Assembly (NCBI GenBank): GCA_031276175.1
Contig: JAISNP010000045.1
Span: forward strand, 6,262 to 70,261
DNA length: 64,000 nucleotides
From: Tannerella sp.
GTDB taxonomy: Bacteria > Bacteroidota > Bacteroidia > Bacteroidales > Tannerellaceae
Direction: 5' to 3'
A model generated the notes under the pieces. That model saw only the letters and a list, made by a program, of their open reading frames with translations. It was not told the origin of the DNA and made no database searches. Positions 1 to 64,000 of the stretch are shown piece after piece (the first letter of the stretch is position 1; each line of letters opens with the position of its first letter). Made by a program: the position numbers and the translations under genes.

Positions 1-30
1 TATAATCGGGTTCCGTCATCTTCGATATTA

Positions 31-813
31 TTATGATATAACAAATGCGTCGGCATCTTTCCACACGGGAAACTTTGCGCGAGAGGTATCCAAAGCCTTT
101 TTGTTCATTCCGCAAGTCACCGTCTCCTCGTCGCTTCCGGCTTCGGCCATCCTGTCTCCGCGCGGCGAGCAGAGCATCGACCCGCCGGCGTAGCAAAGTT
201 CTCGTCCGTCCTCGCCCGTCCGGTTCACGCCGCAGACGAACGCCATGTTTTCGACCGCCCTTGCCGGCAGGAGTATTTGCCACGCCTCCCGGCGCGTCGC
301 CGGCCAGTTGGAGGTATAAATCAGCAGGTCGTATTCGTTGCCCACGTTGCGGCTCCATACCGGGAAGCGCAGGTCGTAGCATACGAGCAGGCATATGCGC
401 CAGCCGAGGTATTCGACTATAAGCCGCTTGCGCCCGGCCGTGTAATGCCGTCCTTCGCCGCCCGGCCCGAACAGATGGCGCTTGTCGCTGTGATACGTCG
501 CGCCTTCGGGCGTCACGAAAAAGGCGCGGTTGTAATACGCCCCGTCTTCGGCGGCCATAAAGCTGCCTGCGACGGCTATCCCGAAAGTCGACGCCCAATG
601 CTTCACCGTCGACATGGTCTCGCCCGTCATCGACTCGGCCAGCGCTTCTGCCCGCATCGAAAACCCGGTGGAGAACATTTCGGGCAAAACAGCCAGATGC
701 GTCTGCCCCGCCGTCGGGCGAAGCAGTTCGCCGAACCGGCGGAGGTTTTCCGCCTTGTCTTCCCAGTCGATGTAAGACTGTATCATACTTACGTGCAACG
801 TATCGCTATCCAT
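31..813 (-). CDS. Carbon-nitrogen hydrolase (nitrilase superfamily amidohydrolase, YafV/omega-amidase-like)
   Basis: 260-aa ORF with nitrilase-superfamily Glu/Lys/Cys contexts (LAVLPEMFSTGF, HSDKRHLF, CLLVCYDLRFP). A promoter box lies upstream. Confidence 0.85.
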   Translation of the reverse strand: MDSDTLHVSMIQSYIDWEDKAENLRRFGELLRPTAGQTHLAVLPEMFSTGFSMRAEALAESMTGETMSTVKHWASTFGIAVAGSFMAAEDGAYYNRAFFVTPEGATYHSDKRHLFGPGGEGRHYTAGRKRLIVEYLGWRICLLVCYDLRFPVWSRNVGNEYDLLIYTSNWPATRREAWQILLPARAVENMAFVCGVNRTGEDGRELCYAGGSMLCSPRGDRMAEAGSDEETVTCGMNKKALDTSRAKFPVWKDADAFVIS

Positions 814-922
814 TTTATTCCGTTTCTATTTATTTCGGGAAATGCGCCCTGCGCCCCTCCTGCGCCTGTTTGCGCACGGCCGGGGGCCGGACGATCGGCC
901 GGCTTTGTGCCGACCGGCGTGA

Positions 923-930
923 CAAAGTTA
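923..930 (-). promoter_or_regulatory. Bacteroidetes -7 promoter box (TAACTTTG on minus strand)
   Basis: The reverse complement of caaagtta matches TAnnTTTG. It lies about 110 nt upstream of the start codon at 813. Confidence 0.5.
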
Positions 931-1135
931 ATACTTTTTTTCTTTCCGGAGGCATACTTCGCACGATGCGCTTCGAATGAGCGCCTCCGCGCCCTCCCGG
1001 CAATCAGTTAAAAATGAAGCGTCGCGGCGCGGCGCGCACGCAGGCGATCCGGTAACGGGAATGACCGGGTTAACCCGTTGCGTCCGTTGCGGCGCGGCGT
1101 TTAAGTAGACGGAAGATGCGGCGCGGCGCGGGAGG

Positions 1136-1375
1136 CTCGCTGTCTTCCGCGAGGTTCTCGCTGTCCTCCGCGAGACGCTCGCTGTCCTCCGCGAGGTTCT
1201 CGCTGTCCTCCGCGAGACATTCGCTGTCTTCCGCGAGACTCTCGCTGTCCTCCGCGAGGCGCTCGCTGTCCTTCGCGAGGTTCTCGCTGTCTGTCGCGAG
1301 ACGCTCGCTGTCCTTCGCGAGGCGTTCGCGGACTGTCGCGAGAACTTGGCGGACTGTCGCGAGGCGCTCGCTTTT
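1136..1375. repeat. Tandem array A: 12 units of exactly 21 bp (CTCGCTGTCYTCCGCGAGnnn)
   Basis: Unit starts at 1136, 1157, 1178, 1199, 1220, 1241, 1262, 1283, 1304, 1325, 1346 and 1367, checked by hand. Each unit carries the short inverted repeat CTCGC..GCGAG. Confidence 0.95.
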
Positions 1376-1506
1376 ATCCGGTTTTTTGCGGCAGGGATGC
1401 GCTATGCGGTGGCAGGGGGACGGGCGAATATTTCGGGGTGCGTATGCGGTCGGCGGCGAGCCGGCGGCGGCGGGTTTGTATGAAGGTGCGGCCTGGGGGT
1501 GTTGTT

Positions 1507-2541
1507 TTACACAAAAAGGCGCATCACGGTGTATACCGCGGCGGCGAGCAGGGCGCTGACGGGGATGGTGAGTATCCATGCCCAAAGCAGGTTGAGGGCG
1601 ACGCCCCAGCGGACGGCGGCGAGGCGCTTGACGGCGCCTACGCCCATGATGCTTCCGGTGATTACGTGGGTGGTGCTGACGGGTACTTTCAGTATTTCCG
1701 TCAGGAACAGCGTCAGTCCGCCTGCCATCTGGGCGCAAAAGCCGTCGAAGGCTGTGAGGCGCGTGATTTTGTTGCCCATCGTTTTCATTATTTTCCATCC
1801 GCCGGACATTGTGCCCAGCGCGATGGCGGTGAAGCAGCAGAGCGGCACCCAGTCGTGGATGTCGTGCATGGAGGAGAGTTGCATCCATTGGGGCAGGGAG
1901 GCGGCGTCGACCGAGGCGTTGAAGGAGATGAGCGCTACGCCGATTATGCCCATTACTTTTTGTGAATCGTTAAGTCCGTGGCCGATGCTCAGCACGGCGG
2001 AGGAGACGAGTTGGAGGCGTCGGAACCACTTTTCGACGCCGGCGGGTTTCGATTTCTTTACCGGATGCATGGCGATGAGCATGATGCACATTCCTCCGAA
2101 CATGCCGGTCAGCGGAGCTATGGCGATGAAGGCGATAATTTTCCATATCACGCCCGGCTCGATGGACTGGAAGCCTGCGCAGGCGATGGCTGCGCCCGAG
2201 AAGCCGCCTATGAGCGTGTGCGAGGAGGAGGAGGGTATGCCGAACCACCAGGTGACGAGGTTCCAGATGATGGCGGCTACCAGTCCGGACAGGATGACGG
2301 GCAGGGTGATGAATTCGGCGATGACCGTCTTGGACACCGTGTCGGCTATGCCGAAGTCGCCGATAATATATTTGGCGATGAAGAATGCCGCGAAGTTGAA
2401 GAATGCCGCCCAGATTACGGCTTGCGCCGTGGTGAGTACTTTGGTCGTAACTACGGTGGCAATCGAGTTGGCCGCGTCGTGGAAGCCGTTGATGTAGTCG
2501 AACACGATGGCCAGCACGAGAATTGCAATCAACATGCCCAT
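1507..2541 (-). CDS. Inorganic phosphate transporter, PiT family
   Basis: 344-aa polytopic membrane protein with FDYINGFHDAANSIAT and GGWKIMKTMG motifs typical of PitA/PiT. Confidence 0.9.
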   Translation of the reverse strand: MGMLIAILVLAIVFDYINGFHDAANSIATVVTTKVLTTAQAVIWAAFFNFAAFFIAKYIIGDFGIADTVSKTVIAEFITLPVILSGLVAAIIWNLVTWWFGIPSSSSHTLIGGFSGAAIACAGFQSIEPGVIWKIIAFIAIAPLTGMFGGMCIMLIAMHPVKKSKPAGVEKWFRRLQLVSSAVLSIGHGLNDSQKVMGIIGVALISFNASVDAASLPQWMQLSSMHDIHDWVPLCCFTAIALGTMSGGWKIMKTMGNKITRLTAFDGFCAQMAGGLTLFLTEILKVPVSTTHVITGSIMGVGAVKRLAAVRWGVALNLLWAWILTIPVSALLAAAVYTVMRLFV

Positions 2542-2544
2542 GCG

Positions 2545-3195
2545 TCAGGCGTATTTTACGATGATGGTTTTAATCACCTTGCCCACCGTGTTGACTTTGT
2601 TGGCCGAGCGTTCGAGTTCCTGTATGATTTCTTTGAGTTTGATCAGTTCTAGCGTTTTGATGTTGCTGTGGAATAGTTCTGTGATGCCTTTTTCGTATAT
2701 CGCATCGGCTTCTTCTTCCAGGGACTTGATTTTTTTCGTGCATCCGCGCACTGCGGTAGCGGATTTCCTGAGCCTGCCGAGTGCCTGTACGGCTGTGCGG
2801 ACTTCTTCCGTCTCGCGCCTGATGATTTCGGTAAGCAGCCGCGTGGACGGCGGAAGCTCTTCGGGGGTATACAGGACTACTTTTTGCGCCGAGCGGTTGA
2901 CGGCGTCGATGGCGTCGTCTATCTCGTCGGCCAGCGTGCTGATGTCTTCCCTGTCGAAGGGGGTGATGAACGTATTGTTCAGTTCCTTGAAGATTTTCTT
3001 CATCAGCTTGTCGCCTTTCAGTTCCTCGTCTTTAATCAGTTTGCACAGGTGCGCCGCTGTGCCGTCTCCGGTCGTGGCGAACAGTTCGTGCAGGAGTATG
3101 GCCGCACGGTTCAGCACGTCAGCCATTTCGTTCAGCAGCGGAAAGAATTTCCCGTCTTTGGGCGTAAAGAAGCCTGTCAATGCGTTTATGTTCAT
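2545..3195 (-). CDS. DUF47/PhoU-like phosphate transport regulator (PiT partner)
   Basis: 216-aa helical protein with 3 intervening bp between it and the PiT gene. This is the usual DUF47-PiT pairing. Confidence 0.85.
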   Translation of the reverse strand: MNINALTGFFTPKDGKFFPLLNEMADVLNRAAILLHELFATTGDGTAAHLCKLIKDEELKGDKLMKKIFKELNNTFITPFDREDISTLADEIDDAIDAVNRSAQKVVLYTPEELPPSTRLLTEIIRRETEEVRTAVQALGRLRKSATAVRGCTKKIKSLEEEADAIYEKGITELFHSNIKTLELIKLKEIIQELERSANKVNTVGKVIKTIIVKYA

Positions 3196-3259
3196 ATGCG
3201 ATAAATTGTATTTGCTGTCGGCGATAAAAAAGTATCCGCCGGGAGATACGCCGCGCGCG

Positions 3260-4051
3260 TCATACGGACGCTTTCAGTCCCCGGACTACGGCGGGGGTAA
3301 AGCCGGCATTTTCCATTTCGTTCAGGCCTTTAATCGTCAGCCCGCCGGGAGTGGTGACTTTGTCTATTTCCGCTTCGGGATGATTGCCGTTTGCCTCCAG
3401 CAGTGCGACGGCGCCCTTGAGCGTTTGCAAAACGACGTCTTTTGCCTGCGCGGGATAAAGGCCGAGTTCTACGCCGCCTTCCGTCGCCGCGCGGATGTAG
3501 CGGAAGGCATAGGCGATGCCGCACGATGCGAGCGAGGTGCCCGCCGCCATCAGGCGTTCGCCGATGAGCATCGTGGTGCCAAGCTCGTCGAAGATGCGTA
3601 CCACCGTGTCGATCTGGCTTTGGGTAGCGTTTTGCGAAGCGATGAACGTCATGCTCTGCCGCACCTCGACGGCCGTATTGGGAATCAGGCGGAACAGCGC
3701 GGGCACGACGTCCTTGTGGTTGTCCAGATACTTGTCGAGCCGGGCAAATTCGACGCCTCCCGCAATAGAGATGATGATTTGTCGCTCGTAGTCCAGCGCC
3801 TGCTTGATTCCGTAGATCACCTCTTCGAGCAGCCACGGCTTGACGGCAAGAATCACAATGTCGGCCGCATCTACGGCTGCCTTGTTGTCGGTAAACGTGC
3901 GTATTGCTCCGTGAATTTCGCGCACCCTGTCGAGCGCGTCCTGCGATTCGTCGGCGCACGCAATGTCGAACGGCTTTATCAGCGTTCCTCCCGTCAGGCC
4001 GCGCACGATGGCGCGACCCATATTTCCCGTACCTATAATTGTTATTTTCAT
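3260..4051 (-). CDS. proC: Pyrroline-5-carboxylate reductase
   Basis: 263 aa with an N-terminal Rossmann motif (IIGTGNMG) and a C-terminal ProC signature (VTTPGGLTIKGL). Confidence 0.9.
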   Translation of the reverse strand: MKITIIGTGNMGRAIVRGLTGGTLIKPFDIACADESQDALDRVREIHGAIRTFTDNKAAVDAADIVILAVKPWLLEEVIYGIKQALDYERQIIISIAGGVEFARLDKYLDNHKDVVPALFRLIPNTAVEVRQSMTFIASQNATQSQIDTVVRIFDELGTTMLIGERLMAAGTSLASCGIAYAFRYIRAATEGGVELGLYPAQAKDVVLQTLKGAVALLEANGNHPEAEIDKVTTPGGLTIKGLNEMENAGFTPAVVRGLKASV

Positions 4052-4071
4052 ACGTTTTCGTTTTTACGCGA

Positions 4072-4079
4072 CAAATATA
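4072..4079 (-). promoter_or_regulatory. -7 promoter box (TATATTTG on minus strand) for proC
   Basis: Matches TAnnTTTG about 20 nt upstream of the proC start. Confidence 0.55.
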
Positions 4080-4348
4080 CGCGAAATATTCGGAACAGAT
4101 ACAAAAGGATATGATTTGGGTGCGCGCCTGAGTTGCATCCGTCGGGCGGCGCAGGTTTTTTCTTTACGGCATCGGCTGAAAAACCGTAACACTGCGTTGT
4201 TCTGCTTCGGATACCGGCGGGGAGGAAAAGGGGGCGAGGGGAAAATTGCCTGATACGCGCCTGTATGCTTATGCGGTTTCCGCGGAAAACGGGCGCATTA
4301 AATTTAGTCAAAACATATGGGCTGCTTATTCCCGAATGAATTATTCAG

Positions 4349-4356
4349 TACTTTTG
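4349..4356 (+). promoter_or_regulatory. -7 promoter box TACTTTTG for the EamA gene
   Basis: Matches TAnnTTTG 21 nt before the ATG at 4377. This favours the 4377 start over the longest-ORF start at 4317. Confidence 0.55.
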
Positions 4357-4376
4357 CCCCGTCTAACATTGAATTT

Positions 4377-5318
4377 ATGATCGGAAAGGAAAAATTAAAG
4401 GGACACGGGATCATACTGGTTGTAAACGTATTGTTTGCCGTCAATATATCCGTTTCGAAATCGTTGATTCCGGCAGGAATGGCTCCCGAGGCGCTGACGT
4501 TGCTTCGTATCTTCTTTGCCGTGGCGATGTTCTGGCTGTCGTCCCTGTTTGTCGGGCGCGAAAAGGTGGCGCTCAAAGATTTGGGATTGCTTTTCATCTG
4601 TTCGTGCGCAGGGATAGCCTTTAACCAGAGTTTGTTTATGGAAGGATTGAATCTGACTTCGCCCGTCGATGCGTCCATCATTGCTACCGCCGGCCCGATA
4701 TACGTGATGCTGCTGGCGGCGCTGATACTGAAGGAGCCGATTACGAAGCAGAAGGTCTTCGGCGTAGCGCTGGGCGTAGGGGGCGGGGCGCTGGTGATAC
4801 TTTCTTCCGCCGGTTCGGACGACCGCAGCAGCAGTCTGGGCGGCGACATGCTCATTGTAACCAGCAATCTGCTTTATTCGATATATATCGTCATCTCGCG
4901 TCCGCTGAGCCGGCGCTATTCGGCCGTCACCATCATGAAATGGATGTTCCTCTTTTCGATGCTCATGCTTACGCCGTTCATGTACCGGCATGTGCTCGAT
5001 GCGCCTGCGTTCCGTCACAGCGCGATAGAGTGGGGAGAAACGCTTCGCATCGTCTTCGTGCTGCTGGGCGGCACGTTCATTCCTTACCTGCTCATCCCGA
5101 TGTCTCTCAAACGCTTGCGACCGACTACCGTCAGCATGTACAGCTATATCCAGCCGATTATCGCCTCGCTGCTGGCCGTGGCGGTGGGGCAGGGCAGTTT
5201 TACCGTCGACAAACTGCTTGCCGCCCTGCTTGTGTTTACGGGCGTGTATTTGGTGACGATGAGTAAAGCGCGCGAAGATGTCGAACGGGAAAAGCGGCAG
5301 TCGCAGGTTCCGGAATAG
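4377..5318 (+). CDS. EamA/DMT family transporter
   Basis: About 10 predicted TM helices in a duplicated EamA-like architecture. The start was chosen downstream of the promoter box. Confidence 0.8.
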   Translation: MIGKEKLKGHGIILVVNVLFAVNISVSKSLIPAGMAPEALTLLRIFFAVAMFWLSSLFVGREKVALKDLGLLFICSCAGIAFNQSLFMEGLNLTSPVDASIIATAGPIYVMLLAALILKEPITKQKVFGVALGVGGGALVILSSAGSDDRSSSLGGDMLIVTSNLLYSIYIVISRPLSRRYSAVTIMKWMFLFSMLMLTPFMYRHVLDAPAFRHSAIEWGETLRIVFVLLGGTFIPYLLIPMSLKRLRPTTVSMYSYIQPIIASLLAVAVGQGSFTVDKLLAALLVFTGVYLVTMSKAREDVEREKRQSQVPE

Positions 5319-5540
5319 TTTTTTCGCGCCTGATGATTCCCGATTGGAAAATAATGCGTAATATTGTCCCGGAATAAAACGCCGAACATGACGAATGTAT
5401 CATTTGCATATTATACGTGGGCAATAATGTCCGTCCCCGTGTGGGGATAAGCAGGAAGACAGGCGCGGCATCGACCGTTGCAGAGTCGGCGTACATCATT
5501 TTTTTCTCAATAATCCATATTCACTTTTAATATTGATACG

Positions 5541-7982
5541 ATGAAAGTATTGAAATTCGGCGGAACGTCGGTAGGTTCCGTGAACAGCATCCTGAGTGTA
5601 AAAAAAATAGTAGAATCGGTTGGAGAGCCGGTCACGGTTGTCGTATCCGCGCTGGGCGGGATAACCGACAAGTTGCTCGCGACCGCCAACATGGCTGCAA
5701 ACGGCGACAGGACATACGAGCGGTCGCTTTCCGAAATCATCATGCGCCATCTGGATATAATCGAAGGCGTAATCCCCGACGAAGCGTGGCGCAGGACGAC
5801 GCGGACAGACATCATGACCCTGCTGGACGAATTGTCCAACATCCTGAAAGGCGTCTGCCTGATCAGCGACCTGTCGGCAAAAACGTCCGATACGATAGTC
5901 AGCTACGGCGAACGGCTCTCGTCGCGTATCCTGACGAACGTCGTTAGGGACGCCCGTTTGTTCGACGCGCGGAAGTTCATCAAGACCATCAGGCAGTTCA
6001 ACAAACACATTGTCGATTTCGAACTCACCAACCGGCTGATTAAGGAAACGTTTGCCGCGCCGCCCGATGTGGCGATAGTGCCGGGATTCATTTCTTCCAG
6101 CAGGGACAACGGCGAGATAACCAACCTCGGCCGCGGCGGCTCGGACTACACCGCTTCCATCCTTGCGGCGGCGCTCGACGCTTCCATCCTTGAGATATGG
6201 ACGGATGTGGACGGCTTCATGACGGCAGACCCGAAGGTGATTAACTCGACATACGTGATAGAGCGGCTGTCGTTCACCGAAGCCATGGAACTGTGCAACT
6301 TCGGGGCGAAGGTGATCTATCCTCCTACGATCTATCCCGTATACCACAAGAATATCCCCATCAGGATATGCAACACCTTCAATCCCGACGCGCCGGGCAC
6401 GTACATCTCCGGCGACTGCCACCCGAACGAGCGGAAAGCGCTGATCACAGGCATCTCGTCTATCGACGACACGTGCCTCGTCACCGTGCAGGGACTGGGC
6501 ATGGTGGGCGTGATAGGCGTAAACTACCGCATATTCAAAACCCTGGCCAAAAACGGCATCAGCGCGTTCATGGTCTCGCAGGCCAGTTCGGAAAACAATA
6601 CCACCATCGCCGTGAAAAACGAAGACGCCGACCTCGCCGTACAGGTGCTGAACGAAGAGTTTGCGCTCGAACGCGCGCAGGGCGAAGTCAACGACATGGT
6701 TGCCGAGAAAGACCTGGCAACCGTCGCCATTGTGGGCGAAAACATGAAGCGCACGCCGGGAATTGCCGGCAAGCTGTTCGGCACGCTGGGACGCGCCGGC
6801 ATAAGCGTCATCGCCTGCGCACAGGGCGCTTCGGAAACAAACATCTCGTTCGTCATCAAGCGCAATTCGCTGCGGAAAGCGTTGAACTCCATTCACGACT
6901 CGTTTTTTCTCTCCGAATATAAAGCGCTGAACCTGTTTGTCGCAGGCGTGGGGACGGTCGGCGGCAAGCTGATCGAACAAATCCGGCTGCAGCAGGACTT
7001 GCTGATGAAACAAAACGGACTGAAGCTGAATCTCGTCGGGATAGCCAACTCCAAAAAAGCATTGATCAACCGCGGCGGGCTGAATCTGGATACGTGCATC
7101 GCCGAACTGAAAAGCGGCGGCCAACCCTCGTCGCACGAGGTATTGCTGGACGAGATTCTGAAGATGAACATCTTCAACTCCGTCTTCGTCGACTGCACGC
7201 CCAGCGAAGAGATTGCTTCCATCTACGAATCGCTGCTGAGCAACAACATCTCGGTCGTGGCGGCCAACAAAATCGCCGCATCGTCGTCATACGCCAATTA
7301 CCACCGGCTGAAGGAAACGGCGCGCCGGCGCGGCATCAAGTATCTGTTTGAAACAAACGTGGGCGCGGGACTGCCGATAATCAACACGATGAACGACCTC
7401 ATAAACAGCGGCGACCATATCCTGCACCTGGAAGCGGTGCTTTCGGGCACGCTCAACTTTATTTTCAACACGCTGAGCGCCGACATCCCTTTCAGCAAAG
7501 CCATCCTGATGGCGAAAGAAGCGCGGTATGCCGAGCCTGACCCGCGCGTAGACCTGAGCGGAACGGACGTGATTCGCAAACTTGTCATCCTTGCACGCGA
7601 AGCAGGATACACGGTAGAAAAGGAAGACGTGAAGATAAACCTCTTTATCCCCGAAAAATATTTTGAAGGCACGCCGGAAGATTTCCGGACAAAGATCCGC
7701 GAACTCGACGACGACTTTGAAGCCATGCGCAAAAGGGTGGAGGCAGAAAAGAAACGCATCCGCTTAGTGGCCGGAATGGACAGGGGACGATGCGAAATAG
7801 GGCTTCAGGAAGTAGACCGCCACCATCCTTTCTACGAACTGGAGGGAAGCAACAACATCATCATGATTTCTACCGAACGGTACAGAGACTATCCGATGAT
7901 CATCAAAGGCTACGGCGCAGGCGACGATGTAACGGCCGCAGGCGTGTTTGCCGACATTATTTCCATTGCGAACATCAGGTGA
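5541..7982 (+). CDS. thrA: Bifunctional aspartokinase / homoserine dehydrogenase I
   Basis: 813 aa with an N-terminal kinase motif (KFGGTSVGS), central ACT-like regions and a C-terminal homoserine dehydrogenase domain. Confidence 0.95.
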   Translation: MKVLKFGGTSVGSVNSILSVKKIVESVGEPVTVVVSALGGITDKLLATANMAANGDRTYERSLSEIIMRHLDIIEGVIPDEAWRRTTRTDIMTLLDELSNILKGVCLISDLSAKTSDTIVSYGERLSSRILTNVVRDARLFDARKFIKTIRQFNKHIVDFELTNRLIKETFAAPPDVAIVPGFISSSRDNGEITNLGRGGSDYTASILAAALDASILEIWTDVDGFMTADPKVINSTYVIERLSFTEAMELCNFGAKVIYPPTIYPVYHKNIPIRICNTFNPDAPGTYISGDCHPNERKALITGISSIDDTCLVTVQGLGMVGVIGVNYRIFKTLAKNGISAFMVSQASSENNTTIAVKNEDADLAVQVLNEEFALERAQGEVNDMVAEKDLATVAIVGENMKRTPGIAGKLFGTLGRAGISVIACAQGASETNISFVIKRNSLRKALNSIHDSFFLSEYKALNLFVAGVGTVGGKLIEQIRLQQDLLMKQNGLKLNLVGIANSKKALINRGGLNLDTCIAELKSGGQPSSHEVLLDEILKMNIFNSVFVDCTPSEEIASIYESLLSNNISVVAANKIAASSSYANYHRLKETARRRGIKYLFETNVGAGLPIINTMNDLINSGDHILHLEAVLSGTLNFIFNTLSADIPFSKAILMAKEARYAEPDPRVDLSGTDVIRKLVILAREAGYTVEKEDVKINLFIPEKYFEGTPEDFRTKIRELDDDFEAMRKRVEAEKKRIRLVAGMDRGRCEIGLQEVDRHHPFYELEGSNNIIMISTERYRDYPMIIKGYGAGDDVTAAGVFADIISIANIR

Positions 7983-8007
7983 AACGGCAACAGCCTCCAC
8001 AAAAAAA

Positions 8008-9228
8008 ATGAAATACATAATCATCCTCGGCGACGGCATGGCCGACGAACCCGTCCCGGCGCTGGGCAACCGGACGCCGCTGCAATATGCCCGGACGCCG
8101 CATATGGACGAGTTGGCGCGACGGGGCGTGACCGGACGACTGCAAACCGTTCCCGCCGGATTTCATCCCGGCAGCGAAGTGGCCAACCTCGCCGTGCTGG
8201 GATACGACCTGCGCCGCGTCTACGAAGGGCGCGCCGTGCTCGAAGCGGCAAGCATGGGCATCGCCCTCCGGGAAGGCGAACTGGCGTTGCGATGCAACCT
8301 CGTCTGCATCGAAGGCGACAGGCTGAAGAACCATTCGGCCGGACACGTATCGAACGAGGAGGCCGCCGAGCTGATTTCGTTTCTGAACGAACAGGCGGGT
8401 GATGCGCAGGCGCGGTTCCATGCCGGCGTATCGTATCGCCACCTGCTGGTCATGCCCGGCGGAGACAGGCGGCTGGACTGCACGCCGCCGCACGACATCC
8501 CGATGCAGCCCTTCCGCCCCGCGCTGGCAAAGGCCGCGCATCCCGATGCCCTGCAAACGGCGGAACGCCTGAACAGGCTCGTCGCCCTCTCGCAGGAAAT
8601 ACTGCCGCACCATCCCGTGAACACGAAAAGGAGGGCTGCCGGAAAAGATCCGGCTAACAGCATCTGGCCATGGTCGCCGGGATTCAGGCCGGACATGCCG
8701 ACGCTCAAGGCGCTGTACGGCATCGAAACGGGCGCGGTGATTTCTGCCGTCGATCTGATTCGCGGCATCGGCGTGTATGCCGGAATGGACGTCATTGCGG
8801 TGGAAGGAGCAACGGGACTGCACGACACGAACTACGAGGGCAAGGCGCAGGCCGCCGTTAAGGCGCTGGAAACGCACGATCTGGTATACCTGCACGTCGA
8901 AGCGAGCGACGAAGCGGGACACGACGGCGACGCCCGGCTGAAGGTGCGCACCATCGAAGCGCTGGACGCGCGCATCGCAGGCCCCATCTGCGAAGCCGTC
9001 CGCACGTGGCCTGAGCCGGTGGCCGTCGCCGTCCTGCCCGACCACCCGACGCCCTGCGCCCTGCGCACGCATACGGCCGACCCCGTCCCCTTCCTCATCT
9101 GCAAGCCGGGGCTGGAGCCGGACGGCGTGGCCGTCTACGACGAATACGCCGTATCGCGCGGCAAGTTCGGCCTGCTGCACGGCAACAGGTTCATCAGGGA
9201 ATTGCTTCACGCCGACAAACAGTTATGA
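8008..9228 (+). CDS. Cofactor-independent phosphoglycerate mutase-like (ApgM family) protein, candidate non-canonical homoserine kinase
   Basis: Metalloenzyme-superfamily motifs LGDGMADEP and HVEASDEAGHDGD. The gene sits between thrA and thrC and overlaps thrC by 4 bp. The start was set at MKYIIILGDG. Confidence 0.85.
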   Translation: MKYIIILGDGMADEPVPALGNRTPLQYARTPHMDELARRGVTGRLQTVPAGFHPGSEVANLAVLGYDLRRVYEGRAVLEAASMGIALREGELALRCNLVCIEGDRLKNHSAGHVSNEEAAELISFLNEQAGDAQARFHAGVSYRHLLVMPGGDRRLDCTPPHDIPMQPFRPALAKAAHPDALQTAERLNRLVALSQEILPHHPVNTKRRAAGKDPANSIWPWSPGFRPDMPTLKALYGIETGAVISAVDLIRGIGVYAGMDVIAVEGATGLHDTNYEGKAQAAVKALETHDLVYLHVEASDEAGHDGDARLKVRTIEALDARIAGPICEAVRTWPEPVAVAVLPDHPTPCALRTHTADPVPFLICKPGLEPDGVAVYDEYAVSRGKFGLLHGNRFIRELLHADKQL

Positions 9229-10574
9229 AATATTACAGCACTAACCGCCGGACGCCTCCTGCCGCGCTCGAAGACGTGGTGATCCGAAGTCTGGCAGGAG
9301 ACAGGGGGCTGTATATGCCCGAACAAATTCCCGTGCTGGACAGCGCCGTTATCCGTGCGCTGAAATACAAGTCGTTTCGCGAAATCGCCTTCCTCGTCGC
9401 AGAAGCGCTTTTCGGCGACGACATGGAGGCGGATGCGCTGGCGGACATCGTGGCGGATACCCTTTCGTTTGAAACGCCCGTCGTGCATGTCCGTGATTCC
9501 ATTTATGCCCTGGAGCTGTTCCACGGCCCCACGCTTGCCTTCAAGGACGTCGGCGCGCGTTTCATGGCGCGGCTGCTCGGCTATTTCATCCGCAGGAAAG
9601 GCCTTGGGCGGACGGTCAATGTGCTGGTGGCTACTTCGGGCGACACGGGAAGCGCCGTGGCAAACGGGTTCTTCGGCGTGGAAGGCATCCGCGTCTTCGT
9701 GCTCTATCCTCGCGGTAAGGTAAGCCCGATACAGGAATGTCAGTTCACCACGCAGGGAGGCAACATCACGGCAATTGAAATCGACGGCACGTTCGACGAC
9801 TGTCAGGCGCTGGTAAAAGAAGCCTTTGCCGACCGCGCCCTGAATGACTTCATGCTGCTCACCTCGGCCAATTCCATCAACGTGGCGCGGCTCCTCCCGC
9901 AATCGTTCTACTATTTCAACGCCTATGCGCAGATGGACAGGATGGGGAAAGCCGACCATCTGGTCGTCAGCGTGCCCAGCGGAAATTTCGGCAACCTTTC
10001 CGCCGGACTGTTTGCCGCCGGGATGGGATTGCCCGTCGACCGCTTCATCGCCGCCAATAATCGCAACGACGTCTTTTTCTCCTATCTGAAATCGGGAAAA
10101 TACGTCCCTCGTCCCTCTACGGCTACCCTCGCCAATGCGATGGATGTGGGCAATCCGAGCAACTTTGCCCGCATCCTCGACTTGTTCGGGCACGACCATG
10201 CAGCCATCGCCCGCCGGATTGCCGGACATGCCTGCGACGACGAAGAGATTGCCGGCGTCATACGCCGCGTATTCCGCGACTGCCGTTACCTGCTCGACCC
10301 GCACGGCGCCTGCGCCTGCCGCGCGCTGGAGGAGTTCCGCCTCCTGCCGCAACAAACCGGGCTGTTTCTCGAAACGGCTCATCCGGCTAAATTCAAGGAC
10401 ACGATCGACCGTATCCTGAACGCCGACATCGACATCCCCGACACGTTGCAGGCTTTCATGAAAGGCCGGAAACGGCGAATCCCCCTAAGCAAGGACTTCG
10501 GGGGATTCAGGGCGTTTTTGACGGACGGCAATTCACGGGAAACAAAAAAACGTCCGGCTAAATCATCGTTTTGA
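9225..10574 (+). CDS. thrC: Threonine synthase
   Basis: 449 aa with the PLP-lysine context GPTLAFKDVG. Last gene of the thr cluster. Confidence 0.93.
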   Translation: MKYYSTNRRTPPAALEDVVIRSLAGDRGLYMPEQIPVLDSAVIRALKYKSFREIAFLVAEALFGDDMEADALADIVADTLSFETPVVHVRDSIYALELFHGPTLAFKDVGARFMARLLGYFIRRKGLGRTVNVLVATSGDTGSAVANGFFGVEGIRVFVLYPRGKVSPIQECQFTTQGGNITAIEIDGTFDDCQALVKEAFADRALNDFMLLTSANSINVARLLPQSFYYFNAYAQMDRMGKADHLVVSVPSGNFGNLSAGLFAAGMGLPVDRFIAANNRNDVFFSYLKSGKYVPRPSTATLANAMDVGNPSNFARILDLFGHDHAAIARRIAGHACDDEEIAGVIRRVFRDCRYLLDPHGACACRALEEFRLLPQQTGLFLETAHPAKFKDTIDRILNADIDIPDTLQAFMKGRKRRIPLSKDFGGFRAFLTDGNSRETKKRPAKSSF

Positions 10575-12200
10575 TCATTCCGCATAACGGTAATGTATCG
10601 AACCGTTGACGGGGCAGCTCGCCACATTGTCTATTACGCCGTTCGGACGGATGGTATATGCCGTGATGCGGCATTTCGACAGGTTCACGGTTCTTTTCGT
10701 ATTAAATTCGCTCGTGCGGACGGTGAATTTTTTCACCGTTTCCTTTCCTCTCACTACCTGTCCGAGGTCTGTGCCGGACAGCGGGTCGTTGCCGATCGAA
10801 CAGGTGGCTATGTCGTTGTGCACGTAATCGCGTACTACGGTAAAACCCGTCTCGGACGCGGGGTCGGGAACCTGCTGGCTGTATGTGATTCCGTCTTCGA
10901 CAATGAATGCAAAGAAGCGGTAATTGCCTGTTTCGGCTCCTTTTATTTTTACCGTGAAATGAATATCCGTGCCGTTCACGCTCGATTCGATGGCGATGCC
11001 CGTCCCGGAAGCGCCGTTCCTGTCTTTTACCGAATTTTCTATGGATTTGGATATTCTGCTGATTGTTGTCGTTGCCGTAAGCTTTTCATCGTATTTGAGA
11101 TTTATTTTTGAGGAAGGAAAATAAACGTCCGAACTCAGGTTGTTGGCTATCGTGCCCATCGCGCCGGACAGATTGCTGTCGCAATGTTTTCCGCCCATGT
11201 GAAGCGCAATGCGGTGCACTGCCTGTCCGGGCGTGTTTTTCTGCACTTCGCGAATCGCCGATTCCACGCGCGGACAGTTGGGGCAAATGGTCGAGGTAAA
11301 ATCCATTACTACGTGTTGCATGAGGAATTGTTTGTCGACATAGGCGGCGCTGATTTCTACTTCGTTTGACTTTTTCCCGTCGTAAGCGGCGTAAAACGTG
11401 TATGTGCCGTAATTTTCCGTGAAAAATACGGACGCGTCGAGCGCCGTCTCCGTTCCGTCGTATTTTTGGAAAATGACGGCGTCGGATGTCACATCCTCCT
11501 CGTCGAGCGTTACCGTGAATGTCGCCTTTTCGGAAGCATCCGCCGTGACGGATGTGCGGTCTGCGGCCAGCAGAAACGGCAATTCCGTCGCTTCAATGCG
11601 TATCTCGTTCGACTTCACCCCGTCGTAAGTCGCATAAAATGTATACGTGGAAGGCGCTTTTGCGGAAAACGAAACGCGGTCTAAAACCGCCTCCTGCGCT
11701 CCCGTCAGGGTAATGACGGCCGACGGCGTCACGTCAAGCCCGTCGGCCGTGACGGTAAACCGCGCCGCATCTTTGCCGTTGGCCTTGATGGTTTCCCTGT
11801 CGGCTTGGAGCGCCACCACGACGGCAATCGCGTCGATACTGATTTCGGCGGACGTTACACCGCCGTAACTTGCGTAGAACTTGTATGTGCCCGCCTCGTC
11901 GGCAGCGAAATGATTGCCTGCCACGGTGTCCGTGCCGTTCGTTTCTTTCTTGCGGATGATAAAGACGTCCGAAACGACCTCCACGTCATTGGCCGTCACG
12001 GTAAATACCGTCGAATCACGGCCGTTTGCCTTAATCGAGGTTTTGTTTGCCGATATTTTCACGACGACCGGCTTTTCCGGTTCCGGGGAAGGCGCTGTTT
12101 TATCGTCGTCCGAGCAACTCCATATACAAAGCGCCGCTAATACATACGGCAATAGAATGAGGCGTTTTCCTGTCTGTTTCATTTTCAAATAAAATTTCAT
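10575..12200 (-). CDS. Lipoprotein with three Ig-like repeats and a C-terminal thioredoxin-fold/Omp28-like domain
   Basis: Signal peptide plus lipobox (LAALCIWSCS). Three repeats of about 90 aa (..IKANG.D...FTVTA....V....) are followed by a CPNCP motif. The start is placed after the promoter box at 12224-12231. Confidence 0.7.
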   Translation of the reverse strand: MKFYLKMKQTGKRLILLPYVLAALCIWSCSDDDKTAPSPEPEKPVVVKISANKTSIKANGRDSTVFTVTANDVEVVSDVFIIRKKETNGTDTVAGNHFAADEAGTYKFYASYGGVTSAEISIDAIAVVVALQADRETIKANGKDAARFTVTADGLDVTPSAVITLTGAQEAVLDRVSFSAKAPSTYTFYATYDGVKSNEIRIEATELPFLLAADRTSVTADASEKATFTVTLDEEDVTSDAVIFQKYDGTETALDASVFFTENYGTYTFYAAYDGKKSNEVEISAAYVDKQFLMQHVVMDFTSTICPNCPRVESAIREVQKNTPGQAVHRIALHMGGKHCDSNLSGAMGTIANNLSSDVYFPSSKINLKYDEKLTATTTISRISKSIENSVKDRNGASGTGIAIESSVNGTDIHFTVKIKGAETGNYRFFAFIVEDGITYSQQVPDPASETGFTVVRDYVHNDIATCSIGNDPLSGTDLGQVVRGKETVKKFTVRTSEFNTKRTVNLSKCRITAYTIRPNGVIDNVASCPVNGSIHYRYAE

Positions 12201-12223
12201 GTTTTTGTTTACAATACGGGGGG

Positions 12224-12231
12224 CAAAGGTA
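12224..12231 (-). promoter_or_regulatory. -7 promoter box (TACCTTTG on minus strand)
   Basis: Matches TAnnTTTG about 24 nt upstream of the ATG at 12200. Confidence 0.55.
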
Positions 12232-12478
12232 TACATTATATTCTTATGGAGACGTGACGCCTATTTCTTTTTCCCGATTCATGCTGCGCGCCTTGCAGCC
12301 TGTCGGGCAACGAATCCGATATTCATATTTTTTTTTAAAACGCTGCATTTTTCTTCACATTCTCCGTCGCCTCCCCGAAAAAAAACGCATGTGACGGCGC
12401 AAAATGTCTCCAAAAACAGGATATTCGAAAAATAATGAGCCTGAACATTAATTTCCAGCGATTTGAACTTAACTCCCT

Positions 12479-12835
12479 GCGACGCGGACTTGAGTCCCTG
12501 CGACGCGTACTCAAGTTCGCGCGATGCGAACTTGAGTTCCTGTGACGCGTACTCAAGTTCGCGCGATGCGGACTTGAGTTCCTGCGACGCGTACTCAAGT
12601 TCGCGCGACGCGGACTTGAGTTCCTGCGACGCGTACTCAAGTTCGCGCGATGCGGACTTGAGTCCCTGCGACGCGTACTCAAGTTCGCGCGATGCGGACT
12701 TGAGTTCCTGCGACGCGTACTCAAGTTCGCGCGATGCGAACTTGAGTTCCTGCGACGCGTACTCAAGTTCCTGCGATGCGGACTTGAGTTCCTGTGACGC
12801 GTACTCAAGTTCCTGCGACGCGTACTTAGGTTCTA
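12479..12835. repeat. Tandem array B: 17 units of 21 bp alternating between two types (42-bp super-unit); hairpin concatemer
   Basis: Unit starts at 12479, 12500, 12521, 12542, 12563, 12584 and onward. ACTCAAGTTCGC-GCGAT-GCGAACTTGAGT forms a 12-bp stem with a 5-nt loop every 42 bp. Confidence 0.95.
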
Positions 12836-12912
12836 ATGACGAAAAAATAAAGTTTTTTTGTTACGCAACGTTTATTTATCATCGTTTACCCCCTGTTTGT
12901 CAAATAAAATCC

Positions 12913-12920
12913 TATCTTTG
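12913..12920 (+). promoter_or_regulatory. -7 promoter box TATCTTTG for proB
   Basis: Matches TAnnTTTG 23 nt before the ATG at 12943. Confidence 0.6.
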
Positions 12921-12942
12921 CCGTCCGATAAAAAGAAAATTC

Positions 12943-14040
12943 ATGACCGGACAATTAAAGCGAATCGCCGTGAAGATAGGGAGTAACGTGCTGGCGAACG
13001 GAGACGGGACGCCGGACGTGCAGCGCATGTCTGATCTGGTAGATCAGGTCGCAGCCTTGCACGCGGCGGGGATTAGCGTGGTACTGATTTCGTCCGGTGC
13101 GGTAGCTTCGGGGCGCGGCGAAATCAAGCCGGCGAAGAAGCTGGACGCCGTTTCGTCGCGCCAGTTATATTCGGCCGTGGGGCAGACCGTCATGATGAGC
13201 CGCTATGCAGCCCTGTTTCGCCGCCACAATCTGGTTTGCGGACAGGTGCTGACGTCGAAAGAAAACTTCGCCGACCGCACGCATTACCTGAATCAGAAGA
13301 ACTGCATGGAAACGATGCTCGAAAACGGCGTCATCCCGGTGGTAAACGAGAATGATACCGTCTCGGTAACGGAACTGATGTTTACGGACAACGACGAATT
13401 GTCCGGGCTTGTCGCCGCAATGCTGAACATGGATGCGTTGATTATCCTGAGCAACGTGGACGGCATTTTCGACGGCGAGCCGTCACAGCCGGACAGCCGG
13501 ATAATCAGGTCGATAGGCCGGACGGACGATTTGTCGTCCGTCATCCGTCCCGGCCGCTCTGCGTTCGGCCGCGGCGGGATGCTGACCAAATACCATCTCG
13601 CACGAAAGGTAGCCGGCGAAGGCATCCCCGTCATCATCGCCAACGGCGCCCGCAAAAACATCCTCCTCGACCTGACGGCAGGAAAAGACGTAGTCTGCAC
13701 CCGCTTCCAGCCCTCGGAACGCGCCTTCAGCAACATCAGGAAATGGATTGCCCATTCGGAAGGCTTTGCACGGGGCGAAGTGCACATCGACGAAGGCGCC
13801 GAAAAAGCGCTGTATGCCGACAGAGCTACAAGCATACTCTTCGTCGGAATAAAGCACATCGCCGGCCGCTTCATGAAAGACGACATCGTGAAGATAATCA
13901 ACGCACGCAGCATCCCCATAGGCGTAGGACGCGCAGGGTACGACAGCGAAAAAGCCCTTTCGCTGATCGGCAAACGCAACGCACGCCCCATGATTCACTG
14001 CGATTACCTGTATCTGGACCGGACGGCTTTACCGGAATAA
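12943..14040 (+). CDS. proB: Glutamate 5-kinase
   Basis: 365 aa with an amino-acid kinase N-terminus ([10 protein letters not shown]) and a PUA-like C-terminus. The start is downstream of the promoter box, not at the repeat-derived longest ORF. Confidence 0.92.
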
Positions 14041-14057
14041 ATGAATACATAAACAAT

Positions 14058-15308
14058 ATGAATACTGTCAAGAAACAAATCCGGCAGGCGGCGGAAGCCT
14101 CCCTCGACCTGCGCGAATGCAGCGATGCACAACTCAGCCGCGTATTGACCGATGCGGCCGACAAACTGTCCGCCCGTCAAACGGAAATACTGGAAGCCAA
14201 CCGCCGGGATCTGGCGCACATGAAACCGGACGACCCGAAATACGACCGGCTGACACTCACGGCCACACGCCTCAATGAAATGGCGGACGGCATGAAACAG
14301 GTCGCACGCCTCCCCTCTCCGCTGGGAAAGACGCTTGCCGAAGACATAAGACCCAACGGAATGCGGATCACAAAAATATCCGTGCCGTTCGGCGTAATAG
14401 GCATCATTTACGAATCGCGTCCGAACGTGACGGTCGACGTATTTTCGCTCTGTTTCAAATCCGGTAACGCCTGCATCCTGAAAGGCGGTTCGGAAGCCGA
14501 CTGTTCGAACCGCGCGCTGGCCGGCATCATTCGCGAAACACTGGAACAGCACGCCATCAATCCCTTTACATGCACCCTGCTCCCGCCCGAACGCGAAGCA
14601 ACCGACGCCCTGATGCAAGCCGCAGACAGCGTAGACCTGCTGATTCCGCGCGGCAGCAGCGCACTGATTCGACACGTGCGCGAACATGCGCGCGTCCCGG
14701 TAATCGAAACCGGCGCAGGAATATGCCACACCTATTTCGACAAAGACGGCGACATAGAGAAAGGACGCGCAATCGTCCGCAACGCCAAAACGCGCCGCGT
14801 AAGCGTATGCAACGCCCTCGACTGCCTCATTATCCATCAAGACAGGCTGGCCGACTTACCCTGTATATGCAGCCTCCTGGCCGACAGCCGCGTCCTCATC
14901 TTTGCCGACGGGCAGGCGTTCGACGCACTGTCCGGACAATATCCGCCGTCGCTGCTGCAACCGGCCGTCGCCGAAAGCTACGGTACGGAATTTCTGGACT
15001 TCAAAATGAGCGTCCGCACCGTGCCGTCCCTCGACAAGGCGCTGGAACACATTGCCGCCTGCGGCTCGAAACACAGCGAATGTATCGTCAGCGAATCGCC
15101 CGAAGCCATTCGCCTCTTCGCACTCAAAGTAGATGCCGCCTGCGTATATGCCAACGTCTCGACGGCCTTTACCGACGGCGCGCAGTTCGGCTTCGGCGCC
15201 GAAATCGGCATCAGCACCCAGAAATTACACGCCCGCGGCCCGATGGCGCTGCCGGAACTCACTACATATAAATATATCATCGAAGGAAACGGACAGACAA
15301 GAAACTAA
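14058..15308 (+). CDS. proA: Glutamate-5-semialdehyde dehydrogenase (gamma-glutamyl phosphate reductase)
   Basis: 416 aa in the aldehyde dehydrogenase fold with a catalytic Cys context ([10 protein letters not shown]). Lies directly after proB. Confidence 0.93.
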
Positions 15309-15343
15309 GCGGAAGAAATAACCAATAATAAACAATCAAAGAT

Positions 15344-16297
15344 ATGAGACATTTTACTTGTGTACACGACATCGGAGACTTGAATCAAGCCGTACGCGAC
15401 GCGCTGGAAATCAAAAAAGACCGTTTCCGTCATACCGCGTCGGGACGAAACAAAACGCTGCTGATGATCTTCTTCAATTCAAGCCTGCGTACGCGCCTGA
15501 GCACGCAGAAGGCCGCCATGAATCTGGGGATGAACACCATTGTGCTGGATGTAAATCAGGGTGCATGGAAACTCGAAACCGAGCGGGGCGTCATCATGGA
15601 CGGCGATAAGCCCGAACATCTCCTGGAAGCCATTCCCGTAATGGGATGCTATTGCGACATCATCGGCATACGCTCGTTCGCCCGCTTCGAAAGCAAGGAA
15701 GACGATTACGAAGAAAAGATTCTGAATCAGTTCATCCGCCATTCCGGCAGACCGGTGTTCAGCATGGAGGCGGCCACCCGCCATCCGCTGCAAAGCTATG
15801 CCGACCTGATTACCATCGAGGAATACAAACGGACGGAACGCCCTAAAATAGTCATGACCTGGGCGCCTCACCCGCGCCCGCTCCCGCAGGCAGTCCCCAA
15901 CAGCTTCGCGGAATGGATCAACGCCGCCGGATACGAACTGGTAATTACGCATCCCCAAGGATACGAATTAGACGCATCCTTTGTCGGAAACGCCCGTGTG
16001 GAATACGATCAGCGCAAGGCGCTCGAAGGAGCCGATTTCGTGTACGCCAAAAATTGGGCGGCGTATGCCGATCCGAATTACGGCAAAGTGCTCGGCGTCG
16101 ACCGCGCATGGACGGTAGACGCCGAAAAAATGGCGCTGACAAACCGTGCATGGTTCATGCACTGCCTCCCCGTCCGGCGCAACATGATTGTCACCGATGA
16201 AGTGATCGAAAGCCCGCAAAGCATCGTTATCCCCGAAGCCGCCAATCGCGAAATCGCGGCGCAAGCCGTCCTGAAAAAAATCCTCGAAGGGCTGTGA
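15344..16297 (+). CDS. argF': N-succinyl/acetyl-ornithine carbamoyltransferase (Bacteroidetes ArgF'-type)
   Basis: 317 aa with transcarbamylase motifs SLRTR, HPLQ and HCLP. Resembles the Bacteroides fragilis ArgF' class. Confidence 0.85.
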   Translation: MRHFTCVHDIGDLNQAVRDALEIKKDRFRHTASGRNKTLLMIFFNSSLRTRLSTQKAAMNLGMNTIVLDVNQGAWKLETERGVIMDGDKPEHLLEAIPVMGCYCDIIGIRSFARFESKEDDYEEKILNQFIRHSGRPVFSMEAATRHPLQSYADLITIEEYKRTERPKIVMTWAPHPRPLPQAVPNSFAEWINAAGYELVITHPQGYELDASFVGNARVEYDQRKALEGADFVYAKNWAAYADPNYGKVLGVDRAWTVDAEKMALTNRAWFMHCLPVRRNMIVTDEVIESPQSIVIPEAANREIAAQAVLKKILEGL

Positions 16298-16341
16298 ATC
16301 GTTTCTATCCTTTCGGGCGCAAACAGGAGACCGTATATAAT

Positions 16342-16659
16342 TCAGGCTTCGCCGGGAATGTTCCCGAAAGGTGGAATCAGGTTGCCGTCGAATGACGCGG
16401 CAGCCTTGCCGTTTTGTGTAAGTTCGTCGAATTTGCGGATATTGTCCTGCAAGGCGAACAGCAGGCGTTTGGCATTGTCGGGCGTCAGGATCACGCGGCT
16501 TTTCACCCTGGCTTTCGGCACGCCGGGCACTATGCGGATAAAGTCAATGATAAACTCGGAGTTCGAATGGGCTATGATTGCAAGGTTCGCATACGTGCCT
16601 TGCGCTGTCTCCTCGGAGAGTTCTATTTGAAGTTCATTGTTTTTCGGACTGTTTTCCAT
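16342..16659 (-). CDS. DUF3467-like small protein
   Basis: 105 aa. The sequence ..YANLAIIAHSNSEFIIDF.. is typical of this conserved Bacteroidetes family. Confidence 0.65.
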   Translation of the reverse strand: MENSPKNNELQIELSEETAQGTYANLAIIAHSNSEFIIDFIRIVPGVPKARVKSRVILTPDNAKRLLFALQDNIRKFDELTQNGKAAASFDGNLIPPFGNIPGEA

Positions 16660-16684
16660 AACTGTCGATTATTTAATTTCGGCG

Positions 16685-16692
16685 CAAAATTA
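16685..16692 (-). promoter_or_regulatory. -7 promoter box (TAATTTTG on minus strand)
   Basis: Matches TAnnTTTG about 26 nt upstream of the start at 16659. Confidence 0.5.
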
Positions 16693-16745
16693 CATGAAAA
16701 TTCCGGATATCCAAGTGCGCGGAATAAAAATAGAGAACCCCGGCG

Positions 16746-18110
16746 TTATTGCGCTTTTTTTTGTTCGATGTTCGGTAATTCCAGGCCGTAGCCTTTCTTT
16801 TTGTCCTCTTTCTTAAGCAGAAAGGCCACGAATGCCGCCGCTACGCCGAAGCTTGCGAAAATAATCATCGGAAGCGTATAATCGTAAGGCGTGTCGGGAT
16901 TCCCCGTCATGCAGTATTTTGCCAGCACCCAGCCGATCAGCGTGGGGACGCCTGCAAGTCCGATGTTCTGTACCCAAAAGATGGTGGCATACGCCGAACC
17001 CAGCATATGCTGCGGAATGATTTTGGGGACGGACGGCCACATAGCCGACGGCACAAGCGAAAACGCTATCCCCAGAATGACCATCACCGCGGCGGCAAAC
17101 CACCATACGTTCAGTACGGGCAGGGCAAAAAGTACGTGTACGACAATTATCAGGAACGCGCCGAGATACATGATGCTCGCCCCCTTGCCCGTCCTGTCGT
17201 AGAGGCTTCCGAATATCGGCGTCAGCACGATAGCCCCCAGCGAAATAAGCGACGGTATATAGCCCGCCCAGTCTTCGGGTATTCCGTATTTGTTAATCAT
17301 CAGCGACGTGGCATATTTCAAAAACGGAAAGACGGCAGAGTAGAAAAGTACGCACAAGACGGCGATCAGCCAGAACCCTTTTATCCTTATCATCTGCCTG
17401 ATGTCTTTCAGGCGGAACGATTCTTCGGGTGCGGAGTTTGTCCCCCTGATGGATTCGTCCAGTTTGCGGTCCATCACGCAAAATACGATAAACGAAAGCA
17501 ACCCGATACAGAGAATAGCCAGCCCGAACAGTACGGGGGCGGATATTTCGTTGAATTTTTTTGCCAGAGGCACGGAAAGCGCAAACGCCAGCGACGTCCC
17601 GATGCGCGCCGTGGCCACTTGCAGACCCATTGCAAGGGCAATCTCCTTGCCTTTAAACCAGCGGGCAATGATTTTGGTCACGGTGATACCCGCTATTTCG
17701 ACGCCTGCCCCGAACGTGGCAAACCCTGCACATGCCAGCAACACCTGCGTCCGCATACCGAAAACGTAACCTTCGTGCGAAAAGAACGGCGAAACGGCAT
17801 AATATTTCACGGTGCATCCGACTATCATCAGGAAGCACGCCAATATGCCCGTAAAGCGCATACCTTTCTTGTCGAGTATCACTCCGCCGACAATCAGTAT
17901 GAACAGGAAGACGTTGAACCATCCGTATGCACCCGTGAACAGGCCGTATTCCGTCCCGCTCCATCCGAAATTTTCTTCGAGCATGGTTTGCAGCGGCGCC
18001 ATCACGTCCGTAATAAAGTAACCGCACATCATAGTGATAGAAACGATCGCCAGTACGCCCCAGCGGGCTACGGGATTGTCGTTAAGTTTTTTGCGTATTA
18101 TTTCCGTCAT
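16746..18110 (-). CDS. MFS transporter
   Basis: 454 aa with about 12 TM segments. A gap of only 20 bp to folC suggests co-transcription. Confidence 0.85.
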   Translation of the reverse strand: MTEIIRKKLNDNPVARWGVLAIVSITMMCGYFITDVMAPLQTMLEENFGWSGTEYGLFTGAYGWFNVFLFILIVGGVILDKKGMRFTGILACFLMIVGCTVKYYAVSPFFSHEGYVFGMRTQVLLACAGFATFGAGVEIAGITVTKIIARWFKGKEIALAMGLQVATARIGTSLAFALSVPLAKKFNEISAPVLFGLAILCIGLLSFIVFCVMDRKLDESIRGTNSAPEESFRLKDIRQMIRIKGFWLIAVLCVLFYSAVFPFLKYATSLMINKYGIPEDWAGYIPSLISLGAIVLTPIFGSLYDRTGKGASIMYLGAFLIIVVHVLFALPVLNVWWFAAAVMVILGIAFSLVPSAMWPSVPKIIPQHMLGSAYATIFWVQNIGLAGVPTLIGWVLAKYCMTGNPDTPYDYTLPMIIFASFGVAAAFVAFLLKKEDKKKGYGLELPNIEQKKAQ

Positions 18111-18130
18111 ACCGGGATTGGATTATTGTT

Positions 18131-19432
18131 TTATGAGTGTATAAACATGGGTATGGCATCGGCCACGACAAACGTGCTGCCTCCGATAAAAATCATGTCG
18201 TTCGGTTGCGAATCTTTCAAGGCAGCCAGCACAGCCTGATCCACCCGGTCAAACACCGATCCTTTAAGGCCGTGCCGTTCCGCTGCCGCTGCAAAATCCG
18301 CTGCCGGAAGGGCGCGCTCCACGGATGCCTGCGTGAAATAGTAGGAAGCCCCGGACGGCATCAGCGACAGTACGTCGCCGGTTTTTTTGTCGTTTACCAT
18401 CCCCACCACCATTCGTAACGTCGAATGTGTGTGCATACATTTCCGCAACTGAGGGCCAAGATATTCCCACGCCCCGGCATTGTGGCCTATATCGCATATT
18501 ATTAGCGGGCTGTGTCTGAGCGTTTGCCATCTGCCCATCAGTCCGGTCGATTCGGTAGCCGTTTTAAAACCGTTTACGACGGCTTTCGACGGAATCTTGA
18601 AACGCATCTTCCGCAGCAGTTCCAGCGCCGAAAGCACGGTGCGTGCGTTCTGTTCCTGAAACACTCCCGGCATGTCGTTTTCCAGCAAGCCGTAGTCCCG
18701 CGAATAGAAACGCCATAATCCGTTGTCCTGCTGTTCGGATGCGGACAGCAGGTGCATCTCTTCGGCGAAAAACAGCGGCGAATGCATCGTTTTTGCCTTG
18801 TCTGCAAATACATGGCGCACTTCCCTGTTTCTTGCTTCGCCTATCAGCGCGGGCACGTTGGGTTTGATGATTCCGGCCTTTTCGAAAGCGATACGGCTCA
18901 AACTTTCGCCCAGATACTGCGTATGGTCGATGCTGATATTCGTGATGATACTCAGGATGGGAGTAACGATGTTCGTACTGTCTAACCGCCCGCCAAGCCC
19001 CGTTTCGACAATGGCCACGTCTACCTTCTTGTAGTGAAAGAACTCGAAAGCCATACATGTCACCACCTCGAAAAACGACGGCTTGAGAGGTTTGATAACC
19101 GAATAATATCTTTTCACGAAGTCGGTAACGTATTGTTTGGACACGGCTTTCCCGTTGATACGAATACGTTCGCACAAATCGAGCATGTGAGGCGAAGTAT
19201 ACAGTCCGACCTTAAACCGGGCTTCTTTCAGGATATTTGCAAGCAGATGAGAAACAGAACCTTTGCCGTTGGTGCCCGCGATGTGGATAATCTTGTAATC
19301 GTTGTGCGGATTACCCGTAAGATTGTCCAGCAGGATGCTCCGACCAAGCCCCGGTTTATATGCAACTGCCCCTGATTTGTGAAATGCAGGCGTCACGGTA
19401 TACAGAAAGTCTAATGTTTTCTCGTAATTCAT
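18131..19432 (-). CDS. folC: Bifunctional folylpolyglutamate synthase / dihydrofolate synthase
   Basis: 433 aa with the Mur-ligase P-loop HIAGTNGKGS. Confidence 0.9.
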   Translation of the reverse strand: MNYEKTLDFLYTVTPAFHKSGAVAYKPGLGRSILLDNLTGNPHNDYKIIHIAGTNGKGSVSHLLANILKEARFKVGLYTSPHMLDLCERIRINGKAVSKQYVTDFVKRYYSVIKPLKPSFFEVVTCMAFEFFHYKKVDVAIVETGLGGRLDSTNIVTPILSIITNISIDHTQYLGESLSRIAFEKAGIIKPNVPALIGEARNREVRHVFADKAKTMHSPLFFAEEMHLLSASEQQDNGLWRFYSRDYGLLENDMPGVFQEQNARTVLSALELLRKMRFKIPSKAVVNGFKTATESTGLMGRWQTLRHSPLIICDIGHNAGAWEYLGPQLRKCMHTHSTLRMVVGMVNDKKTGDVLSLMPSGASYYFTQASVERALPAADFAAAAERHGLKGSVFDRVDQAVLAALKDSQPNDMIFIGGSTFVVADAIPMFIHS

Positions 19433-19665
19433 TTTGCGCCGTAAAAATAGACATTATATTTTTTTTAATAGGAAAAGTGTTTCGCGAATTATTCTGAAAA
19501 ATACATTATGTATATTAACATTAGATTAATCCGATTACAATTCAATACTTTGCCGGAATCGTTCCGCCTGTGCCGGCATCATCCGGACGAAGCTGTCCTA
19601 TACATTAAATAATATGTATATCGAATATGATCCCTCAACCGCCTGAAAGCCGTAATCTCACGAAA

Positions 19666-19720
19666 GTTCGGACGAGATTCTATCTCGTTCGATTTATTAC
19701 CGCAGATTCCATCTGTATCC
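19666..19720. repeat. REP-like element, CGAGAT-hairpin family (half copy)
   Basis: Its first 33 bp (19666-19698) are identical to 20045-20077. Contains the CGAGATTCTATCTCG hairpin. Confidence 0.85.
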
Positions 19721-19728
19721 TCTTTTTA

Positions 19729-20039
19729 TTTCAACACGGAGACACGGAGTGCACGGAGACGGGCGCGGATTCCGGTTGTACGTATCCGGATGTTTCGCGG
19801 ATAAAATTGCTCCGGGACATCATTTCTACCTGATTTCTCTTAACAGAACAACCGCAGTAGCAGGAATGTGCCGCCTCCATACGACCTTATTACCTCATTG
19901 TTTATTCATAATGAAGGAGGCAATGAGGTTTAAGAAGGGTTGTGGGTTTTACTTTGCCTTTGCTACTGAGGTTGTTTTGTCCTTTAAATTAGATGGAAAT
20001 CAGGTTTTTCTTTGTGTGCGCCGTGCTTCCGTGTTGGAA
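19729..20039. mobile_element. MITE/REP-like element: imperfect CACGGAG-type inverted arms (19729-19762, 20008-20039) enclosing about 245 bp of lower-GC cargo
   Basis: The arms are reverse-complementary at about 20 of 26 positions. The same arms form a compact hairpin at 54229-54322. Confidence 0.6.
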
Positions 20040-20044
20040 CTGGT

Positions 20045-20166
20045 GTTCGGACGAGATTCTATCTCGTTCGATTTATTCCCATGGATTCCATCCATATATT
20101 TATATGCGAACCGGCATCTCACGGATAGACCGAACGAGATAGAATCTCGCCCCAACGACGGCAACG
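20045..20166. repeat. REP-like palindromic element, CGAGAT-hairpin family (full copy)
   Basis: Left arm GTTCGGACGAGATTCTATCTCG and right arm CGAGATAGAATCTCG. Same architecture as 23427-23625. Confidence 0.8.
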
Positions 20167-20318
20167 TCATCCGCGTGCCTTCCCGCAGTTCGCTATAAAA
20201 AGCGAATACCAAAAAATTTTAGCCTTTCCCGTAAGTCCTGTATGAAAGGTTTCTGCAAATTTAATGACGCGAAAAAATTTTTTTTCTAATATTTGTGCGC
20301 CATATCGAAAATACTTTC

Positions 20319-20326
20319 TATATTTG
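20319..20326 (+). promoter_or_regulatory. -7-like promoter box TATATTTG (distal candidate)
   Basis: Matches TAnnTTTG, but no ORF follows for more than 500 nt. Confidence 0.35.
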
Positions 20327-20423
20327 CGGCAATTAAAACAAACATGCAGACAAACAGCATACATATTCGACCGTCAGATTACCCGTCGGGGAATACCATC
20401 CCTCTGCGAGCGAATGATATGTC

Positions 20424-20431
20424 TATTTTTG
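20424..20431 (+). promoter_or_regulatory. -7-like promoter box TATTTTTG (proximal candidate for the 20869 gene)
   Basis: Matches TAnnTTTG. It would give a leader of about 430 nt that contains array D. Confidence 0.4.
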
Positions 20432-20590
20432 CCCCCCCCGTTTAGTATTTCTTAACTCATTATGTAATATATCCGTAGCGTCGCTTCATGACGTGACGGC
20501 GTTTTCCGTCGGGCAGGCCTGTCCGAACGGAATCTGTCATGTCCCTGCCCGCGTACGCATCGCCGCACCGCTGTCGCCGGTCTACTTTTT

Positions 20591-20830
20591 GCACCCTGCA
20601 AATCTGCGGCCGTCGCACTGCGGGAAACCCTTCGCACCCTGCAAAACGGCGACCGCGACCGTCGGGACGCTTTTTACACCCTGCAAAACGTCTGCCGCAA
20701 CCGTCGGGACAACTTCTGCGCCCTGCAAAACGGCGACCGCAGCCGTCGGGACAACTTCGGCCCCATGCAAAAGCCCTGCCGCATACCGCCGGCCTGTCTT
20801 TTGCACCCTGCAAACCGCCGTTTGCCGCAC
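20591..20830. repeat. Tandem array D: about 5.7 units of 42-43 bp (GCACCCTGCAAAACGGCGACCGCGACCGTCGGGAC...)
   Basis: Unit starts at 20591, 20634, 20676, 20718, 20760 and 20803. Confidence 0.9.
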
Positions 20831-20868
20831 CTCGACTTACGCTTCACTTCACCTTAAAACAAATCTCT

Positions 20869-21627
20869 ATGGAACCGGTAAATGATAAATTAGTCAGATT
20901 AAGGACGCACGCGCTTGTGAACGAACTGCATTTTCGTTTCCATACCGAAAATAACGCGCTTTATACACAATACAACCCCACGGCGCTGGGCATACAGGTG
21001 TTTATCGCACCCTTCCACGACCGCCTTTCCGAACTGGACACGGCGCTGGAACGCATCCGCAAAAGCGCGGATACGGCGCGTGCCGCCGCTGCCGATCACG
21101 ATTTCGACGCCTCCTTCTCCGGCCTTCACGAGTATGCACGCTCATGCCTGCACCACTTCGACCCGGCGGTGAGGCACGCGGCCGAAAACCTCCACATTGT
21201 TTTCAGCCACTACGGCAACATCGGCAAGGAAGCGTACCGACAGGAACTGGCCTCGTCGTACAACCTTATGCAAGACCTGCGGGCGAGGAAGGACGATGTG
21301 ACGCTGCTCAACCTCGAACCCTGGATGCAGGCGCACGAGAAGGCCGCAGCCGCGCTGGCCGCTATCCTCGACGAACGTACCGGCGAAACGGCGCAGCAAA
21401 CCGAACTGCGCGTCGGACAGGTGCGACGGGAACTCGACGCCGTATACCAGCAAATTACCGACCGCATAGACGCCATGATCAACCTGAACGGACGTGACTT
21501 CGTGCCCGGCTTCGTGGCGGAATACAACGCGCACGCGCTTGAATACAAAAACAAACTGGCGCAGCATCTCGGACGAGTACATGCGGATAAAAACGACCGC
21601 ACGACCGACTCGCACAATATACAATGA
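20869..21627 (+). CDS. Hypothetical helical protein (DUF6261-like by N-terminal L..NE.HFRFHT motif)
   Basis: 252 aa counted from the first ATG after the repeat array. The family assignment is from memory only. Confidence 0.55.
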   Translation: MEPVNDKLVRLRTHALVNELHFRFHTENNALYTQYNPTALGIQVFIAPFHDRLSELDTALERIRKSADTARAAAADHDFDASFSGLHEYARSCLHHFDPAVRHAAENLHIVFSHYGNIGKEAYRQELASSYNLMQDLRARKDDVTLLNLEPWMQAHEKAAAALAAILDERTGETAQQTELRVGQVRRELDAVYQQITDRIDAMINLNGRDFVPGFVAEYNAHALEYKNKLAQHLGRVHADKNDRTTDSHNIQ

Positions 21628-21680
21628 GTTATAATTACAAACTACTTTTAACTATATTATTAATTTAAATTTTAAATGAA

Positions 21681-23333
21681 ATGAGAACTAAATTTACTAA
21701 ATTGATTTTGTTGGTTGCCGCCGTTTTTTGCTCGGCAACAGGTTTTGCACAGGGTCCATGGACGTCCGGCAGTACAACCGCTACGCTGTCAGGTAATACA
21801 CTTACCATCAGCGGAACGGGTGCGATGGGTAGCGGCGCGCCATGGAGTGGTTCCTTCAGTAATATCAAAACTGTTATTGTTGAATCGGGTGTTACTTCTA
21901 TTGGCCTCAATGCGTTTAGCGGCGCCACAGCTTTAACGTCCGTTTCCCTGCCTGCATCAGTCACCACGATTGGAAACTATGCGTTTAATGGCACCACGGC
22001 TTTGACGTATATTAACTTGCCGGGTGTTACTTCTATTGGAGACAATGCGTTTCAGTTATCGGGTTTAGAGTCTGTTTCCTTTGCGGAAGGGTTGACTTCA
22101 ATTGGATCATATGGATTTTTTGATGCCGAATTAACTTATGTTATCTTGCCCGCATCTGTCACTTCGATTGGAACCAATGCATTTCGAGCTAATGGCAATT
22201 TGGGAAGTGTCTCCTTTTTGGGAACTACACCTTCGGCTTTGACTATTAGCGGAAATGCCTTTTTAAGCATTAGTCCTACTGCTACTTTATCAGTACCTCC
22301 CGGTTCCGAAGCCGCTTATGAGGGGCTTCTAACAGGAACAGGATGGCCGGCAGGCGGCAGTGTTAAAGGAGGGTATTGGGTTAAAACAAAAGTTTCTCCT
22401 GATAAAGGAGGAAAGGCCTCTCCCGCATCGTATTTTACCGGAGATACCGTTGACGTTAAAGCCACCCCTAACCCCGGCTATACGTTTGAACACTGGACGA
22501 TTGACAACGAAATTGTTTCCACATCCCAAACTTACACGGTCAAGATAAAAGATTCCGACGTTACCGTAACCGCGCATTTCAAGCAAGCGCCGGTAGATTT
22601 CAGCCCGAAGACAATAACATACAACGGTCTTCCGAAGAGCGTCACAATCGAAATCCTTGACAAAAAGGTAGGCGAAATTACAGCCGTCTACTACGACGAT
22701 CAACGGAAAGCGCCTAACTCCAAGAGCAAGACGCCTCCCACCGCGATAGGAGAATACAAGATTTCGGTCGACATTGCCGGTTCTGCCGACTATCCTGCAG
22801 TCAAAGATTTTTATTTGGGCATTTTCGCGATTGTAGATCTGCCGGATCCGAATCCGGTGTCGCGTGCGGTATATCTGTCGGCAACTCCGGGTATCACGAC
22901 TTCACCTGCCACGGGACGCATCTACCATGCAAGCGGCAGCGATTTCGTGTTCACCGCATCGTCGACTACCCCCGGTCTTGTACCGTTTGTGACCACAGAA
23001 CCGGCAATTGAGTCGGGAGCCATTAAATATGAATTGAATGAAGACGGAAGAAGCTATACCATCACGATCAAGTCCCTCCGTCAGGAACTTCAAATCAATC
23101 TCGACTTCGTGACAGCCAACGCCACGGTAGGGGCTACGAAAGTATGGGCATCCGACGGACAGGTGTATATCGCAACCGTACAGGCCGGCGAAGCGCAGAT
23201 ATACAACATCCTCGGTCGACCGGTAAAAACGATTGCTCTCTCTGCCGGCGAAACGATTGCCGAAACGCTGCCCACGGGCATATACATCGTCACGCTGAAC
23301 GGAGGAAGTTATAAAGTCCTTGTAGGTAAATAA
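21681..23333 (+). CDS. Leucine-rich-repeat (BspA-type) surface protein with T9SS C-terminal sorting domain
   Basis: Signal peptide, then repeated ..IG.NAF.....L.S..LP..VTSIG.. units, then the C-terminal ..IYNILGRPVKT...GIYIVTLNGGSYKVLVGK. Confidence 0.8.
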   Translation: MRTKFTKLILLVAAVFCSATGFAQGPWTSGSTTATLSGNTLTISGTGAMGSGAPWSGSFSNIKTVIVESGVTSIGLNAFSGATALTSVSLPASVTTIGNYAFNGTTALTYINLPGVTSIGDNAFQLSGLESVSFAEGLTSIGSYGFFDAELTYVILPASVTSIGTNAFRANGNLGSVSFLGTTPSALTISGNAFLSISPTATLSVPPGSEAAYEGLLTGTGWPAGGSVKGGYWVKTKVSPDKGGKASPASYFTGDTVDVKATPNPGYTFEHWTIDNEIVSTSQTYTVKIKDSDVTVTAHFKQAPVDFSPKTITYNGLPKSVTIEILDKKVGEITAVYYDDQRKAPNSKSKTPPTAIGEYKISVDIAGSADYPAVKDFYLGIFAIVDLPDPNPVSRAVYLSATPGITTSPATGRIYHASGSDFVFTASSTTPGLVPFVTTEPAIESGAIKYELNEDGRSYTITIKSLRQELQINLDFVTANATVGATKVWASDGQVYIATVQAGEAQIYNILGRPVKTIALSAGETIAETLPTGIYIVTLNGGSYKVLVGK

Positions 23334-23426
23334 TCTCGCATAATTTGATAATCATAAGCAATTATCAGGTTATTATTCGATGGATGGAGCAGGCCGTGAG
23401 GTTTGCTCCTCTTCGTTTTTAGGGGA

Positions 23427-23625
23427 AACGATAAACTATGGACGATAAACTATGAACGCCGGAGGCGTTGTTGCGACGAGATTCCATCTCGTCGGGTCTA
23501 TTACCGGAGATTCTATCTTCTGTATTTATATGGTATGTGCACAGATGGAATCTGCGCGAATAGGGGAGGCGAGATGGAATCTCGCCGCAACGGCGTTCAT
23601 CGTTTATAGTTTATCGTTCATAGTT
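23427..23625. repeat. Nested imperfect palindrome of about 200 bp (CGAGAT-hairpin REP family) filling a convergent intergenic gap
   Basis: Outer arms 23427-23460 and 23592-23625 match at 26 of 34 positions. Inner arms are GTTGCGACGAGATTCCATCTCG and CGAGATGGAATCTCGCCGCAAC. Confidence 0.85.
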
Positions 23626-25783
23626 AACTTTCGGCTTCGGTGATTTCCACGATATGGCTTACCGTATGCGACGACGAGAACACGGTGACGCCGACCTTCA
23701 TCAGATAGTCGCCCGTGTACGTTTTGCCGTGGCACTGTAACCTTGAGCCGCCGCCGGCCGGCAGGCATATTTCTTCCAGACGGTATTTTTTGTCGGGGTC
23801 TAATCCTTTGAGGCGTAGCGGCAGGATGTTTTCCCCGTATTGCGGATGGACGTCGAAAGCGAAAAGCACGGCATGAGTACGGTCTTCGTTGCTGTAGAGC
23901 ATGGCGGCGTGGTCGCTTTCGAGCGGCGAGTGCAGACGGTACAGGTCGCCTTCGCCGATTACGGGCGAGAGGCGTTTGAATTGCTGCACTGCCTGACGGC
24001 AATATGCCTGTTCAGCCTCGTTCATTTCGTGGATGCGGATGTCGAAACCCGGTTTGCCCATCATCGCCACGTCCGTACGGAACTTGAGCGGCTGTTTTCC
24101 CCAACTTGTGACGTGCGCCGAAAGCGTCTTCGACGGGAACAAGTGCGAGAATCCCCACTGGATACGTATGCGTTCGACGGCGTCGGTGTTGTCGCTTGGC
24201 CAGAACTCGGTGAAATATTTCAGCGCTTCGTAGTCGCAACGTCCGCCGCCGCCGGAACAGAGCATCATCGGCAGGTTGGGATATTTTTGCTTGACGCGTT
24301 CCAGCGCCGCATACAGCCCGCGCACATGCTCGATGTATAGATGCGACTGCCGGTCTTTGAGATACGGCGAGTAGATATTGATAATCGGGCTGTTGCAGTC
24401 CCATTTGAAATAGGCGATGTCCGGATATTTTGTCAGCAGATTGTCCACTACGCTGTAAACGTAATCCTGCACTTTCGGATTGCTCAGGTCGAGAACCATC
24501 TGGTTGCGGAAGTAATATTCGTCGCGGTTGGGCAGATGAATGACCCAGTCTTTGTGATTCTCGTACAGTTCGCTTTTCGGGTTCACCATTTCGGGTTCTA
24601 TCCATATTCCGAACTTGATGCCCCGTTTCCCGGCTTCTTCCGTGAGTTTTCCCACGCCGTGAGGCAGTTTTTCCCGCGTCTCGTCCCAGTCGCCAAGTCC
24701 CTGACGATCGCTGCTGCGCGGATATTTGTTGCCGAACCATCCGTCGTCGAGCAGAAACATGTCCACGCCCAGCTTGACGGCTTCGTCCATGATGGTCGTC
24801 AGCTTGTCTTCGTCGAAATCGAAAAAAGTAGCTTCCCAGTTGTTCAGCAATGTCAGGCGCGGTTTGTCTCCGTCCTTTAACTGATGTTTTCGCGCCCACG
24901 CATGGAAGTTGCGGCTTGCTTTCCCCTTGCCTTCGGCGCTGAAAGTGAAGATGAAATCCGGCGTGCGGAACGTTTCGCCCGGTTGAAGCGCATATTCCGA
25001 AGCATACGGATTGATACCCGAAAGGATACGCAATTGATTGTGTTGATTTATGTCGAACGTGAAACGGTAATTTCCCGTCCAGCCGATTGTGCCGAACAGC
25101 GTTCGTCCAGCATCTTCACGCGCTTCTTCGTCGAGCGCGAGCAGGAAGAACGGACTGCAAAACATGCCGGCGCGGCTTCCTAACTTGGTGTCGAGCATCT
25201 TTTTGCCGAACGTAAGCGGCGCTTCGGTCATCACCGCTTCGTGCGCCCAGTCGCCCGTAAATTCCGTCAGAAAATATCGTTCGGCTGAGAGATGAAGCGA
25301 CGAAGAGGCGTAGTTGTATAGCGTAACGGGTTTCTTTTCCCGATGCGTGATTTCGGCATACTCCGTGATGACGTCTTCGGCGGTATATGCGACGTAGTGC
25401 AATTTCACTTCCACCGGATATTTGTCGTCTTTCAGCACGATAACGGTTTCGACGACGCCCGTGCGAAGCGTTTTCACCTCGTGCGACACGTATTTAAGCA
25501 ACAGCGAAGGATTGCCGTCGCTGTGCGTGATGCGAATTGCCGGTTCGAAATAATCTTCCATGCCGTGCGTCGGATATATCTCGTCCATAGAGGCAAGGTG
25601 GGCAATATCGGCGTCGTGCGTCAACCTTTCGCCAAGATAGGTTTGATACAGCCTGCCGTTATCGTCCAACCGGTAAATCAGGCTTACACCGTCGGTCGTC
25701 ACCGGAATCACGGTTTGCGCATGTGCGCATAAATGCCCTGCCGACAGGACGAGGCATAGATAAATACAATGTTTCAGTTTCAT
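23624..25783 (-). CDS. Alpha-galactosidase, GH36 family
   Basis: 719 aa with a signal peptide and the motifs DDGWF, KWDCN and CSGGGGR. Confidence 0.85.
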   Translation of the reverse strand: MKLKHCIYLCLVLSAGHLCAHAQTVIPVTTDGVSLIYRLDDNGRLYQTYLGERLTHDADIAHLASMDEIYPTHGMEDYFEPAIRITHSDGNPSLLLKYVSHEVKTLRTGVVETVIVLKDDKYPVEVKLHYVAYTAEDVITEYAEITHREKKPVTLYNYASSSLHLSAERYFLTEFTGDWAHEAVMTEAPLTFGKKMLDTKLGSRAGMFCSPFFLLALDEEAREDAGRTLFGTIGWTGNYRFTFDINQHNQLRILSGINPYASEYALQPGETFRTPDFIFTFSAEGKGKASRNFHAWARKHQLKDGDKPRLTLLNNWEATFFDFDEDKLTTIMDEAVKLGVDMFLLDDGWFGNKYPRSSDRQGLGDWDETREKLPHGVGKLTEEAGKRGIKFGIWIEPEMVNPKSELYENHKDWVIHLPNRDEYYFRNQMVLDLSNPKVQDYVYSVVDNLLTKYPDIAYFKWDCNSPIINIYSPYLKDRQSHLYIEHVRGLYAALERVKQKYPNLPMMLCSGGGGRCDYEALKYFTEFWPSDNTDAVERIRIQWGFSHLFPSKTLSAHVTSWGKQPLKFRTDVAMMGKPGFDIRIHEMNEAEQAYCRQAVQQFKRLSPVIGEGDLYRLHSPLESDHAAMLYSNEDRTHAVLFAFDVHPQYGENILPLRLKGLDPDKKYRLEEICLPAGGGSRLQCHGKTYTGDYLMKVGVTVFSSSHTVSHIVEITEAES

Positions 25784-25810
25784 GTTTGTCTATGATTATA
25801 ATGATTTCCG

Positions 25811-25818
25811 CAAAAATA
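25811..25818 (-). promoter_or_regulatory. -7 promoter box (TATTTTTG on minus strand)
   Basis: Matches TAnnTTTG about 28 nt upstream of the start at 25783. Confidence 0.5.
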
Positions 25819-26085
25819 AGAAGTATATGCCGGATATGCAATCCCTGCGAAGAGATTTTACGCCGCGCCTTCCGGCGCATGAGGCGGCAATGAGCGGGTG
25901 GGATAACACAATGGTTTCGGAGATGACTGCTTCCCTCTTTAGTCGGAAGCCGTTTTTCGTTTTTCTCCCCGGTTTTGTCCGGACAGTATTCCGGGAAAAA
26001 GGGAGTTCTGCCGGAACAAACGCCCGTGTCCGGGCTGCGACAACCCGTGTTTTGCCGCACGCCTGCTTTATCCCCGCAAAATCGG

Positions 26086-26093
26086 TATCTTTG
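26086..26093 (+). promoter_or_regulatory. -7 promoter box TATCTTTG
   Basis: Matches TAnnTTTG 23 nt before the ATG at 26116. Confidence 0.6.
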
Positions 26094-26115
26094 CACCGTT
26101 ATTTATCATCGAAAC

Positions 26116-26655
26116 ATGGAAAAAAATCCGCAGTTACTGCTCTTAGTCGGCGCTCCGGGATCGGGGAAAAGCACTTTTGCCGCACATTTTATCCGCACGG
26201 AAAAGAACTGGATGCGCCTTAGCCGGGACGATTTCAGGATAATGAATTTCTCCGGCCTGCTGATGTCGGGACGCGAAGAAAGTTTAATCACGGACATGAT
26301 TGACGCTTCGACGAAAGCGTTGCTCCGAAGGAAATGCAACGTGCTGCTCGATGCCACGCATTGCCGCGCCGCGTACCTGAACCATTATATCGACAAGTTC
26401 AACACACGTGCCGATATTTCGTTTAAACTCTTCGCATGTGAAACGGACGAGCTGATTGCGCGTTGCATGAAACGGTTCGCGGAAACGGGACGATATGTCC
26501 CGGAAGAAGCGATCATTCGTTTTGTCGATGAACTGGAAGAGTTGAAAAAGACATTCGACTTCTCTCCCCGTCCCCGCGTGGAAATATCGCATGTCGCCGG
26601 AAAACAGGACACGCCTCTCCCCAAAATAACAAGTGGAACGGTATCCGAACTATGA
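26116..26655 (+). CDS. P-loop ATPase/kinase (polynucleotide-kinase-like AAA_33-type)
   Basis: 179 aa with Walker A motif VGAPGSGKST. The start is set after the promoter box. Confidence 0.7.
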   Translation: MEKNPQLLLLVGAPGSGKSTFAAHFIRTEKNWMRLSRDDFRIMNFSGLLMSGREESLITDMIDASTKALLRRKCNVLLDATHCRAAYLNHYIDKFNTRADISFKLFACETDELIARCMKRFAETGRYVPEEAIIRFVDELEELKKTFDFSPRPRVEISHVAGKQDTPLPKITSGTVSEL

Positions 26656-26691
26656 TTATATTTGCACGATAATATTTAAAGATTAAGAACA

Positions 26692-27237
26692 ATGAAGACA
26701 ATGATCGGTGTATTCCTGCTGGTTTGCCTGTTTCCATGCCTGTTGCAGGCTCAAAACAGGACTTTGCATGATTTTACGGTAAAAACGATTGACGGCGAAG
26801 ATTTTTCGCTTTCCGAATTGAAAGGGCGGAAGGTGCTGGTCGTCAACGTAGCGTCCAAGTGCGGGCTGACCCCGCAGTATGAACAGTTGCAATCGCTGTA
26901 CGAGAAGTATAAGGACAGAAATTTTGTGATTATCGGTTTCCCGGCGAACAATTTCGGCCTGCAGGAACCGGGCACGGACGAAGAAATCAAAGCCTTTTGC
27001 ACGCTCAATTACGGCGTCACTTTCCCGATGATGCAAAAAATCTCCGTAAAGGGCGAAGATATTGCGCCGCTCTACAAATGGCTCACGCAGAAAAGCGAAA
27101 ACGGAAAGATAGACGGCGAGGTGACGTGGAACTTCCAGAAATTCCTGATAGACGAAAACGGCATTCCGGTTAAATCCGTTCCGCCCAAAACCGTGCCCCT
27201 GTCGGAGGAAATCGTCTCCTGGATAGAGGGACGGTGA
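26692..27237 (+). CDS. Glutathione peroxidase (Cys-type)
   Basis: 181 aa with a signal peptide and GPx motifs VASKCGLT and WNFQKFL. Confidence 0.9.
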   Translation: MKTMIGVFLLVCLFPCLLQAQNRTLHDFTVKTIDGEDFSLSELKGRKVLVVNVASKCGLTPQYEQLQSLYEKYKDRNFVIIGFPANNFGLQEPGTDEEIKAFCTLNYGVTFPMMQKISVKGEDIAPLYKWLTQKSENGKIDGEVTWNFQKFLIDENGIPVKSVPPKTVPLSEEIVSWIEGR

Positions 27238-27239
27238 GT

Positions 27240-29087
27240 TTATCGCCTGGCGCCCGTCCCGAATATTTTTGCAATCAAGTCGGCGCGCCGTATTTTCCGC
27301 AGGATTTGCATGATTCGGCTGCGCGCTTCGGGAAGGCGCCAGGAGAAAAAAATCCGCTGCGTATGCTTTTCTTCCTGCGTTTTGGCGCAGGGCACGGGTT
27401 GTAACGAATACGGATGCAGCCCCGTGTAAAAGATTTCCGTCGACAAGGTCATCGGCGTAGGAGTAAAATCCTGCACCTGTTCGAGGAGCAGGTGCATTTT
27501 TTTTGTTTTGGCGGCAAGCTCCGCCATATCGTTTATCGTGCATCCGGGATGTCCGGAGATAAAGTACGGAATCAGTTGCAGGTTTAATCCCTTCGCCGTG
27601 TTGATGCGGTCGAAAATCTGCTTGAACCGTTCGAACAGGTGAAACGGCGGCTTGCGCATCAGTTGCAGCACGCCGTCTTCCGTATGTTCGGGCGCCACTT
27701 TCAGCCGTCCCGACACGTGATGCGTGATCAGTTCGTCCGCATATTCTTCGGCAGACCGGTTCCAAGCCTTTTCCGCGTAGCTGTGCAAAAGCAGGTCGTA
27801 CCGGACGCCGCTGCCGATAAATGCCTTTTTGATTGCCGGCATCCGTCGTACCGTCCTGTACAGGTCGAGCAGCGGCGCATGGTCTGCGTGCAGATTGCCG
27901 CATACGCCCGGCGCGATGCAGGACGGCCTTTTGCATTTCCGGCAGAGGCTCTCGTCCTTTCCCCGCATCCGGTACATGTTGGCCGAAGGGCCGCCGAGGT
28001 CGCTTATGTTGCCTTTGAAATCGGGCATCCGGCATATCGAGGCGATTTCTTCCAGTATGGAGCGGCGGCTGCGCGAGGCGATGAATTTACCCTGATGCGC
28101 CGATATGGTGCAGAACGCACATCCGCCGAAGCATCCCCTGTGAATGTTGACGGAGAATTTAATCATCTCATATGCCGGGATGATTTTGCCCCTGTACTTC
28201 GGGTGCGGCATTCGGGTGTACGGCAAATCGTACGACGCGTCCAGTTCGGCCTCCGTCATGGGCGGACAGGGCGGATTGACGACGATGAACTTACGGCGCG
28301 TGCGCTGGATGATGCGCTGCGACGGGTGATATTTGTTTGATTCCTCTTCGATGATCCTGAAATTCATGGCCTGTTTGCGCTTGCTTTCCAGACATTCTTC
28401 AAACGGGTACAGTGCGATGTCGTCCGGCAAGGCTTCCAAGCGGCTTGCGAGGTAGGCCGTTTGCGGAATGTCCGTCAACTGTGAGAACGGAACCCCTGCG
28501 CGCAGTCTGCCCGCCAGTTCGCGGACGGGCTTTTCGCCCATGCCGTAGATCAGCAGGTCGGCGGGACTGTCGGCCAGGATACCGGGGCGGAGCGCGTCCT
28601 GCAGGTAATCGTAGTGCGCCAGCCGGCGCAGCGACGCTTCAATGCCGCCCAGCACAACGGGCGTTTCGGGGAAAAGCGTTTTCAGAATACCGGCATACAC
28701 GATGCTCGGATAATCGGGACGCAGGCGCGGCTGCCTGTCGGGAGAATAGGCGTCGTCGCTGCGCAGCCGCCTGTTTGCCGTGTAATGGTTGACCGTCGAA
28801 TCCATTGCGCCGGGAGCAATGCCGAAGAAGAGACGCGGCGCGCCCAGCTTTTTGAAATCGCGGTAGTCGCCGCGCCAGTCGGGTTGAGGCACGATGGCTA
28901 CGCGCAGCCCTTCGGCTTCGAGCACACGACCGATGACGGCCGCGCCGAACGAGGGATGATCCACGTAGGCATCGCCGCTGAACAGGATCACGTCCGGGAC
29001 GTCCCACCCGCGCAGTTCGACTTCCTTTTTTGTCGTGGGAAGCCAGTCCGTCAATTCAGGCTTTCCTGTTCCAACATTCCTTTCCAT
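27240..29087 (-). CDS. YgiQ family radical SAM protein
   Basis: 615 aa with N-terminal GDAYVDHPSFG and the radical-SAM cluster motif CFGGCAFC. Confidence 0.9.
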   Translation of the reverse strand: MERNVGTGKPELTDWLPTTKKEVELRGWDVPDVILFSGDAYVDHPSFGAAVIGRVLEAEGLRVAIVPQPDWRGDYRDFKKLGAPRLFFGIAPGAMDSTVNHYTANRRLRSDDAYSPDRQPRLRPDYPSIVYAGILKTLFPETPVVLGGIEASLRRLAHYDYLQDALRPGILADSPADLLIYGMGEKPVRELAGRLRAGVPFSQLTDIPQTAYLASRLEALPDDIALYPFEECLESKRKQAMNFRIIEEESNKYHPSQRIIQRTRRKFIVVNPPCPPMTEAELDASYDLPYTRMPHPKYRGKIIPAYEMIKFSVNIHRGCFGGCAFCTISAHQGKFIASRSRRSILEEIASICRMPDFKGNISDLGGPSANMYRMRGKDESLCRKCKRPSCIAPGVCGNLHADHAPLLDLYRTVRRMPAIKKAFIGSGVRYDLLLHSYAEKAWNRSAEEYADELITHHVSGRLKVAPEHTEDGVLQLMRKPPFHLFERFKQIFDRINTAKGLNLQLIPYFISGHPGCTINDMAELAAKTKKMHLLLEQVQDFTPTPMTLSTEIFYTGLHPYSLQPVPCAKTQEEKHTQRIFFSWRLPEARSRIMQILRKIRRADLIAKIFGTGARR

Positions 29088-29869
29088 ACAAAGCAGCCGG
29101 GGAAACGGAGCGGCTTATCCGTCCGGAACAGTCCGAAAACGGACGATCCCGATCCGGACATCGACGCATACAGGGCGCCTTCGGCATAGAGCCTGTTCTT
29201 GATTTCGCCGATAACGGGACAGCGTGCGAAAATACTTTCTTCAAAATCGTTGGTCAGCGCTTCCCGCCATTCCGTAACGGGGCGCGATATGATTTCGCGC
29301 AGCGGACGAGCCGGTTTCGAAGGATTGACGTGCCGGTAAGCCTCGCGTGTGGAGACGCTCGCGTCGGGTTTGACGATATATAATGTGTAGCCTTTCAGCG
29401 ACAGCGGCAGGGATTCGAACACATTGCCCGTGCCGGTGGCAAGGACAGGCTTGTTGCGGATGAAAAACGGACAGTCGGCGCCGATGCCCGCCGCGATTTC
29501 TTCCAGCTCCGCGTCGTCGAGATGCAGTCCGGCAAACGTGTTCAGCAGTTTCAGCATAAAGGCGGCATCTGCCGAGCCGCCGCCCAGTCCTGCTCCGGGA
29601 GGGATATTTTTTTTAAGATAGACGGCCGGCGACGGGAGGAGATGTTTTTCTTTCAGCGCGTGCAGCGCTTTCATGACCAGATTGTTTTCGGGAGCGACGT
29701 CCGGCAGGATGCCGCACTGCGTGAACGAGGGTTGGTCGGCGCGGACTACTTCGAGCGCATCACGGAGCGGGACGGGATAGAACACGGTTTCGATGTTGTG
29801 ATAGCCGTCAGGCCGTTTGCCGGTCACGTGCAGCCCCAGATTAATCTTTGCGTTCGGGAAGCAGATCAT
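29051..29869 (-). CDS. ispE: 4-(cytidine 5'-diphospho)-2-C-methyl-D-erythritol kinase
   Basis: 272 aa, starting KINLGLHV, with the GHMP kinase motif PPGAGLGGGSADAA. Confidence 0.9.
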   Translation of the reverse strand: MICFPNAKINLGLHVTGKRPDGYHNIETVFYPVPLRDALEVVRADQPSFTQCGILPDVAPENNLVMKALHALKEKHLLPSPAVYLKKNIPPGAGLGGGSADAAFMLKLLNTFAGLHLDDAELEEIAAGIGADCPFFIRNKPVLATGTGNVFESLPLSLKGYTLYIVKPDASVSTREAYRHVNPSKPARPLREIISRPVTEWREALTNDFEESIFARCPVIGEIKNRLYAEGALYASMSGSGSSVFGLFRTDKPLRFPGCFVWKGMLEQESLN

Positions 29870-29887
29870 GTGCGGCGCGGATGTGTA

Positions 29888-31177
29888 TTAACGACCGGAA
29901 TTGCGAGAATTCCGCCGTTCGTTTGAGGAAGCGTGCGAAGAGTTTCGATTCCCCGGTCGCGCCGTTTTTGCGCCGTGCGCATTGCCCGGTTTCCGGCCGC
30001 GCGCGTGTCCGCGGTTTTTGTCGGGTTCGTAGGCGGGGACTTCTCCGAACGAAGGGTCGATGGGTATCTTGTAAATCGTTTTGCCGAGGAAGGTTTCGAT
30101 TCCCTTGAAGCGGCTTTGCTCATCTACGCCTACGAATGTAATGGCCACGCCTTCGCCGTTAGTGCCGCGCGCCGTCCGGCCGATGCGGTGCACGTAGTCC
30201 TCCGGGTCGTGCGGAATGTCATAGTTGACGATGAGGCTGATGTCGGTGATGTCGATGCCTCGCGAAACCACGTCGGTGGCCACAAGGATGTCCGTATGTT
30301 TGTTCTTAAAATCTTTCATCACCTGTTCGCGTTCCGCCTGCTCAAGGTCGGAGTGCATGGCGCGGACGTTGAAGCCCATGTTGCGGAGCGTAACGGCCAG
30401 TTCTTTGACTTTCATTTTGGAGGATGAGAACACGATGACGCGTTGCGGGTTGCTTTCTTTGAAGAGGTTTCGCAGGACGGGCAGTTTTTGCGACTCATAG
30501 CAGATGTATGCCGATTGCAGGATGGCATCGGGCGGTCGTGCGATGGCGATTTTTACTTCTACCGGGTCTTTGAGTATTGCCTGAGCCAGTTTTTTGATTT
30601 TGGGCGGCATGGTTGCGGAAAACATGATGATCTGGCAGTTTGAGGGGAGATGCCTGTATATTTGCATTATGTCGTCGCTGAACCCCATGTCCAACATGCG
30701 GTCTGCCTCGTCGAGGATAAAGAACGAAACCTTGGAGAGGTCAACGCTGCCCATGTTCAGATGGCTGAGTAGCCGTCCGGGCGTGGCAATCACGATGTCG
30801 GCGCCCATCCGCAGGCCGCGTTCCTGCTGCGAGTATGCAATGCCGTCCGTTCCGCCGTAGACGGCTACTGCCGAGACGGGGACGTAGTAAGAAAATCCTT
30901 CGATCTGCTGGTCGATCTGTTGCGCCAGTTCGCGTGTGGGAGACATGATCACGGCGTTGATGGCGTCGGACGGGTATCCGCCCTTGCTCAGCTCGTTGAG
31001 TACGGGCAGCACGTAGGCCGCCGTCTTGCCCGAGCCGGTCTGTGCAAAGCCCATAATGTCTTTCCCCTCCAGTATGGGAGGGATCGACAGTTCCTGTATG
31101 GGCGTCGTTTCTTCAAAGTGCATGGCATACAAGCCGTCCAGTATGGCATTTTCCAGATTCAGTTCGTCAAATCTCAT
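29888..31177 (-). CDS. DEAD-box ATP-dependent RNA helicase
   Basis: Q motif, AQTGSGKT, DEAD, SAT and HRIGRTAR motifs, plus a basic C-terminal tail. Confidence 0.92.
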   Translation of the reverse strand: MRFDELNLENAILDGLYAMHFEETTPIQELSIPPILEGKDIMGFAQTGSGKTAAYVLPVLNELSKGGYPSDAINAVIMSPTRELAQQIDQQIEGFSYYVPVSAVAVYGGTDGIAYSQQERGLRMGADIVIATPGRLLSHLNMGSVDLSKVSFFILDEADRMLDMGFSDDIMQIYRHLPSNCQIIMFSATMPPKIKKLAQAILKDPVEVKIAIARPPDAILQSAYICYESQKLPVLRNLFKESNPQRVIVFSSSKMKVKELAVTLRNMGFNVRAMHSDLEQAEREQVMKDFKNKHTDILVATDVVSRGIDITDISLIVNYDIPHDPEDYVHRIGRTARGTNGEGVAITFVGVDEQSRFKGIETFLGKTIYKIPIDPSFGEVPAYEPDKNRGHARGRKPGNAHGAKTARPGNRNSSHASSNERRNSRNSGR

Positions 31178-31235
31178 AAGTTCGTAAATTAATGGTTTTG
31201 TGCATTATTTTCATTTATCGGTGAAAAAAGATGCG

Positions 31236-31243
31236 CAAATGTA
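31236..31243 (-). promoter_or_regulatory. -7 promoter box (TACATTTG on minus strand)
   Basis: Matches TAnnTTTG about 60 nt upstream of the helicase start. Confidence 0.45.
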
Positions 31244-31420
31244 CGTAAAATCTTTGATACCGTACACAGTCAAATAAAAATAGGCGTGAGGGCGCGGTGC
31301 GCGGTGCGCGATGTGCGATACGTGTCTTGTGTCTACCGGCATGGTTGGTTTTCTTTGTTGCAGATTGCGGTTTTCATCCGATTGCGGTTGCATGTACGAT
31401 ATGTGTATTGAAAAAACATC

Positions 31421-31428
31421 TACCTTTG
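31421..31428 (+). promoter_or_regulatory. -7 promoter box TACCTTTG
   Basis: Matches TAnnTTTG 36 nt before the ATG at 31464. Confidence 0.55.
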
Positions 31429-31463
31429 CACGACAGTGATTAGAAAAACGAAAGGAGATTGAG

Positions 31464-31835
31464 ATGATGAAAAAATGTATGCTTGCGCTCGTGTTCATGT
31501 CTGTCGTGCGGTTGTATGCGGCCGATATTTCGGTCATATCGCGCGCATTTGCTACGGGCGAGGTGGCTCCGCTGGCCGTGTGTATGGATGCGGAGGTGGA
31601 TATTGCGGTGCAGGATAAGACGCGGAAAGCGGATGCGACGGAGGCGGTTGCCCGCCTGACGCGTTTTTTTGAGGCGAACAGGCCCGGCGGCTTCACGGTG
31701 GCGCACCATGCCGAGCGTGACGGAAGCGGCTTTGTGGTCGGCAAGCTGGCGGCGGGCGGCGGCGAATTCAGGGTGAATATTGCCTATGTGGTTAAAGACG
31801 GCAAGGTGGTAATACAATCTGTACGTATCGAATGA
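31464..31835 (+). CDS. DUF4783-like secreted protein
   Basis: 123 aa with a signal peptide. It overlaps nadC by 4 bp, the usual Bacteroidetes pairing. Confidence 0.65.
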   Translation: MMKKCMLALVFMSVVRLYAADISVISRAFATGEVAPLAVCMDAEVDIAVQDKTRKADATEAVARLTRFFEANRPGGFTVAHHAERDGSGFVVGKLAAGGGEFRVNIAYVVKDGKVVIQSVRIE

Positions 31836-32689
31836 AAACGCCCGACAGACTTATTGACGCGCTTATATCGCTGTCGTTTGCCGAAGATGTGGGCGAGGGC
31901 GATCACAGCACTTTGTGCTGCATTCCCGACGGGGCAACGGGGCGGAGCCGCCTGATGGTGAAGGAGGCCGGCGTGCTGGCCGGCGTGGAGGCGGCGATAC
32001 GCATTTTCAGGCATTTCGATCGGGAGCTGGCGGTCGACGTCGTGCTCGGCGACGGGGCGGAGGTGCGGCGCGGCGATGTGGCCTTTACGGTGGCGGGGCG
32101 CGTGCGGTCGCTGCTGCAAACCGAGCGGCTTGTGCTCAACGTGATGCAGCGCATGAGCGGCATCGCTACCACTACCCGCCGCTACGTGGCGGCGCTCGAA
32201 GGGACGCATACGCGCGTGCTCGATACGCGCAAGACGACTCCCGGAATGCGCCTTTGGGAAAAGGAGGCCGTGCGCATCGGCGGCGGCGTGAATCACCGCA
32301 TCGGGCTTTTCGACATGATACTGCTCAAGGACAATCATGTCGATTTTGCGGGCGGCATTGCGCAGGCCATATCGCGCGCGCAGGCTTACCTGAAAGAAGA
32401 GGGGAAGAGCCTGAAGATCGAGATCGAAGTCCGCAGCCTCGACGAGCTGGACGAGGCGTTGCGGGCGGGCGGGATAGACCGCATCATGCTCGACAACTTC
32501 GATCTTGCGGATACGCGGGAGGCCGTGCGGCGCGTGGGCGGACGTTTTGAGACCGAATCGTCGGGCGGCATCACCTTCGACACCCTGCGCAGCTATGCCG
32601 AGTGCGGCGTTGATTTCATTTCCGTCGGCGCGCTGACCCATTCCGTAAAAAGCCTCGACATGAGCCTCAAAGCGGTAAGGGCGCGCTGA
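31832..32689 (+). CDS. nadC: Nicotinate-nucleotide diphosphorylase (carboxylating)
   Basis: 285 aa of QPRTase type with the motifs LDTRKTTPG and MLDNF. Confidence 0.93.
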   Translation: MKTPDRLIDALISLSFAEDVGEGDHSTLCCIPDGATGRSRLMVKEAGVLAGVEAAIRIFRHFDRELAVDVVLGDGAEVRRGDVAFTVAGRVRSLLQTERLVLNVMQRMSGIATTTRRYVAALEGTHTRVLDTRKTTPGMRLWEKEAVRIGGGVNHRIGLFDMILLKDNHVDFAGGIAQAISRAQAYLKEEGKSLKIEIEVRSLDELDEALRAGGIDRIMLDNFDLADTREAVRRVGGRFETESSGGITFDTLRSYAECGVDFISVGALTHSVKSLDMSLKAVRAR

Positions 32690-32752
32690 CCGGCGAGGGT
32701 TGGCCTTCGCTTTTTTATTTTCCGAAATATATTTGATTTACGCCGCGAGGCG

Positions 32753-33151
32753 CTCGCTGTCTTCCGCGAGCGTCTCGCTGTCTTTCGCGAAGGTCTCGCT
32801 GTCTTCCGCGAGATGTGCGGGGACGTACCCGAAGGTTTCGGGGACATACCCGAAGATTTCGGGGACATTAGCGAGACGCGCGGGGACATACCCGAAGGTT
32901 GCGGGGACAGTCGCGAGATGCGCGGGGACATACCCGCGATGTGCGGGGACATACCCGGAACGCGCGGGGACATACCCGCGATGCGCGGGGACAGTCGCGA
33001 GACGTGCGGGGACATACCCGCGATGCGCGGGTATGTTAGCGAGACGTGCGGGGACATACCCGAAGGTTGCGGGGACATACCCGGAACGTGCGGGGACATA
33101 TCCGGAACGTGCGGGGACATATCCGCGCGTCGCGGGGGCGTTCGCGGCGTT
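32753..33151. repeat. Tandem array C: 19 units of exactly 21 bp; 3 array-A-type units followed by 16 GCGGGGACATACCCG-type units including hybrids
   Basis: Unit starts run 32753, 32774, 32795, 32816, 32837 ... 33131. The phase is kept across the change of unit type. Confidence 0.95.
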
Positions 33152-33168
33152 GGGGCGAGGGGCGGGGT

Positions 33169-34890
33169 TTAGCGGCAGTTTTCCCGGATCAGTTTTTTGA
33201 CTACCGGGTCGCCGAGCGTTTCGGCTTTTCGGAAGGCGCGGCAGGCTTCGTCTTTCCTGTCCATACGCAGGTGGCATATGCCGAGCAGTCGGTGGGAGGG
33301 GGCGAATTCGGGGTCGATGTCGAGCGCTTTTTCGGCGCAGATTTGCGCCTTGTCGGGTTCTTGTCGGCGGAGGTAGACGGAGGCCATTTCGGCATGGTAG
33401 ACGGCGTTGTCGGGAGCCATGTCGATGGCGGAGCGGATGTCGCTCAGTGCGCCGTCGAGGTCGCCGCTTCTGAACTTTGCCTGTTCGCGGAGGTAGTAGA
33501 AGGCGTCGGAGACGTTGCCGGCCATGAGGCTGAAGCATTGGTCGTAGTCTTTGACGGCAGCTTCGTACATGCCTGCTTCCATTTTCAGCTCGGCGCTTTC
33601 CGTAAGGTAGGGCATCGTTTCGGATGGTAGGCTTTCGGCGGCGGCGCTGTCGATGAGTGCGATTACTTCGGCGGGGTTGTGTCCGGGTATTTGCTGTTTT
33701 GCTTTTGCGGCCATGTAGTAGGAGGCTGCGGAGGCGTCGGGGGAGCGGTTGACGGTCATATAGGCGAGGAAGGCTTGCTCGCAGTCGCCGTTGTAGAGGG
33801 CGATGTCGCCTTCCAACTGGTGGAAGGCCGGTCGGTCGTCTTCGTCGATGGCTTTGCGGAGGTATTCTGCGGCGTCGGTCATGTTCCAGCCTTGGGGCAG
33901 GGGGAGGGAGTCTGCTGCTGCGACGGCGTATATCAGTCCGGCGTGGTTGTAGCAGGTTTCGGCTGCGTCTTGTCCGGCGTATTTCAGCGCGGTATTCATG
34001 TCTTCTTCGGCCAGGGCGAGCATATGCAGTTGTCCGGCTTCGGTGTCGGCCAGTTCGTGTCGTCGCCGTGCGTAGTGCGCGGCTCTTCGGGTGTATCCGT
34101 CGGCGATGTGGGGGAAATGTGCGATGAAGTCGTTCAGCGTTTCCAGATAAGCGCGGGCGTCTTGCTGCGAGGCGTAGAGCAGCAGGGCGACTTGTGCGTC
34201 CTGCAGTGTTTCCGGCCACGATTTGCGGATGCCGATGTCGGTGTAAGTTTTGTTCCACAGGTCCATGGAGCCGATGCGGAGGCTTAGGGCGTATGCGGCG
34301 GAGATGCCGAAGGTCATGTTTTTGCCCGATGCGTCGGCTTGCGTCAGGGCGAAGGCTTTGCCGTCGGGTGTCAGCAGGGGCAGGCTGAGGCGTCCGGTCG
34401 GGAGCGGCGTGTTGATTTTATAGTATCCGTAAGTGTCTTTGATTTTGGAGATTTCGAGTATGGCGCCTTTGGCGGGCGTTTCGTCTGCGGCGCCGAGGGG
34501 CGGGAGGATGTATGCTTCGGAGTTTGCGTCGGGGATTTCGTCGGCTACGGGGAGGAAGGGCGTTTTCTTTGGGGCGTCGACTTTGAAGCGTATGACGTCG
34601 TACATGTTGTCTGCTCCGAGTATGTGGGTAACGGCCATGGTGCGTCCGTCGGCATCCGTGACGAAGGCGCTTGTTGCGCCGTCGAAGAGGGTGTAGTCCG
34701 ATACCGCTTCGCCGTTTTCGCCGATGAAGAAGGCGTTTCCTTTGCGTGTGGTTCCGTTTTCGAGGCGCGTTTCGACGGTCAGCACGGTTTTTTTTGCTTT
34801 TTCGATCCATTTCGGCGGTTTTTGTTTCTGCGCCGTCGGCATGTGGCAATGTATGCAGAGGAGTATTGCCGGCAAAATTAATCTTTTCAT
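33169..34890 (-). CDS. TPR-repeat protein with N-terminal trypsin-like (apparently non-catalytic) beta-barrel domain
   Basis: 573 aa from MKRLILPAILL (signal peptide). The C-terminal half is TPR-like. The start is supported by the promoter box at 34924-34931. Confidence 0.7.
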   Translation of the reverse strand: MKRLILPAILLCIHCHMPTAQKQKPPKWIEKAKKTVLTVETRLENGTTRKGNAFFIGENGEAVSDYTLFDGATSAFVTDADGRTMAVTHILGADNMYDVIRFKVDAPKKTPFLPVADEIPDANSEAYILPPLGAADETPAKGAILEISKIKDTYGYYKINTPLPTGRLSLPLLTPDGKAFALTQADASGKNMTFGISAAYALSLRIGSMDLWNKTYTDIGIRKSWPETLQDAQVALLLYASQQDARAYLETLNDFIAHFPHIADGYTRRAAHYARRRHELADTEAGQLHMLALAEEDMNTALKYAGQDAAETCYNHAGLIYAVAAADSLPLPQGWNMTDAAEYLRKAIDEDDRPAFHQLEGDIALYNGDCEQAFLAYMTVNRSPDASAASYYMAAKAKQQIPGHNPAEVIALIDSAAAESLPSETMPYLTESAELKMEAGMYEAAVKDYDQCFSLMAGNVSDAFYYLREQAKFRSGDLDGALSDIRSAIDMAPDNAVYHAEMASVYLRRQEPDKAQICAEKALDIDPEFAPSHRLLGICHLRMDRKDEACRAFRKAETLGDPVVKKLIRENCR

Positions 34891-34923
34891 AGTTGTTTGG
34901 GAATTAAATGATGATTTGCGGTG

Positions 34924-34931
34924 CAAAAGTA
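34924..34931 (-). promoter_or_regulatory. -7 promoter box (TACTTTTG on minus strand)
   Basis: Matches TAnnTTTG about 34 nt upstream of the ATG at 34890. Confidence 0.55.
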
Positions 34932-35007
34932 GCGGTTCCGCAAGAATAATCCGCATGTCGGGACGGATTTTTTCCCGCGCGGCGTGGAGGTCGTCGGATG
35001 TGTCGGT

Positions 35008-35625
35008 TCAGAGCAGGCCTCTTTCGACGAGAATGACTACGCGCTCGGTGAGGGCGTCTTTGCCCTGGGGGTCGTATTTTGATTTGAGGCTGGCGCCGAA
35101 CATGCCGGCGAAGAAGTTCCAGAACGTGGCGCGGAAAGCGCCGAGATAGGCCGATACGAGGCGGTAGCTGCTTTGGTTACATTCGCGGTCGACGAGTTTT
35201 ATCAGCAGTTTGCCCTGTGCGAGCGTGAGTTTTTTCAGTTCCGGTTTGTATTCGCGAAACAGTTCTTTCTCCATTCGTTTGAGATGCGTTTCGCGCGCCT
35301 TGTCGTCGGGCAGCGTTTCGATGTATTCGTAGGTTTCGATAAGCGTTTCGTAGACTAATTTGGCGTAGGGCAGCGTTTTTTTGACGTCGCGGACGAGTTT
35401 GTCGTATTGTCGGCGTTCTTTTTCGTTTTTGAATACGAGTTCGGGGAAGACGTATACTTCGGGGAGCCATGCCGTGACGATCGTGTCCGTCCCGTCCACA
35501 TAGCAGGCGTAGATGCCTTCGGGGACGATCGGCTTTGAGTTCGGCGTCGTCTGGGCGAGTCCGGACAGGATGCCTGACGCGAGCAGTATACATGCGACGA
35601 GGGTGCGCGGCGGGTGGATGTGCAT
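35008..35625 (-). CDS. DUF4294-like protein
   Basis: 205 aa with a signal peptide and a conserved KLTLAQGKLLIKLVDRE block. Confidence 0.65.
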   Translation of the reverse strand: MHIHPPRTLVACILLASGILSGLAQTTPNSKPIVPEGIYACYVDGTDTIVTAWLPEVYVFPELVFKNEKERRQYDKLVRDVKKTLPYAKLVYETLIETYEYIETLPDDKARETHLKRMEKELFREYKPELKKLTLAQGKLLIKLVDRECNQSSYRLVSAYLGAFRATFWNFFAGMFGASLKSKYDPQGKDALTERVVILVERGLL

Positions 35626-35628
35626 GAT

Positions 35629-36024
35629 TCAGATGTCCCAGTAAGATCCTCCGATATATTTCCGCGTGGAGAGAGAAAGTATCTTGGAGGCATAAAATTC
35701 CGCTACGTTTTCTTTACCCAGTGTCATCTCTATTCCCTCCTTTTTGTTTATGAGGATAAAATGCGTTTCTGTTTCTTCGAGTTTGCAGGGAATCCTTTCT
35801 ATGCGGCAGCCGGTTCTGCTCAGGCCAAGCGTCATCGCATCTTCGGCGATGTGGATGTATACGGGCGCTCCTTCGATCAGGACTGCGCAGTGCATTTCTG
35901 TTTTTTCTCCTCTCGTGATTATTACGACTCCCCATTTGAGGTGGTCGACGACTATTCCGAAACGGGTGGCAAATGTTTCCAGACTCATGGGAGACATGCC
36001 GGTCATTAGTTCTTTAATATTCAT
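35629..36024 (-). CDS. Hypothetical protein
   Basis: 131-aa ORF with 3 intervening bp between it and the DUF4294-like gene. Its codon usage resembles its neighbours. I recognise no family. Confidence 0.5.
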   Translation of the reverse strand: MNIKELMTGMSPMSLETFATRFGIVVDHLKWGVVIITRGEKTEMHCAVLIEGAPVYIHIAEDAMTLGLSRTGCRIERIPCKLEETETHFILINKKEGIEMTLGKENVAEFYASKILSLSTRKYIGGSYWDI

Positions 36025-36055
36025 ATTGTATATGTTACATGTGTGATGATGCGAT

Positions 36056-36730
36056 TTATTTCCGGACGATTTTCATGGATTTGATTTTTATGTTTTTGAG
36101 CGGCCTGTCGTGTTCGTTGACGGGCATGAACTGTATTTTGTCGACGGTTTTCATTCCGCCGACTACTTCGCCGAATATGGTGTAGGCGCCGTCGAGATGC
36201 GGCACGCCTCCTTCGAGCATGTATGCCCGTCGCTGTTCGGGCGTGAGTTTGGTTTGTTTTTCGGCCTCCATTTTGTCGAGTTCACGCGCGGTGAAGAATT
36301 TTCCCGTGACGATGTAGAACTGTGTGGACGAAGAGGCTTTTTCGGGATTGGATTCGTCTTCCGTGCGGGCTGCGCACAGTTGTCCGCGCTTGTGGAAATA
36401 TTTGGGGTAGACGATTTCCGCAGGGATGGTGTAGTCGAGGCTGCCGTCGCCCAGCTTTTTGTCGACAGGCGCGTCTTTGGAATTGATGTCGCCGGCCTGA
36501 ATCATGAACTGGCTGATGACGCGGTGGAAAAGCAGGTTGTCGTACCGGCGTGCGTTCACGAGCTTTATGAAATTGTCGCGGTGCAGCGGCGTGTCGTTGT
36601 AGAGTTTTACTTTGATTTTTCCCTTGTTTGTGGCGATCAGCACGAAGGTTTCGTTTTCCTGCGCGCCGGCGTCGGCGCTCTGCAGGGCAAGGAGGCATCC
36701 GAGGAGGAGGATGTAAGCATATGATTTCAT
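36056..36730 (-). CDS. Peptidylprolyl isomerase, cyclophilin type
   Basis: 224 aa with a signal peptide and the motif FHRVISQFMIQAGD. Confidence 0.9.
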   Translation of the reverse strand: MKSYAYILLLGCLLALQSADAGAQENETFVLIATNKGKIKVKLYNDTPLHRDNFIKLVNARRYDNLLFHRVISQFMIQAGDINSKDAPVDKKLGDGSLDYTIPAEIVYPKYFHKRGQLCAARTEDESNPEKASSSTQFYIVTGKFFTARELDKMEAEKQTKLTPEQRRAYMLEGGVPHLDGAYTIFGEVVGGMKTVDKIQFMPVNEHDRPLKNIKIKSMKIVRK

Positions 36731-36750
36731 TTCGACCGGGTTTTATGTGT

Positions 36751-37653
36751 TTAAAATAATTGTTGGGGATATTCTCCGGCGTCCGTCAGTATCCGGAGCT
36801 TGTGCACTACGCCCGGCCGGTCTTCGCGGTAGGTTACGCCGAACCATCGGGACGTGGTGTCAAGTACTTTTACGACGGCTTTGCCGGTCGTCGTCAGTTC
36901 GTTTACCATGAGGGGTATGAAGTATTCGCTTTTGGGATTGTGCAGGTTGTCGCGGAGGAATTTTTTGAAGTATGCTTCGGAGTGCGCGAAATAGTCGGGG
37001 GTGAATCCCCACATGTTCATCGAGACGGGCGTGTTTTCGTCGAGGAATACGTTGTCGCCGTTGTCGTCTTTGAAGCAGATGCGTCCGTTGATGCGTGCGA
37101 TGGAGGTGCGTTCGGTGACGGCGGCGAGGTATCCGTTGTCGTCTACCCGGCAGACGCCTCTTGCTACCGTGCCCGATTCGCTGAGTGTGTTTCCGACGCG
37201 GAAGCCGACCATGCAGTACGTGTTTTCCATGCCTGCCGTTGCGGCGAGCGCTTTGCCGAGTACGGCGAAGCTGTCGCGCCCGTAGAAGTCGTCGGCATTG
37301 ATGACGGCGAACGGTTCTTTTATCACGTCTTTGCCCATCAGTACGGCGTGGTTTGTGCCCCAGGGTTTGGTGCGTTCGGGCGGGCGGGCGAATCCTTCGG
37401 GCAGTGTGTCGACGGATTGGAAGACGGTTTCTACGGGGAGGTGGTTTTCGTATCGGGAGAGTATGTTCCGCCGGAAATCGTCTTCAAAATCTTTGCGGAT
37501 GACGAATACCGCTTTGCCGAATCCGGCTCTGAGGGCGTCGAAGACGGAGTAGTCCATGATGGTTTCGCCGTTGGGGCCTACGCCGTCCAGTTGTTTCAGT
37601 CCGCCGTAGCGGCTTCCCATGCCTGCGGCGAGTACGAATAAAGTAGGTTTCAT
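36751..37653 (-). CDS. Sugar-phosphate nucleotidyltransferase family protein
   Basis: 300 aa from MKPTLFVLAAGMGSRYGG, the NTP-transferase G-loop. Confidence 0.8.
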   Translation of the reverse strand: MKPTLFVLAAGMGSRYGGLKQLDGVGPNGETIMDYSVFDALRAGFGKAVFVIRKDFEDDFRRNILSRYENHLPVETVFQSVDTLPEGFARPPERTKPWGTNHAVLMGKDVIKEPFAVINADDFYGRDSFAVLGKALAATAGMENTYCMVGFRVGNTLSESGTVARGVCRVDDNGYLAAVTERTSIARINGRICFKDDNGDNVFLDENTPVSMNMWGFTPDYFAHSEAYFKKFLRDNLHNPKSEYFIPLMVNELTTTGKAVVKVLDTTSRWFGVTYREDRPGVVHKLRILTDAGEYPQQLF

Positions 37654-37686
37654 ATGTGGTTTGTTATAATTGTGCATTAGCTGCGA

Positions 37687-37694
37687 CAAATTTA
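37687..37694 (-). promoter_or_regulatory. -7 promoter box (TAAATTTG on minus strand)
   Basis: Matches TAnnTTTG about 34 nt upstream of the ATG at 37653. Confidence 0.5.
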
Positions 37695-37705
37695 CGTGTT
37701 TTTTT

Positions 37706-38371
37706 TTAATGCGGGCAAAGGGGAGGTGAAAAATCGGGTGCATTTCCGTCGCGGCGGAGTATTTCGTTCAGCGCCGTGCGCCAGTCTTCGCCGTTGCGGA
37801 CGAGGTATGTGGCGAAACCGACTTGTTCGGCTGTGCGGATATTGTCTGCGCTGTCGTCGAGGAAGAGTGTTTCGGTCGGGGTGATGCCGCTGTCGCGCAC
37901 TGCGGTGCGGTAGATTTCGATGTCGGGTTTGACGCATTTCATTTCGTAGGAGAAGTATGTCTTGTCGAAGTAGTCGTTTATCGGCCGTCCTGCGGTCGAG
38001 AAGCGGCTTGTGCGCGCCCAGCGGTCTATCAGGATGGGGTTGTTGTTGCTCAGGAGGCAGGTGAAGTATTTTTTGCGCAGTGCGAGCAGGCAGTCGAGTA
38101 TGTGCGGGTCGGGCGGGTTGATGATGCTTTGCCATGCGTGTTCGATGTCCTGTCGCGGGATGTGCTTTCCGGCGTGGAGGCACAGGAGGCGGCAGAAGGT
38201 GTCGGCGTCGATGGCGCCGCTTTCGATGTCGAGGAAGATGCCGCGGTGGTGATAAGCGTCGATCAGTTGTTCGGCATCGTCTACTCCGATTGCCCGGAAG
38301 CGGCTGACGGCTCTGTCGCGACGGACTTCTACGATCACGCCGCCCATGTCGAAGATGATGTTTTTTATCAT
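37706..38371 (-). CDS. HAD-superfamily hydrolase
   Basis: 221 aa with motif I (IIFDMGGVIV) and motif IV (FLDDS). Confidence 0.8.
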   Translation of the reverse strand: MIKNIIFDMGGVIVEVRRDRAVSRFRAIGVDDAEQLIDAYHHRGIFLDIESGAIDADTFCRLLCLHAGKHIPRQDIEHAWQSIINPPDPHILDCLLALRKKYFTCLLSNNNPILIDRWARTSRFSTAGRPINDYFDKTYFSYEMKCVKPDIEIYRTAVRDSGITPTETLFLDDSADNIRTAEQVGFATYLVRNGEDWRTALNEILRRDGNAPDFSPPLCPH

Positions 38372-38396
38372 TCGGTATATATTAATGATGAGGGTG

Positions 38397-38404
38397 CAAA
38401 GATA
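38397..38404 (-). promoter_or_regulatory. -7 promoter box (TATCTTTG on minus strand)
   Basis: Matches TAnnTTTG about 26 nt upstream of the ATG at 38371. Confidence 0.55.
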
Positions 38405-38524
38405 GTTGAATTTTCGTGAGCGGGGTGGGGGAGAGGGTTGCGGTTGTGCGGGCGGCGTGTTTTCGTGAGCGGGCGGCGGGATTGAATTGTGTCTTCTTTT
38501 GTTTACGGGACGGAACAAAACGAG

Positions 38525-38532
38525 TATCTTTG
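38525..38532 (+). promoter_or_regulatory. -7 promoter box TATCTTTG for cls
   Basis: Matches TAnnTTTG 42 nt before the ATG at 38574. Confidence 0.55.
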
Positions 38533-38573
38533 CGGAAACATGGCCGTTTTTACGGCGAAGGGTTATTTTGTTT

Positions 38574-40013
38574 ATGGATAGCGATATTGGGATACATGGC
38601 ATTGTGGGTTTGGCGCTGGTTTTTTTGTATGCCGTTTCCGTGGTGGGGCTGGTGCTGGTGCTGTTGCTGGAGAACAGGAATCCGCTGAAGACGATACCCT
38701 GGGTTATCGTGCTGATACTGTTGCCGGGGTTGGGGTTGGTTTTTTACTTTTTCTTCGGTCAGGATAACCGGCGTCAGCGGATTATTTCGGGTCGGACGTA
38801 TAAGCGGATCGTGCGTCCGCTGTGGTCGAACCGCGGGGTGCACGATCCGGGGCGCGTGCCTCCGCAGTACGTGCCGCTGTGCAACCTGCTTGTGCGCAAC
38901 GGTCAGAGCGCGCTTTTCGACGGTTGCGGGCTGGAGTGTTTTACGGGCGGGGCGGAGAAGTTCGATGCGTTGCTGGAGGACATCCGGCAGGCGAAGCATC
39001 ATGTGCATTTGCAGTATTATATTTTTGCGGGCGACGAGACGGGCGGCCGTGTGCGCCGTGCGCTGATCGAGAAGGCGCGGGAAGGGGTCATCGTCCGCGT
39101 GCTGTATGACGACGTGGGGTGCTGGGACGTGAAGGCGTCGTTTTTCAACGAGATGCGCCGTGCGGGCGTGGAGGTGTATGCCTTTTTGCGCGTAGTGTTC
39201 CCGATTTTCACCAGTAAGGTGAACTATCGTAATCACCGTAAAGTGGTGGTTATCGACGGTCGGGTGGGGTATATAGGGGGGATGAATATTGCCGACCGTT
39301 ACGTGAGGGGTTCGTCGCTGGGCGTGTGGCGCGATACGCATTTCCGCGTCACGGGCAGGGGGGTGCACGGCCTGCAGTCGGCTTTTCTGCTGGACTGGTA
39401 TGCTGCGAGCCGTCGGCTGGTGAAGAGCCGCGCGTATTATCCCGACACCGGGGCGTGCGGCGAGGAGGTGATGCAGCTTGCCGTCAGCGGGCCTACCGGG
39501 CGGTGGCGCACGCTGCTTCAGGCCGTTACGTTCTGCATTTCAAACGCGAAGTCGTACCTGTACATCCAGACGCCGTATTTCCTGCCTACCGAGGCGTTGA
39601 ATCAGGCGTTGCAGGCGGTGGCGCTCGGCGGGGTGGACGTGCGGCTGATGCTGCCGAAACATTCGGACGCGCGCGCGGTCAACATGGCGACACATTCGTT
39701 TCTGGACGATATGATAAAGGCGGGCGTCAAGGTGTATTTCTACCGTTCGGGATTCCTTCATTCCAAGCTCCTGCTTTCCGACGACGCGATTGCCTGCATC
39801 GGTTCGGCCAACTTCGACTTCCGCAGTTTTGAGCATAACTTCGAGATCAACGCCTTTGTCTATCACGCGCCCTTTGCCCGGAGGATGAAGGAGATGTTTA
39901 TGCACGACCTTGCTACGGGGTGCGAACAGGTTGTGCCGTCGCAGTGGCTGTCGCGTTCCATCTTCGTCCGGATAGCCGAATCGTTCATGCGACTGTTTTC
40001 CCCGCTGCTTTGA
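38574..40013 (+). CDS. cls: Cardiolipin synthase
   Basis: 479 aa with two N-terminal TM helices and two HKD motifs (HRKVVVIDG, HSKLLLSDD). Confidence 0.9.
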   Translation: MDSDIGIHGIVGLALVFLYAVSVVGLVLVLLLENRNPLKTIPWVIVLILLPGLGLVFYFFFGQDNRRQRIISGRTYKRIVRPLWSNRGVHDPGRVPPQYVPLCNLLVRNGQSALFDGCGLECFTGGAEKFDALLEDIRQAKHHVHLQYYIFAGDETGGRVRRALIEKAREGVIVRVLYDDVGCWDVKASFFNEMRRAGVEVYAFLRVVFPIFTSKVNYRNHRKVVVIDGRVGYIGGMNIADRYVRGSSLGVWRDTHFRVTGRGVHGLQSAFLLDWYAASRRLVKSRAYYPDTGACGEEVMQLAVSGPTGRWRTLLQAVTFCISNAKSYLYIQTPYFLPTEALNQALQAVALGGVDVRLMLPKHSDARAVNMATHSFLDDMIKAGVKVYFYRSGFLHSKLLLSDDAIACIGSANFDFRSFEHNFEINAFVYHAPFARRMKEMFMHDLATGCEQVVPSQWLSRSIFVRIAESFMRLFSPLL

Positions 40014-40093
40014 CAGGCGGCTCCCGATGTATATATTTCCGCCTGCCGCGCGTGAGGCCTGCTGCCGCGTCCTGCGGGGCGCGACGGGGGGTT

Positions 40094-40213
40094 GCATTAG
40101 CTACCGGTCGGTAGCAGGCTTGGTTACCGGTCGGTAGCAGGCTTGGTTACCGGTCGGTAGCAGGCTTAGTTACCGGTCGGTAGCAGGCTTGGTTACCGGT
40201 CGGTAACTAATGC
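40094..40213. repeat. Tandem array G: 5 units of 23 bp (TACCGGTCGGTAGCAGGCTTGGT), bracketed by GCATTAG / CTAATGC
   Basis: TACCGGTCGGTA starts at 40102, 40125, 40148, 40171 and 40194. Each unit has a TACCG-GT-CGGTA mini-hairpin. Confidence 0.95.
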
Positions 40214-40215
40214 GA

Positions 40216-40252
40216 AAAAGCCCGGACGGGCTGTGAGGCCTGCCGGGCTTTT
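40216..40252. terminator. Hairpin AAAAGCCCGG...CCGGGCTTTT (bidirectional terminator candidate)
   Basis: A 10-bp stem flanked by an A-run and a T-run, lying between cls and the SusD remnant. Confidence 0.55.
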
Positions 40253-40264
40253 GTGATAAGGGGG

Positions 40265-40555
40265 TTAATACCATCCCGGATTGTTCTCGAATCCGTTCAG
40301 GCGGCAATCTCTTTCCGGTAGCGGGAAGAGCAGTTTGTACGGCAATATATTGTATGCTTCATTCGATAAATGGCATACTTGTTTGAGTTTGGCGGCATTA
40401 GCCTGAAGGCGCGCCTTTTCGGCATTACCGTGCGCCGTCATCACCTCAATTGCGCGTCCGGTGCGCAGGAGCTGGTACCAGCGGTGATTTTCGAACGCGA
40501 CTTCTACGCGTTGTTCGTGGAAGATCATTTCGCGCAAAGCCTCCTGATCTGCCGT
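40265..40555 (-). pseudogene. C-terminal remnant of a RagB/SusD-family outer-membrane nutrient-binding protein
   Basis: The translation ..ADQEALREMIFHEQRVEVAFENHRWYQLLRTGRA...PLPERDCRLNGFENNPGWY matches only the conserved SusD C-terminus. There is no N-terminal about 450 aa, no adjacent SusC, and the track 'M' is a TTG codon. Confidence 0.7.
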
Positions 40556-40591
40556 GGATTCAAACCGAAACCGGCCGGTTTCAAACCGAAA

Positions 40592-40620
40592 GCAGCTACG
40601 CCCAACGCGGACGTAGCTGC
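40592..40620 (-). terminator. Hairpin GCAGCTACG-N11-CGTAGCTGC downstream of the 1607-aa gene
   Basis: A perfect 9-bp stem 25 nt after the stop at 40645. There is no U-tract. Confidence 0.4.
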
Positions 40621-40644
40621 CTGTGAGGCGCTGTGAGGGCGATT

Positions 40645-43600
40645 TCAGGGCAATACCATTACTTTCGAGATGAAAACGGCTCCGCCTTTTACGTATGTAC
40701 GTACCAGATACATGCTTCCGGGTACGGCGGGCACGGAAGTGTGCGCGCGCGTTACGGCGGTGCGGTAAACGAGGTTGCCGGTAATTCCGTATATCTCGAC
40801 GGCGGTCGGCACGAATCCGGATGCGGATATGTGTATCATGCCGGATGTGGAATAGATGTGTATGCCGTGCGCGCCGGGGTTGTCGGCGCCTCCGGGGTTG
40901 TCGAAGCGGAGGGTGAAGCGATCGTTCAGCTCCGTTACGGCGTCGGCGGCGGGTACGGGACGTACGGTAAAGGTGTACGACGGGTTGCGGCGGAGGTCTA
41001 TTTCCGTGCCGCCGGCTTCGCGGTCGATCAGACAGGCCGGGAGGGGGAAGCGCTCGATTCCGCGGAAGTGGAGGGTGACGGGCTGCGAGGCGTTTTTCAG
41101 CCGGAGGCCGAGCGATACGGGTCGGTCGAAGTTGCCGCTTGCGTATATGGCGGTTGCCGTGCCTCCGTCGGCGATGGTATAGACCGACACGGGTACGCCG
41201 TCGAGGAAGGCTTTTCGCGAATCTTCGTCGGGGCGATACGCCGGCGCTGCGCCTGCGTCGTATACGATTGCCGTGGTGTTGGCGTGCGGCGGCTGCGAGG
41301 CCGTGATGTGCAGTACGGGCGGCGGCGCGGCTATGCGGGCGTTGGCACGGGGCGTCGACGGGTTGGCGACGGTCGTCGTCATGTCGGCGGACATCAGGAG
41401 GGTTTTGAAGGCGGGCGCGCCGGGTTTACGGGTGACGAAGAAGGATCGGAAGGGAGCTATGAACGGTTCTCTGTCGATCGCGACGGTGTCGGCGTCGGAT
41501 ATGGTGTAGCGCATCGTGTCTCCGGCGGCGAGCACGGTAACGAAGTCTTCGTCCGTATTGCCGCTCCACGTTTTGTAGGCCTTTTCTATTTTCCCGGCGT
41601 TGTCGGGGTGTGAGAGGAAAGCGCGTATGTCGAGGTATGCGGCGAAGGGGTTGGCTACCTGTATGAGGGCGAAGGCGTCGTCGACGGGCAGTTGCAACGT
41701 GCCCGCAGCTGTGAGCACGTTGTCGGTGATGAAGCGGCGTGCGCTGTCGCGTGCAAGCGTGCCGGTGGTATTTCCGCCGGCGTCGGTGTAAGTCGTGAAC
41801 GATGTTTTCGGAAACGTGAATCGTTTGCCCTGAGTATCGGGCAATACGAATATGTTGAAAGTTTTTCCGAGCGGAAGCGGTGCGGCCACGCTTCCGAACG
41901 TGGCGGTGTAGGTTTTTTCTGCGGCCACGCTTCCCGGATAGTCGGGGTTGGCGGACTGGAAGAAGTTCATGTACACCAGCCCCCATTCCGGGCGGTTGGC
42001 GGCTCCGGCGAAGTGGTAATCGCCCGTATACATATGCTTAAAGGGTGCGGAGAGCATGACGAAGCGGTTTTTTTCGTCCGGCGCAGGTTCACAGTCCATC
42101 GAGGCGGCTGCGTAGGCGAGCCGGTGGATTCCGGCGATCATCGCCCTGTCTTCGAGGTGGATGTTTCTACATGCGTAGCGGTACGTATTGCCGTCGTTCG
42201 TATTCAGCGTGGGGTAGTGTGGGAGGTTTTTACCTATGACTACGTCGACGCAGCTTCCGGTGGATGCCGGCGTCCATGCGGCGGCCTTCGCGCGACCGTT
42301 TACGATTTGCACCCAGTTTGCGGGGTTCATCCAGTCGCTGTCTGCGGATCCCGTCCAGCGCATGGTGTCTGCGTTTCCGGATGTGCCGACGGCCTTTACG
42401 GTCAGTTTCCCCTTCGGGAAATCTTTGGCGCTGTACGTCGCCCATGTGCCGGTGGCGACTTGGGAGAAGTCGGGTTTGACGAAGTACGTGGTGTCCTTCG
42501 ATATGCCTTCGATATGCGGGAAAGCGTCGCCGAGGAACGTTGCGCCGTCTGCGGCGTACCATTTGAAGGCCATGCGCGCGTCTGTTTTTTTCAGGCAGAG
42601 GGTGTAGTTGCTTCCGGCGCAGGCGGCGAAGCTTCCGCTGCAGCTTTCTATAATATATATGTATATGTGCGCCGTTCGGGCGGTTGCGCCGCAGGTTATG
42701 GAGTAGGCGAGGTCGAGCACTCCGCCGCCGAAGTCGCCCGCGCCGGGGGCGGTATACATCAGGCGGTTGTTCACGATGCGTATTTCGCCGAAGGCGCCGC
42801 TGAGTACGCCTTTGCCGCCGGGCGTCGTGATGTGGTCGCGGGTCAGGGTTGTGCCGGCGCAGGCTCCTTCGAGTACGTCGTTGGCCAGCACGTCGATCAT
42901 TATCGTGCCGTAGCGCGGCGCGACGGCCAGGTCTTCGCGCAGAAGGAACAGCGCGACTTCGGCATGATTGTCCGCCCAGTTACATTCGCGCATTCTGCCG
43001 GGGCGAAAGGCTCCGTCGACGAGCGTGCCGTCGCCGACGATGATGTCGTACATGTCGTTCATGTTGGGAATGTTGAACGAGTATTCGGCCGTATCTCCGG
43101 GAAACAGGTTTTGGCCTGTGTAGGCAGACGTTTGTGCGGGCGTCTGCCTGTTTCGGTATATGCGTATGGGCGTACTTGCGAAAAGCGTGGCGTTGCCGGT
43201 GTTGGCGATTTTGAAGGTAAGCTTGTTGCCGGTCGCGATGCGTGTGTCGAGCACGACGGCGTCGGCGGTGTATACGATCGGAGTGACGACTTCCTTGCCG
43301 TTAGCCGTCGTGTAGCTCGACGAGATTACGGCCTGCATGATGTTGCCGTTGTAGACGAAGGAAGGCGCGTCGTCGGTCGCGTTTTTATAAAAGCGGTAGT
43401 CCGGGTCGAGCGGGCGGAAGTTGGGCACGGGCGTTTGCAGGTTTTCGTTAATCTTCATCGGGTGGTAATGAAACTGGTTCCAGACGGTGGGCGCCGGCGC
43501 GAGGTCGTGGTTGGCTCCTTCGACGACGAGGATGAACGACTTCACGTTGTTCGTGCCTCCGGCGGAGCGCCCCATGACGATCATGTCCGCCGATCCGTCG

Positions 43601-45468
43601 TCGTCCACATCGGCAATGGCCGGATACTCGTATGCCGTATACGAGAGGCACGGCGTTTTGAGTCGGATGACGCTTGCGCTCGTTTCGTTGAGGGTGACGT
43701 AAGACATTTTGGCGGAGATGATACGCAGCGTCTGTTCGTCGCGGTAGCAAATGTCGACCGTTCCGTCGTTGTCGAAGTCGAAAAGCGAGAATCCGGTGTT
43801 GACCGAACGGTCTTCGTGTTCCAGCATAAACGACACCTTGAGCCGGTTGCTTCGGGTCAGTCCCGGCGTATCGTCCCAGGTAAAGGAAATGAGGCATCCG
43901 TCGCTTCGCGGAGACAGAGACATGTTGGAGGTAATCCGTCCGTCGCCGCCGTTAGCCCGCAGCACGTTGGGGTGAACCGGTATGCCGGTCATTGCGAGGC
44001 TGACGCCTGTGGCATTAAACGGTCGTCCGCAGATGAGGGATATTTCGGGCAGCTTTTTGCCGTTTTGCGTCTTGCCGTCGATGTCGCCGATAAAGAGATA
44101 GGACGAATATCCCCAGTCGCCGTACGAATTGTCGGCGCGGAAAGTTACGCGGCCTTCCGTGACGCCCTTTTTGGTTTGGAAATCGGGTTCCCAAACCGTC
44201 AGCGTAAAGTTCTTGACGTCGTGCTGGGTTATGACGTTGCAGTGCTGGACTACCACTTCGGCGCGCCCGTCTCCGTCGATGTCGGCCACGGCCGTGCGTC
44301 CGTCCAGCGTTTCCGCGTGCTGGAGTATGCTGTACGTTCCGGTCTTCGTGTTAATGTTGTAGTATATCTTGCCGCCTGCTACGAAGTCGTATTTGCCGTC
44401 GCCGTCCATGTCGTAAATTGCGGGGAAGGCCACGGACGACTCGTAGTAAGTGTCGTTATGCGCATTGCCGTTGCGGTCGCCCGTGTAGGGGTAGAGGCAG
44501 AACGAACCGATGTAGGCCGTCTTTCGGTCGCGCACGTCCGCAGGGTTGCGCCCCATCTCTTCGAGCTTCATGATGTAGGCGCCGGTTACGGCGTTGTATA
44601 TTTTGTTGTATACGATAAGCTCCGGTATTCCGTCGCCCTCGATGTCGACTGCCTGCGGGATGGGATAATCGTAATTGCGGCTTCCGTCGCCGTCGGCGAA
44701 AGACTGATTGTTTACGCCCCAGGCGTCGTAGCGCACGGAGGTTTTCCATTTCTGCCTGAACGAGAACGTGCGGCGGTTAAGTATTTCGAACGAGGCAATC
44801 TGCTTCCTGTAATCGTTTGTGCCGCTGACGGACGTACTGTTAAAGCAAACGATCACTTCTCCCAAGCCGTTGCGGTCGGCATCCAGCAGTACGATTTGGC
44901 ACGGCGAGGCGTGGTAGCCGTCCGCGCAGTGCCTCACCGGAGCCGGAAGCGTGAAGCGCGTAAGCACATCGCCCGTCTGCCCGTTGAATACGTAAAGGTA
45001 TGGAGACGCGGAGGTGGCCAAACTGCCGTTAAGGCTTAAGGCTACGATTTCGGGCTTTCCGTCTCCGTTCAGGTCGCCGACCAGCGGCACCGAAAAGCCG
45101 TACAGCGCGTCGTCGGAATTGTCGCCTCCGGGCGCGCCGTCTCTCTGCCAGAACATTTGCTGGGGCGAAAAATTCACGCTGCCCATGTGCGTAAAGCAAC
45201 GAATCATGAGCGAATCCACGTAGCCCAGCGGATAAGGCAGCGCGCGCTTCAGGGGGACGCCGGAAGGTTCCGGCACGTCGTCGACGATTATCTTTCTCAC
45301 TGTAAATGCCGGATTGCCGGCCTCAGGCAACGTGTCATGCCGTGCGGACGATTGCCGCGCAGGGACGGAAAGGCCGGTTGCGCCCGACCACATCGTACAC
45401 GTAAGGAGGGAAAAGGCGATTATGCCCCTGCCCAGTCTTCTCTCGATTTTTTTTCTGCTCTCTCTCAT
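40645..45468 (-). CDS. Very large secreted FG-GAP/VCBS-repeat protein with T9SS C-terminal sorting domain
   Basis: 1607 aa with a signal peptide. It has at least 6 Ca-binding FG-GAP-like loops (GDLNGDGKPEIV, DIEGDGIPELIV, DMDGDGKYDFV, DIDGDGRAEVV, DFDNDGTVDICY, DVDDDGSADMIV) and a C-terminal beta-sandwich ..VEIYGITGNLVY...MYLVRT. Confidence 0.8.
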   Translation of the reverse strand: MRESRKKIERRLGRGIIAFSLLTCTMWSGATGLSVPARQSSARHDTLPEAGNPAFTVRKIIVDDVPEPSGVPLKRALPYPLGYVDSLMIRCFTHMGSVNFSPQQMFWQRDGAPGGDNSDDALYGFSVPLVGDLNGDGKPEIVALSLNGSLATSASPYLYVFNGQTGDVLTRFTLPAPVRHCADGYHASPCQIVLLDADRNGLGEVIVCFNSTSVSGTNDYRKQIASFEILNRRTFSFRQKWKTSVRYDAWGVNNQSFADGDGSRNYDYPIPQAVDIEGDGIPELIVYNKIYNAVTGAYIMKLEEMGRNPADVRDRKTAYIGSFCLYPYTGDRNGNAHNDTYYESSVAFPAIYDMDGDGKYDFVAGGKIYYNINTKTGTYSILQHAETLDGRTAVADIDGDGRAEVVVQHCNVITQHDVKNFTLTVWEPDFQTKKGVTEGRVTFRADNSYGDWGYSSYLFIGDIDGKTQNGKKLPEISLICGRPFNATGVSLAMTGIPVHPNVLRANGGDGRITSNMSLSPRSDGCLISFTWDDTPGLTRSNRLKVSFMLEHEDRSVNTGFSLFDFDNDGTVDICYRDEQTLRIISAKMSYVTLNETSASVIRLKTPCLSYTAYEYPAIADVDDDGSADMIVMGRSAGGTNNVKSFILVVEGANHDLAPAPTVWNQFHYHPMKINENLQTPVPNFRPLDPDYRFYKNATDDAPSFVYNGNIMQAVISSSYTTANGKEVVTPIVYTADAVVLDTRIATGNKLTFKIANTGNATLFASTPIRIYRNRQTPAQTSAYTGQNLFPGDTAEYSFNIPNMNDMYDIIVGDGTLVDGAFRPGRMRECNWADNHAEVALFLLREDLAVAPRYGTIMIDVLANDVLEGACAGTTLTRDHITTPGGKGVLSGAFGEIRIVNNRLMYTAPGAGDFGGGVLDLAYSITCGATARTAHIYIYIIESCSGSFAACAGSNYTLCLKKTDARMAFKWYAADGATFLGDAFPHIEGISKDTTYFVKPDFSQVATGTWATYSAKDFPKGKLTVKAVGTSGNADTMRWTGSADSDWMNPANWVQIVNGRAKAAAWTPASTGSCVDVVIGKNLPHYPTLNTNDGNTYRYACRNIHLEDRAMIAGIHRLAYAAASMDCEPAPDEKNRFVMLSAPFKHMYTGDYHFAGAANRPEWGLVYMNFFQSANPDYPGSVAAEKTYTATFGSVAAPLPLGKTFNIFVLPDTQGKRFTFPKTSFTTYTDAGGNTTGTLARDSARRFITDNVLTAAGTLQLPVDDAFALIQVANPFAAYLDIRAFLSHPDNAGKIEKAYKTWSGNTDEDFVTVLAAGDTMRYTISDADTVAIDREPFIAPFRSFFVTRKPGAPAFKTLLMSADMTTTVANPSTPRANARIAAPPPVLHITASQPPHANTTAIVYDAGAAPAYRPDEDSRKAFLDGVPVSVYTIADGGTATAIYASGNFDRPVSLGLRLKNASQPVTLHFRGIERFPLPACLIDREAGGTEIDLRRNPSYTFTVRPVPAADAVTELNDRFTLRFDNPGGADNPGAHGIHIYSTSGMIHISASGFVPTAVEIYGITGNLVYRTAVTRAHTSVPAVPGSMYLVRTYVKGGAVFISKVMVLP

Positions 45469-45627
45469 TTCTTAAAATATAAAACGTGAATAAAAACGCT
45501 TCCCCGTAGCGACGCGCATCCCGGCGGTTGTACATCGCAGATGCCGCCACATTCCGGACGGAATACGGCTACGCAAAATACCGCCGGACGGACGCATCCG
45601 AATCCGCGTTATCCCGCGTTACACACG

Positions 45628-45635
45628 CAAAGATA
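45628..45635 (-). promoter_or_regulatory. -7 promoter box (TATCTTTG on minus strand)
   Basis: Matches TAnnTTTG about 160 nt upstream of the start at 45468. Confidence 0.45.
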
Positions 45636-45744
45636 ATTATTCCAAACGATACTGCGGTAATTATATGCCGGTTAAAAAGTATAATGATGTGCGCGCAGGT
45701 ATAAAAAATACGGAACAGATGCGGCGTTTTTCCGCGCTTTCCCG

Positions 45745-45752
45745 TACTTTTG
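45745..45752 (+). promoter_or_regulatory. -7 promoter box TACTTTTG for mnmA
   Basis: Matches TAnnTTTG 21 nt before the ATG at 45773. Confidence 0.6.
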
Positions 45753-45772
45753 CACCATCGTAAACAACAGAA

Positions 45773-46843
45773 ATGAAGATGGAAATAGCGGCGCTGGTAT
45801 CGGGCGGAGTAGACAGCTCCGTAGTCGTGCACCTGCTCAAGGCGCAGGGGTACGAGCCGGTCATATTTTATATCCGCATCAGCCCGGATGCGGACGACGG
45901 CTATGCGGGCTGTTCGGCGGAAGAAGACATTGAAATCACGTCGCTGACGGCCAAGAAATACGGCTGTCGCTTCGAAATCGTCTCGCTCCACAACGAATAC
46001 TGGGAAAAAGTAGTCGGCTACACCATCGACGCGGTCAGGCGCGGGCTGACGCCGAATCCGGACGTGATGTGCAACAAATATATCAAGTTCGGATGCTTCG
46101 AGGAGCGTTGGGGACGGGATTTCGACAAAATCGCAACGGGTCATTATGCCGACGTCGCAGATATACGCGGCCGGTCGTGGCTTGCAACGGCAAAAGATCC
46201 GGTCAAAGACCAGACCGATTTCCTCGCGCAAATCGGCGGGCTGCAAATATCGAAGCTGATGTTTCCCGTCGGGCGACTGATGAAAAGCGAAGTGCGCGAA
46301 ATTGCAACCGCGCACAACCTGCCCGCCGCGCGGCGGAAGGACAGCCAGGGCATATGCTTCCTCGGAAAAATCAATTACAACGACTTCATAGCGCGATACC
46401 TCGGACAAATGCCCGGCGAAATCGTAGAATTGGAGACGGGACGCACGGTCGGAACCCACCGCGGATACTGGTTTCATACAATCGGTCAGCGAAAAGGCCT
46501 GGGGCTGAGCGGCGGCCCGTGGTTCGTGGTGAAAAAAGACATCGACAGGAACGTCGTCTACGTATCCAACGGCTACGACCCCGAAACGCAGTACGGCACG
46601 ACCGTCGAAGTGCGCGATTTCCACTTTATCACCGAAGACCCGTGGGGCGAGTATACCGGTGCAAAAGAAATCACGTTCAAAATCCGCCACACGCCCGAAT
46701 TTACGCGCGGCGCCATCGTCCGCGCAGGCAACATGTACCGCATCGAAAGCGAAAAGAAAATCCAGGGAATAGCCACAGGTCAGTTTGCCGTGGTTTACGA
46801 TAAGGAAAGCCGCCTCTGCTACGGCAGCGGGGTGATTGTTTGA
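45773..46843 (+). CDS. mnmA: tRNA 2-thiouridine(34) synthase
   Basis: 356 aa with the PP-loop [11 protein letters not shown] and conserved catalytic Cys contexts. Confidence 0.93.
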
Positions 46844-46860
46844 TTCCTTCCGGGCGTATA

Positions 46861-47784
46861 TTACCGTCCGCTCTTCCGGTCTGCTCCGTTACACGTATCC
46901 GTACATTCGGCTCCGTCCGTTTCAAATTCGAGCGTGGCGTGCGTGATCGCCTTTTTGCGCAGGATGAGCTTGAGGCTGCGCTTGACGGTTTCCATCCTCC
47001 CCGCATCGTCCACGACGATATGCGCGGTAAGCGCCGTTTCGGTTGTGCTCAACGCCCAGATATGCGTATGGTGAATGTCGCGGATGCCGTCGACGGCGCG
47101 CATGGCCGCTTCGATGTCGTCGATACTTATTCCTGCCGGCACCCCGTCGAGGGAGAGACGGACGCTGTCCCGCAAAAGTTGCCACGTAGCATGAACGATC
47201 ACGGCGGCGACTGTCAGCCCGATGACGGGATCCGGAATCAGCCATCCCGTGTATGCAATCACGATGCCCGAAACCATTACCCCGGCCGATACGAGCGCGT
47301 CGGCGGCCATGTGGAGGTATGCGCCTTTCACGTTCAGGTCTTTCTCCCTGTTTTTCATGAACAGCCATGCCGTGAAAGCGTTGATGAGCACGCCTGTGGC
47401 CGCCACCCATGCGATGACGCCTCCTTCGACGGGTTGCGGGCTGATGATTTTGCCGATACTTTCCGCCGCGATGACGCCCACGGCGATAAGCAGGAGTATG
47501 GCGTTTAAGAGCGAAATCAGAATCGTGCTTTTCTTATACCCGTAAGTATATTTGCTGTTGGCATTGATTTCGGACAGCCTGAAAGCCAGCATGGCCAGAA
47601 TCAGGCTGACTACGTCGCTGAGGTTATGCCCCGCGTCGGACATCAACCCGACCGAGCGGGTGGCGAATCCGGCAATAAATTCGAATAAAACGAATAGGGC
47701 GTTCAGCGTAATGCCGATAATGAAGGCTCTGTTGAGCGACGAGATTTCGTGTCTGCCTGCATGTTCGTGATGAGGATGTGCCAT
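46861..47784 (-). CDS. Cation diffusion facilitator family metal exporter (CzcD-like)
   Basis: 307 aa from MAHPHHEH with 6 TM helices, HxxxD-type sites and a C-terminal cytoplasmic domain. Confidence 0.88.
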   Translation of the reverse strand: MAHPHHEHAGRHEISSLNRAFIIGITLNALFVLFEFIAGFATRSVGLMSDAGHNLSDVVSLILAMLAFRLSEINANSKYTYGYKKSTILISLLNAILLLIAVGVIAAESIGKIISPQPVEGGVIAWVAATGVLINAFTAWLFMKNREKDLNVKGAYLHMAADALVSAGVMVSGIVIAYTGWLIPDPVIGLTVAAVIVHATWQLLRDSVRLSLDGVPAGISIDDIEAAMRAVDGIRDIHHTHIWALSTTETALTAHIVVDDAGRMETVKRSLKLILRKKAITHATLEFETDGAECTDTCNGADRKSGR

Positions 47785-47801
47785 TGCTGTTGTTTTTTTG
47801 G

Positions 47802-47809
47802 CAAAGATA
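47802..47809 (-). promoter_or_regulatory. -7 promoter box (TATCTTTG on minus strand)
   Basis: Matches TAnnTTTG about 18 nt upstream of the ATG at 47784. Confidence 0.55.
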
Positions 47810-47869
47810 CGGATTTTCGCACCTTTTGCCGATTCGGTGCGCAAAAAACCATCTAAAGGAGTGTAAATG

Positions 47870-47894
47870 AATAAAACCCGCTGCGTTAGCGGGT
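47870..47894 (-). terminator. Intrinsic terminator after tRNA-Ser (ACCCGCT-N5-AGCGGGT followed by UUUUAUU on minus strand)
   Basis: A perfect 7-bp stem and T-tract immediately 3' of the tRNA. Confidence 0.65.
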
Positions 47895-47898
47895 CTTA

Positions 47899-47988
47899 TG
47901 GCGGAAAGAGGGGGATTCGAACCCCCGGTACGGTAACCCGTACGACAGTTTAGCAAACTGTTGGTTTAAGCCACTCACCCATCTTTCC
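47899..47988 (-). tRNA. tRNA-Ser (anticodon GCT), CCA encoded
   Basis: Hand-folded cloverleaf. Acceptor GGAAAGA/TCTTTCC; anticodon stem ACAGT/ACTGT with loop TTGCTAA; long variable arm GTACGG-GTTA-CCGTAC; T arm GGGGG-TTCGAAT-CCCCC; discriminator G followed by CCA. Confidence 0.9.
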
Positions 47989-48037
47989 GGAAAACTTTTC
48001 GTCGGTGCAGCGTTCGCTGCTTGCCGTAAAAACGGTG

Positions 48038-48045
48038 CAAAGATA
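48038..48045 (-). promoter_or_regulatory. -7 promoter box (TATCTTTG on minus strand) for tRNA-Ser
   Basis: Matches TAnnTTTG about 50 nt upstream of the mature tRNA 5' end. Confidence 0.5.
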
Positions 48046-48104
48046 ATGTATATTTTAAATTGCACAAAATTTTTGCCCGTTCGGCTATTTCTTTTGCCGG
48101 ATGC

Positions 48105-49910
48105 TCAATATTCCGAAAACGTCTGCACCAATATGTCACGATATGCGTTGAATATCTTCGACTGGGAAACAAAACCGATGTAATGTCCGTTTATATCGAC
48201 TACGGGCAGATTCCACGCTTTCGTGTCGTCGAATATCCGCATGATTTTCTCCATCGGCATGTCCGTGCGTATTTTTTCGGACGGAGACACCATGATTTTC
48301 GACACCTTGAAACGGTCGTACAGTTCGGGGCGGAAGATGATATTCCTGATATTGTCGAGCAGGACAAGCCCTATCAGCATGTTGTTCTTGTTCACGACGG
48401 GAAACATGTTGCGCGGCGAACGTGCGACGGCATCTCTTACTACTTCGCCCAGCGTCATTTCCGGACGGAGGACGATAAAGTCCGTTTCGATAACCTTGTC
48501 TATTTTCATCAGCGTGAGGACAGCCCTGTCCTTGTGATGCGTCAGCAGTTCGCCTTTTTTTGCCAGACGCATGGAATAGATACTGTGCGGCTCGAACATA
48601 ATTATCAGCGTATATGAGCTTATAGACACGAGCATCAGCGGGAGGAACAAATCGTATCCGCCCGTGAGTTCGGCTATCAGGAAGACGCCCGTCAACGGGG
48701 CATGCATCACGCCCGACATCACGCCGGCCATCCCGAGCAGGGCAAAGTTTTTTTCCGACAAGTGCATCGTCCAATCAAAATAGTTGGATACGTGCGAGAA
48801 GACAAATCCGGCAATACAGCCCAGATAGAGGCTGGGCGCGAATATTCCGCCGCATCCGCCTCCTCCGTTTGTCGCACTTGAGGCAAATACTTTGGTCAGC
48901 AATATCAATCCCAGAAAGACGACGATTCCCCAATAATTGTTGCCGAGTACATGAAACGGGCTGTTGCTTAGCATGAAGTCATATTTTTCGTCGAGCAGCG
49001 AGTCGATGGTATGGTATCCTTCGCCATAGAGTGCGGGGAAGAGAAATATCAGTATACTCAGCATTGCGGCGCCGAGCAGGAATTTTTGCCACTGGTGTTT
49101 CAATTTCGCGTAGATACCTTCTATCCAATTCATGGAACGGGTGAAGTAAAGCGAAATCAGTCCGCAGAAGACGCCCAGCAACAAGACGTAGGGTATGCGT
49201 CCCATCTCGAATACTTCGGTCTGCGAGAACTTGAACATGGCTTCCGTTCCCATGAAGATATACGACATGGTGGCGGCAGTCACCGACGAAATCAGCAGCG
49301 GCAGTACCGACGTCAGAGTCAGGTCAAGCATCAGCACTTCGATGACAAAGACAAGTCCTGCTATCGGCGCCTTGAAGATGCCGGCCACTGCGCCTGCCGC
49401 GCCGCAACCGACGAGCAGCATCAGCGTTTTCTGTTCCATCCTGAACAGTCGTCCGAGGTTCGAGCCGATGGCGGCGCCCGTCAGCACGATGGGAGCCTCC
49501 GCCCCGACCGATCCTCCGAACCCGATGGTCGTCGAACTGGCCACGAGAGACGACCAAATGTTGTGTCCCTTAATCCGGCTTTTACGTTGCGAGATGGCAT
49601 ACAGTATCTTTGTTACGCCGTGGCTGATGTCGTCGCGGACAATATAGCGGACAAACAGCCCGGAGAGCAGGATACCCGCTACGGGATAGGCAAGCAGCAG
49701 GTAGTTGACTCCTTCGGCCGAATTGACCTTCAAAAGATTTTGTATGGAATGAATCAGATATTTCAGGAGTATGGCGGCTGCAGCCGTCCCTATGCCGATA
49801 AGAAAACTGATTATCAGTACGAATGTTTTCTCTTTGACGTGTTTCTCGCGCCAGAGCAGACATCGGTAGAACAGCCGCTTGTTTTCGGTCTCATTTGACG
49901 TATTCATCAT
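48105..49910 (-). CDS. ClC-family chloride channel/antiporter with C-terminal CBS pair
   Basis: 601 aa from MMNTSNE with the motifs GSVGAEAP and GIFAPS and a CBS-domain C-terminus. Its start overlaps the upstream stop (ATGA). Confidence 0.88.
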   Translation of the reverse strand: MMNTSNETENKRLFYRCLLWREKHVKEKTFVLIISFLIGIGTAAAAILLKYLIHSIQNLLKVNSAEGVNYLLLAYPVAGILLSGLFVRYIVRDDISHGVTKILYAISQRKSRIKGHNIWSSLVASSTTIGFGGSVGAEAPIVLTGAAIGSNLGRLFRMEQKTLMLLVGCGAAGAVAGIFKAPIAGLVFVIEVLMLDLTLTSVLPLLISSVTAATMSYIFMGTEAMFKFSQTEVFEMGRIPYVLLLGVFCGLISLYFTRSMNWIEGIYAKLKHQWQKFLLGAAMLSILIFLFPALYGEGYHTIDSLLDEKYDFMLSNSPFHVLGNNYWGIVVFLGLILLTKVFASSATNGGGGCGGIFAPSLYLGCIAGFVFSHVSNYFDWTMHLSEKNFALLGMAGVMSGVMHAPLTGVFLIAELTGGYDLFLPLMLVSISSYTLIIMFEPHSIYSMRLAKKGELLTHHKDRAVLTLMKIDKVIETDFIVLRPEMTLGEVVRDAVARSPRNMFPVVNKNNMLIGLVLLDNIRNIIFRPELYDRFKVSKIMVSPSEKIRTDMPMEKIMRIFDDTKAWNLPVVDINGHYIGFVSQSKIFNAYRDILVQTFSEY

Positions 49911-51310
49911 ACTCCTTTTCCTGTAAATACTATTTTTATCGTATAAATCAATATGGTAATATCCAGCGTCAGCGACATGTTCTTGTAGTACATCATATCG
50001 TATTGAAGGCGTTCGATCATTTTGTCGATTGTGTCGGCATATCCGTATTTCACCATTCCCCACGAGGTGATACCCGGTCGCACATTGTGCAGCAAATAGT
50101 AGTAAGGCGCTTTCCTGACGATTTGATCAATGTAGTACCGCTGTTCGGGGCGAGGGCCTACAAGGCTCATGTCGCCTTTGAGGATATTCCAGAACTGCGG
50201 GATTTCGTCCAGACGATATTTGCGCAGGAAACGCCCGAACGGCGTCACGCGCGGATCGTTTTTCTCCGTCAACAAAGCCCCCCGGCCTGTGGCGTCGGCA
50301 TACATGCTGCGGAACTTGTAGATGGTAAACGGCCGCCCCATATAGCCGATACGCTCCTGTTTAAAGAAGACCGGCCCTTTCGAGCTTCGCTTCACGCCGA
50401 CGGCAATACAGGCATACAGCGGCGAAAGAAGTATCAGCACGAGCGCCGAAACAATTTTGTCGAGCGCGTACTTGATGTTTTTGCCCGCTTCGGAAAAGTT
50501 GTTGGCCGTGACTTCTATCAGGGGAATGTCGTGAATGGTCTTCACGTCGGCCATGTAGAACGGATTGTCTTTCTCCGCCCATATCTTGATAGGACGCTTG
50601 TAATGGTAGAGCGAGTAGAGCAGGCGGATATTTTTGCCGTCGTGCACTTTTTCGGGTGCGATTATCAGTTCGTCGACGGGCATTGTTTCCATCAGTAGCG
50701 GAAGGTCGTCCACACATCCTACGATTTCGTCCGTACCGACGACCTCCGAATCCGTACGGCCGTCTTCTTTCACAAAGCCGATGATACGATAACCTACCCT
50801 GGGCAGTTCGCGCCTGATTTTTGCAGCCTGACCGCCGACGCCGATTATAAGTACGTTGACCGCCCATTCGCAACGCGCTATCTTGCGGGCGGCGTGCCCG
50901 GTCGTCAGGCTCCGGCAGACGTATGTAAGCACAAACTGTATGCCGCCGTATGAAAAGTAGATGGTGTAATAAATACCGAACGATTCGGGCAGGTCGTTTA
51001 ATATCACCGTAAAAAAGATGAACGTGGCGCCGATAACCACCGTCACGAAAGTGTTGAAAAATTCGTCGATGCGCAACTTCCCGAACAGGCGGTTGTAGTA
51101 TCCGGAGAAATAATACAGGATCAGCCAGTACAGCGGTATCAGGACTTGCCCGACGACTACCTGATGCGACAGGATATACTCCCCGACGGAATCGAAACCT
51201 TCGTATTGCGCCACTTCGGAATAGCGTATAAGATTGAGCAGAAACCATGCAACCGTTGCGGTCAGAAAGTCGGCAGCGAGGTATTTTATTGTCTGCCTGC
51301 GCTTGTTCAT
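49907..51310 (-). CDS. Polyprenyl-phosphate glycosyl-1-phosphate transferase (WbaP/bacterial sugar transferase family)
   Basis: 467 aa with N-terminal TM helices and the C-terminal motif KFRSM...DPRVTPFGRFLRKYRLDEIPQFWNILKGDMSLVGPRP. Confidence 0.88.
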   Translation of the reverse strand: MNKRRQTIKYLAADFLTATVAWFLLNLIRYSEVAQYEGFDSVGEYILSHQVVVGQVLIPLYWLILYYFSGYYNRLFGKLRIDEFFNTFVTVVIGATFIFFTVILNDLPESFGIYYTIYFSYGGIQFVLTYVCRSLTTGHAARKIARCEWAVNVLIIGVGGQAAKIRRELPRVGYRIIGFVKEDGRTDSEVVGTDEIVGCVDDLPLLMETMPVDELIIAPEKVHDGKNIRLLYSLYHYKRPIKIWAEKDNPFYMADVKTIHDIPLIEVTANNFSEAGKNIKYALDKIVSALVLILLSPLYACIAVGVKRSSKGPVFFKQERIGYMGRPFTIYKFRSMYADATGRGALLTEKNDPRVTPFGRFLRKYRLDEIPQFWNILKGDMSLVGPRPEQRYYIDQIVRKAPYYYLLHNVRPGITSWGMVKYGYADTIDKMIERLQYDMMYYKNMSLTLDITILIYTIKIVFTGKGV

Positions 51311-51351
51311 TTATTTCATTTATTATTCTTTTTGCAGAACATTTCCGGCTG

Positions 51352-51359
51352 CAAAAGTA
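51352..51359 (-). promoter_or_regulatory. -7 promoter box (TACTTTTG on minus strand)
   Basis: Matches TAnnTTTG about 42 nt upstream of the ATG at 51310. Confidence 0.5.
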
Positions 51360-51414
51360 CGAATCATAACAATGCAGAAGTAAAAAAACGGAAATATTTT
51401 GATTCGGGCTACCG

Positions 51415-51422
51415 TATTTTTG
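51415..51422 (+). promoter_or_regulatory. -7 promoter box TATTTTTG for the tsa operon
   Basis: Matches TAnnTTTG 52 nt before the ATG at 51474. Confidence 0.5.
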
Positions 51423-51473
51423 CGATATTTGCACCCTGTTTCCCGGATTATAATATAATATATACATAAACGT

Positions 51474-51944
51474 ATGGCGAACGGATTTCAGTTAATATCA
51501 ACGCACGAAGAGTGCACAAAAAATACAGCAAGGACGATAGCATCCTTTTTCCGTCCCGGAGACGTCGTCGTACTCGACGGCGATTTGGGCGCCGGCAAGA
51601 CGCATTTCGTAAAAGGTTTTGCCGAAGGCCTCCATTCGACCGATACCGTCACCAGCCCGACTTTCGCCATTGCCAATTTTTACAGGACAGACGCTTTCAG
51701 TCTGTTGCATATCGACCTGTACCGGATAGAGACGATCGACGAGTTTAACGATTTGGGACTGTCCGACTATTTCGACAGCGCGATCGTGCTAATCGAATGG
51801 GGATTGAAGTTCCCGGAATATCCGGACGAATACCTGCTCGTATCGTTTGAACTGAAAGACGGCGGAGACAGGCTGATTTCCTTCGGCGCAAAGGGAGGGA
51901 AGTATGATTTGATATTAGAAAGGATGAGGAACGAATTATGCTGA
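51474..51944 (+). CDS. tsaE: tRNA t6A37 biosynthesis ATPase TsaE
   Basis: 156 aa with the Walker A motif GDLGAGKT and the SPTFAI motif. Confidence 0.85.
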   Translation: MANGFQLISTHEECTKNTARTIASFFRPGDVVVLDGDLGAGKTHFVKGFAEGLHSTDTVTSPTFAIANFYRTDAFSLLHIDLYRIETIDEFNDLGLSDYFDSAIVLIEWGLKFPEYPDEYLLVSFELKDGGDRLISFGAKGGKYDLILERMRNELC

Positions 51945-52579
51945 TACTTGGTATTTCCACATCGGCGGGACAGTTTGCGCTGATACTCGGCGAAAACGGT
52001 CGTGCGGTATTCAACTCCGCCGACTCCGAACCGGACGGCGAACTGTACGCCCTGCTGCGAAAAGGACTGGACGTTTGCGGGAAAAACATCGACGCCGTCT
52101 CGCATATCATCGTAGATACGGGGCCGGGAGGCACAAGCCGCGTAAGGACGGGCGTCGCATTTGCCGACAGCCTGTCATACGCCCTGCGCGTACCCGTCTG
52201 TCCGGTATCGTCCATGGAACTGTCCGGAATAGATGCCTTCGCCCGGTATGCCGTGCCGGTAATCAACTCCGTCAAATCCATTAAGGGAAACGCCTACGTC
52301 GGGTTTTATGACGGACGATGCGAAAACGGCGTGAAGACGGAGTACGGCAGGATAGAAGAAATCGTGCCCCGGTTGACGAAAGACGTCGACAAATTTACGG
52401 TAGTCGGCGCCCACCGCAGCCTGATTGCGCAACTGCCGGAGCTGAAGGGCAAAACCGTCGTCGACAGCGGTATGCCGTTCGGCAACGCCCGTATCCTGAT
52501 AGAGAAAAGCGCACTGTTCCTCGGACGGGGACTGCTCTTTCCCGAATTTGCCGTGCCGGTTACGGAACAGACGGTGTAG
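51938..52579 (+). CDS. tsaB: tRNA t6A37 biosynthesis protein TsaB
   Basis: 213 aa with an ASKHA-fold N-terminus (ILGISTS...GPGGTSRVRTG). Overlaps tsaE by 7 bp. Confidence 0.8.
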   Translation: MLILGISTSAGQFALILGENGRAVFNSADSEPDGELYALLRKGLDVCGKNIDAVSHIIVDTGPGGTSRVRTGVAFADSLSYALRVPVCPVSSMELSGIDAFARYAVPVINSVKSIKGNAYVGFYDGRCENGVKTEYGRIEEIVPRLTKDVDKFTVVGAHRSLIAQLPELKGKTVVDSGMPFGNARILIEKSALFLGRGLLFPEFAVPVTEQTV

Positions 52580-52616
52580 TTTTTTTTGACGATAACCCGT
52601 AAATGAAAAAGAAAAA

Positions 52617-53219
52617 ATGATCGACAGGATAAATCAAACGATACGTGTATTACACAGCGGCGGCGCAGTGCTCATTGCCACCGATACGGTTTACGGTCTG
52701 GCCGCTTTGCCGGACGACGAGGCTGCCGTTGCAAAGATTTACGCACTGAAAGCACGCCCCAAGCACATGTTCCTGCCCGTCATGGTGGCAGGCATCGACG
52801 ATCTGGAAGCGCTGGGATTGGACGTAAATGCAAATGCGCGCAAACTGCTTGCTTCGCATCTGGCGCCGGGCGCCCTCACTTTTGTACTGGGATTCAGGGA
52901 CGGGGCAACGAAACCGCACTGGGCGAAGACAAGGGAGGAAATCGCCGTACGCATCCCCGACAATGCCCTGCTGCTCTCCGTCCTCAGGGCGACGGGGCCT
53001 CTGCTGGTCACAAGCGCCAACCGCCACGGTCGACAGGCCACTCCCGCCCGCGTGGAAGTCATTGTGAAGGAACTGTGCGGCGCGCCCGACCTGATTGTCG
53101 AAGACGGCGAGGGCAGGGAAATCCCTTCCACAATCGTCAACTGCCGCTGCAATCCGCCGGTAACGGAACGGATCGGAACCGTTTCCGACGAAACAATCCG
53201 TAATATTCTTGCACAATGA
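52617..53219 (+). CDS. tsaC: L-threonylcarbamoyladenylate synthase (YrdC-only TsaC type)
   Basis: 200 aa with the motifs TDTVYGL, KARP and TSANRHG. Confidence 0.85.
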   Translation: MIDRINQTIRVLHSGGAVLIATDTVYGLAALPDDEAAVAKIYALKARPKHMFLPVMVAGIDDLEALGLDVNANARKLLASHLAPGALTFVLGFRDGATKPHWAKTREEIAVRIPDNALLLSVLRATGPLLVTSANRHGRQATPARVEVIVKELCGAPDLIVEDGEGREIPSTIVNCRCNPPVTERIGTVSDETIRNILAQ

Positions 53220-54208
53220 ACGACGTAGTACTTGGAATAGAAACTTCGTGCGACGATACCGCCGCAGCCCTGGTCGACTCGCGCGGCAATATCCTCTCCT
53301 CCGTCGTAGCCTCGCAACTCGACGTGCACGCCGCGTTCGGCGGCATTTATCCCGAATTTGCGGCGCGCGCACATATCTCGGCCATACTTCCCACCGTGCA
53401 CGAGACCTTCAGGGCGGCAGGCCTCGCGCCCGCCGACATAAGGGCGATAGGCGTCACCCGCGGACCGGGACTCGTCGGCTCCCTGCTCGTCGGACTGAAC
53501 GCCGCGGCAGGGCTGGGGATAGGATGGAACAAGCCCGTGATAGGCATCAATCACCTGCGCGGACATCTTCGCAGCGCCGATCTCGAACAGGAAAGGGTGA
53601 AATACCCCGCAACCGTACTGCTCGTTTCGGGAGGACATACTTTGCTTGCACATATGAAAAGCGTGACGGAAATAGAACTGCTCGGCGGCACCTCCGACGA
53701 CTCGGTGGGCGAATGTTACGACAAGGTAGGCCGGATGCTGGGACTGGGCTATCCCGGAGGGCCGGTTGTCGACAGGCTTGCGATGAAAGGCGCCGCCTCC
53801 ATCCCCTTTCCGCGCCCGGTGATACACAAAGGGCTGCAATTCTCGTTCTCCGGCCTGAAATCGGCAGTAGCTCGCTATATGGATTCCGCCGACAATACGC
53901 CGCACGAAGACATTGCCGCCTCGTTCGTCCGGGCGGTTATGGATGTGCTGATCCGCAAATCCCGGCTGGCGCTCAAGCAATACCCTTCACGCTCCTTCGT
54001 CATCGTCGGCGGAGTAGCCGCCAGCCCACAACTGCGCGAAGAAGCAGCCACGCTGTGCCGGAAACTCAATATCGAACTCTGCCTCCCCCCACTGCGCTGG
54101 TCGACCGACAACGCCGCCATGGTAGCGCTTGCCGCGTTCGACTACCTGAATCTCTCCGTCCTCAAACCTCCCGTAGCAGACTTGCAACTTGCGATGAACG
54201 ACTTCTGA
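53216..54208 (+). CDS. tsaD: tRNA N6-adenosine threonylcarbamoyltransferase
   Basis: 330 aa with the motifs GIETSCDDTA, NHLRGH and VSGGH. Overlaps tsaC by 4 bp. Confidence 0.93.
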   Translation: MNDVVLGIETSCDDTAAALVDSRGNILSSVVASQLDVHAAFGGIYPEFAARAHISAILPTVHETFRAAGLAPADIRAIGVTRGPGLVGSLLVGLNAAAGLGIGWNKPVIGINHLRGHLRSADLEQERVKYPATVLLVSGGHTLLAHMKSVTEIELLGGTSDDSVGECYDKVGRMLGLGYPGGPVVDRLAMKGAASIPFPRPVIHKGLQFSFSGLKSAVARYMDSADNTPHEDIAASFVRAVMDVLIRKSRLALKQYPSRSFVIVGGVAASPQLREEAATLCRKLNIELCLPPLRWSTDNAAMVALAAFDYLNLSVLKPPVADLQLAMNDF

Positions 54209-54228
54209 CGTCGCTTACGCACAGATTT

Positions 54229-54322
54229 TATTTCAACACGAAGGCACGGAGCACACAAAGGATTAATACTCATCCGCTTCGGCGGATTTTCCTTTGTGCA
54301 CACCGTGCCTCTGTATTGAAAC
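54229..54322. repeat. REP-like long hairpin (CACGGAG-arm family) with inner ATCCGC-TTCG-GCGGAT stem-loop; probable bidirectional terminator
   Basis: Arms TTTCAACACGAAGGCACGGAGCACACAAAGGA and TCCTTTGTGCACACCGTGCCTCTGTATTGAAA, between the convergent tsaD and the gene ending at 54332. Confidence 0.8.
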
Positions 54323-54331
54323 GAAAAGAAA

Positions 54332-54988
54332 CTATCCGATGATTTCCGTGATTTCGTCGCTCCACGGCCCCGGCTCGAGGCGCGGATTCACCCACGCGGC
54401 GGAGATGTAGACGTGCTTGCCTTCGTCGGCATGGTCGAAAAAGATCGTATGATGCAGCCGGGTCGATACCGCCGTGCGGTAGTTCGCCTCGCCTTCCAAC
54501 TTGTAGCGAATCATAAAGCCGTGGTAGTGCTTCGGCCCCGTGCTCTCTACAGGATGACCCTGTTCGGGACGGGAAGCATAGAGCGTCATCTCGTCGTGCA
54601 GTTTCCGTATCAGCAGCACCAGCATCTCCTTCGGCGGAGGCAGGGGTTGCGACGCATGATGCTGCCGCGGACGCAGGTCCATGAATGCAAGCGCCTCGTC
54701 GGGCACATTAGTATTCACTTCGAGGTAGTCAATAAATATCCCCAGGAAGTGTTTCAATTCGCCGAACGCGGCCTTTTTGGCGGCCGAAGTCATGGCGTTT
54801 CTCGTGGCCTTGTCGCTGTTGACCTCGTAGGCGTGATTGGCGTTCTTCAGCAACGAGTCGAACTCAGTGAGTCGGTCGGGGTCTATAGCCCAGCCGGCTT
54901 TGTTCAGGTTGCACTGCGTGTTGATTGTGTTTGCCTGCGCCAGAAATTCGGCGTCGGGCTTTTCGAGGGTTCCGGATCTTCTTGTCAT
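54332..54988 (-). CDS. Hypothetical protein
   Basis: 218-aa ORF with native-looking codon usage. I recognise no family and see no signal peptide. Confidence 0.55.
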   Translation of the reverse strand: MTRRSGTLEKPDAEFLAQANTINTQCNLNKAGWAIDPDRLTEFDSLLKNANHAYEVNSDKATRNAMTSAAKKAAFGELKHFLGIFIDYLEVNTNVPDEALAFMDLRPRQHHASQPLPPPKEMLVLLIRKLHDEMTLYASRPEQGHPVESTGPKHYHGFMIRYKLEGEANYRTAVSTRLHHTIFFDHADEGKHVYISAAWVNPRLEPGPWSDEITEIIG

Positions 54989-55038
54989 AATTCTGTTATT
55001 GGTTAAATCGTTAATAATTAGTTATATTGTTATTGAAT

Positions 55039-55290
55039 AGAGGAGTTTTTACGTTCAAATCGTGCGCACGTTTACGTCAATCGTGCGCACTTTTAAGCCA
55101 TTCGTGCGCACGTTTAAGCCGATCGTGCGCACTTTTACGCCGATCGTGCGCACTTTTAAGCCAATCGTGCGCACTTTTACGCCAATCGTGCGCACTTTTG
55201 CGCCGATCATCCGCACGTTTTCGACAACCGTGCGCACTTTTACGTCGACCGTGCACGGGTTTTCGACAATAACGCACGCCTTTTCGTCGC
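55039..55290. repeat. Tandem array E: about 12 units of exactly 21 bp (TCGTGCGCACTTTTAMGCCRA)
   Basis: Unit starts at 55060, 55081, 55102, 55123, 55144, 55165, 55186, 55207, 55228, 55249 and 55270. Most units contain the 8-bp palindrome GTGCGCAC. Confidence 0.95.
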
Positions 55291-55383
55291 TGCTGCGTTT
55301 TTTGTCGGAAAGTGTGCCGGCGTAAACCGCGGGAAAGTGATTGTAATGATTATTCATGAGTCATTATTTATTCAAATCGGCGG

Positions 55384-55391
55384 CAAATATA
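55384..55391 (-). promoter_or_regulatory. -7 promoter box (TATATTTG on minus strand), nearest consensus box upstream of the 54988 gene
   Basis: Matches TAnnTTTG. I found no other match between it and the start codon, so array E would be transcribed as a leader of about 390 nt. Confidence 0.4.
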
Positions 55392-55491
55392 ATTATTTTT
55401 TCGATACAAAACTTTTTTGCGGATAATTTTTTGCAATTTTTTTTCCGATACGCCGCTGGGACGGGATGCCGTCCCGTCCCGAACGGCCTGT

Positions 55492-56109
55492 TCAGAAGGG
55501 GATAAACAGTTGCAGTTGCCATCTCCGGATTTTACCGCTTTCGAAATATTGCGTATCCGTCACGTCGCAAAGTCCGTATTTATAATTGAACGAGAGGTCG
55601 ATGTATTTAAAATCATATCCGATTCGCGCCGTCAGAGGCACGTCGAACGCCGAAAAGCTGCCTTTCGATTCCGACTTTGAAACCAGATACAGCGTCGGCT
55701 CCACGCCAAGCCCGGCATACCAGCCGTCGTATACTTTGCGGTTGAGCGTCGGGTTGACGGCTATCCGGAAATAGCTGTCGGTAATATTTTTCCAGGGGAG
55801 GGACAAATAGTCGTTCGGCTGCGTTTCGCCCGAATTTTCACCGATATGGAAATATTTCCACTGCCCATATCCCAACTGCACATCAAGGTCTGCAAAAAAC
55901 GGTTTCCCGACAGGCTCCAGCCGGAGCTTATACCCGATCGCCGCATCAAATTTACGCTCATAACTAAACTTGAGACTTTCCTGCAAGGAAATATCGTAAA
56001 ATTTATTTTCTCCGCCGGATACGATCAAACCCGATTTAAGCCGAACCTGCGCAGAGGCGCCGAATGCGGACAATAGCATAATACACACAAGTAAAACATT
56101 TCTTTTCAT
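55492..56109 (-). CDS. Outer-membrane beta-barrel protein (porin-family/OprF-N-like small barrel)
   Basis: 205 aa with a signal peptide (..SAFGASAQ), alternating beta-strand pattern and a C-terminal aromatic ending ..LQLFIPF. Confidence 0.65.
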   Translation of the reverse strand: MKRNVLLVCIMLLSAFGASAQVRLKSGLIVSGGENKFYDISLQESLKFSYERKFDAAIGYKLRLEPVGKPFFADLDVQLGYGQWKYFHIGENSGETQPNDYLSLPWKNITDSYFRIAVNPTLNRKVYDGWYAGLGVEPTLYLVSKSESKGSFSAFDVPLTARIGYDFKYIDLSFNYKYGLCDVTDTQYFESGKIRRWQLQLFIPF

Positions 56110-56334
56110 AAGATAAAAATTTAGTAATTAAAGTGCAAAGGAAAGCCGATAATTTGATTTCCACAAATTATATCGCTTAAACTGTAAAATTTAAAAGTAA
56201 AAAAAACATATTTCACTTACCCGAAAAGCCTTTTTGCCGTATACGGCACACACGGTATAGAATTCCGCAGGAACAGGGATGGAATCTCGTCCCGACGACA
56301 CAGATACGCCTGTCCCGTATTTTTCACAGAATTG

Positions 56335-56365
56335 TTTGGCAATTGTGAAAGAATATCTAACTTTG
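56335..56365 (+). promoter_or_regulatory. ilv operon promoter: -33 TTTG (56335-56338) and -7 TAACTTTG (56358-56365), 19-bp spacer
   Basis: Both elements of the Bacteroides consensus are present at canonical spacing. They overlap the palindrome at 56322-56350. Confidence 0.55.
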
Positions 56366-56465
56366 CCGCCTCAATCCGAAAACAATTGATACCTTTCTTA
56401 TTGTCGAAAATGAGGAAGGGTTTTTATTGAAACGGAAACTTACAAACGAACAAAACATACACCAC

Positions 56466-58298
56466 ATGCAACACGCATTACGAAGTGCAATCAGTACGCA
56501 GGGACGCCTCATGGCAGGCGCAAGGGCGCTGTGGATGGCCGGAGGCATGAAGAAGACGCAGTTGGGCAGGCCTGTGATAGCTATCGCCAATTCGTTCACC
56601 CAGTTTGTGCCCGGACATGTGCATCTGCACGAAGCCGGGCAGCTGGTGAAAGCCGAAATCGAGCGTGCCGGATGCTTTGCGGCGGAGTTCAACACGATAG
56701 CGATCGACGACGGCATCGCGATGGGGCACGACGGGATGCTTTACTCCCTGCCCTCGCGCGACATCATTGCCGACAGCGTCGAATACATGGTGAACGCCCA
56801 CAAGGCCGACGCGCTGGTCTGCATCGGCAATTGCGACAAGATTACGCCCGGAATGTTGATGGCAGCCATGCGGCTGAACATCCCCGCCGTGTTCGTATCG
56901 GGCGGCCCGATGGAAGCCGGACGGCTGGGCGAACGACGGCTGGACTTGATCGACGCCATGGTGGCCGCCGCAGATACGGACGTGACGGACGACGAGGTGC
57001 GGCAAATCGAAGAGGCGGCATGTCCCACGTGCGGCTCCTGTTCGGGCATGTTTACCGCCAACTCCATGAACTGCCTGAACGAGGCCATCGGGCTGGCGCT
57101 GCCCGGCAACGGCACGATCGTGGCCACGCACGCCAATCGCCTGCAACTCTTCAGAGATGCCGCCGCGCTGATTGTTCGCAACGCATACAGGTATTACGAT
57201 GAGGGAGACGACGCCGTCCTGCCGCGCAGCATCGCTTCGCGCGCCGCCTTCCTGAACGCCATGACGCTCGACATAGCGATGGGCGGCTCAACCAACACCG
57301 TGCTGCATCTCCTCGCCATTGCCCGCGAGGCAGGCGTGGATTTTACGATGGACGACATCGACGCCCTCTCGCGCCGCTCGCCATGCCTCTGCAAAGTCGC
57401 GCCGAACTCGGCGAAATACCACGTGCAGGACGTGAACCGCGCCGGAGGCGTGCTCGCCATCATGGCGGAACTTGCACGGGGCGGACTGCTGGATACCTCC
57501 GTCGCCCGCGTGGACGGCCTGACGCTGGCCGAAGCGCTGAACAGGTACGACATTGCCGGCAAACATCCCTGCGACGAGGCGACACGGATATACCGCAGCG
57601 CGCCGGCAAACGTCTTCAGCCTGAAAATGGGTTCGCAAACCACGTATTACGACACGACGGACACCGACCGCGCCGAAGGCTGCATCCGCGACACGGCACA
57701 TGCGTATTCGCCCGACGGGGGACTGGCCGTACTGAAAGGCAACATCGCCGCGGACGGATGCGTCGTCAAGACGGCCGGCGTGGACGAAAGCCTGCTGACT
57801 TTCACCGGTACGGCCAAAGTGTTTCATTCGCAGGAAGACGCCTGCGAAGGCATCCTGAACGGAGCGGTGCAGGCGGGAGACGTGGTTGTCATCATCTACG
57901 AAGGCCCGAAAGGAGGCCCCGGTATGCAGGAAATGCTCTATCCCACTTCCTACATCAAATCCATGCACCTCGGCAAATCGTGCGCCCTGATTACCGACGG
58001 TCGCTTCAGCGGAGGCACTTCGGGATTGAGCATCGGGCACGTTTCGCCCGAAGCGGCTTCGGGCGGAGCGATCGGACTGCTGCGCAACGGCGACGTGATA
58101 ACGCTTGATATTCCGCACCGCACAATCCACGCACAACTGACCGCCGAAGAACTGGCCGCCCGCCGTGCGGAAGAAGAGGCCAAAGGCGCGACGGCATGGA
58201 AACCCGTGCGCAACAGGCCTGTCCCGCAATCGCTCCGCGCCTATGCCCGGATGGTATCTTCGGCCGACAAAGGCGGGGTGAGGATCGTGGAAGACTGA
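56466..58298 (+). CDS. ilvD: Dihydroxy-acid dehydratase
   Basis: 610 aa with N-terminal [10 protein letters not shown] and the motifs [11 protein letters not shown] and [16 protein letters not shown]. Confidence 0.93.
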
Positions 58299-58345
58299 AC
58301 GCACGGAATGAAAGAAACGAACAACGGAAGACGAATACGATAATA

Positions 58346-60052
58346 ATGACAAAACTTATGGAAAAAGACAGGATAACAGGCTCGGAAGCATTGCTCCGCA
58401 CCTTGTTGGCCGAAGGCGTGGACTGTATATTCGGCTATCCGGGCGGGCAGGCCATTCCGATATATGACTGCCTATACGACTACACGGACAGGCTGCGGCA
58501 CGTGCTCGTCCGCCACGAACAGGGCGCGACACATGCGGCGCAGGGATATGCGCGCGTGAGCGGCAAGCCGGGTGTGGCAATCGTCACCTCCGGCCCGGGC
58601 GCCACCAACACGATTACCGGCATCGCGGACGCCATGATCGACAGTACGCCGATCGTGGTCATCACCGGGCAGGTACCCTCGCCGCTGCTGGGGACGGACG
58701 CCTTTCAGGAAGTCGATATGATAGGCATCGCCCTGCCGATAACGAAGTGGGCTTATCAGGTGCGCAAGGCCGAAGAGATTGCATGGGCTGTCTCGCGGGC
58801 GTTTTACATCGCCTCGTCGGGACGCCCCGGCCCGGTGCTGATCGACATCTCCAAAGATGCGCAGGTGGGAATGGCAGACTACGTGTATCAGCCCGTACGA
58901 TTCATCCGCAGCTACCAGCCGACGCCCGAAATGAATCTCGAAAACGTGGCCGCCGCCGCCGACCTGATCAACGCCGCCCGCCGCCCCTTCGTCCTGGCAG
59001 GGCAGGGCGTGATGCTGAGCGGAGCCGAGCGGGAACTGGTTGCTTTCCTGGAAAAGGGCGACATTCCCGCCGCCACTACGATGCTGGGGCTTTCGTCCCT
59101 CCCCTCCGACCACCGGCTGAACAAGGGAATGTTGGGTATGCACGGAAACATAGGCCCGAACCGCAAGACGAACGAATGTGACGTACTGATTGCCGTCGGG
59201 ATGCGGTTTGACGACCGCGTGACGGGCGACTTAAATTCCTATGCCCGTCAGGCAAAGATTATCCACATAGACATCGACCTTTCGGAGATAGACAAGAACG
59301 TCCCCGTCGACATTCCCCTGCCGGGCGATGCGAAGGAAATCCTTTCCGCCCTCACGAAACGCCTGAAGCCCGCAAAACACGACGCATGGATAGCCGCGTT
59401 CGACGCCGACGCGCAGGAAGAAGACATCAAGGTCATACGGAAAGAAATCCATCCCGCGTCAGGTCCCCTGCGCATGGGCGAAGTGATACGGAAAGTCTCG
59501 GAAGCCACCGGACACGACGCCGTGCTCGCTACCGACGTGGGGCAAAACCAGATGATGAGCGTGCGCTACTTCAAGTTCAGGCATACGCGCAGCCTGATTT
59601 CTTCCGGCGGACTGGGCACAATGGGATACGGCCTGCCGGCAGCCATCGGCGCGAAAATAGGCGCGCCGGAACGGACGGTCTGTTGCTTTGTGGGCGACGG
59701 CGGCTTGCAGATGACTTTGCAGGAGCTGGGCACCATCATGCAGGAGAACCTCGACCTGAAGATCATCCTCCTGAACAACGATTCCCTCGGGATGGTGCGC
59801 CAGTGGCAGGAACTGTTCTGGCACGAGCGATACTCGTTTACGATGATGGAAAACCCCGACTTCGTGGCCATCGCCCGCGCCTACCGGCTGGGTGCACGGG
59901 CTGTTTCCGCACGCGAAGAACTGGACGACGCCATCCGCGAAATGCTCGACCACGACGGCGGATACCTGCTTGTCGCCCACGTGGAAAAGGCGGGGATGGT
60001 TTATCCGATGGTACCCGCCGGAAAGAGCCTGAACGACATGATTGTGGAATAA
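58346..60052 (+). CDS. ilvB: Acetolactate synthase large subunit (biosynthetic type)
   Basis: 568 aa with the ThDP motif GGLGTMGYGLPAAIGA...GDGG and an N-terminal GYPGG. Confidence 0.93.
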   Translation: MTKLMEKDRITGSEALLRTLLAEGVDCIFGYPGGQAIPIYDCLYDYTDRLRHVLVRHEQGATHAAQGYARVSGKPGVAIVTSGPGATNTITGIADAMIDSTPIVVITGQVPSPLLGTDAFQEVDMIGIALPITKWAYQVRKAEEIAWAVSRAFYIASSGRPGPVLIDISKDAQVGMADYVYQPVRFIRSYQPTPEMNLENVAAAADLINAARRPFVLAGQGVMLSGAERELVAFLEKGDIPAATTMLGLSSLPSDHRLNKGMLGMHGNIGPNRKTNECDVLIAVGMRFDDRVTGDLNSYARQAKIIHIDIDLSEIDKNVPVDIPLPGDAKEILSALTKRLKPAKHDAWIAAFDADAQEEDIKVIRKEIHPASGPLRMGEVIRKVSEATGHDAVLATDVGQNQMMSVRYFKFRHTRSLISSGGLGTMGYGLPAAIGAKIGAPERTVCCFVGDGGLQMTLQELGTIMQENLDLKIILLNNDSLGMVRQWQELFWHERYSFTMMENPDFVAIARAYRLGARAVSAREELDDAIREMLDHDGGYLLVAHVEKAGMVYPMVPAGKSLNDMIVE

Positions 60053-60054
60053 AG

Positions 60055-60621
60055 ATGAAGATTATGCAGAACAGGGAATTATATACGGTAATCATCTTCT
60101 CGGAAAACACGGTGGGGCTTTTGAACCAGATTGCCATCATCTTCACGAGAAGGCAACTGAACATTGAAACGCTGTCCGTTTCGCCCTCCGCCATCGAAGG
60201 CATACACAAGTTTACCATCACGACCTTTGCCGACGTCGACACGATAGACAAGGTGGTAAAACAGATAGACAAGCGCGTGGACATCCTGAAGGCGTACTAC
60301 AACACGGACGAAGATCTCGTCTATCAGGAAATTGCACTCTACAAGCTGGCCACCGACCGGTTCCTGAAGCTGAAATCGGTAGAGGAACTTGTCCGCAAAT
60401 ACGGCGCGCGCGTGCTGGAAATCAACGAAACATGCGTGGTGCTTGAGAAAAACGGCCACTACGAAGAGACGCAGGCGCTCTTCCGCGAACTGAGCGAACG
60501 CATCGGCGTGCTGCAATTCATCCGTTCGGGGCGGATTGCCATCACCCGGAGCAAGGTGGAACGGCTGAGCGACATGCTGAAAGCAATGAAAGACCGTCTC
60601 GAAAGAAAAAGCAATGGATAG
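60055..60621 (+). CDS. ilvN: Acetolactate synthase small (regulatory) subunit
   Basis: 188 aa with an ACT-domain N-terminus (YTVIIFSENTVGLLNQI). It follows ilvB after 2 intervening bp. Confidence 0.88.
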   Translation: MKIMQNRELYTVIIFSENTVGLLNQIAIIFTRRQLNIETLSVSPSAIEGIHKFTITTFADVDTIDKVVKQIDKRVDILKAYYNTDEDLVYQEIALYKLATDRFLKLKSVEELVRKYGARVLEINETCVVLEKNGHYEETQALFRELSERIGVLQFIRSGRIAITRSKVERLSDMLKAMKDRLERKSNG

Positions 60622-61342
60622 CACGGGCACATATCCGTTCGTCACCGAATCATACCAACTCGATTTCAGGGGGCGCGTCACCCTCCCGACGATAGGGAAC
60701 TACATGCTGCACGCCGCCTCGCGCCATGCCGCCTCGCGCGGGTTCGGATTCGGAGACATGTCCGAGAGACACGCCGCATGGGTGCTCTCGCGGATGGCTA
60801 TTGAGATGACGGAATACCCGACCTTGTCGACGGGAACGCTCACCCTGCACACGTGGATCAGCGACGTCAGCCGCCTCTTCACCAGTCGCTGTTTCGAACT
60901 GGACGATGCCGGCGGCAAGCCTCTCGGATATGCACATTCCACGTGGGCAGCCATCGACATGGCTACCCGCCGCCCCATATCCCTGGACGAAGAAGCCTTG
61001 CGAGCGTACCTGACCGACCGCCCCTTTCCCGTCCGGCGGCCGGGAAAGATGCCGGCTATCGAAACGTCGACGCCGGGCGAACCGTACCGGATCAAATACA
61101 GCGACCTGGATGTGAACGGACACTTCAACAGCATCAAGTACATGGAACATATGCTGGACATGTTCGACATCGCCCGGTTTGAACAGCAGGAAGTGCGGCG
61201 TTTCGAAATCGCCTACCTGTCGGAAAGCACCGGCGGAATGTCGCTGACCATGCACATGGCGGATGCCGGCAGCGGACGCTACCACATGGCCGTCTGCTGT
61301 GCAGGCAAAGCCCTGTGCCGCGCTTCGGTCGTCTGGGAATAA
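60614..61342 (+). CDS. Acyl-[acyl-carrier-protein] thioesterase family protein
   Basis: 242 aa in a double hotdog (FatA/B-like) pattern (..YQLDFRGRVT.., ..YSDLDVNGHFNSIKY..). Overlaps ilvN by 8 bp. Confidence 0.8.
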   Translation: MDSTGTYPFVTESYQLDFRGRVTLPTIGNYMLHAASRHAASRGFGFGDMSERHAAWVLSRMAIEMTEYPTLSTGTLTLHTWISDVSRLFTSRCFELDDAGGKPLGYAHSTWAAIDMATRRPISLDEEALRAYLTDRPFPVRRPGKMPAIETSTPGEPYRIKYSDLDVNGHFNSIKYMEHMLDMFDIARFEQQEVRRFEIAYLSESTGGMSLTMHMADAGSGRYHMAVCCAGKALCRASVVWE

Positions 61343-61408
61343 CGAAACGGAAGCATACACGATATACATATACATTAAATAATACACGAATCACTAAACT
61401 TAAGAAGT

Positions 61409-62464
61409 ATGGCAATCATGAATTTTGGCGGCGTGGACGAGAACGTAGTCACCCGCGACGAATTTCCCCTGGGAAAAGCAAGAGAAGTATTGAAAGACGA
61501 GACCATCGCCGTGATAGGCTACGGCGTGCAGGGACCGGGACAAAGCATGAATCTGCGCGATAACGGATTCAAAGTAATTGTCGGCCAGCGCAAGGGCGGC
61601 AAGACGTGGGACAAGGCGGTAGCCGACGGCTGGACGCCGGGCGAAACGCTGTTTGAAATCGAAGAAGCCTGCCGGCGGGGCAGCATCATCCAGTACCTGC
61701 TCTCCGACGCGGCGCAGATAGAAGTATGGCCGCGCATCGCGAAATACCTGACGCCGGGCAAGGCGCTCTATTTCTCGCACGGCTTCGGCATCACCTACAA
61801 GGAACGCACCGGCATCATTCCCCCCGCAGACATCGACGTGATCCTCGTCGCGCCGAAAGGCTCCGGCACCTCGCTGCGACGGATGTTCCTTCAGGGACGC
61901 GGGCTGAACTCCTCGTATGCCGTCTTTCAGGACGCCACGGGGCGCGCAACAGCACGCGCCGTAGCGCTGGGCATCGGCGTAGGCTCCGGATACCTGTTTG
62001 AAACCACGTTCAAAAAAGAAGTCTATTCCGACCTGACGGGCGAACGCGGCACGCTGATGGGCGCCATTCAGGGACTGCTGCTCGCACAGTATGAAACCCT
62101 GCGCGAACACGGACACAGCCCCTCGGAAGCGTTCAACGAAACCGTCGAAGAACTGACGCAGTCGCTGATGCCCCTCTTTGCCGAAAACGGAATGGACTGG
62201 ATGTATGCCAACTGCTCAACAACCGCCCAGCGCGGCGCACTGGACTGGATGGGCGCTTTTCACGACGCCACGAAACCCGTCTTTGAAAAACTGTACACTG
62301 AAGTGGCCGCCGGCCGCGAAGCGCAGCGCTCAATAGACACGAACAGCAAGCCGGACTATCGCGCCGGCCTGGAGCGCGAACTGCAGGCGCTCCGCGAAAG
62401 CGAAATGTGGCAAGCCGGAGCCGTAGTGCGCAAACTGCGCCCGGAAGCCGGCGCCGGATTGTAA
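61409..62464 (+). CDS. ilvC: Ketol-acid reductoisomerase (class I)
   Basis: 351 aa with the NADP-binding motif GYGVQGPGQSMNLRDNG. Confidence 0.93.
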   Translation: MAIMNFGGVDENVVTRDEFPLGKAREVLKDETIAVIGYGVQGPGQSMNLRDNGFKVIVGQRKGGKTWDKAVADGWTPGETLFEIEEACRRGSIIQYLLSDAAQIEVWPRIAKYLTPGKALYFSHGFGITYKERTGIIPPADIDVILVAPKGSGTSLRRMFLQGRGLNSSYAVFQDATGRATARAVALGIGVGSGYLFETTFKKEVYSDLTGERGTLMGAIQGLLLAQYETLREHGHSPSEAFNETVEELTQSLMPLFAENGMDWMYANCSTTAQRGALDWMGAFHDATKPVFEKLYTEVAAGREAQRSIDTNSKPDYRAGLERELQALRESEMWQAGAVVRKLRPEAGAGL

Positions 62465-62645
62465 ACCAAAGCGACAAGGCGCATCATTTGATTATAATAC
62501 CGTACGCGGGGTGGTTTTTCATAAAGCCATCCCGCGTGAAGTACAGGGCGGGCGTAAAACCCCGTCCCGTCCGCACAGGACGCATCGCTTCGAACGAAGC
62601 GAACACATCGCTCCGAGAAGAACGAACAAAAAAATACGCCGACTG

Positions 62646-62865
62646 CCGCCAAAACCATGAAAAAAGTCGGAAACCTGCTTCATACCAGCGGCAGAACCGC
62701 AAAAACACGCGAAAACCTGCTTCGTACCAGCGGCAGAACCGCAAAAGCAGACGGATTCATACTTCGTACCAGCGGCAGAACCATAAAAACACGCGAAAAC
62801 CTGCTTCGTACCAGCGGCAGAACCGCAAAAACAGACGAAAACATGGTTCTGCCGCAAGTATGCGA
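62646..62865. repeat. Tandem array F: about 5 units of 42 bp (ACCAGCGGCAGAACCGCAAAA + ACACGCGAAAACCTGCTTCGT)
   Basis: ACCAGCGG starts at 62684, 62726, 62768 and 62810. The array ends in the hairpin GGCAGAACC-N20-GGTTCTGCC (62816-62853). Confidence 0.9.
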
Positions 62866-62983
62866 CTTAAAACCGAAAATAGACCCGCTTCCGGTTTATG
62901 TGCAGACAGTCATTAAGCAAATATGGAGCCTTATGAAAGGCGTTTTTTTGCAATAATTTCATGAGGTGAACCGGATTTATACT

Positions 62984-62991
62984 TACCTTTG
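62984..62991 (+). promoter_or_regulatory. -7 promoter box TACCTTTG
   Basis: Matches TAnnTTTG 30 nt before the ATG at 63021. Confidence 0.55.
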
Positions 62992-63020
62992 CGGACACAA
63001 AAAAAATTTATGGAAGTTGT

Positions 63021-63833
63021 ATGAAAAATTACTGTACACAATTTACGGGAGCGGTGTGTTTTGCCGTCCTTTTATGTCTTGCCGGATGCGAAGCGCATGA
63101 AATCGTGCCGCTCGATGGGAAAATCAAAATGGTGGATACCATATACGGCAGGGGATTGACGGGTTATTCGATTGATTCCGTCTACAGTGAGTTTGTTTAT
63201 ATCACCAACGCAAAGAATGTGCTGCTTTCCGGATTGCGCAAGGGTATTATTTCCGGCAATGGATCCGTGGAGTGGGAGACGAATGATGCGGTCATCAGGT
63301 ATGGAGAGGGAAGCGGAGACATCATTTATTCGTACAGGGGAAAACTTGTCGAAATCATCCTGAACGATAATTATTATGCCGAAGACGTCACGACACACGA
63401 GTACGGGCGCCTGGTGTCCAAAGTAAGTTACGGCTACAATCCGGCGGGCTACCTGAGTGTGGCACGCATCGAGCGTCCCGGTCAAACGCCCGTCATGGTA
63501 TACTACAATTATCCCGACTTGCAAAACCCGACCGGTTCGGGCGAAATCGTCATTGAGGAACATCCCGAAGCGGCGGTTTACCGTATCCCGCTGGCTACGG
63601 TCGACGACAACGGGACGCCGAAAAAACAGGAAAACGACGCATACATCTGCAACGTGCTAAGCTACGGCAATTCGTCCATGACCAACGAATACGTCATCAA
63701 TCCCGACCTGTATTACCTCGGACTGTACGGTGTCCCGTTCAAATACTTGCCCGACGTGATGATTGAAAAAAGCGTCCGCCCCCTGTCGGCAACATCCCTT
63801 GTCCGCGTGGGCAACAGCCGCTATTATTATTGA
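63021..63833 (+). CDS. Hypothetical lipoprotein
   Basis: 270 aa with a signal peptide and lipobox (LLCLAGC). I recognise no family. Confidence 0.55.
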   Translation: MKNYCTQFTGAVCFAVLLCLAGCEAHEIVPLDGKIKMVDTIYGRGLTGYSIDSVYSEFVYITNAKNVLLSGLRKGIISGNGSVEWETNDAVIRYGEGSGDIIYSYRGKLVEIILNDNYYAEDVTTHEYGRLVSKVSYGYNPAGYLSVARIERPGQTPVMVYYNYPDLQNPTGSGEIVIEEHPEAAVYRIPLATVDDNGTPKKQENDAYICNVLSYGNSSMTNEYVINPDLYYLGLYGVPFKYLPDVMIEKSVRPLSATSLVRVGNSRYYY

Positions 63834-64000
63834 AGCAAGGCGCGTTCGATGGCTTTCATCAGGTTGTCGAACTCTTTTTTTTCGTATCCTTTTGCGATGA
63901 AGATGATTTTCCCCTGCTTGTCCGTCAGGTACGAGCGGGGGATTAACTGTCTTGCAAACGCGGCGAATATTTTGCGATCCTTGTCGGGATAGAGCGGAAA
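63827..64000 (-). CDS. Thioredoxin-fold (TlpA/AhpC-TSA-like) protein, C-terminal part only (runs off the window)
   Basis: My own translation of the minus strand gives ..LYPDKDRKIFAAFARQLIPRSYLTDKQGKIIFIAKGYEKKEFDNLMKAIERALLQ*. The IPRSYL.DKQGKI block is typical of TlpA-like proteins. It overlaps the convergent gene by 7 bp. Confidence 0.5.
   Translation of the reverse strand, partial: FPLYPDKDRKIFAAFARQLIPRSYLTDKQGKIIFIAKGYEKKEFDNLMKAIERALLQ

Follow-up and report, generated by a model that had tools for sequence, protein, structure and literature searches.

The closest described counterparts of the arrays reported here are the intergenic minisatellites of Porphyromonas gingivalis, a member of a sister family, with units of 22, 23 and 41 nt (PMC4596501). 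Its BrickBuilt (23 nt) and MITE464/PgRS (41 nt) families are, like the seven arrays (A to G) that we describe from a Tannerella sp. MAG, strictly intergenic Bacteroidales sequences built of imperfect head-to-tail copies, with up to ~23 copies per array and about two or four helical turns per unit, and they contain long stem-loops like those of arrays G and B (Klein et al., 2015; PMC4596501). They are restricted to the species and vary in copy number between strains. In contrast, a P. gingivalis family disperses one unit with a common leader, tail and IS5-like terminal repeats, whereas at least five unrelated units occur here with none of these, and one exact period (21/42 bp) across families, as found here, is not reported for P. 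gingivalis (PMC4596501).

The REP/BIME/REPIN elements of proteobacteria are likewise short, imperfect extragenic palindromes of species-specific sequence; their tandem clusters of alternating orientation recall array B and their frequent placement at gene 3' ends recalls arrays C and G. However, REPs are scattered over the genome in hundreds of single or paired copies that RAYT transposases mobilise, while we found no solitary array units elsewhere in our window and no RAYT within it; moreover, arrays D and F are non-palindromic and the period here is strict. Spacing by two helical turns is textbook for iterons and operators. Plasmid iterons (17-22 bp, ~22-bp spacing), centromere arrays (sopC, 12 x 43 bp) and phased operators share with our arrays the build of direct repeats with small dyads, and their two- or four-turn spacing puts bound proteins on one face of the DNA; the '22 bp x 3.5' four-core arrays of other Bacteroidales described below look like members of this class. 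Each such array serves a single replicon function and adjoins its cognate rep/par or repressor gene, whereas here there are seven arrays with differing cores, no rep/par or repressor gene nearby and copy numbers far above those of operator arrays. Finally, the tandem repeats of Borgs resemble ours in their genome-specific proliferation and in forming many independent arrays with unique units; they are both genic and intergenic and nearly absent from related genomes (Schoelmerich et al., 2023; PMC9879509). They differ in having perfect, A-rich copies of many unit lengths, with only 14-38% of intergenic repeats divisible by three (PMC9879509), whereas our arrays have imperfect, mostly GC-rich copies and one period.

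The exact 21/42-bp regularity is real and its precedents are only partial. The claim in the initial annotation that no described system explains the pattern is too strong, given the 22-, 23- and 41-nt repeats of P. gingivalis and the two-turn spacing of iterons and operators.

Seven intergenic arrays in a Tannerella chromosome

The window (the whole stretch of 64,000 nt that was analysed) is core chromosome of a Tannerella-like gut bacterium, and no transposase, integrase, rep/par or cas gene was found in it. TRF recovered at their proposed places all seven tandem arrays of the initial annotation:

Array A: 1136..1375, no strand, 11 complete 21-bp units and a partial one (TRF, 21 bp, 1135-1372)
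Array B: 12458..12835, no strand, 17-18 half-units of 21 bp including a degenerate one at 12458 (TRF, 42 bp with 21-bp halves, 12479-12841)
Array D: 20591..20842, no strand, ~5.7 units of 42/43 bp, CGCACCCTGCAAAACGGCGAC then CGCAACCGTCGGGACAACTTC (TRF, 42 bp, 20630-20792)
Array C: 32745..33151, no strand, 19 units of 21 bp (TRF, 21 bp, 32743-33137)
Array G: 40094..40213, no strand, 5 units of 23 bp, a TACCGGTCGGTA dyad plus an 11-bp linker (TRF, 23 bp, 40102-40205)
Array E: 55039..55311, no strand, ~12 units of 21 bp, TCGTGCGCAC-TTTT-ACGCCGA (TRF, 21 bp, 55058-55244)
Array F: 62646..62865, no strand, ~5 units of 42 bp, GCGGCAGAACCGCAAAAACACGCGAAAACCTGCTTCGTACCA (TRF, 42 bp, 62671-62849)

All seven are intergenic and flanked by unique DNA within an 84.8-kb contig. 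Each of the five largest intergenic gaps (479-694 bp) contains an array; the gap that holds G measures 251 bp. Housekeeping genes are among the neighbours and the gaps are of every intergenic kind. Array A lies between a CN-hydrolase gene (31-813, - strand) and PiT/PHO4 (1507-2541, - strand), and array B between an Omp28-like gene (- strand) and proB (+ strand), ~80 bp upstream of the TATCTTTG box of proB. TAnnTTTG boxes at 20319 and 20424 lie upstream of array D, whose end is ~40 bp short of the ATG (20869) of a DUF6261 gene. Two arrays sit between convergent 3' ends: C between nadC (+ strand) and a TPR gene (- strand), with a TATATTTG box at 32728 pointing into the array, and G between cls (+ strand) and a SusD fragment (- strand), followed by a terminator-like hairpin. 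Array E is upstream of a hypothetical gene (54332-54988, - strand) and downstream of a TATATTTG box (55384-55391, - strand), and array F lies between ilvC (+ strand) and a lipoprotein gene (63021, + strand), ~120 bp upstream of the latter's TACCTTTG box. No Rfam family matched any array, and a flank comparison found no shared flanks between arrays. A separate MITE-like palindromic element is present at 23427-23625.

Register, unit sequences and predicted shape

The strict 21-bp step reported for arrays A, B, C and E is confirmed: their units are laid out in register, with zero indels over ~60 units even when degenerate edges and switches of unit type are included. Array D contains two steps of 43 bp, F steps by 42 bp, and G, stepping by 23 bp, is the sole array off the 21/42-bp register. 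In A, B, C and E a 42-bp super-period is slightly stronger than the 21-bp one (lag-42 versus lag-21 identity 0.82/0.79, 0.93/0.73, 0.73/0.71 and 0.76/0.74, respectively). A weak 21-bp sub-period is detectable in D, where half-units are identical at 11 of 21 positions (z ~2.3), and none was found in F.

The unit sequences themselves differ. In array A a dyad-symmetric core, CTCGC-TGTCCTCC-GCGAG, is followed by a 3-bp linker in which GTT and ACG alternate; variation falls in the loop (positions 10-12) and the linker (19-21), and the final two units are of a variant type, A' (TTCGCGGACTGTCGCGAG). Array B alternates two half-unit types, GCGACGCGTACTCAAGTTCGC and GCGATGCGGACTTGAGTTCCT, which creates its 42-bp period, and because the two cores are mutual reverse complements neighbouring half-units make a 12-bp stem. 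Array C begins with three A-type units and continues, in a single register, with GCGGGGACATACCCG cores carrying 6-bp linkers and with hybrid units (GCGGGGACAGTCGCGAG). The unit of E combines an 8-10-bp palindrome with a phased T-tract, and its edges are degenerate with the register kept. Phased A/T-tracts characterize D; each unit of F has two A-tracts 11 bp apart, with an inverted core copy at the array's right end; and G is edged by GCATTAG/CTAATGC. When unit consensuses were compared pairwise, cyclically and on both strands against shuffles, all pairs but A-C gave P = 0.07-0.81, so that kinship is undetectable outside A/C, as had been claimed; for A-C, P = 0.02, and in-register hybrid units connect the two.

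Small dyad cores occur in A, B, C, E and G, and none was found in D or F. Predicted RNA folding gave z-scores of -2.4 (A), -7.6 (B), -4.2 (C), -4.2 (E) and -9.8 (G, the whole of which folds as one long hairpin), and no RNA structure for D (z = +1.6). A wedge model predicts that D, E and F rank in the top 1.5% for curvature among the 210-bp windows sampled; F is the top segment, and the modelled curvature of all three peaks at the observed period. For A, B and C the model predicts straight DNA. With A, B and C predicted straight and D and F lacking a dyad, the period is the sole structural property common to the arrays. Across the arrays cores are conserved and variation falls mainly in loops and linkers, a pattern that fits arrays of sites rather than codons.

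Relatives and other Bacteroidota

Arrays of 21 or 42 bp with at least three copies are absent from ~144 kb of relatives' DNA. In relative L086 the gap orthologous to that of array B, between the Omp28-like gene and proB, has no array and no short precursor array either; the window's gap is ~565 bp longer, 378 bp of which is the array. A second, related MAG, L083 (GCA_031266995.1), does possess a 21-bp array of 12-13 units with no indel and with yet another unit sequence, and in relative L091 there are arrays of 22 and 23 bp whose cores are dyads.

As background we used 1.36 Mb from 80 other genomes, all Bacteroidota, in loci centred on one gene. This sample contains seven arrays of at least 80 bp, the same number as the 64-kb window, and the density in the window is therefore not chance. 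The unit period is neither 21 nor 42 bp in any of the seven background arrays; one of them, with a 7-bp unit, is also scored by TRF at 14, 21 and 28 bp. A second cut (at least three copies, smallest period at least 15 bp) yielded ten arrays with periods of 22, 22, 22, 22, 21, 21, 21, 15, 72 and 90 bp, seven of ten thus falling at 21-22 bp. Four are of the form '22 bp x 3.5', with four palindromic or dyad cores, one an 18-bp perfect palindrome. Taken together, the unrelated units and flanks, the 21-bp array of L083 with its other unit and the predominance of 21-22 bp in the 80 Bacteroidota loci bear out the view that what the arrays have in common is their period and not their sequence.

Explanations for the shared period

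We tentatively favour, as one possibility among several, the reading that the arrays are non-coding minisatellites of a two-helical-turn module, greatly expanded in this lineage via slippage of whole units. Each unit consists of a conserved core and a short variable linker that sum to 21 bp. In A, B, C, E and G this core is a small dyad, joined in E by a phased T-tract; in D and F phased A/T-tracts take the place of the dyad. Because the step is 21 bp, successive cores lie on the same face of B-DNA; the expected outcome is identical sites in a straight row for A, B and C, and intrinsic bending for D, E and F. The arrays probably gain and lose one whole unit, or more often two, at a time through slipped-strand mispairing or unequal sister exchange, and two-unit steps would generate the 42-bp super-period and, with divergence of half-units, the pure 42-bp arrays. 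The super-period in all four 21-bp arrays and the residual 21 bp in D fit such two-unit steps. The module is further favoured by the indel-free register, the conserved cores, the unrelated units and flanks, the lack of solitary units, the like periods in L083, L091, other Bacteroidota and P. gingivalis, the predicted curvature of D, E and F, and the absence of mobile-element, rep/par and cas genes from the window. Several observations weigh against the module. No structural property besides the period is common to all the arrays. Six or more unrelated cores would call for several proteins, or for one that reads shape; there is no short precursor at the L086 site orthologous to B; and a loose two-turn rule does not fully explain exactly 21.0 bp, since G (23), L091 (22/23) and P. 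gingivalis (22/23/41 nt) are off 10.5-bp phasing. A variant proposed earlier, in which expansions are kept to two turns so as to preserve the phasing of flanking regulatory DNA, misfits C and G, which lie between convergent 3' ends.

The main rival is common descent with fast unit turnover, in which one ancestral 21-bp minisatellite was copied to new intergenic sites and its cores turned over by substitution, palindrome-templated inversion and homogenisation. The period would then simply be inherited, with arrays changing by whole units, and several features suggest kinship of this kind: A-type units at two loci 31 kb apart with like polarity (A-type left, A'/C-type right), a stepwise series A, A', C', C inside one register, two adjoining in-register unit types in L083 as well, in-place core inversion in B (ACTCAAGT and ACTTGAGT) and in one C unit (ACATA and TATGT), and a graded divergence of half-units (lag-21 identity B 0.73, D 0.37, F 0.30). 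Nevertheless, the families B, D, E, F, L083 and A/C have no detectable similarity, and dispersal is left unexplained by arrays with no flanks or terminal repeats in common. Neutral turnover that erased 21 bp of sequence should also let length drift, but the unit is exactly 21 bp in four arrays and exactly 42 bp in two, and descent cannot explain the 21-22-bp preference of distant Bacteroidota with unrelated units. We consider this reading doubtful.

Two further origins seem improbable, and about equally so. The first is a length-measuring enzyme, for example an integrase or transposase with a 21-bp stagger, each insertion-excision cycle of which would duplicate an arbitrary 21-bp target into an array. 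Such an enzyme would account for one exact period with unrelated units in all intergenic contexts and for the lineage restriction, and Cas1-Cas2 duplicates CRISPR repeats by a ruler of this type. However, the 64-kb window has no integrase, transposase or cas gene, we know of no transposon with a 21-bp target duplication, dyad cores are not predicted, and the conserved-core/variable-linker build and the relatives' 22/23-bp arrays stay unexplained. On the second, one or more MITE-like mobile elements would carry the arrays as their minisatellite cores, in the manner of BrickBuilt and PgRS. The strictly intergenic placement, the P. gingivalis-like unit sizes, the long stem-loops in G and B, as in BrickBuilt (PMC4596501), and the separate palindromic element at 23427-23625 agree with this, and because only 378 of the ~565 bp extra relative to L086 are array, a leader and tail may exist. 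Against it, no two arrays share a leader, tail or terminal inverted repeat, the BrickBuilt unit is unmatched in the window and matches to the IS5-like terminal repeat are no commoner than by chance, the borders of the B insert show on inspection no clear inverted ends or target duplication, and the window lacks a transposase.

Translation of the arrays appears slightly less probable still. On this reading 21 bp is seven codons and 42 bp fourteen, the arrays would code for small repeat peptides or for N-terminal extensions, and the period would be held to multiples of three by the frame. Each of the six 21/42-bp arrays is free of stops in one frame or more, and the 23-bp array G has stops in all six (stop-free frames: A 6/6, D 5/6, C 4/6, F 3/6, B 2/6, E 1/6, G 0/6). 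In every one of A-F, one frame shows gene-like codon usage (summed score P ~0.002 against column-shuffled units, in a test picked post hoc). A 100-aa ATG ORF (55357 to 55055) overlaps array E and begins 20 nt beyond the start site expected from the TATATTTG box, and ATG-initiated frames are present in C, D and F too. On the other side, pN/pS is not low where the frames are most gene-like (C 0.97, D 1.6, E 1.2, F 6.7), and the variable positions are those of loop and linker, not third codon positions. The best frames of A, B and D have no array-adjacent ATG, the listed ORF starts being ATG 1888 in PHO4, a TTG inside the array and a GTG. None of 17 selected stop-free frames, a set without D's best frame (+0), had a homologue in 5.8 billion protein clusters, and the E ORF, the sole array ORF submitted, had no Pfam or NCBIfam match. 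A frame constraint would moreover allow every multiple of three, beyond 21 and 42, and the related 22-/23-bp arrays (L091, G, P. gingivalis) are impossible as coding repeats. The initial remark that the repetitive ORFs are pseudo-ORFs fits the lack of homologues for the selected frames and the pN/pS values.

Assembly artefact is hardly credible: tandem repeats are known to cause assembly errors and the sequence comes from a MAG contig, but unique flanks surround all seven arrays in the 84.8-kb contig, the independent L083 assembly has a like array, and since exact internal repeats are at most 65 bp per array and units are divergent, short-read assembly is unambiguous with k-mers above ~70.

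If the arrays are indeed expanded two-turn modules, with slippage as the probable mechanism of growth, their period would be set by helical phasing, through protein binding on one face or through bending. The shared period would then reflect a constraint that reaches beyond this genome, whereby intergenic tandem sites of Bacteroidota prefer a 21-22-bp spacing, and in this lineage such sites would have expanded from a few copies to 12-19. The arrays themselves may, we speculate, serve as architectural or protein-loading DNA rather than being junk.

Register and unit structure of the intergenic arrays

The window belongs to the core chromosome of a Bacteroidales MAG. Its nearest ilvC loci are those of Tannerella, Gallibacteroides and Parabacteroides, the closest IlvC proteins in species-representative genomes share 91–92% amino-acid identity with its own, and its nameable genes are housekeeping genes (thrA, thrC, proB, proA, argF, ilvD, ilvB, ilvN, ilvC, nadC, cls, tsaE and others). 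Within the window we found no genes of the transposase, integrase, rep/par or cas kinds, no Rep, ParA/B or RHH genes and no RAYT (Y1 transposase) gene; several ORFs, some of them adjoining arrays D, E and F, matched no family. A tRNA-Ser was the only match in an Rfam search. Because of the high GC content, long spurious ORFs run opposite real genes, as does the 535-aa ORF at 2507–4114 (+) opposite PhoU_div and proC. A gene for a T9SS LRR protein and a GH36 gene, facing each other with their 3′ ends, are separated by a MITE-like palindromic element of about 200 bp (23427–23625). Each of its terminal inverted arms measures 35 nt and consists of two tandem 14-bp units (ACGATAAACTATGG); an inner pair of inverted arms measures 49 nt.

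All seven tandem arrays listed in the initial annotation were recovered by Tandem Repeats Finder (TRF) at the positions reported there, and all seven are intergenic.

Tandem arrays of the window, with period, core and gene context
A, 1136–1375: exact 21-bp step, no indel; core a CTCGC-N8-GCGAG dyad; same-direction genes on both sides
B, 12458–12835: exact 21-bp step, no indel; core ACTCAAGT alternating with its reverse complement ACTTGAGT; divergent genes
C, 32745–33151: exact 21-bp step, no indel; core CGGGG-ACATA-CCCG; convergent 3′ ends
D, 20591–20842: 42 bp, with two 43-bp steps; no dyad, phased A/T-tracts; same-direction genes on both sides
E, 55039–55311: exact 21-bp step, no indel; core the palindrome (C)GTGCGCAC(G), then TTTT; same-direction genes on both sides
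F, 62646–62865: 42 bp; no dyad, phased A/T-tracts; same-direction genes on both sides
G, 40094–40213: 23 bp; core TACCG-GT-CGGTA in the unit GGCTTGGTTACCGGTCGGTAGCA; convergent 3′ ends

The strict step in A, B, C and E, likewise claimed in that annotation, was borne out when the units were printed in register, degenerate edge units included. With periods of 21, 21, 21, 21, 42 and 42 bp, successive direct repeats lie about two or four helical turns apart. In all four 21-bp arrays a 42-bp super-period is slightly stronger than the 21-bp period itself, and its source is the alternation of linker variants. The half-units of D are identical at 11 of 21 positions (z ~2.3), which amounts to a weak 21-bp sub-period; F has no such sub-period, and autocorrelation revealed no 7-bp sub-period within the 21-bp units. 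Identity between units is 67–94% (TRF), A, B and C are GC-rich, and the gaps that hold A and C reach 64% GC. The longest exact repeat within any array is 65 bp and the arrays can therefore be uniquely assembled from short reads; nothing suggests collapse or artefact in them, and assembly error is one of the less likely explanations of their existence. Two further repeats adjoin arrays: the GC-rich motif GCGGCGCGGCG occurs three or four times at irregular spacing immediately left of A (1027–1135), and a second 23-bp repeat, CATCGCTCCGAAAGAAGCGAACA, is present in two copies immediately left of F (62583–62628).

Every unit, taken in register, consists of a conserved core and a short variable linker, and variation is located in the loops and linkers (in A, for example, at positions 10–12 and 19–21). 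When the 42-bp consensus sequences were matched against one another in every rotation and on either strand, with shuffles as the reference, only A against C gave a low P (P = 0.02); the remaining pairs gave P = 0.07–0.81, in agreement with the earlier statement that the unit families are unrelated, and at least five unrelated families are present in the window. A and C are visibly linked in that the first three units of C are A-type, and both pass into related variants in one register, namely A′ (TTCGCGGACTGTCGCGAG), C′ (TGCGGGGACAGTCGCGAG) and C (TGCGGGGACATACCCGAAG). No unit-like copies lie outside the arrays anywhere in the 64 kb at up to 4/21 mismatches, and the 300-bp flanks of all arrays share matches at chance level only.

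TAnnTTTG boxes of the Bacteroidetes type lie upstream of C, D and E, reading into them, and downstream of A, B and F; none lies near G. We rejected a promoter function, the geometry of the boxes being inconsistent among arrays and their count not above chance. Next to G and a terminator-like hairpin is the remnant of a SusD gene (40265–40537, −), which encodes only the C-terminal 90 aa of a protein of this family (profile positions 209–297 of 297).

As RNA, four arrays fold far better than their shuffles (B, z = −7.6; C, z = −4.2; E, z = −4.2; G, z = −9.8), A does so modestly (z = −2.4), and D (z = +1.6) and F (z = −0.7) do not. A wedge model of DNA curvature with parameters after Bolshoy et al. 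1991 was applied to sampled 210-bp windows, with results that are only indicative: D, E and F are predicted to fall in the most curved 0–1.5% of these windows, with a maximum at the observed period, and for A, B, C and G the model predicts straight DNA. Neither property serves as a common denominator, hairpin formation failing in D and F and curvature applying to D, E and F only. Since each is missing in some arrays, the period is the sole property common to them, which is what the initial annotation had proposed.

Related periods in relatives and in other Bacteroidota

The arrays are restricted in lineage. About 144 kb from relatives in which YgiQ, PiT or IlvC is 70–91% identical in amino-acid sequence to that of the window (loci L001, L081, L082 and L084–L091) contains no 21- or 42-bp array with at least three copies. 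At the orthologous site of B, relative L086 (PiT 90% identical) has the same gene order, an Omp28-like gene followed by proB, and both promoter regions align at about 80%; the gap between the two genes is 145 bp. Compared with that gap, the window has about 565 extra bp, made up of B (378 bp) and flanking stretches of about 120 bp (left) and about 65 bp (right); no local precursor of B was found in the gap of L086. The extra stretches flanking B (12338–12457 and 12836–12902, compared with L086 2463–2504) are unique sequence without obvious inverted ends. The alignment with L086 also places the probable start of the Omp28-like gene near 12179 instead of 12236 (region 12199–12236). In L001, ordinary DNA follows ilvC and cls, where the window has F and G.

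Arrays of this kind do occur in two related Tannerella MAGs. In GCA_031266995.1 (locus L083; YgiQ 81% identical), 12–13 units of CCGGCGGCTGGCTGTCTTTTA form an indel-free 21-bp array (299–571 of JAIRZY010000038.1), preceded in the same register by two units of another type (TGGGACGGNTGGGG...) and followed by heptamer arrays. Its unit has no significant similarity to the families of the window; the 8-mer GCTGTCTT is common to it and the A unit. L091 (PiT 78% identical) combines 22-bp arrays with one of 23/46 bp whose unit contains an ATGAGA-N5-TCTCAT dyad (6764–6877 and 15745–15841), and two blocks of its 22-bp units stand in inverted orientation. Scans of metagenomes with a two-unit A pattern and the L083 unit, and of a viral contig collection with the E and B patterns, gave no matches.

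As a background sample we re-read the TRF output for 80 ilvC-centred loci of other Bacteroidota (1.36 Mb). Ten arrays in it reach three copies with a smallest period of 15 bp or more; their periods are 22, 22, 22, 22, 21, 21, 21, 15, 72 and 90 bp. Two-copy rows at 21–22 bp were discounted as probably a TRF score-threshold effect, of which arrays with at least three copies are free. Four of these ten arrays, from unrelated Bacteroidales genomes, have the form "22 bp x 3.5", that is, four cores two turns apart; all four are intergenic, their sequences all differ, and the cores of most show an obvious palindrome or dyad.

Short four-core arrays of the background sample
L003, 3153–3229: ACCATGGT core, 65 bp upstream of a HU-HIG (PF18291) DNA-binding gene
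L021, 4514–4591: 18-bp perfect palindrome, GTGGAACGATCGTTCCAC
L028, 2902–2979: "22 bp x 3.5" array
L039, 585–658: "22 bp x 3.5" array

These four resemble phased operator arrays. In Porphyromonas gingivalis, which belongs to a sister family, tandem repeats of 22, 23 (BrickBuilt) and 41 nt (MITE464/PgRS) are also described from intergenic DNA (PMC4596501). Taken together with the background periods, these repeats mean that units of about two or four helical turns are found repeatedly in the phylum, with a preference for 21–22 bp; the window's lineage is distinct in the length of its arrays (12–19 copies, seven arrays in 64 kb) and in the exactness of their period.

The commonest class of tandem repeat in the 80 loci is the heptamer array, with a period of 7 or 14 bp, examples being (AATCTTG)n, (GAATTAA)n, (GCGATAA)n and (AGTAATT)n. 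Heptamer arrays lie directly beside 21/22-bp arrays in L083 (616–793) and L091 (6888–6935), and one in L009 (9892–9973) ends about 30 bp before ilvC.

Comparison with described repeat systems

Among described elements the P. gingivalis minisatellites come closest, being the same in kind and size class. BrickBuilt has a 23-nt consensus unit, AGAYCATARTATCCTCTCRTRTG, and its repeats are flanked by a conserved leader and tail with IS5-like terminal inverted repeats (GAGACCTTTGCA) (PMC4596501). The window arrays are without this defining unit sequence, leader and tail, and terminal repeats: the unit has no match in the window at up to 3 mismatches, the array flanks (300 bp each, all arrays) have no leader or tail in common, and the terminal-repeat pattern has three matches, no more than chance, one of them inside C (32786–32797) and none at an array boundary. 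A MITE origin of the arrays is, like assembly error, among the less likely explanations. BrickBuilt repeats are intergenic, imperfect and head-to-tail, and form long stem-loops; all window arrays are intergenic, and G and B fold strongly but D and F do not. BrickBuilt copy number varies between strains at conserved loci; for the window, the nearest relatives in the collections searched stand at 85–90% amino-acid identity.

Several other systems share some traits with the arrays, and each differs in at least one defining feature that we tested. An imperfect palindrome of about 20–40 nt, as in REP/BIME/REPIN elements, is present in A, B, C, E and G but absent from D and F; the dispersal of such elements as many single or paired copies was not seen for the window units (64 kb, up to 4/21 mismatches), and no cognate RAYT gene lies within the 64 kb. 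The two- or four-turn phasing of plasmid iterons and partition centromeres such as sopC is matched, but these have a rep/par neighbour and one family per replicon function, as opposed to the at least five unrelated families found here. CRISPR arrays have unique spacers, whereas these units are contiguous with 3–6-bp linkers drawn from a small repertoire, and the window has no cas genes. Borg repeats are perfect, A-rich and heterogeneous in length (PMC9879509), in contrast to the 67–94% identity, GC-rich A–C and uniform period seen here. Given that each known system fails in a defining feature, we class the arrays as bacterial intergenic minisatellites whose period is conserved across unrelated families. 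A literature search for any published rule that sets intergenic repeats of bacteria at 21 bp or two turns gave only BrickBuilt and Borg repeats.

Origin and meaning of the shared period

The reading we favour, tentatively and at somewhat less than even odds, is that these are non-coding minisatellites of two helical turns which grew in this lineage through slippage of whole units or through unequal exchange, with a period set by a same-face constraint. The unit would be a module of two turns, expansion would proceed mostly by two units per step, and the period would be held by the need to keep successive cores on one helical face. Cores on the same face may let proteins bind cooperatively (in A, B, C and, outside the window, the short four-core arrays), and phasing may allow coherent bending (D, E, F and the array of L083). 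We infer selection for phasing, growth by slippage and the existence of any role for the arrays at all.

The main alternative, though a doubtful one, is common descent, according to which one 21-bp array was copied between sites, its cores turned over fast and its period was merely inherited. A-type units at two loci with the same internal polarity, the series of units leading from A to C, cores inverted in place and a 21-bp sub-period that fades gradually from B through D to F all point in this direction; the families, however, retain no residual similarity, their flanks are not shared, and distant genomes with unrelated units have the same period.

We think it improbable that a general rule holds in Bacteroidales, by which intergenic tandem arrays would be built of two-turn modules whatever their sequence, the exact 21.0 bp seen here arising through a shape-reading protein (HU-like, for example) or a dedicated duplication mechanism. 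The arrays would then be a bacterial counterpart of phased satellite DNA, structuring the nucleoid or tuning promoters. A ruler-type enzyme that makes the arrays also belongs with the less likely explanations.

Since 21 bp is also seven codons, we tested seriously whether the arrays encode peptides, a minor rival to two-turn minisatellites whose best case is E. The period is divisible by three in six of the seven arrays, at least one stop-free frame exists in every 21/42-bp array (G has none), and exactly one frame per array has positive, gene-like codon usage (A −0, B −2, C +0, D +0, E −2, F +2); the summed score for A–F gives P ~0.002 against column-shuffled units, in a test chosen after the data were seen. 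ORFs with an ATG are present for C, D, E and F, and that of E, 100 aa long (55055–55357, −), begins immediately downstream of a promoter box. Set against this, the gene-like frames do not show a low pN/pS (A 0.46, B 0.40, C 0.97, D 1.6, E 1.2, F 6.7), the best-scoring frames of A, B and D have no adjoining ATG start, and 17 selected stop-free frames (a 1388-aa concatenate) have no real homologue among 5.8 billion protein clusters. The E ORF, the sole array ORF submitted to Pfam and NCBIfam, matched no family there, and a frame constraint would permit any multiple of three, not just 21 and 42. The substitution pattern and the missing homologues thus argue against coding despite the suggestive codon usage, and the latter might possibly reflect the seeding of arrays from former coding DNA.

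The E ORF has a unique 32-aa N-terminus followed by about nine VKVRTIG-like heptads, and no homologue of it was found. Its ATG is preceded, at a distance of about 27 nt, by a TATATTTG box, and its codon usage is the most gene-like of all array frames (0.56 per codon, P = 0.03).

In practice the arrays enlarge intergenic gaps, give rise to pseudo-ORFs and can cause breaks in short-read assemblies. Bacterial minisatellites are usually handled family by family, as typing markers or contingency loci. Here, unit length is conserved across families unrelated in sequence, in two MAGs and, loosely (21–23 and 41–46 bp), across Bacteroidales. If this period is only inherited, the arrays would be a clean bacterial case of satellite-like concerted evolution, with cores turning over inside a fixed register. 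If instead a physical rule fixes it, be it helical phasing, a shape-reading protein or a ruler enzyme, an excess of periods at multiples of about 10.5 bp is predicted, which can be tested in any complete genome, and the arrays would represent, in a major gut phylum, a level of genome architecture that does not depend on sequence.
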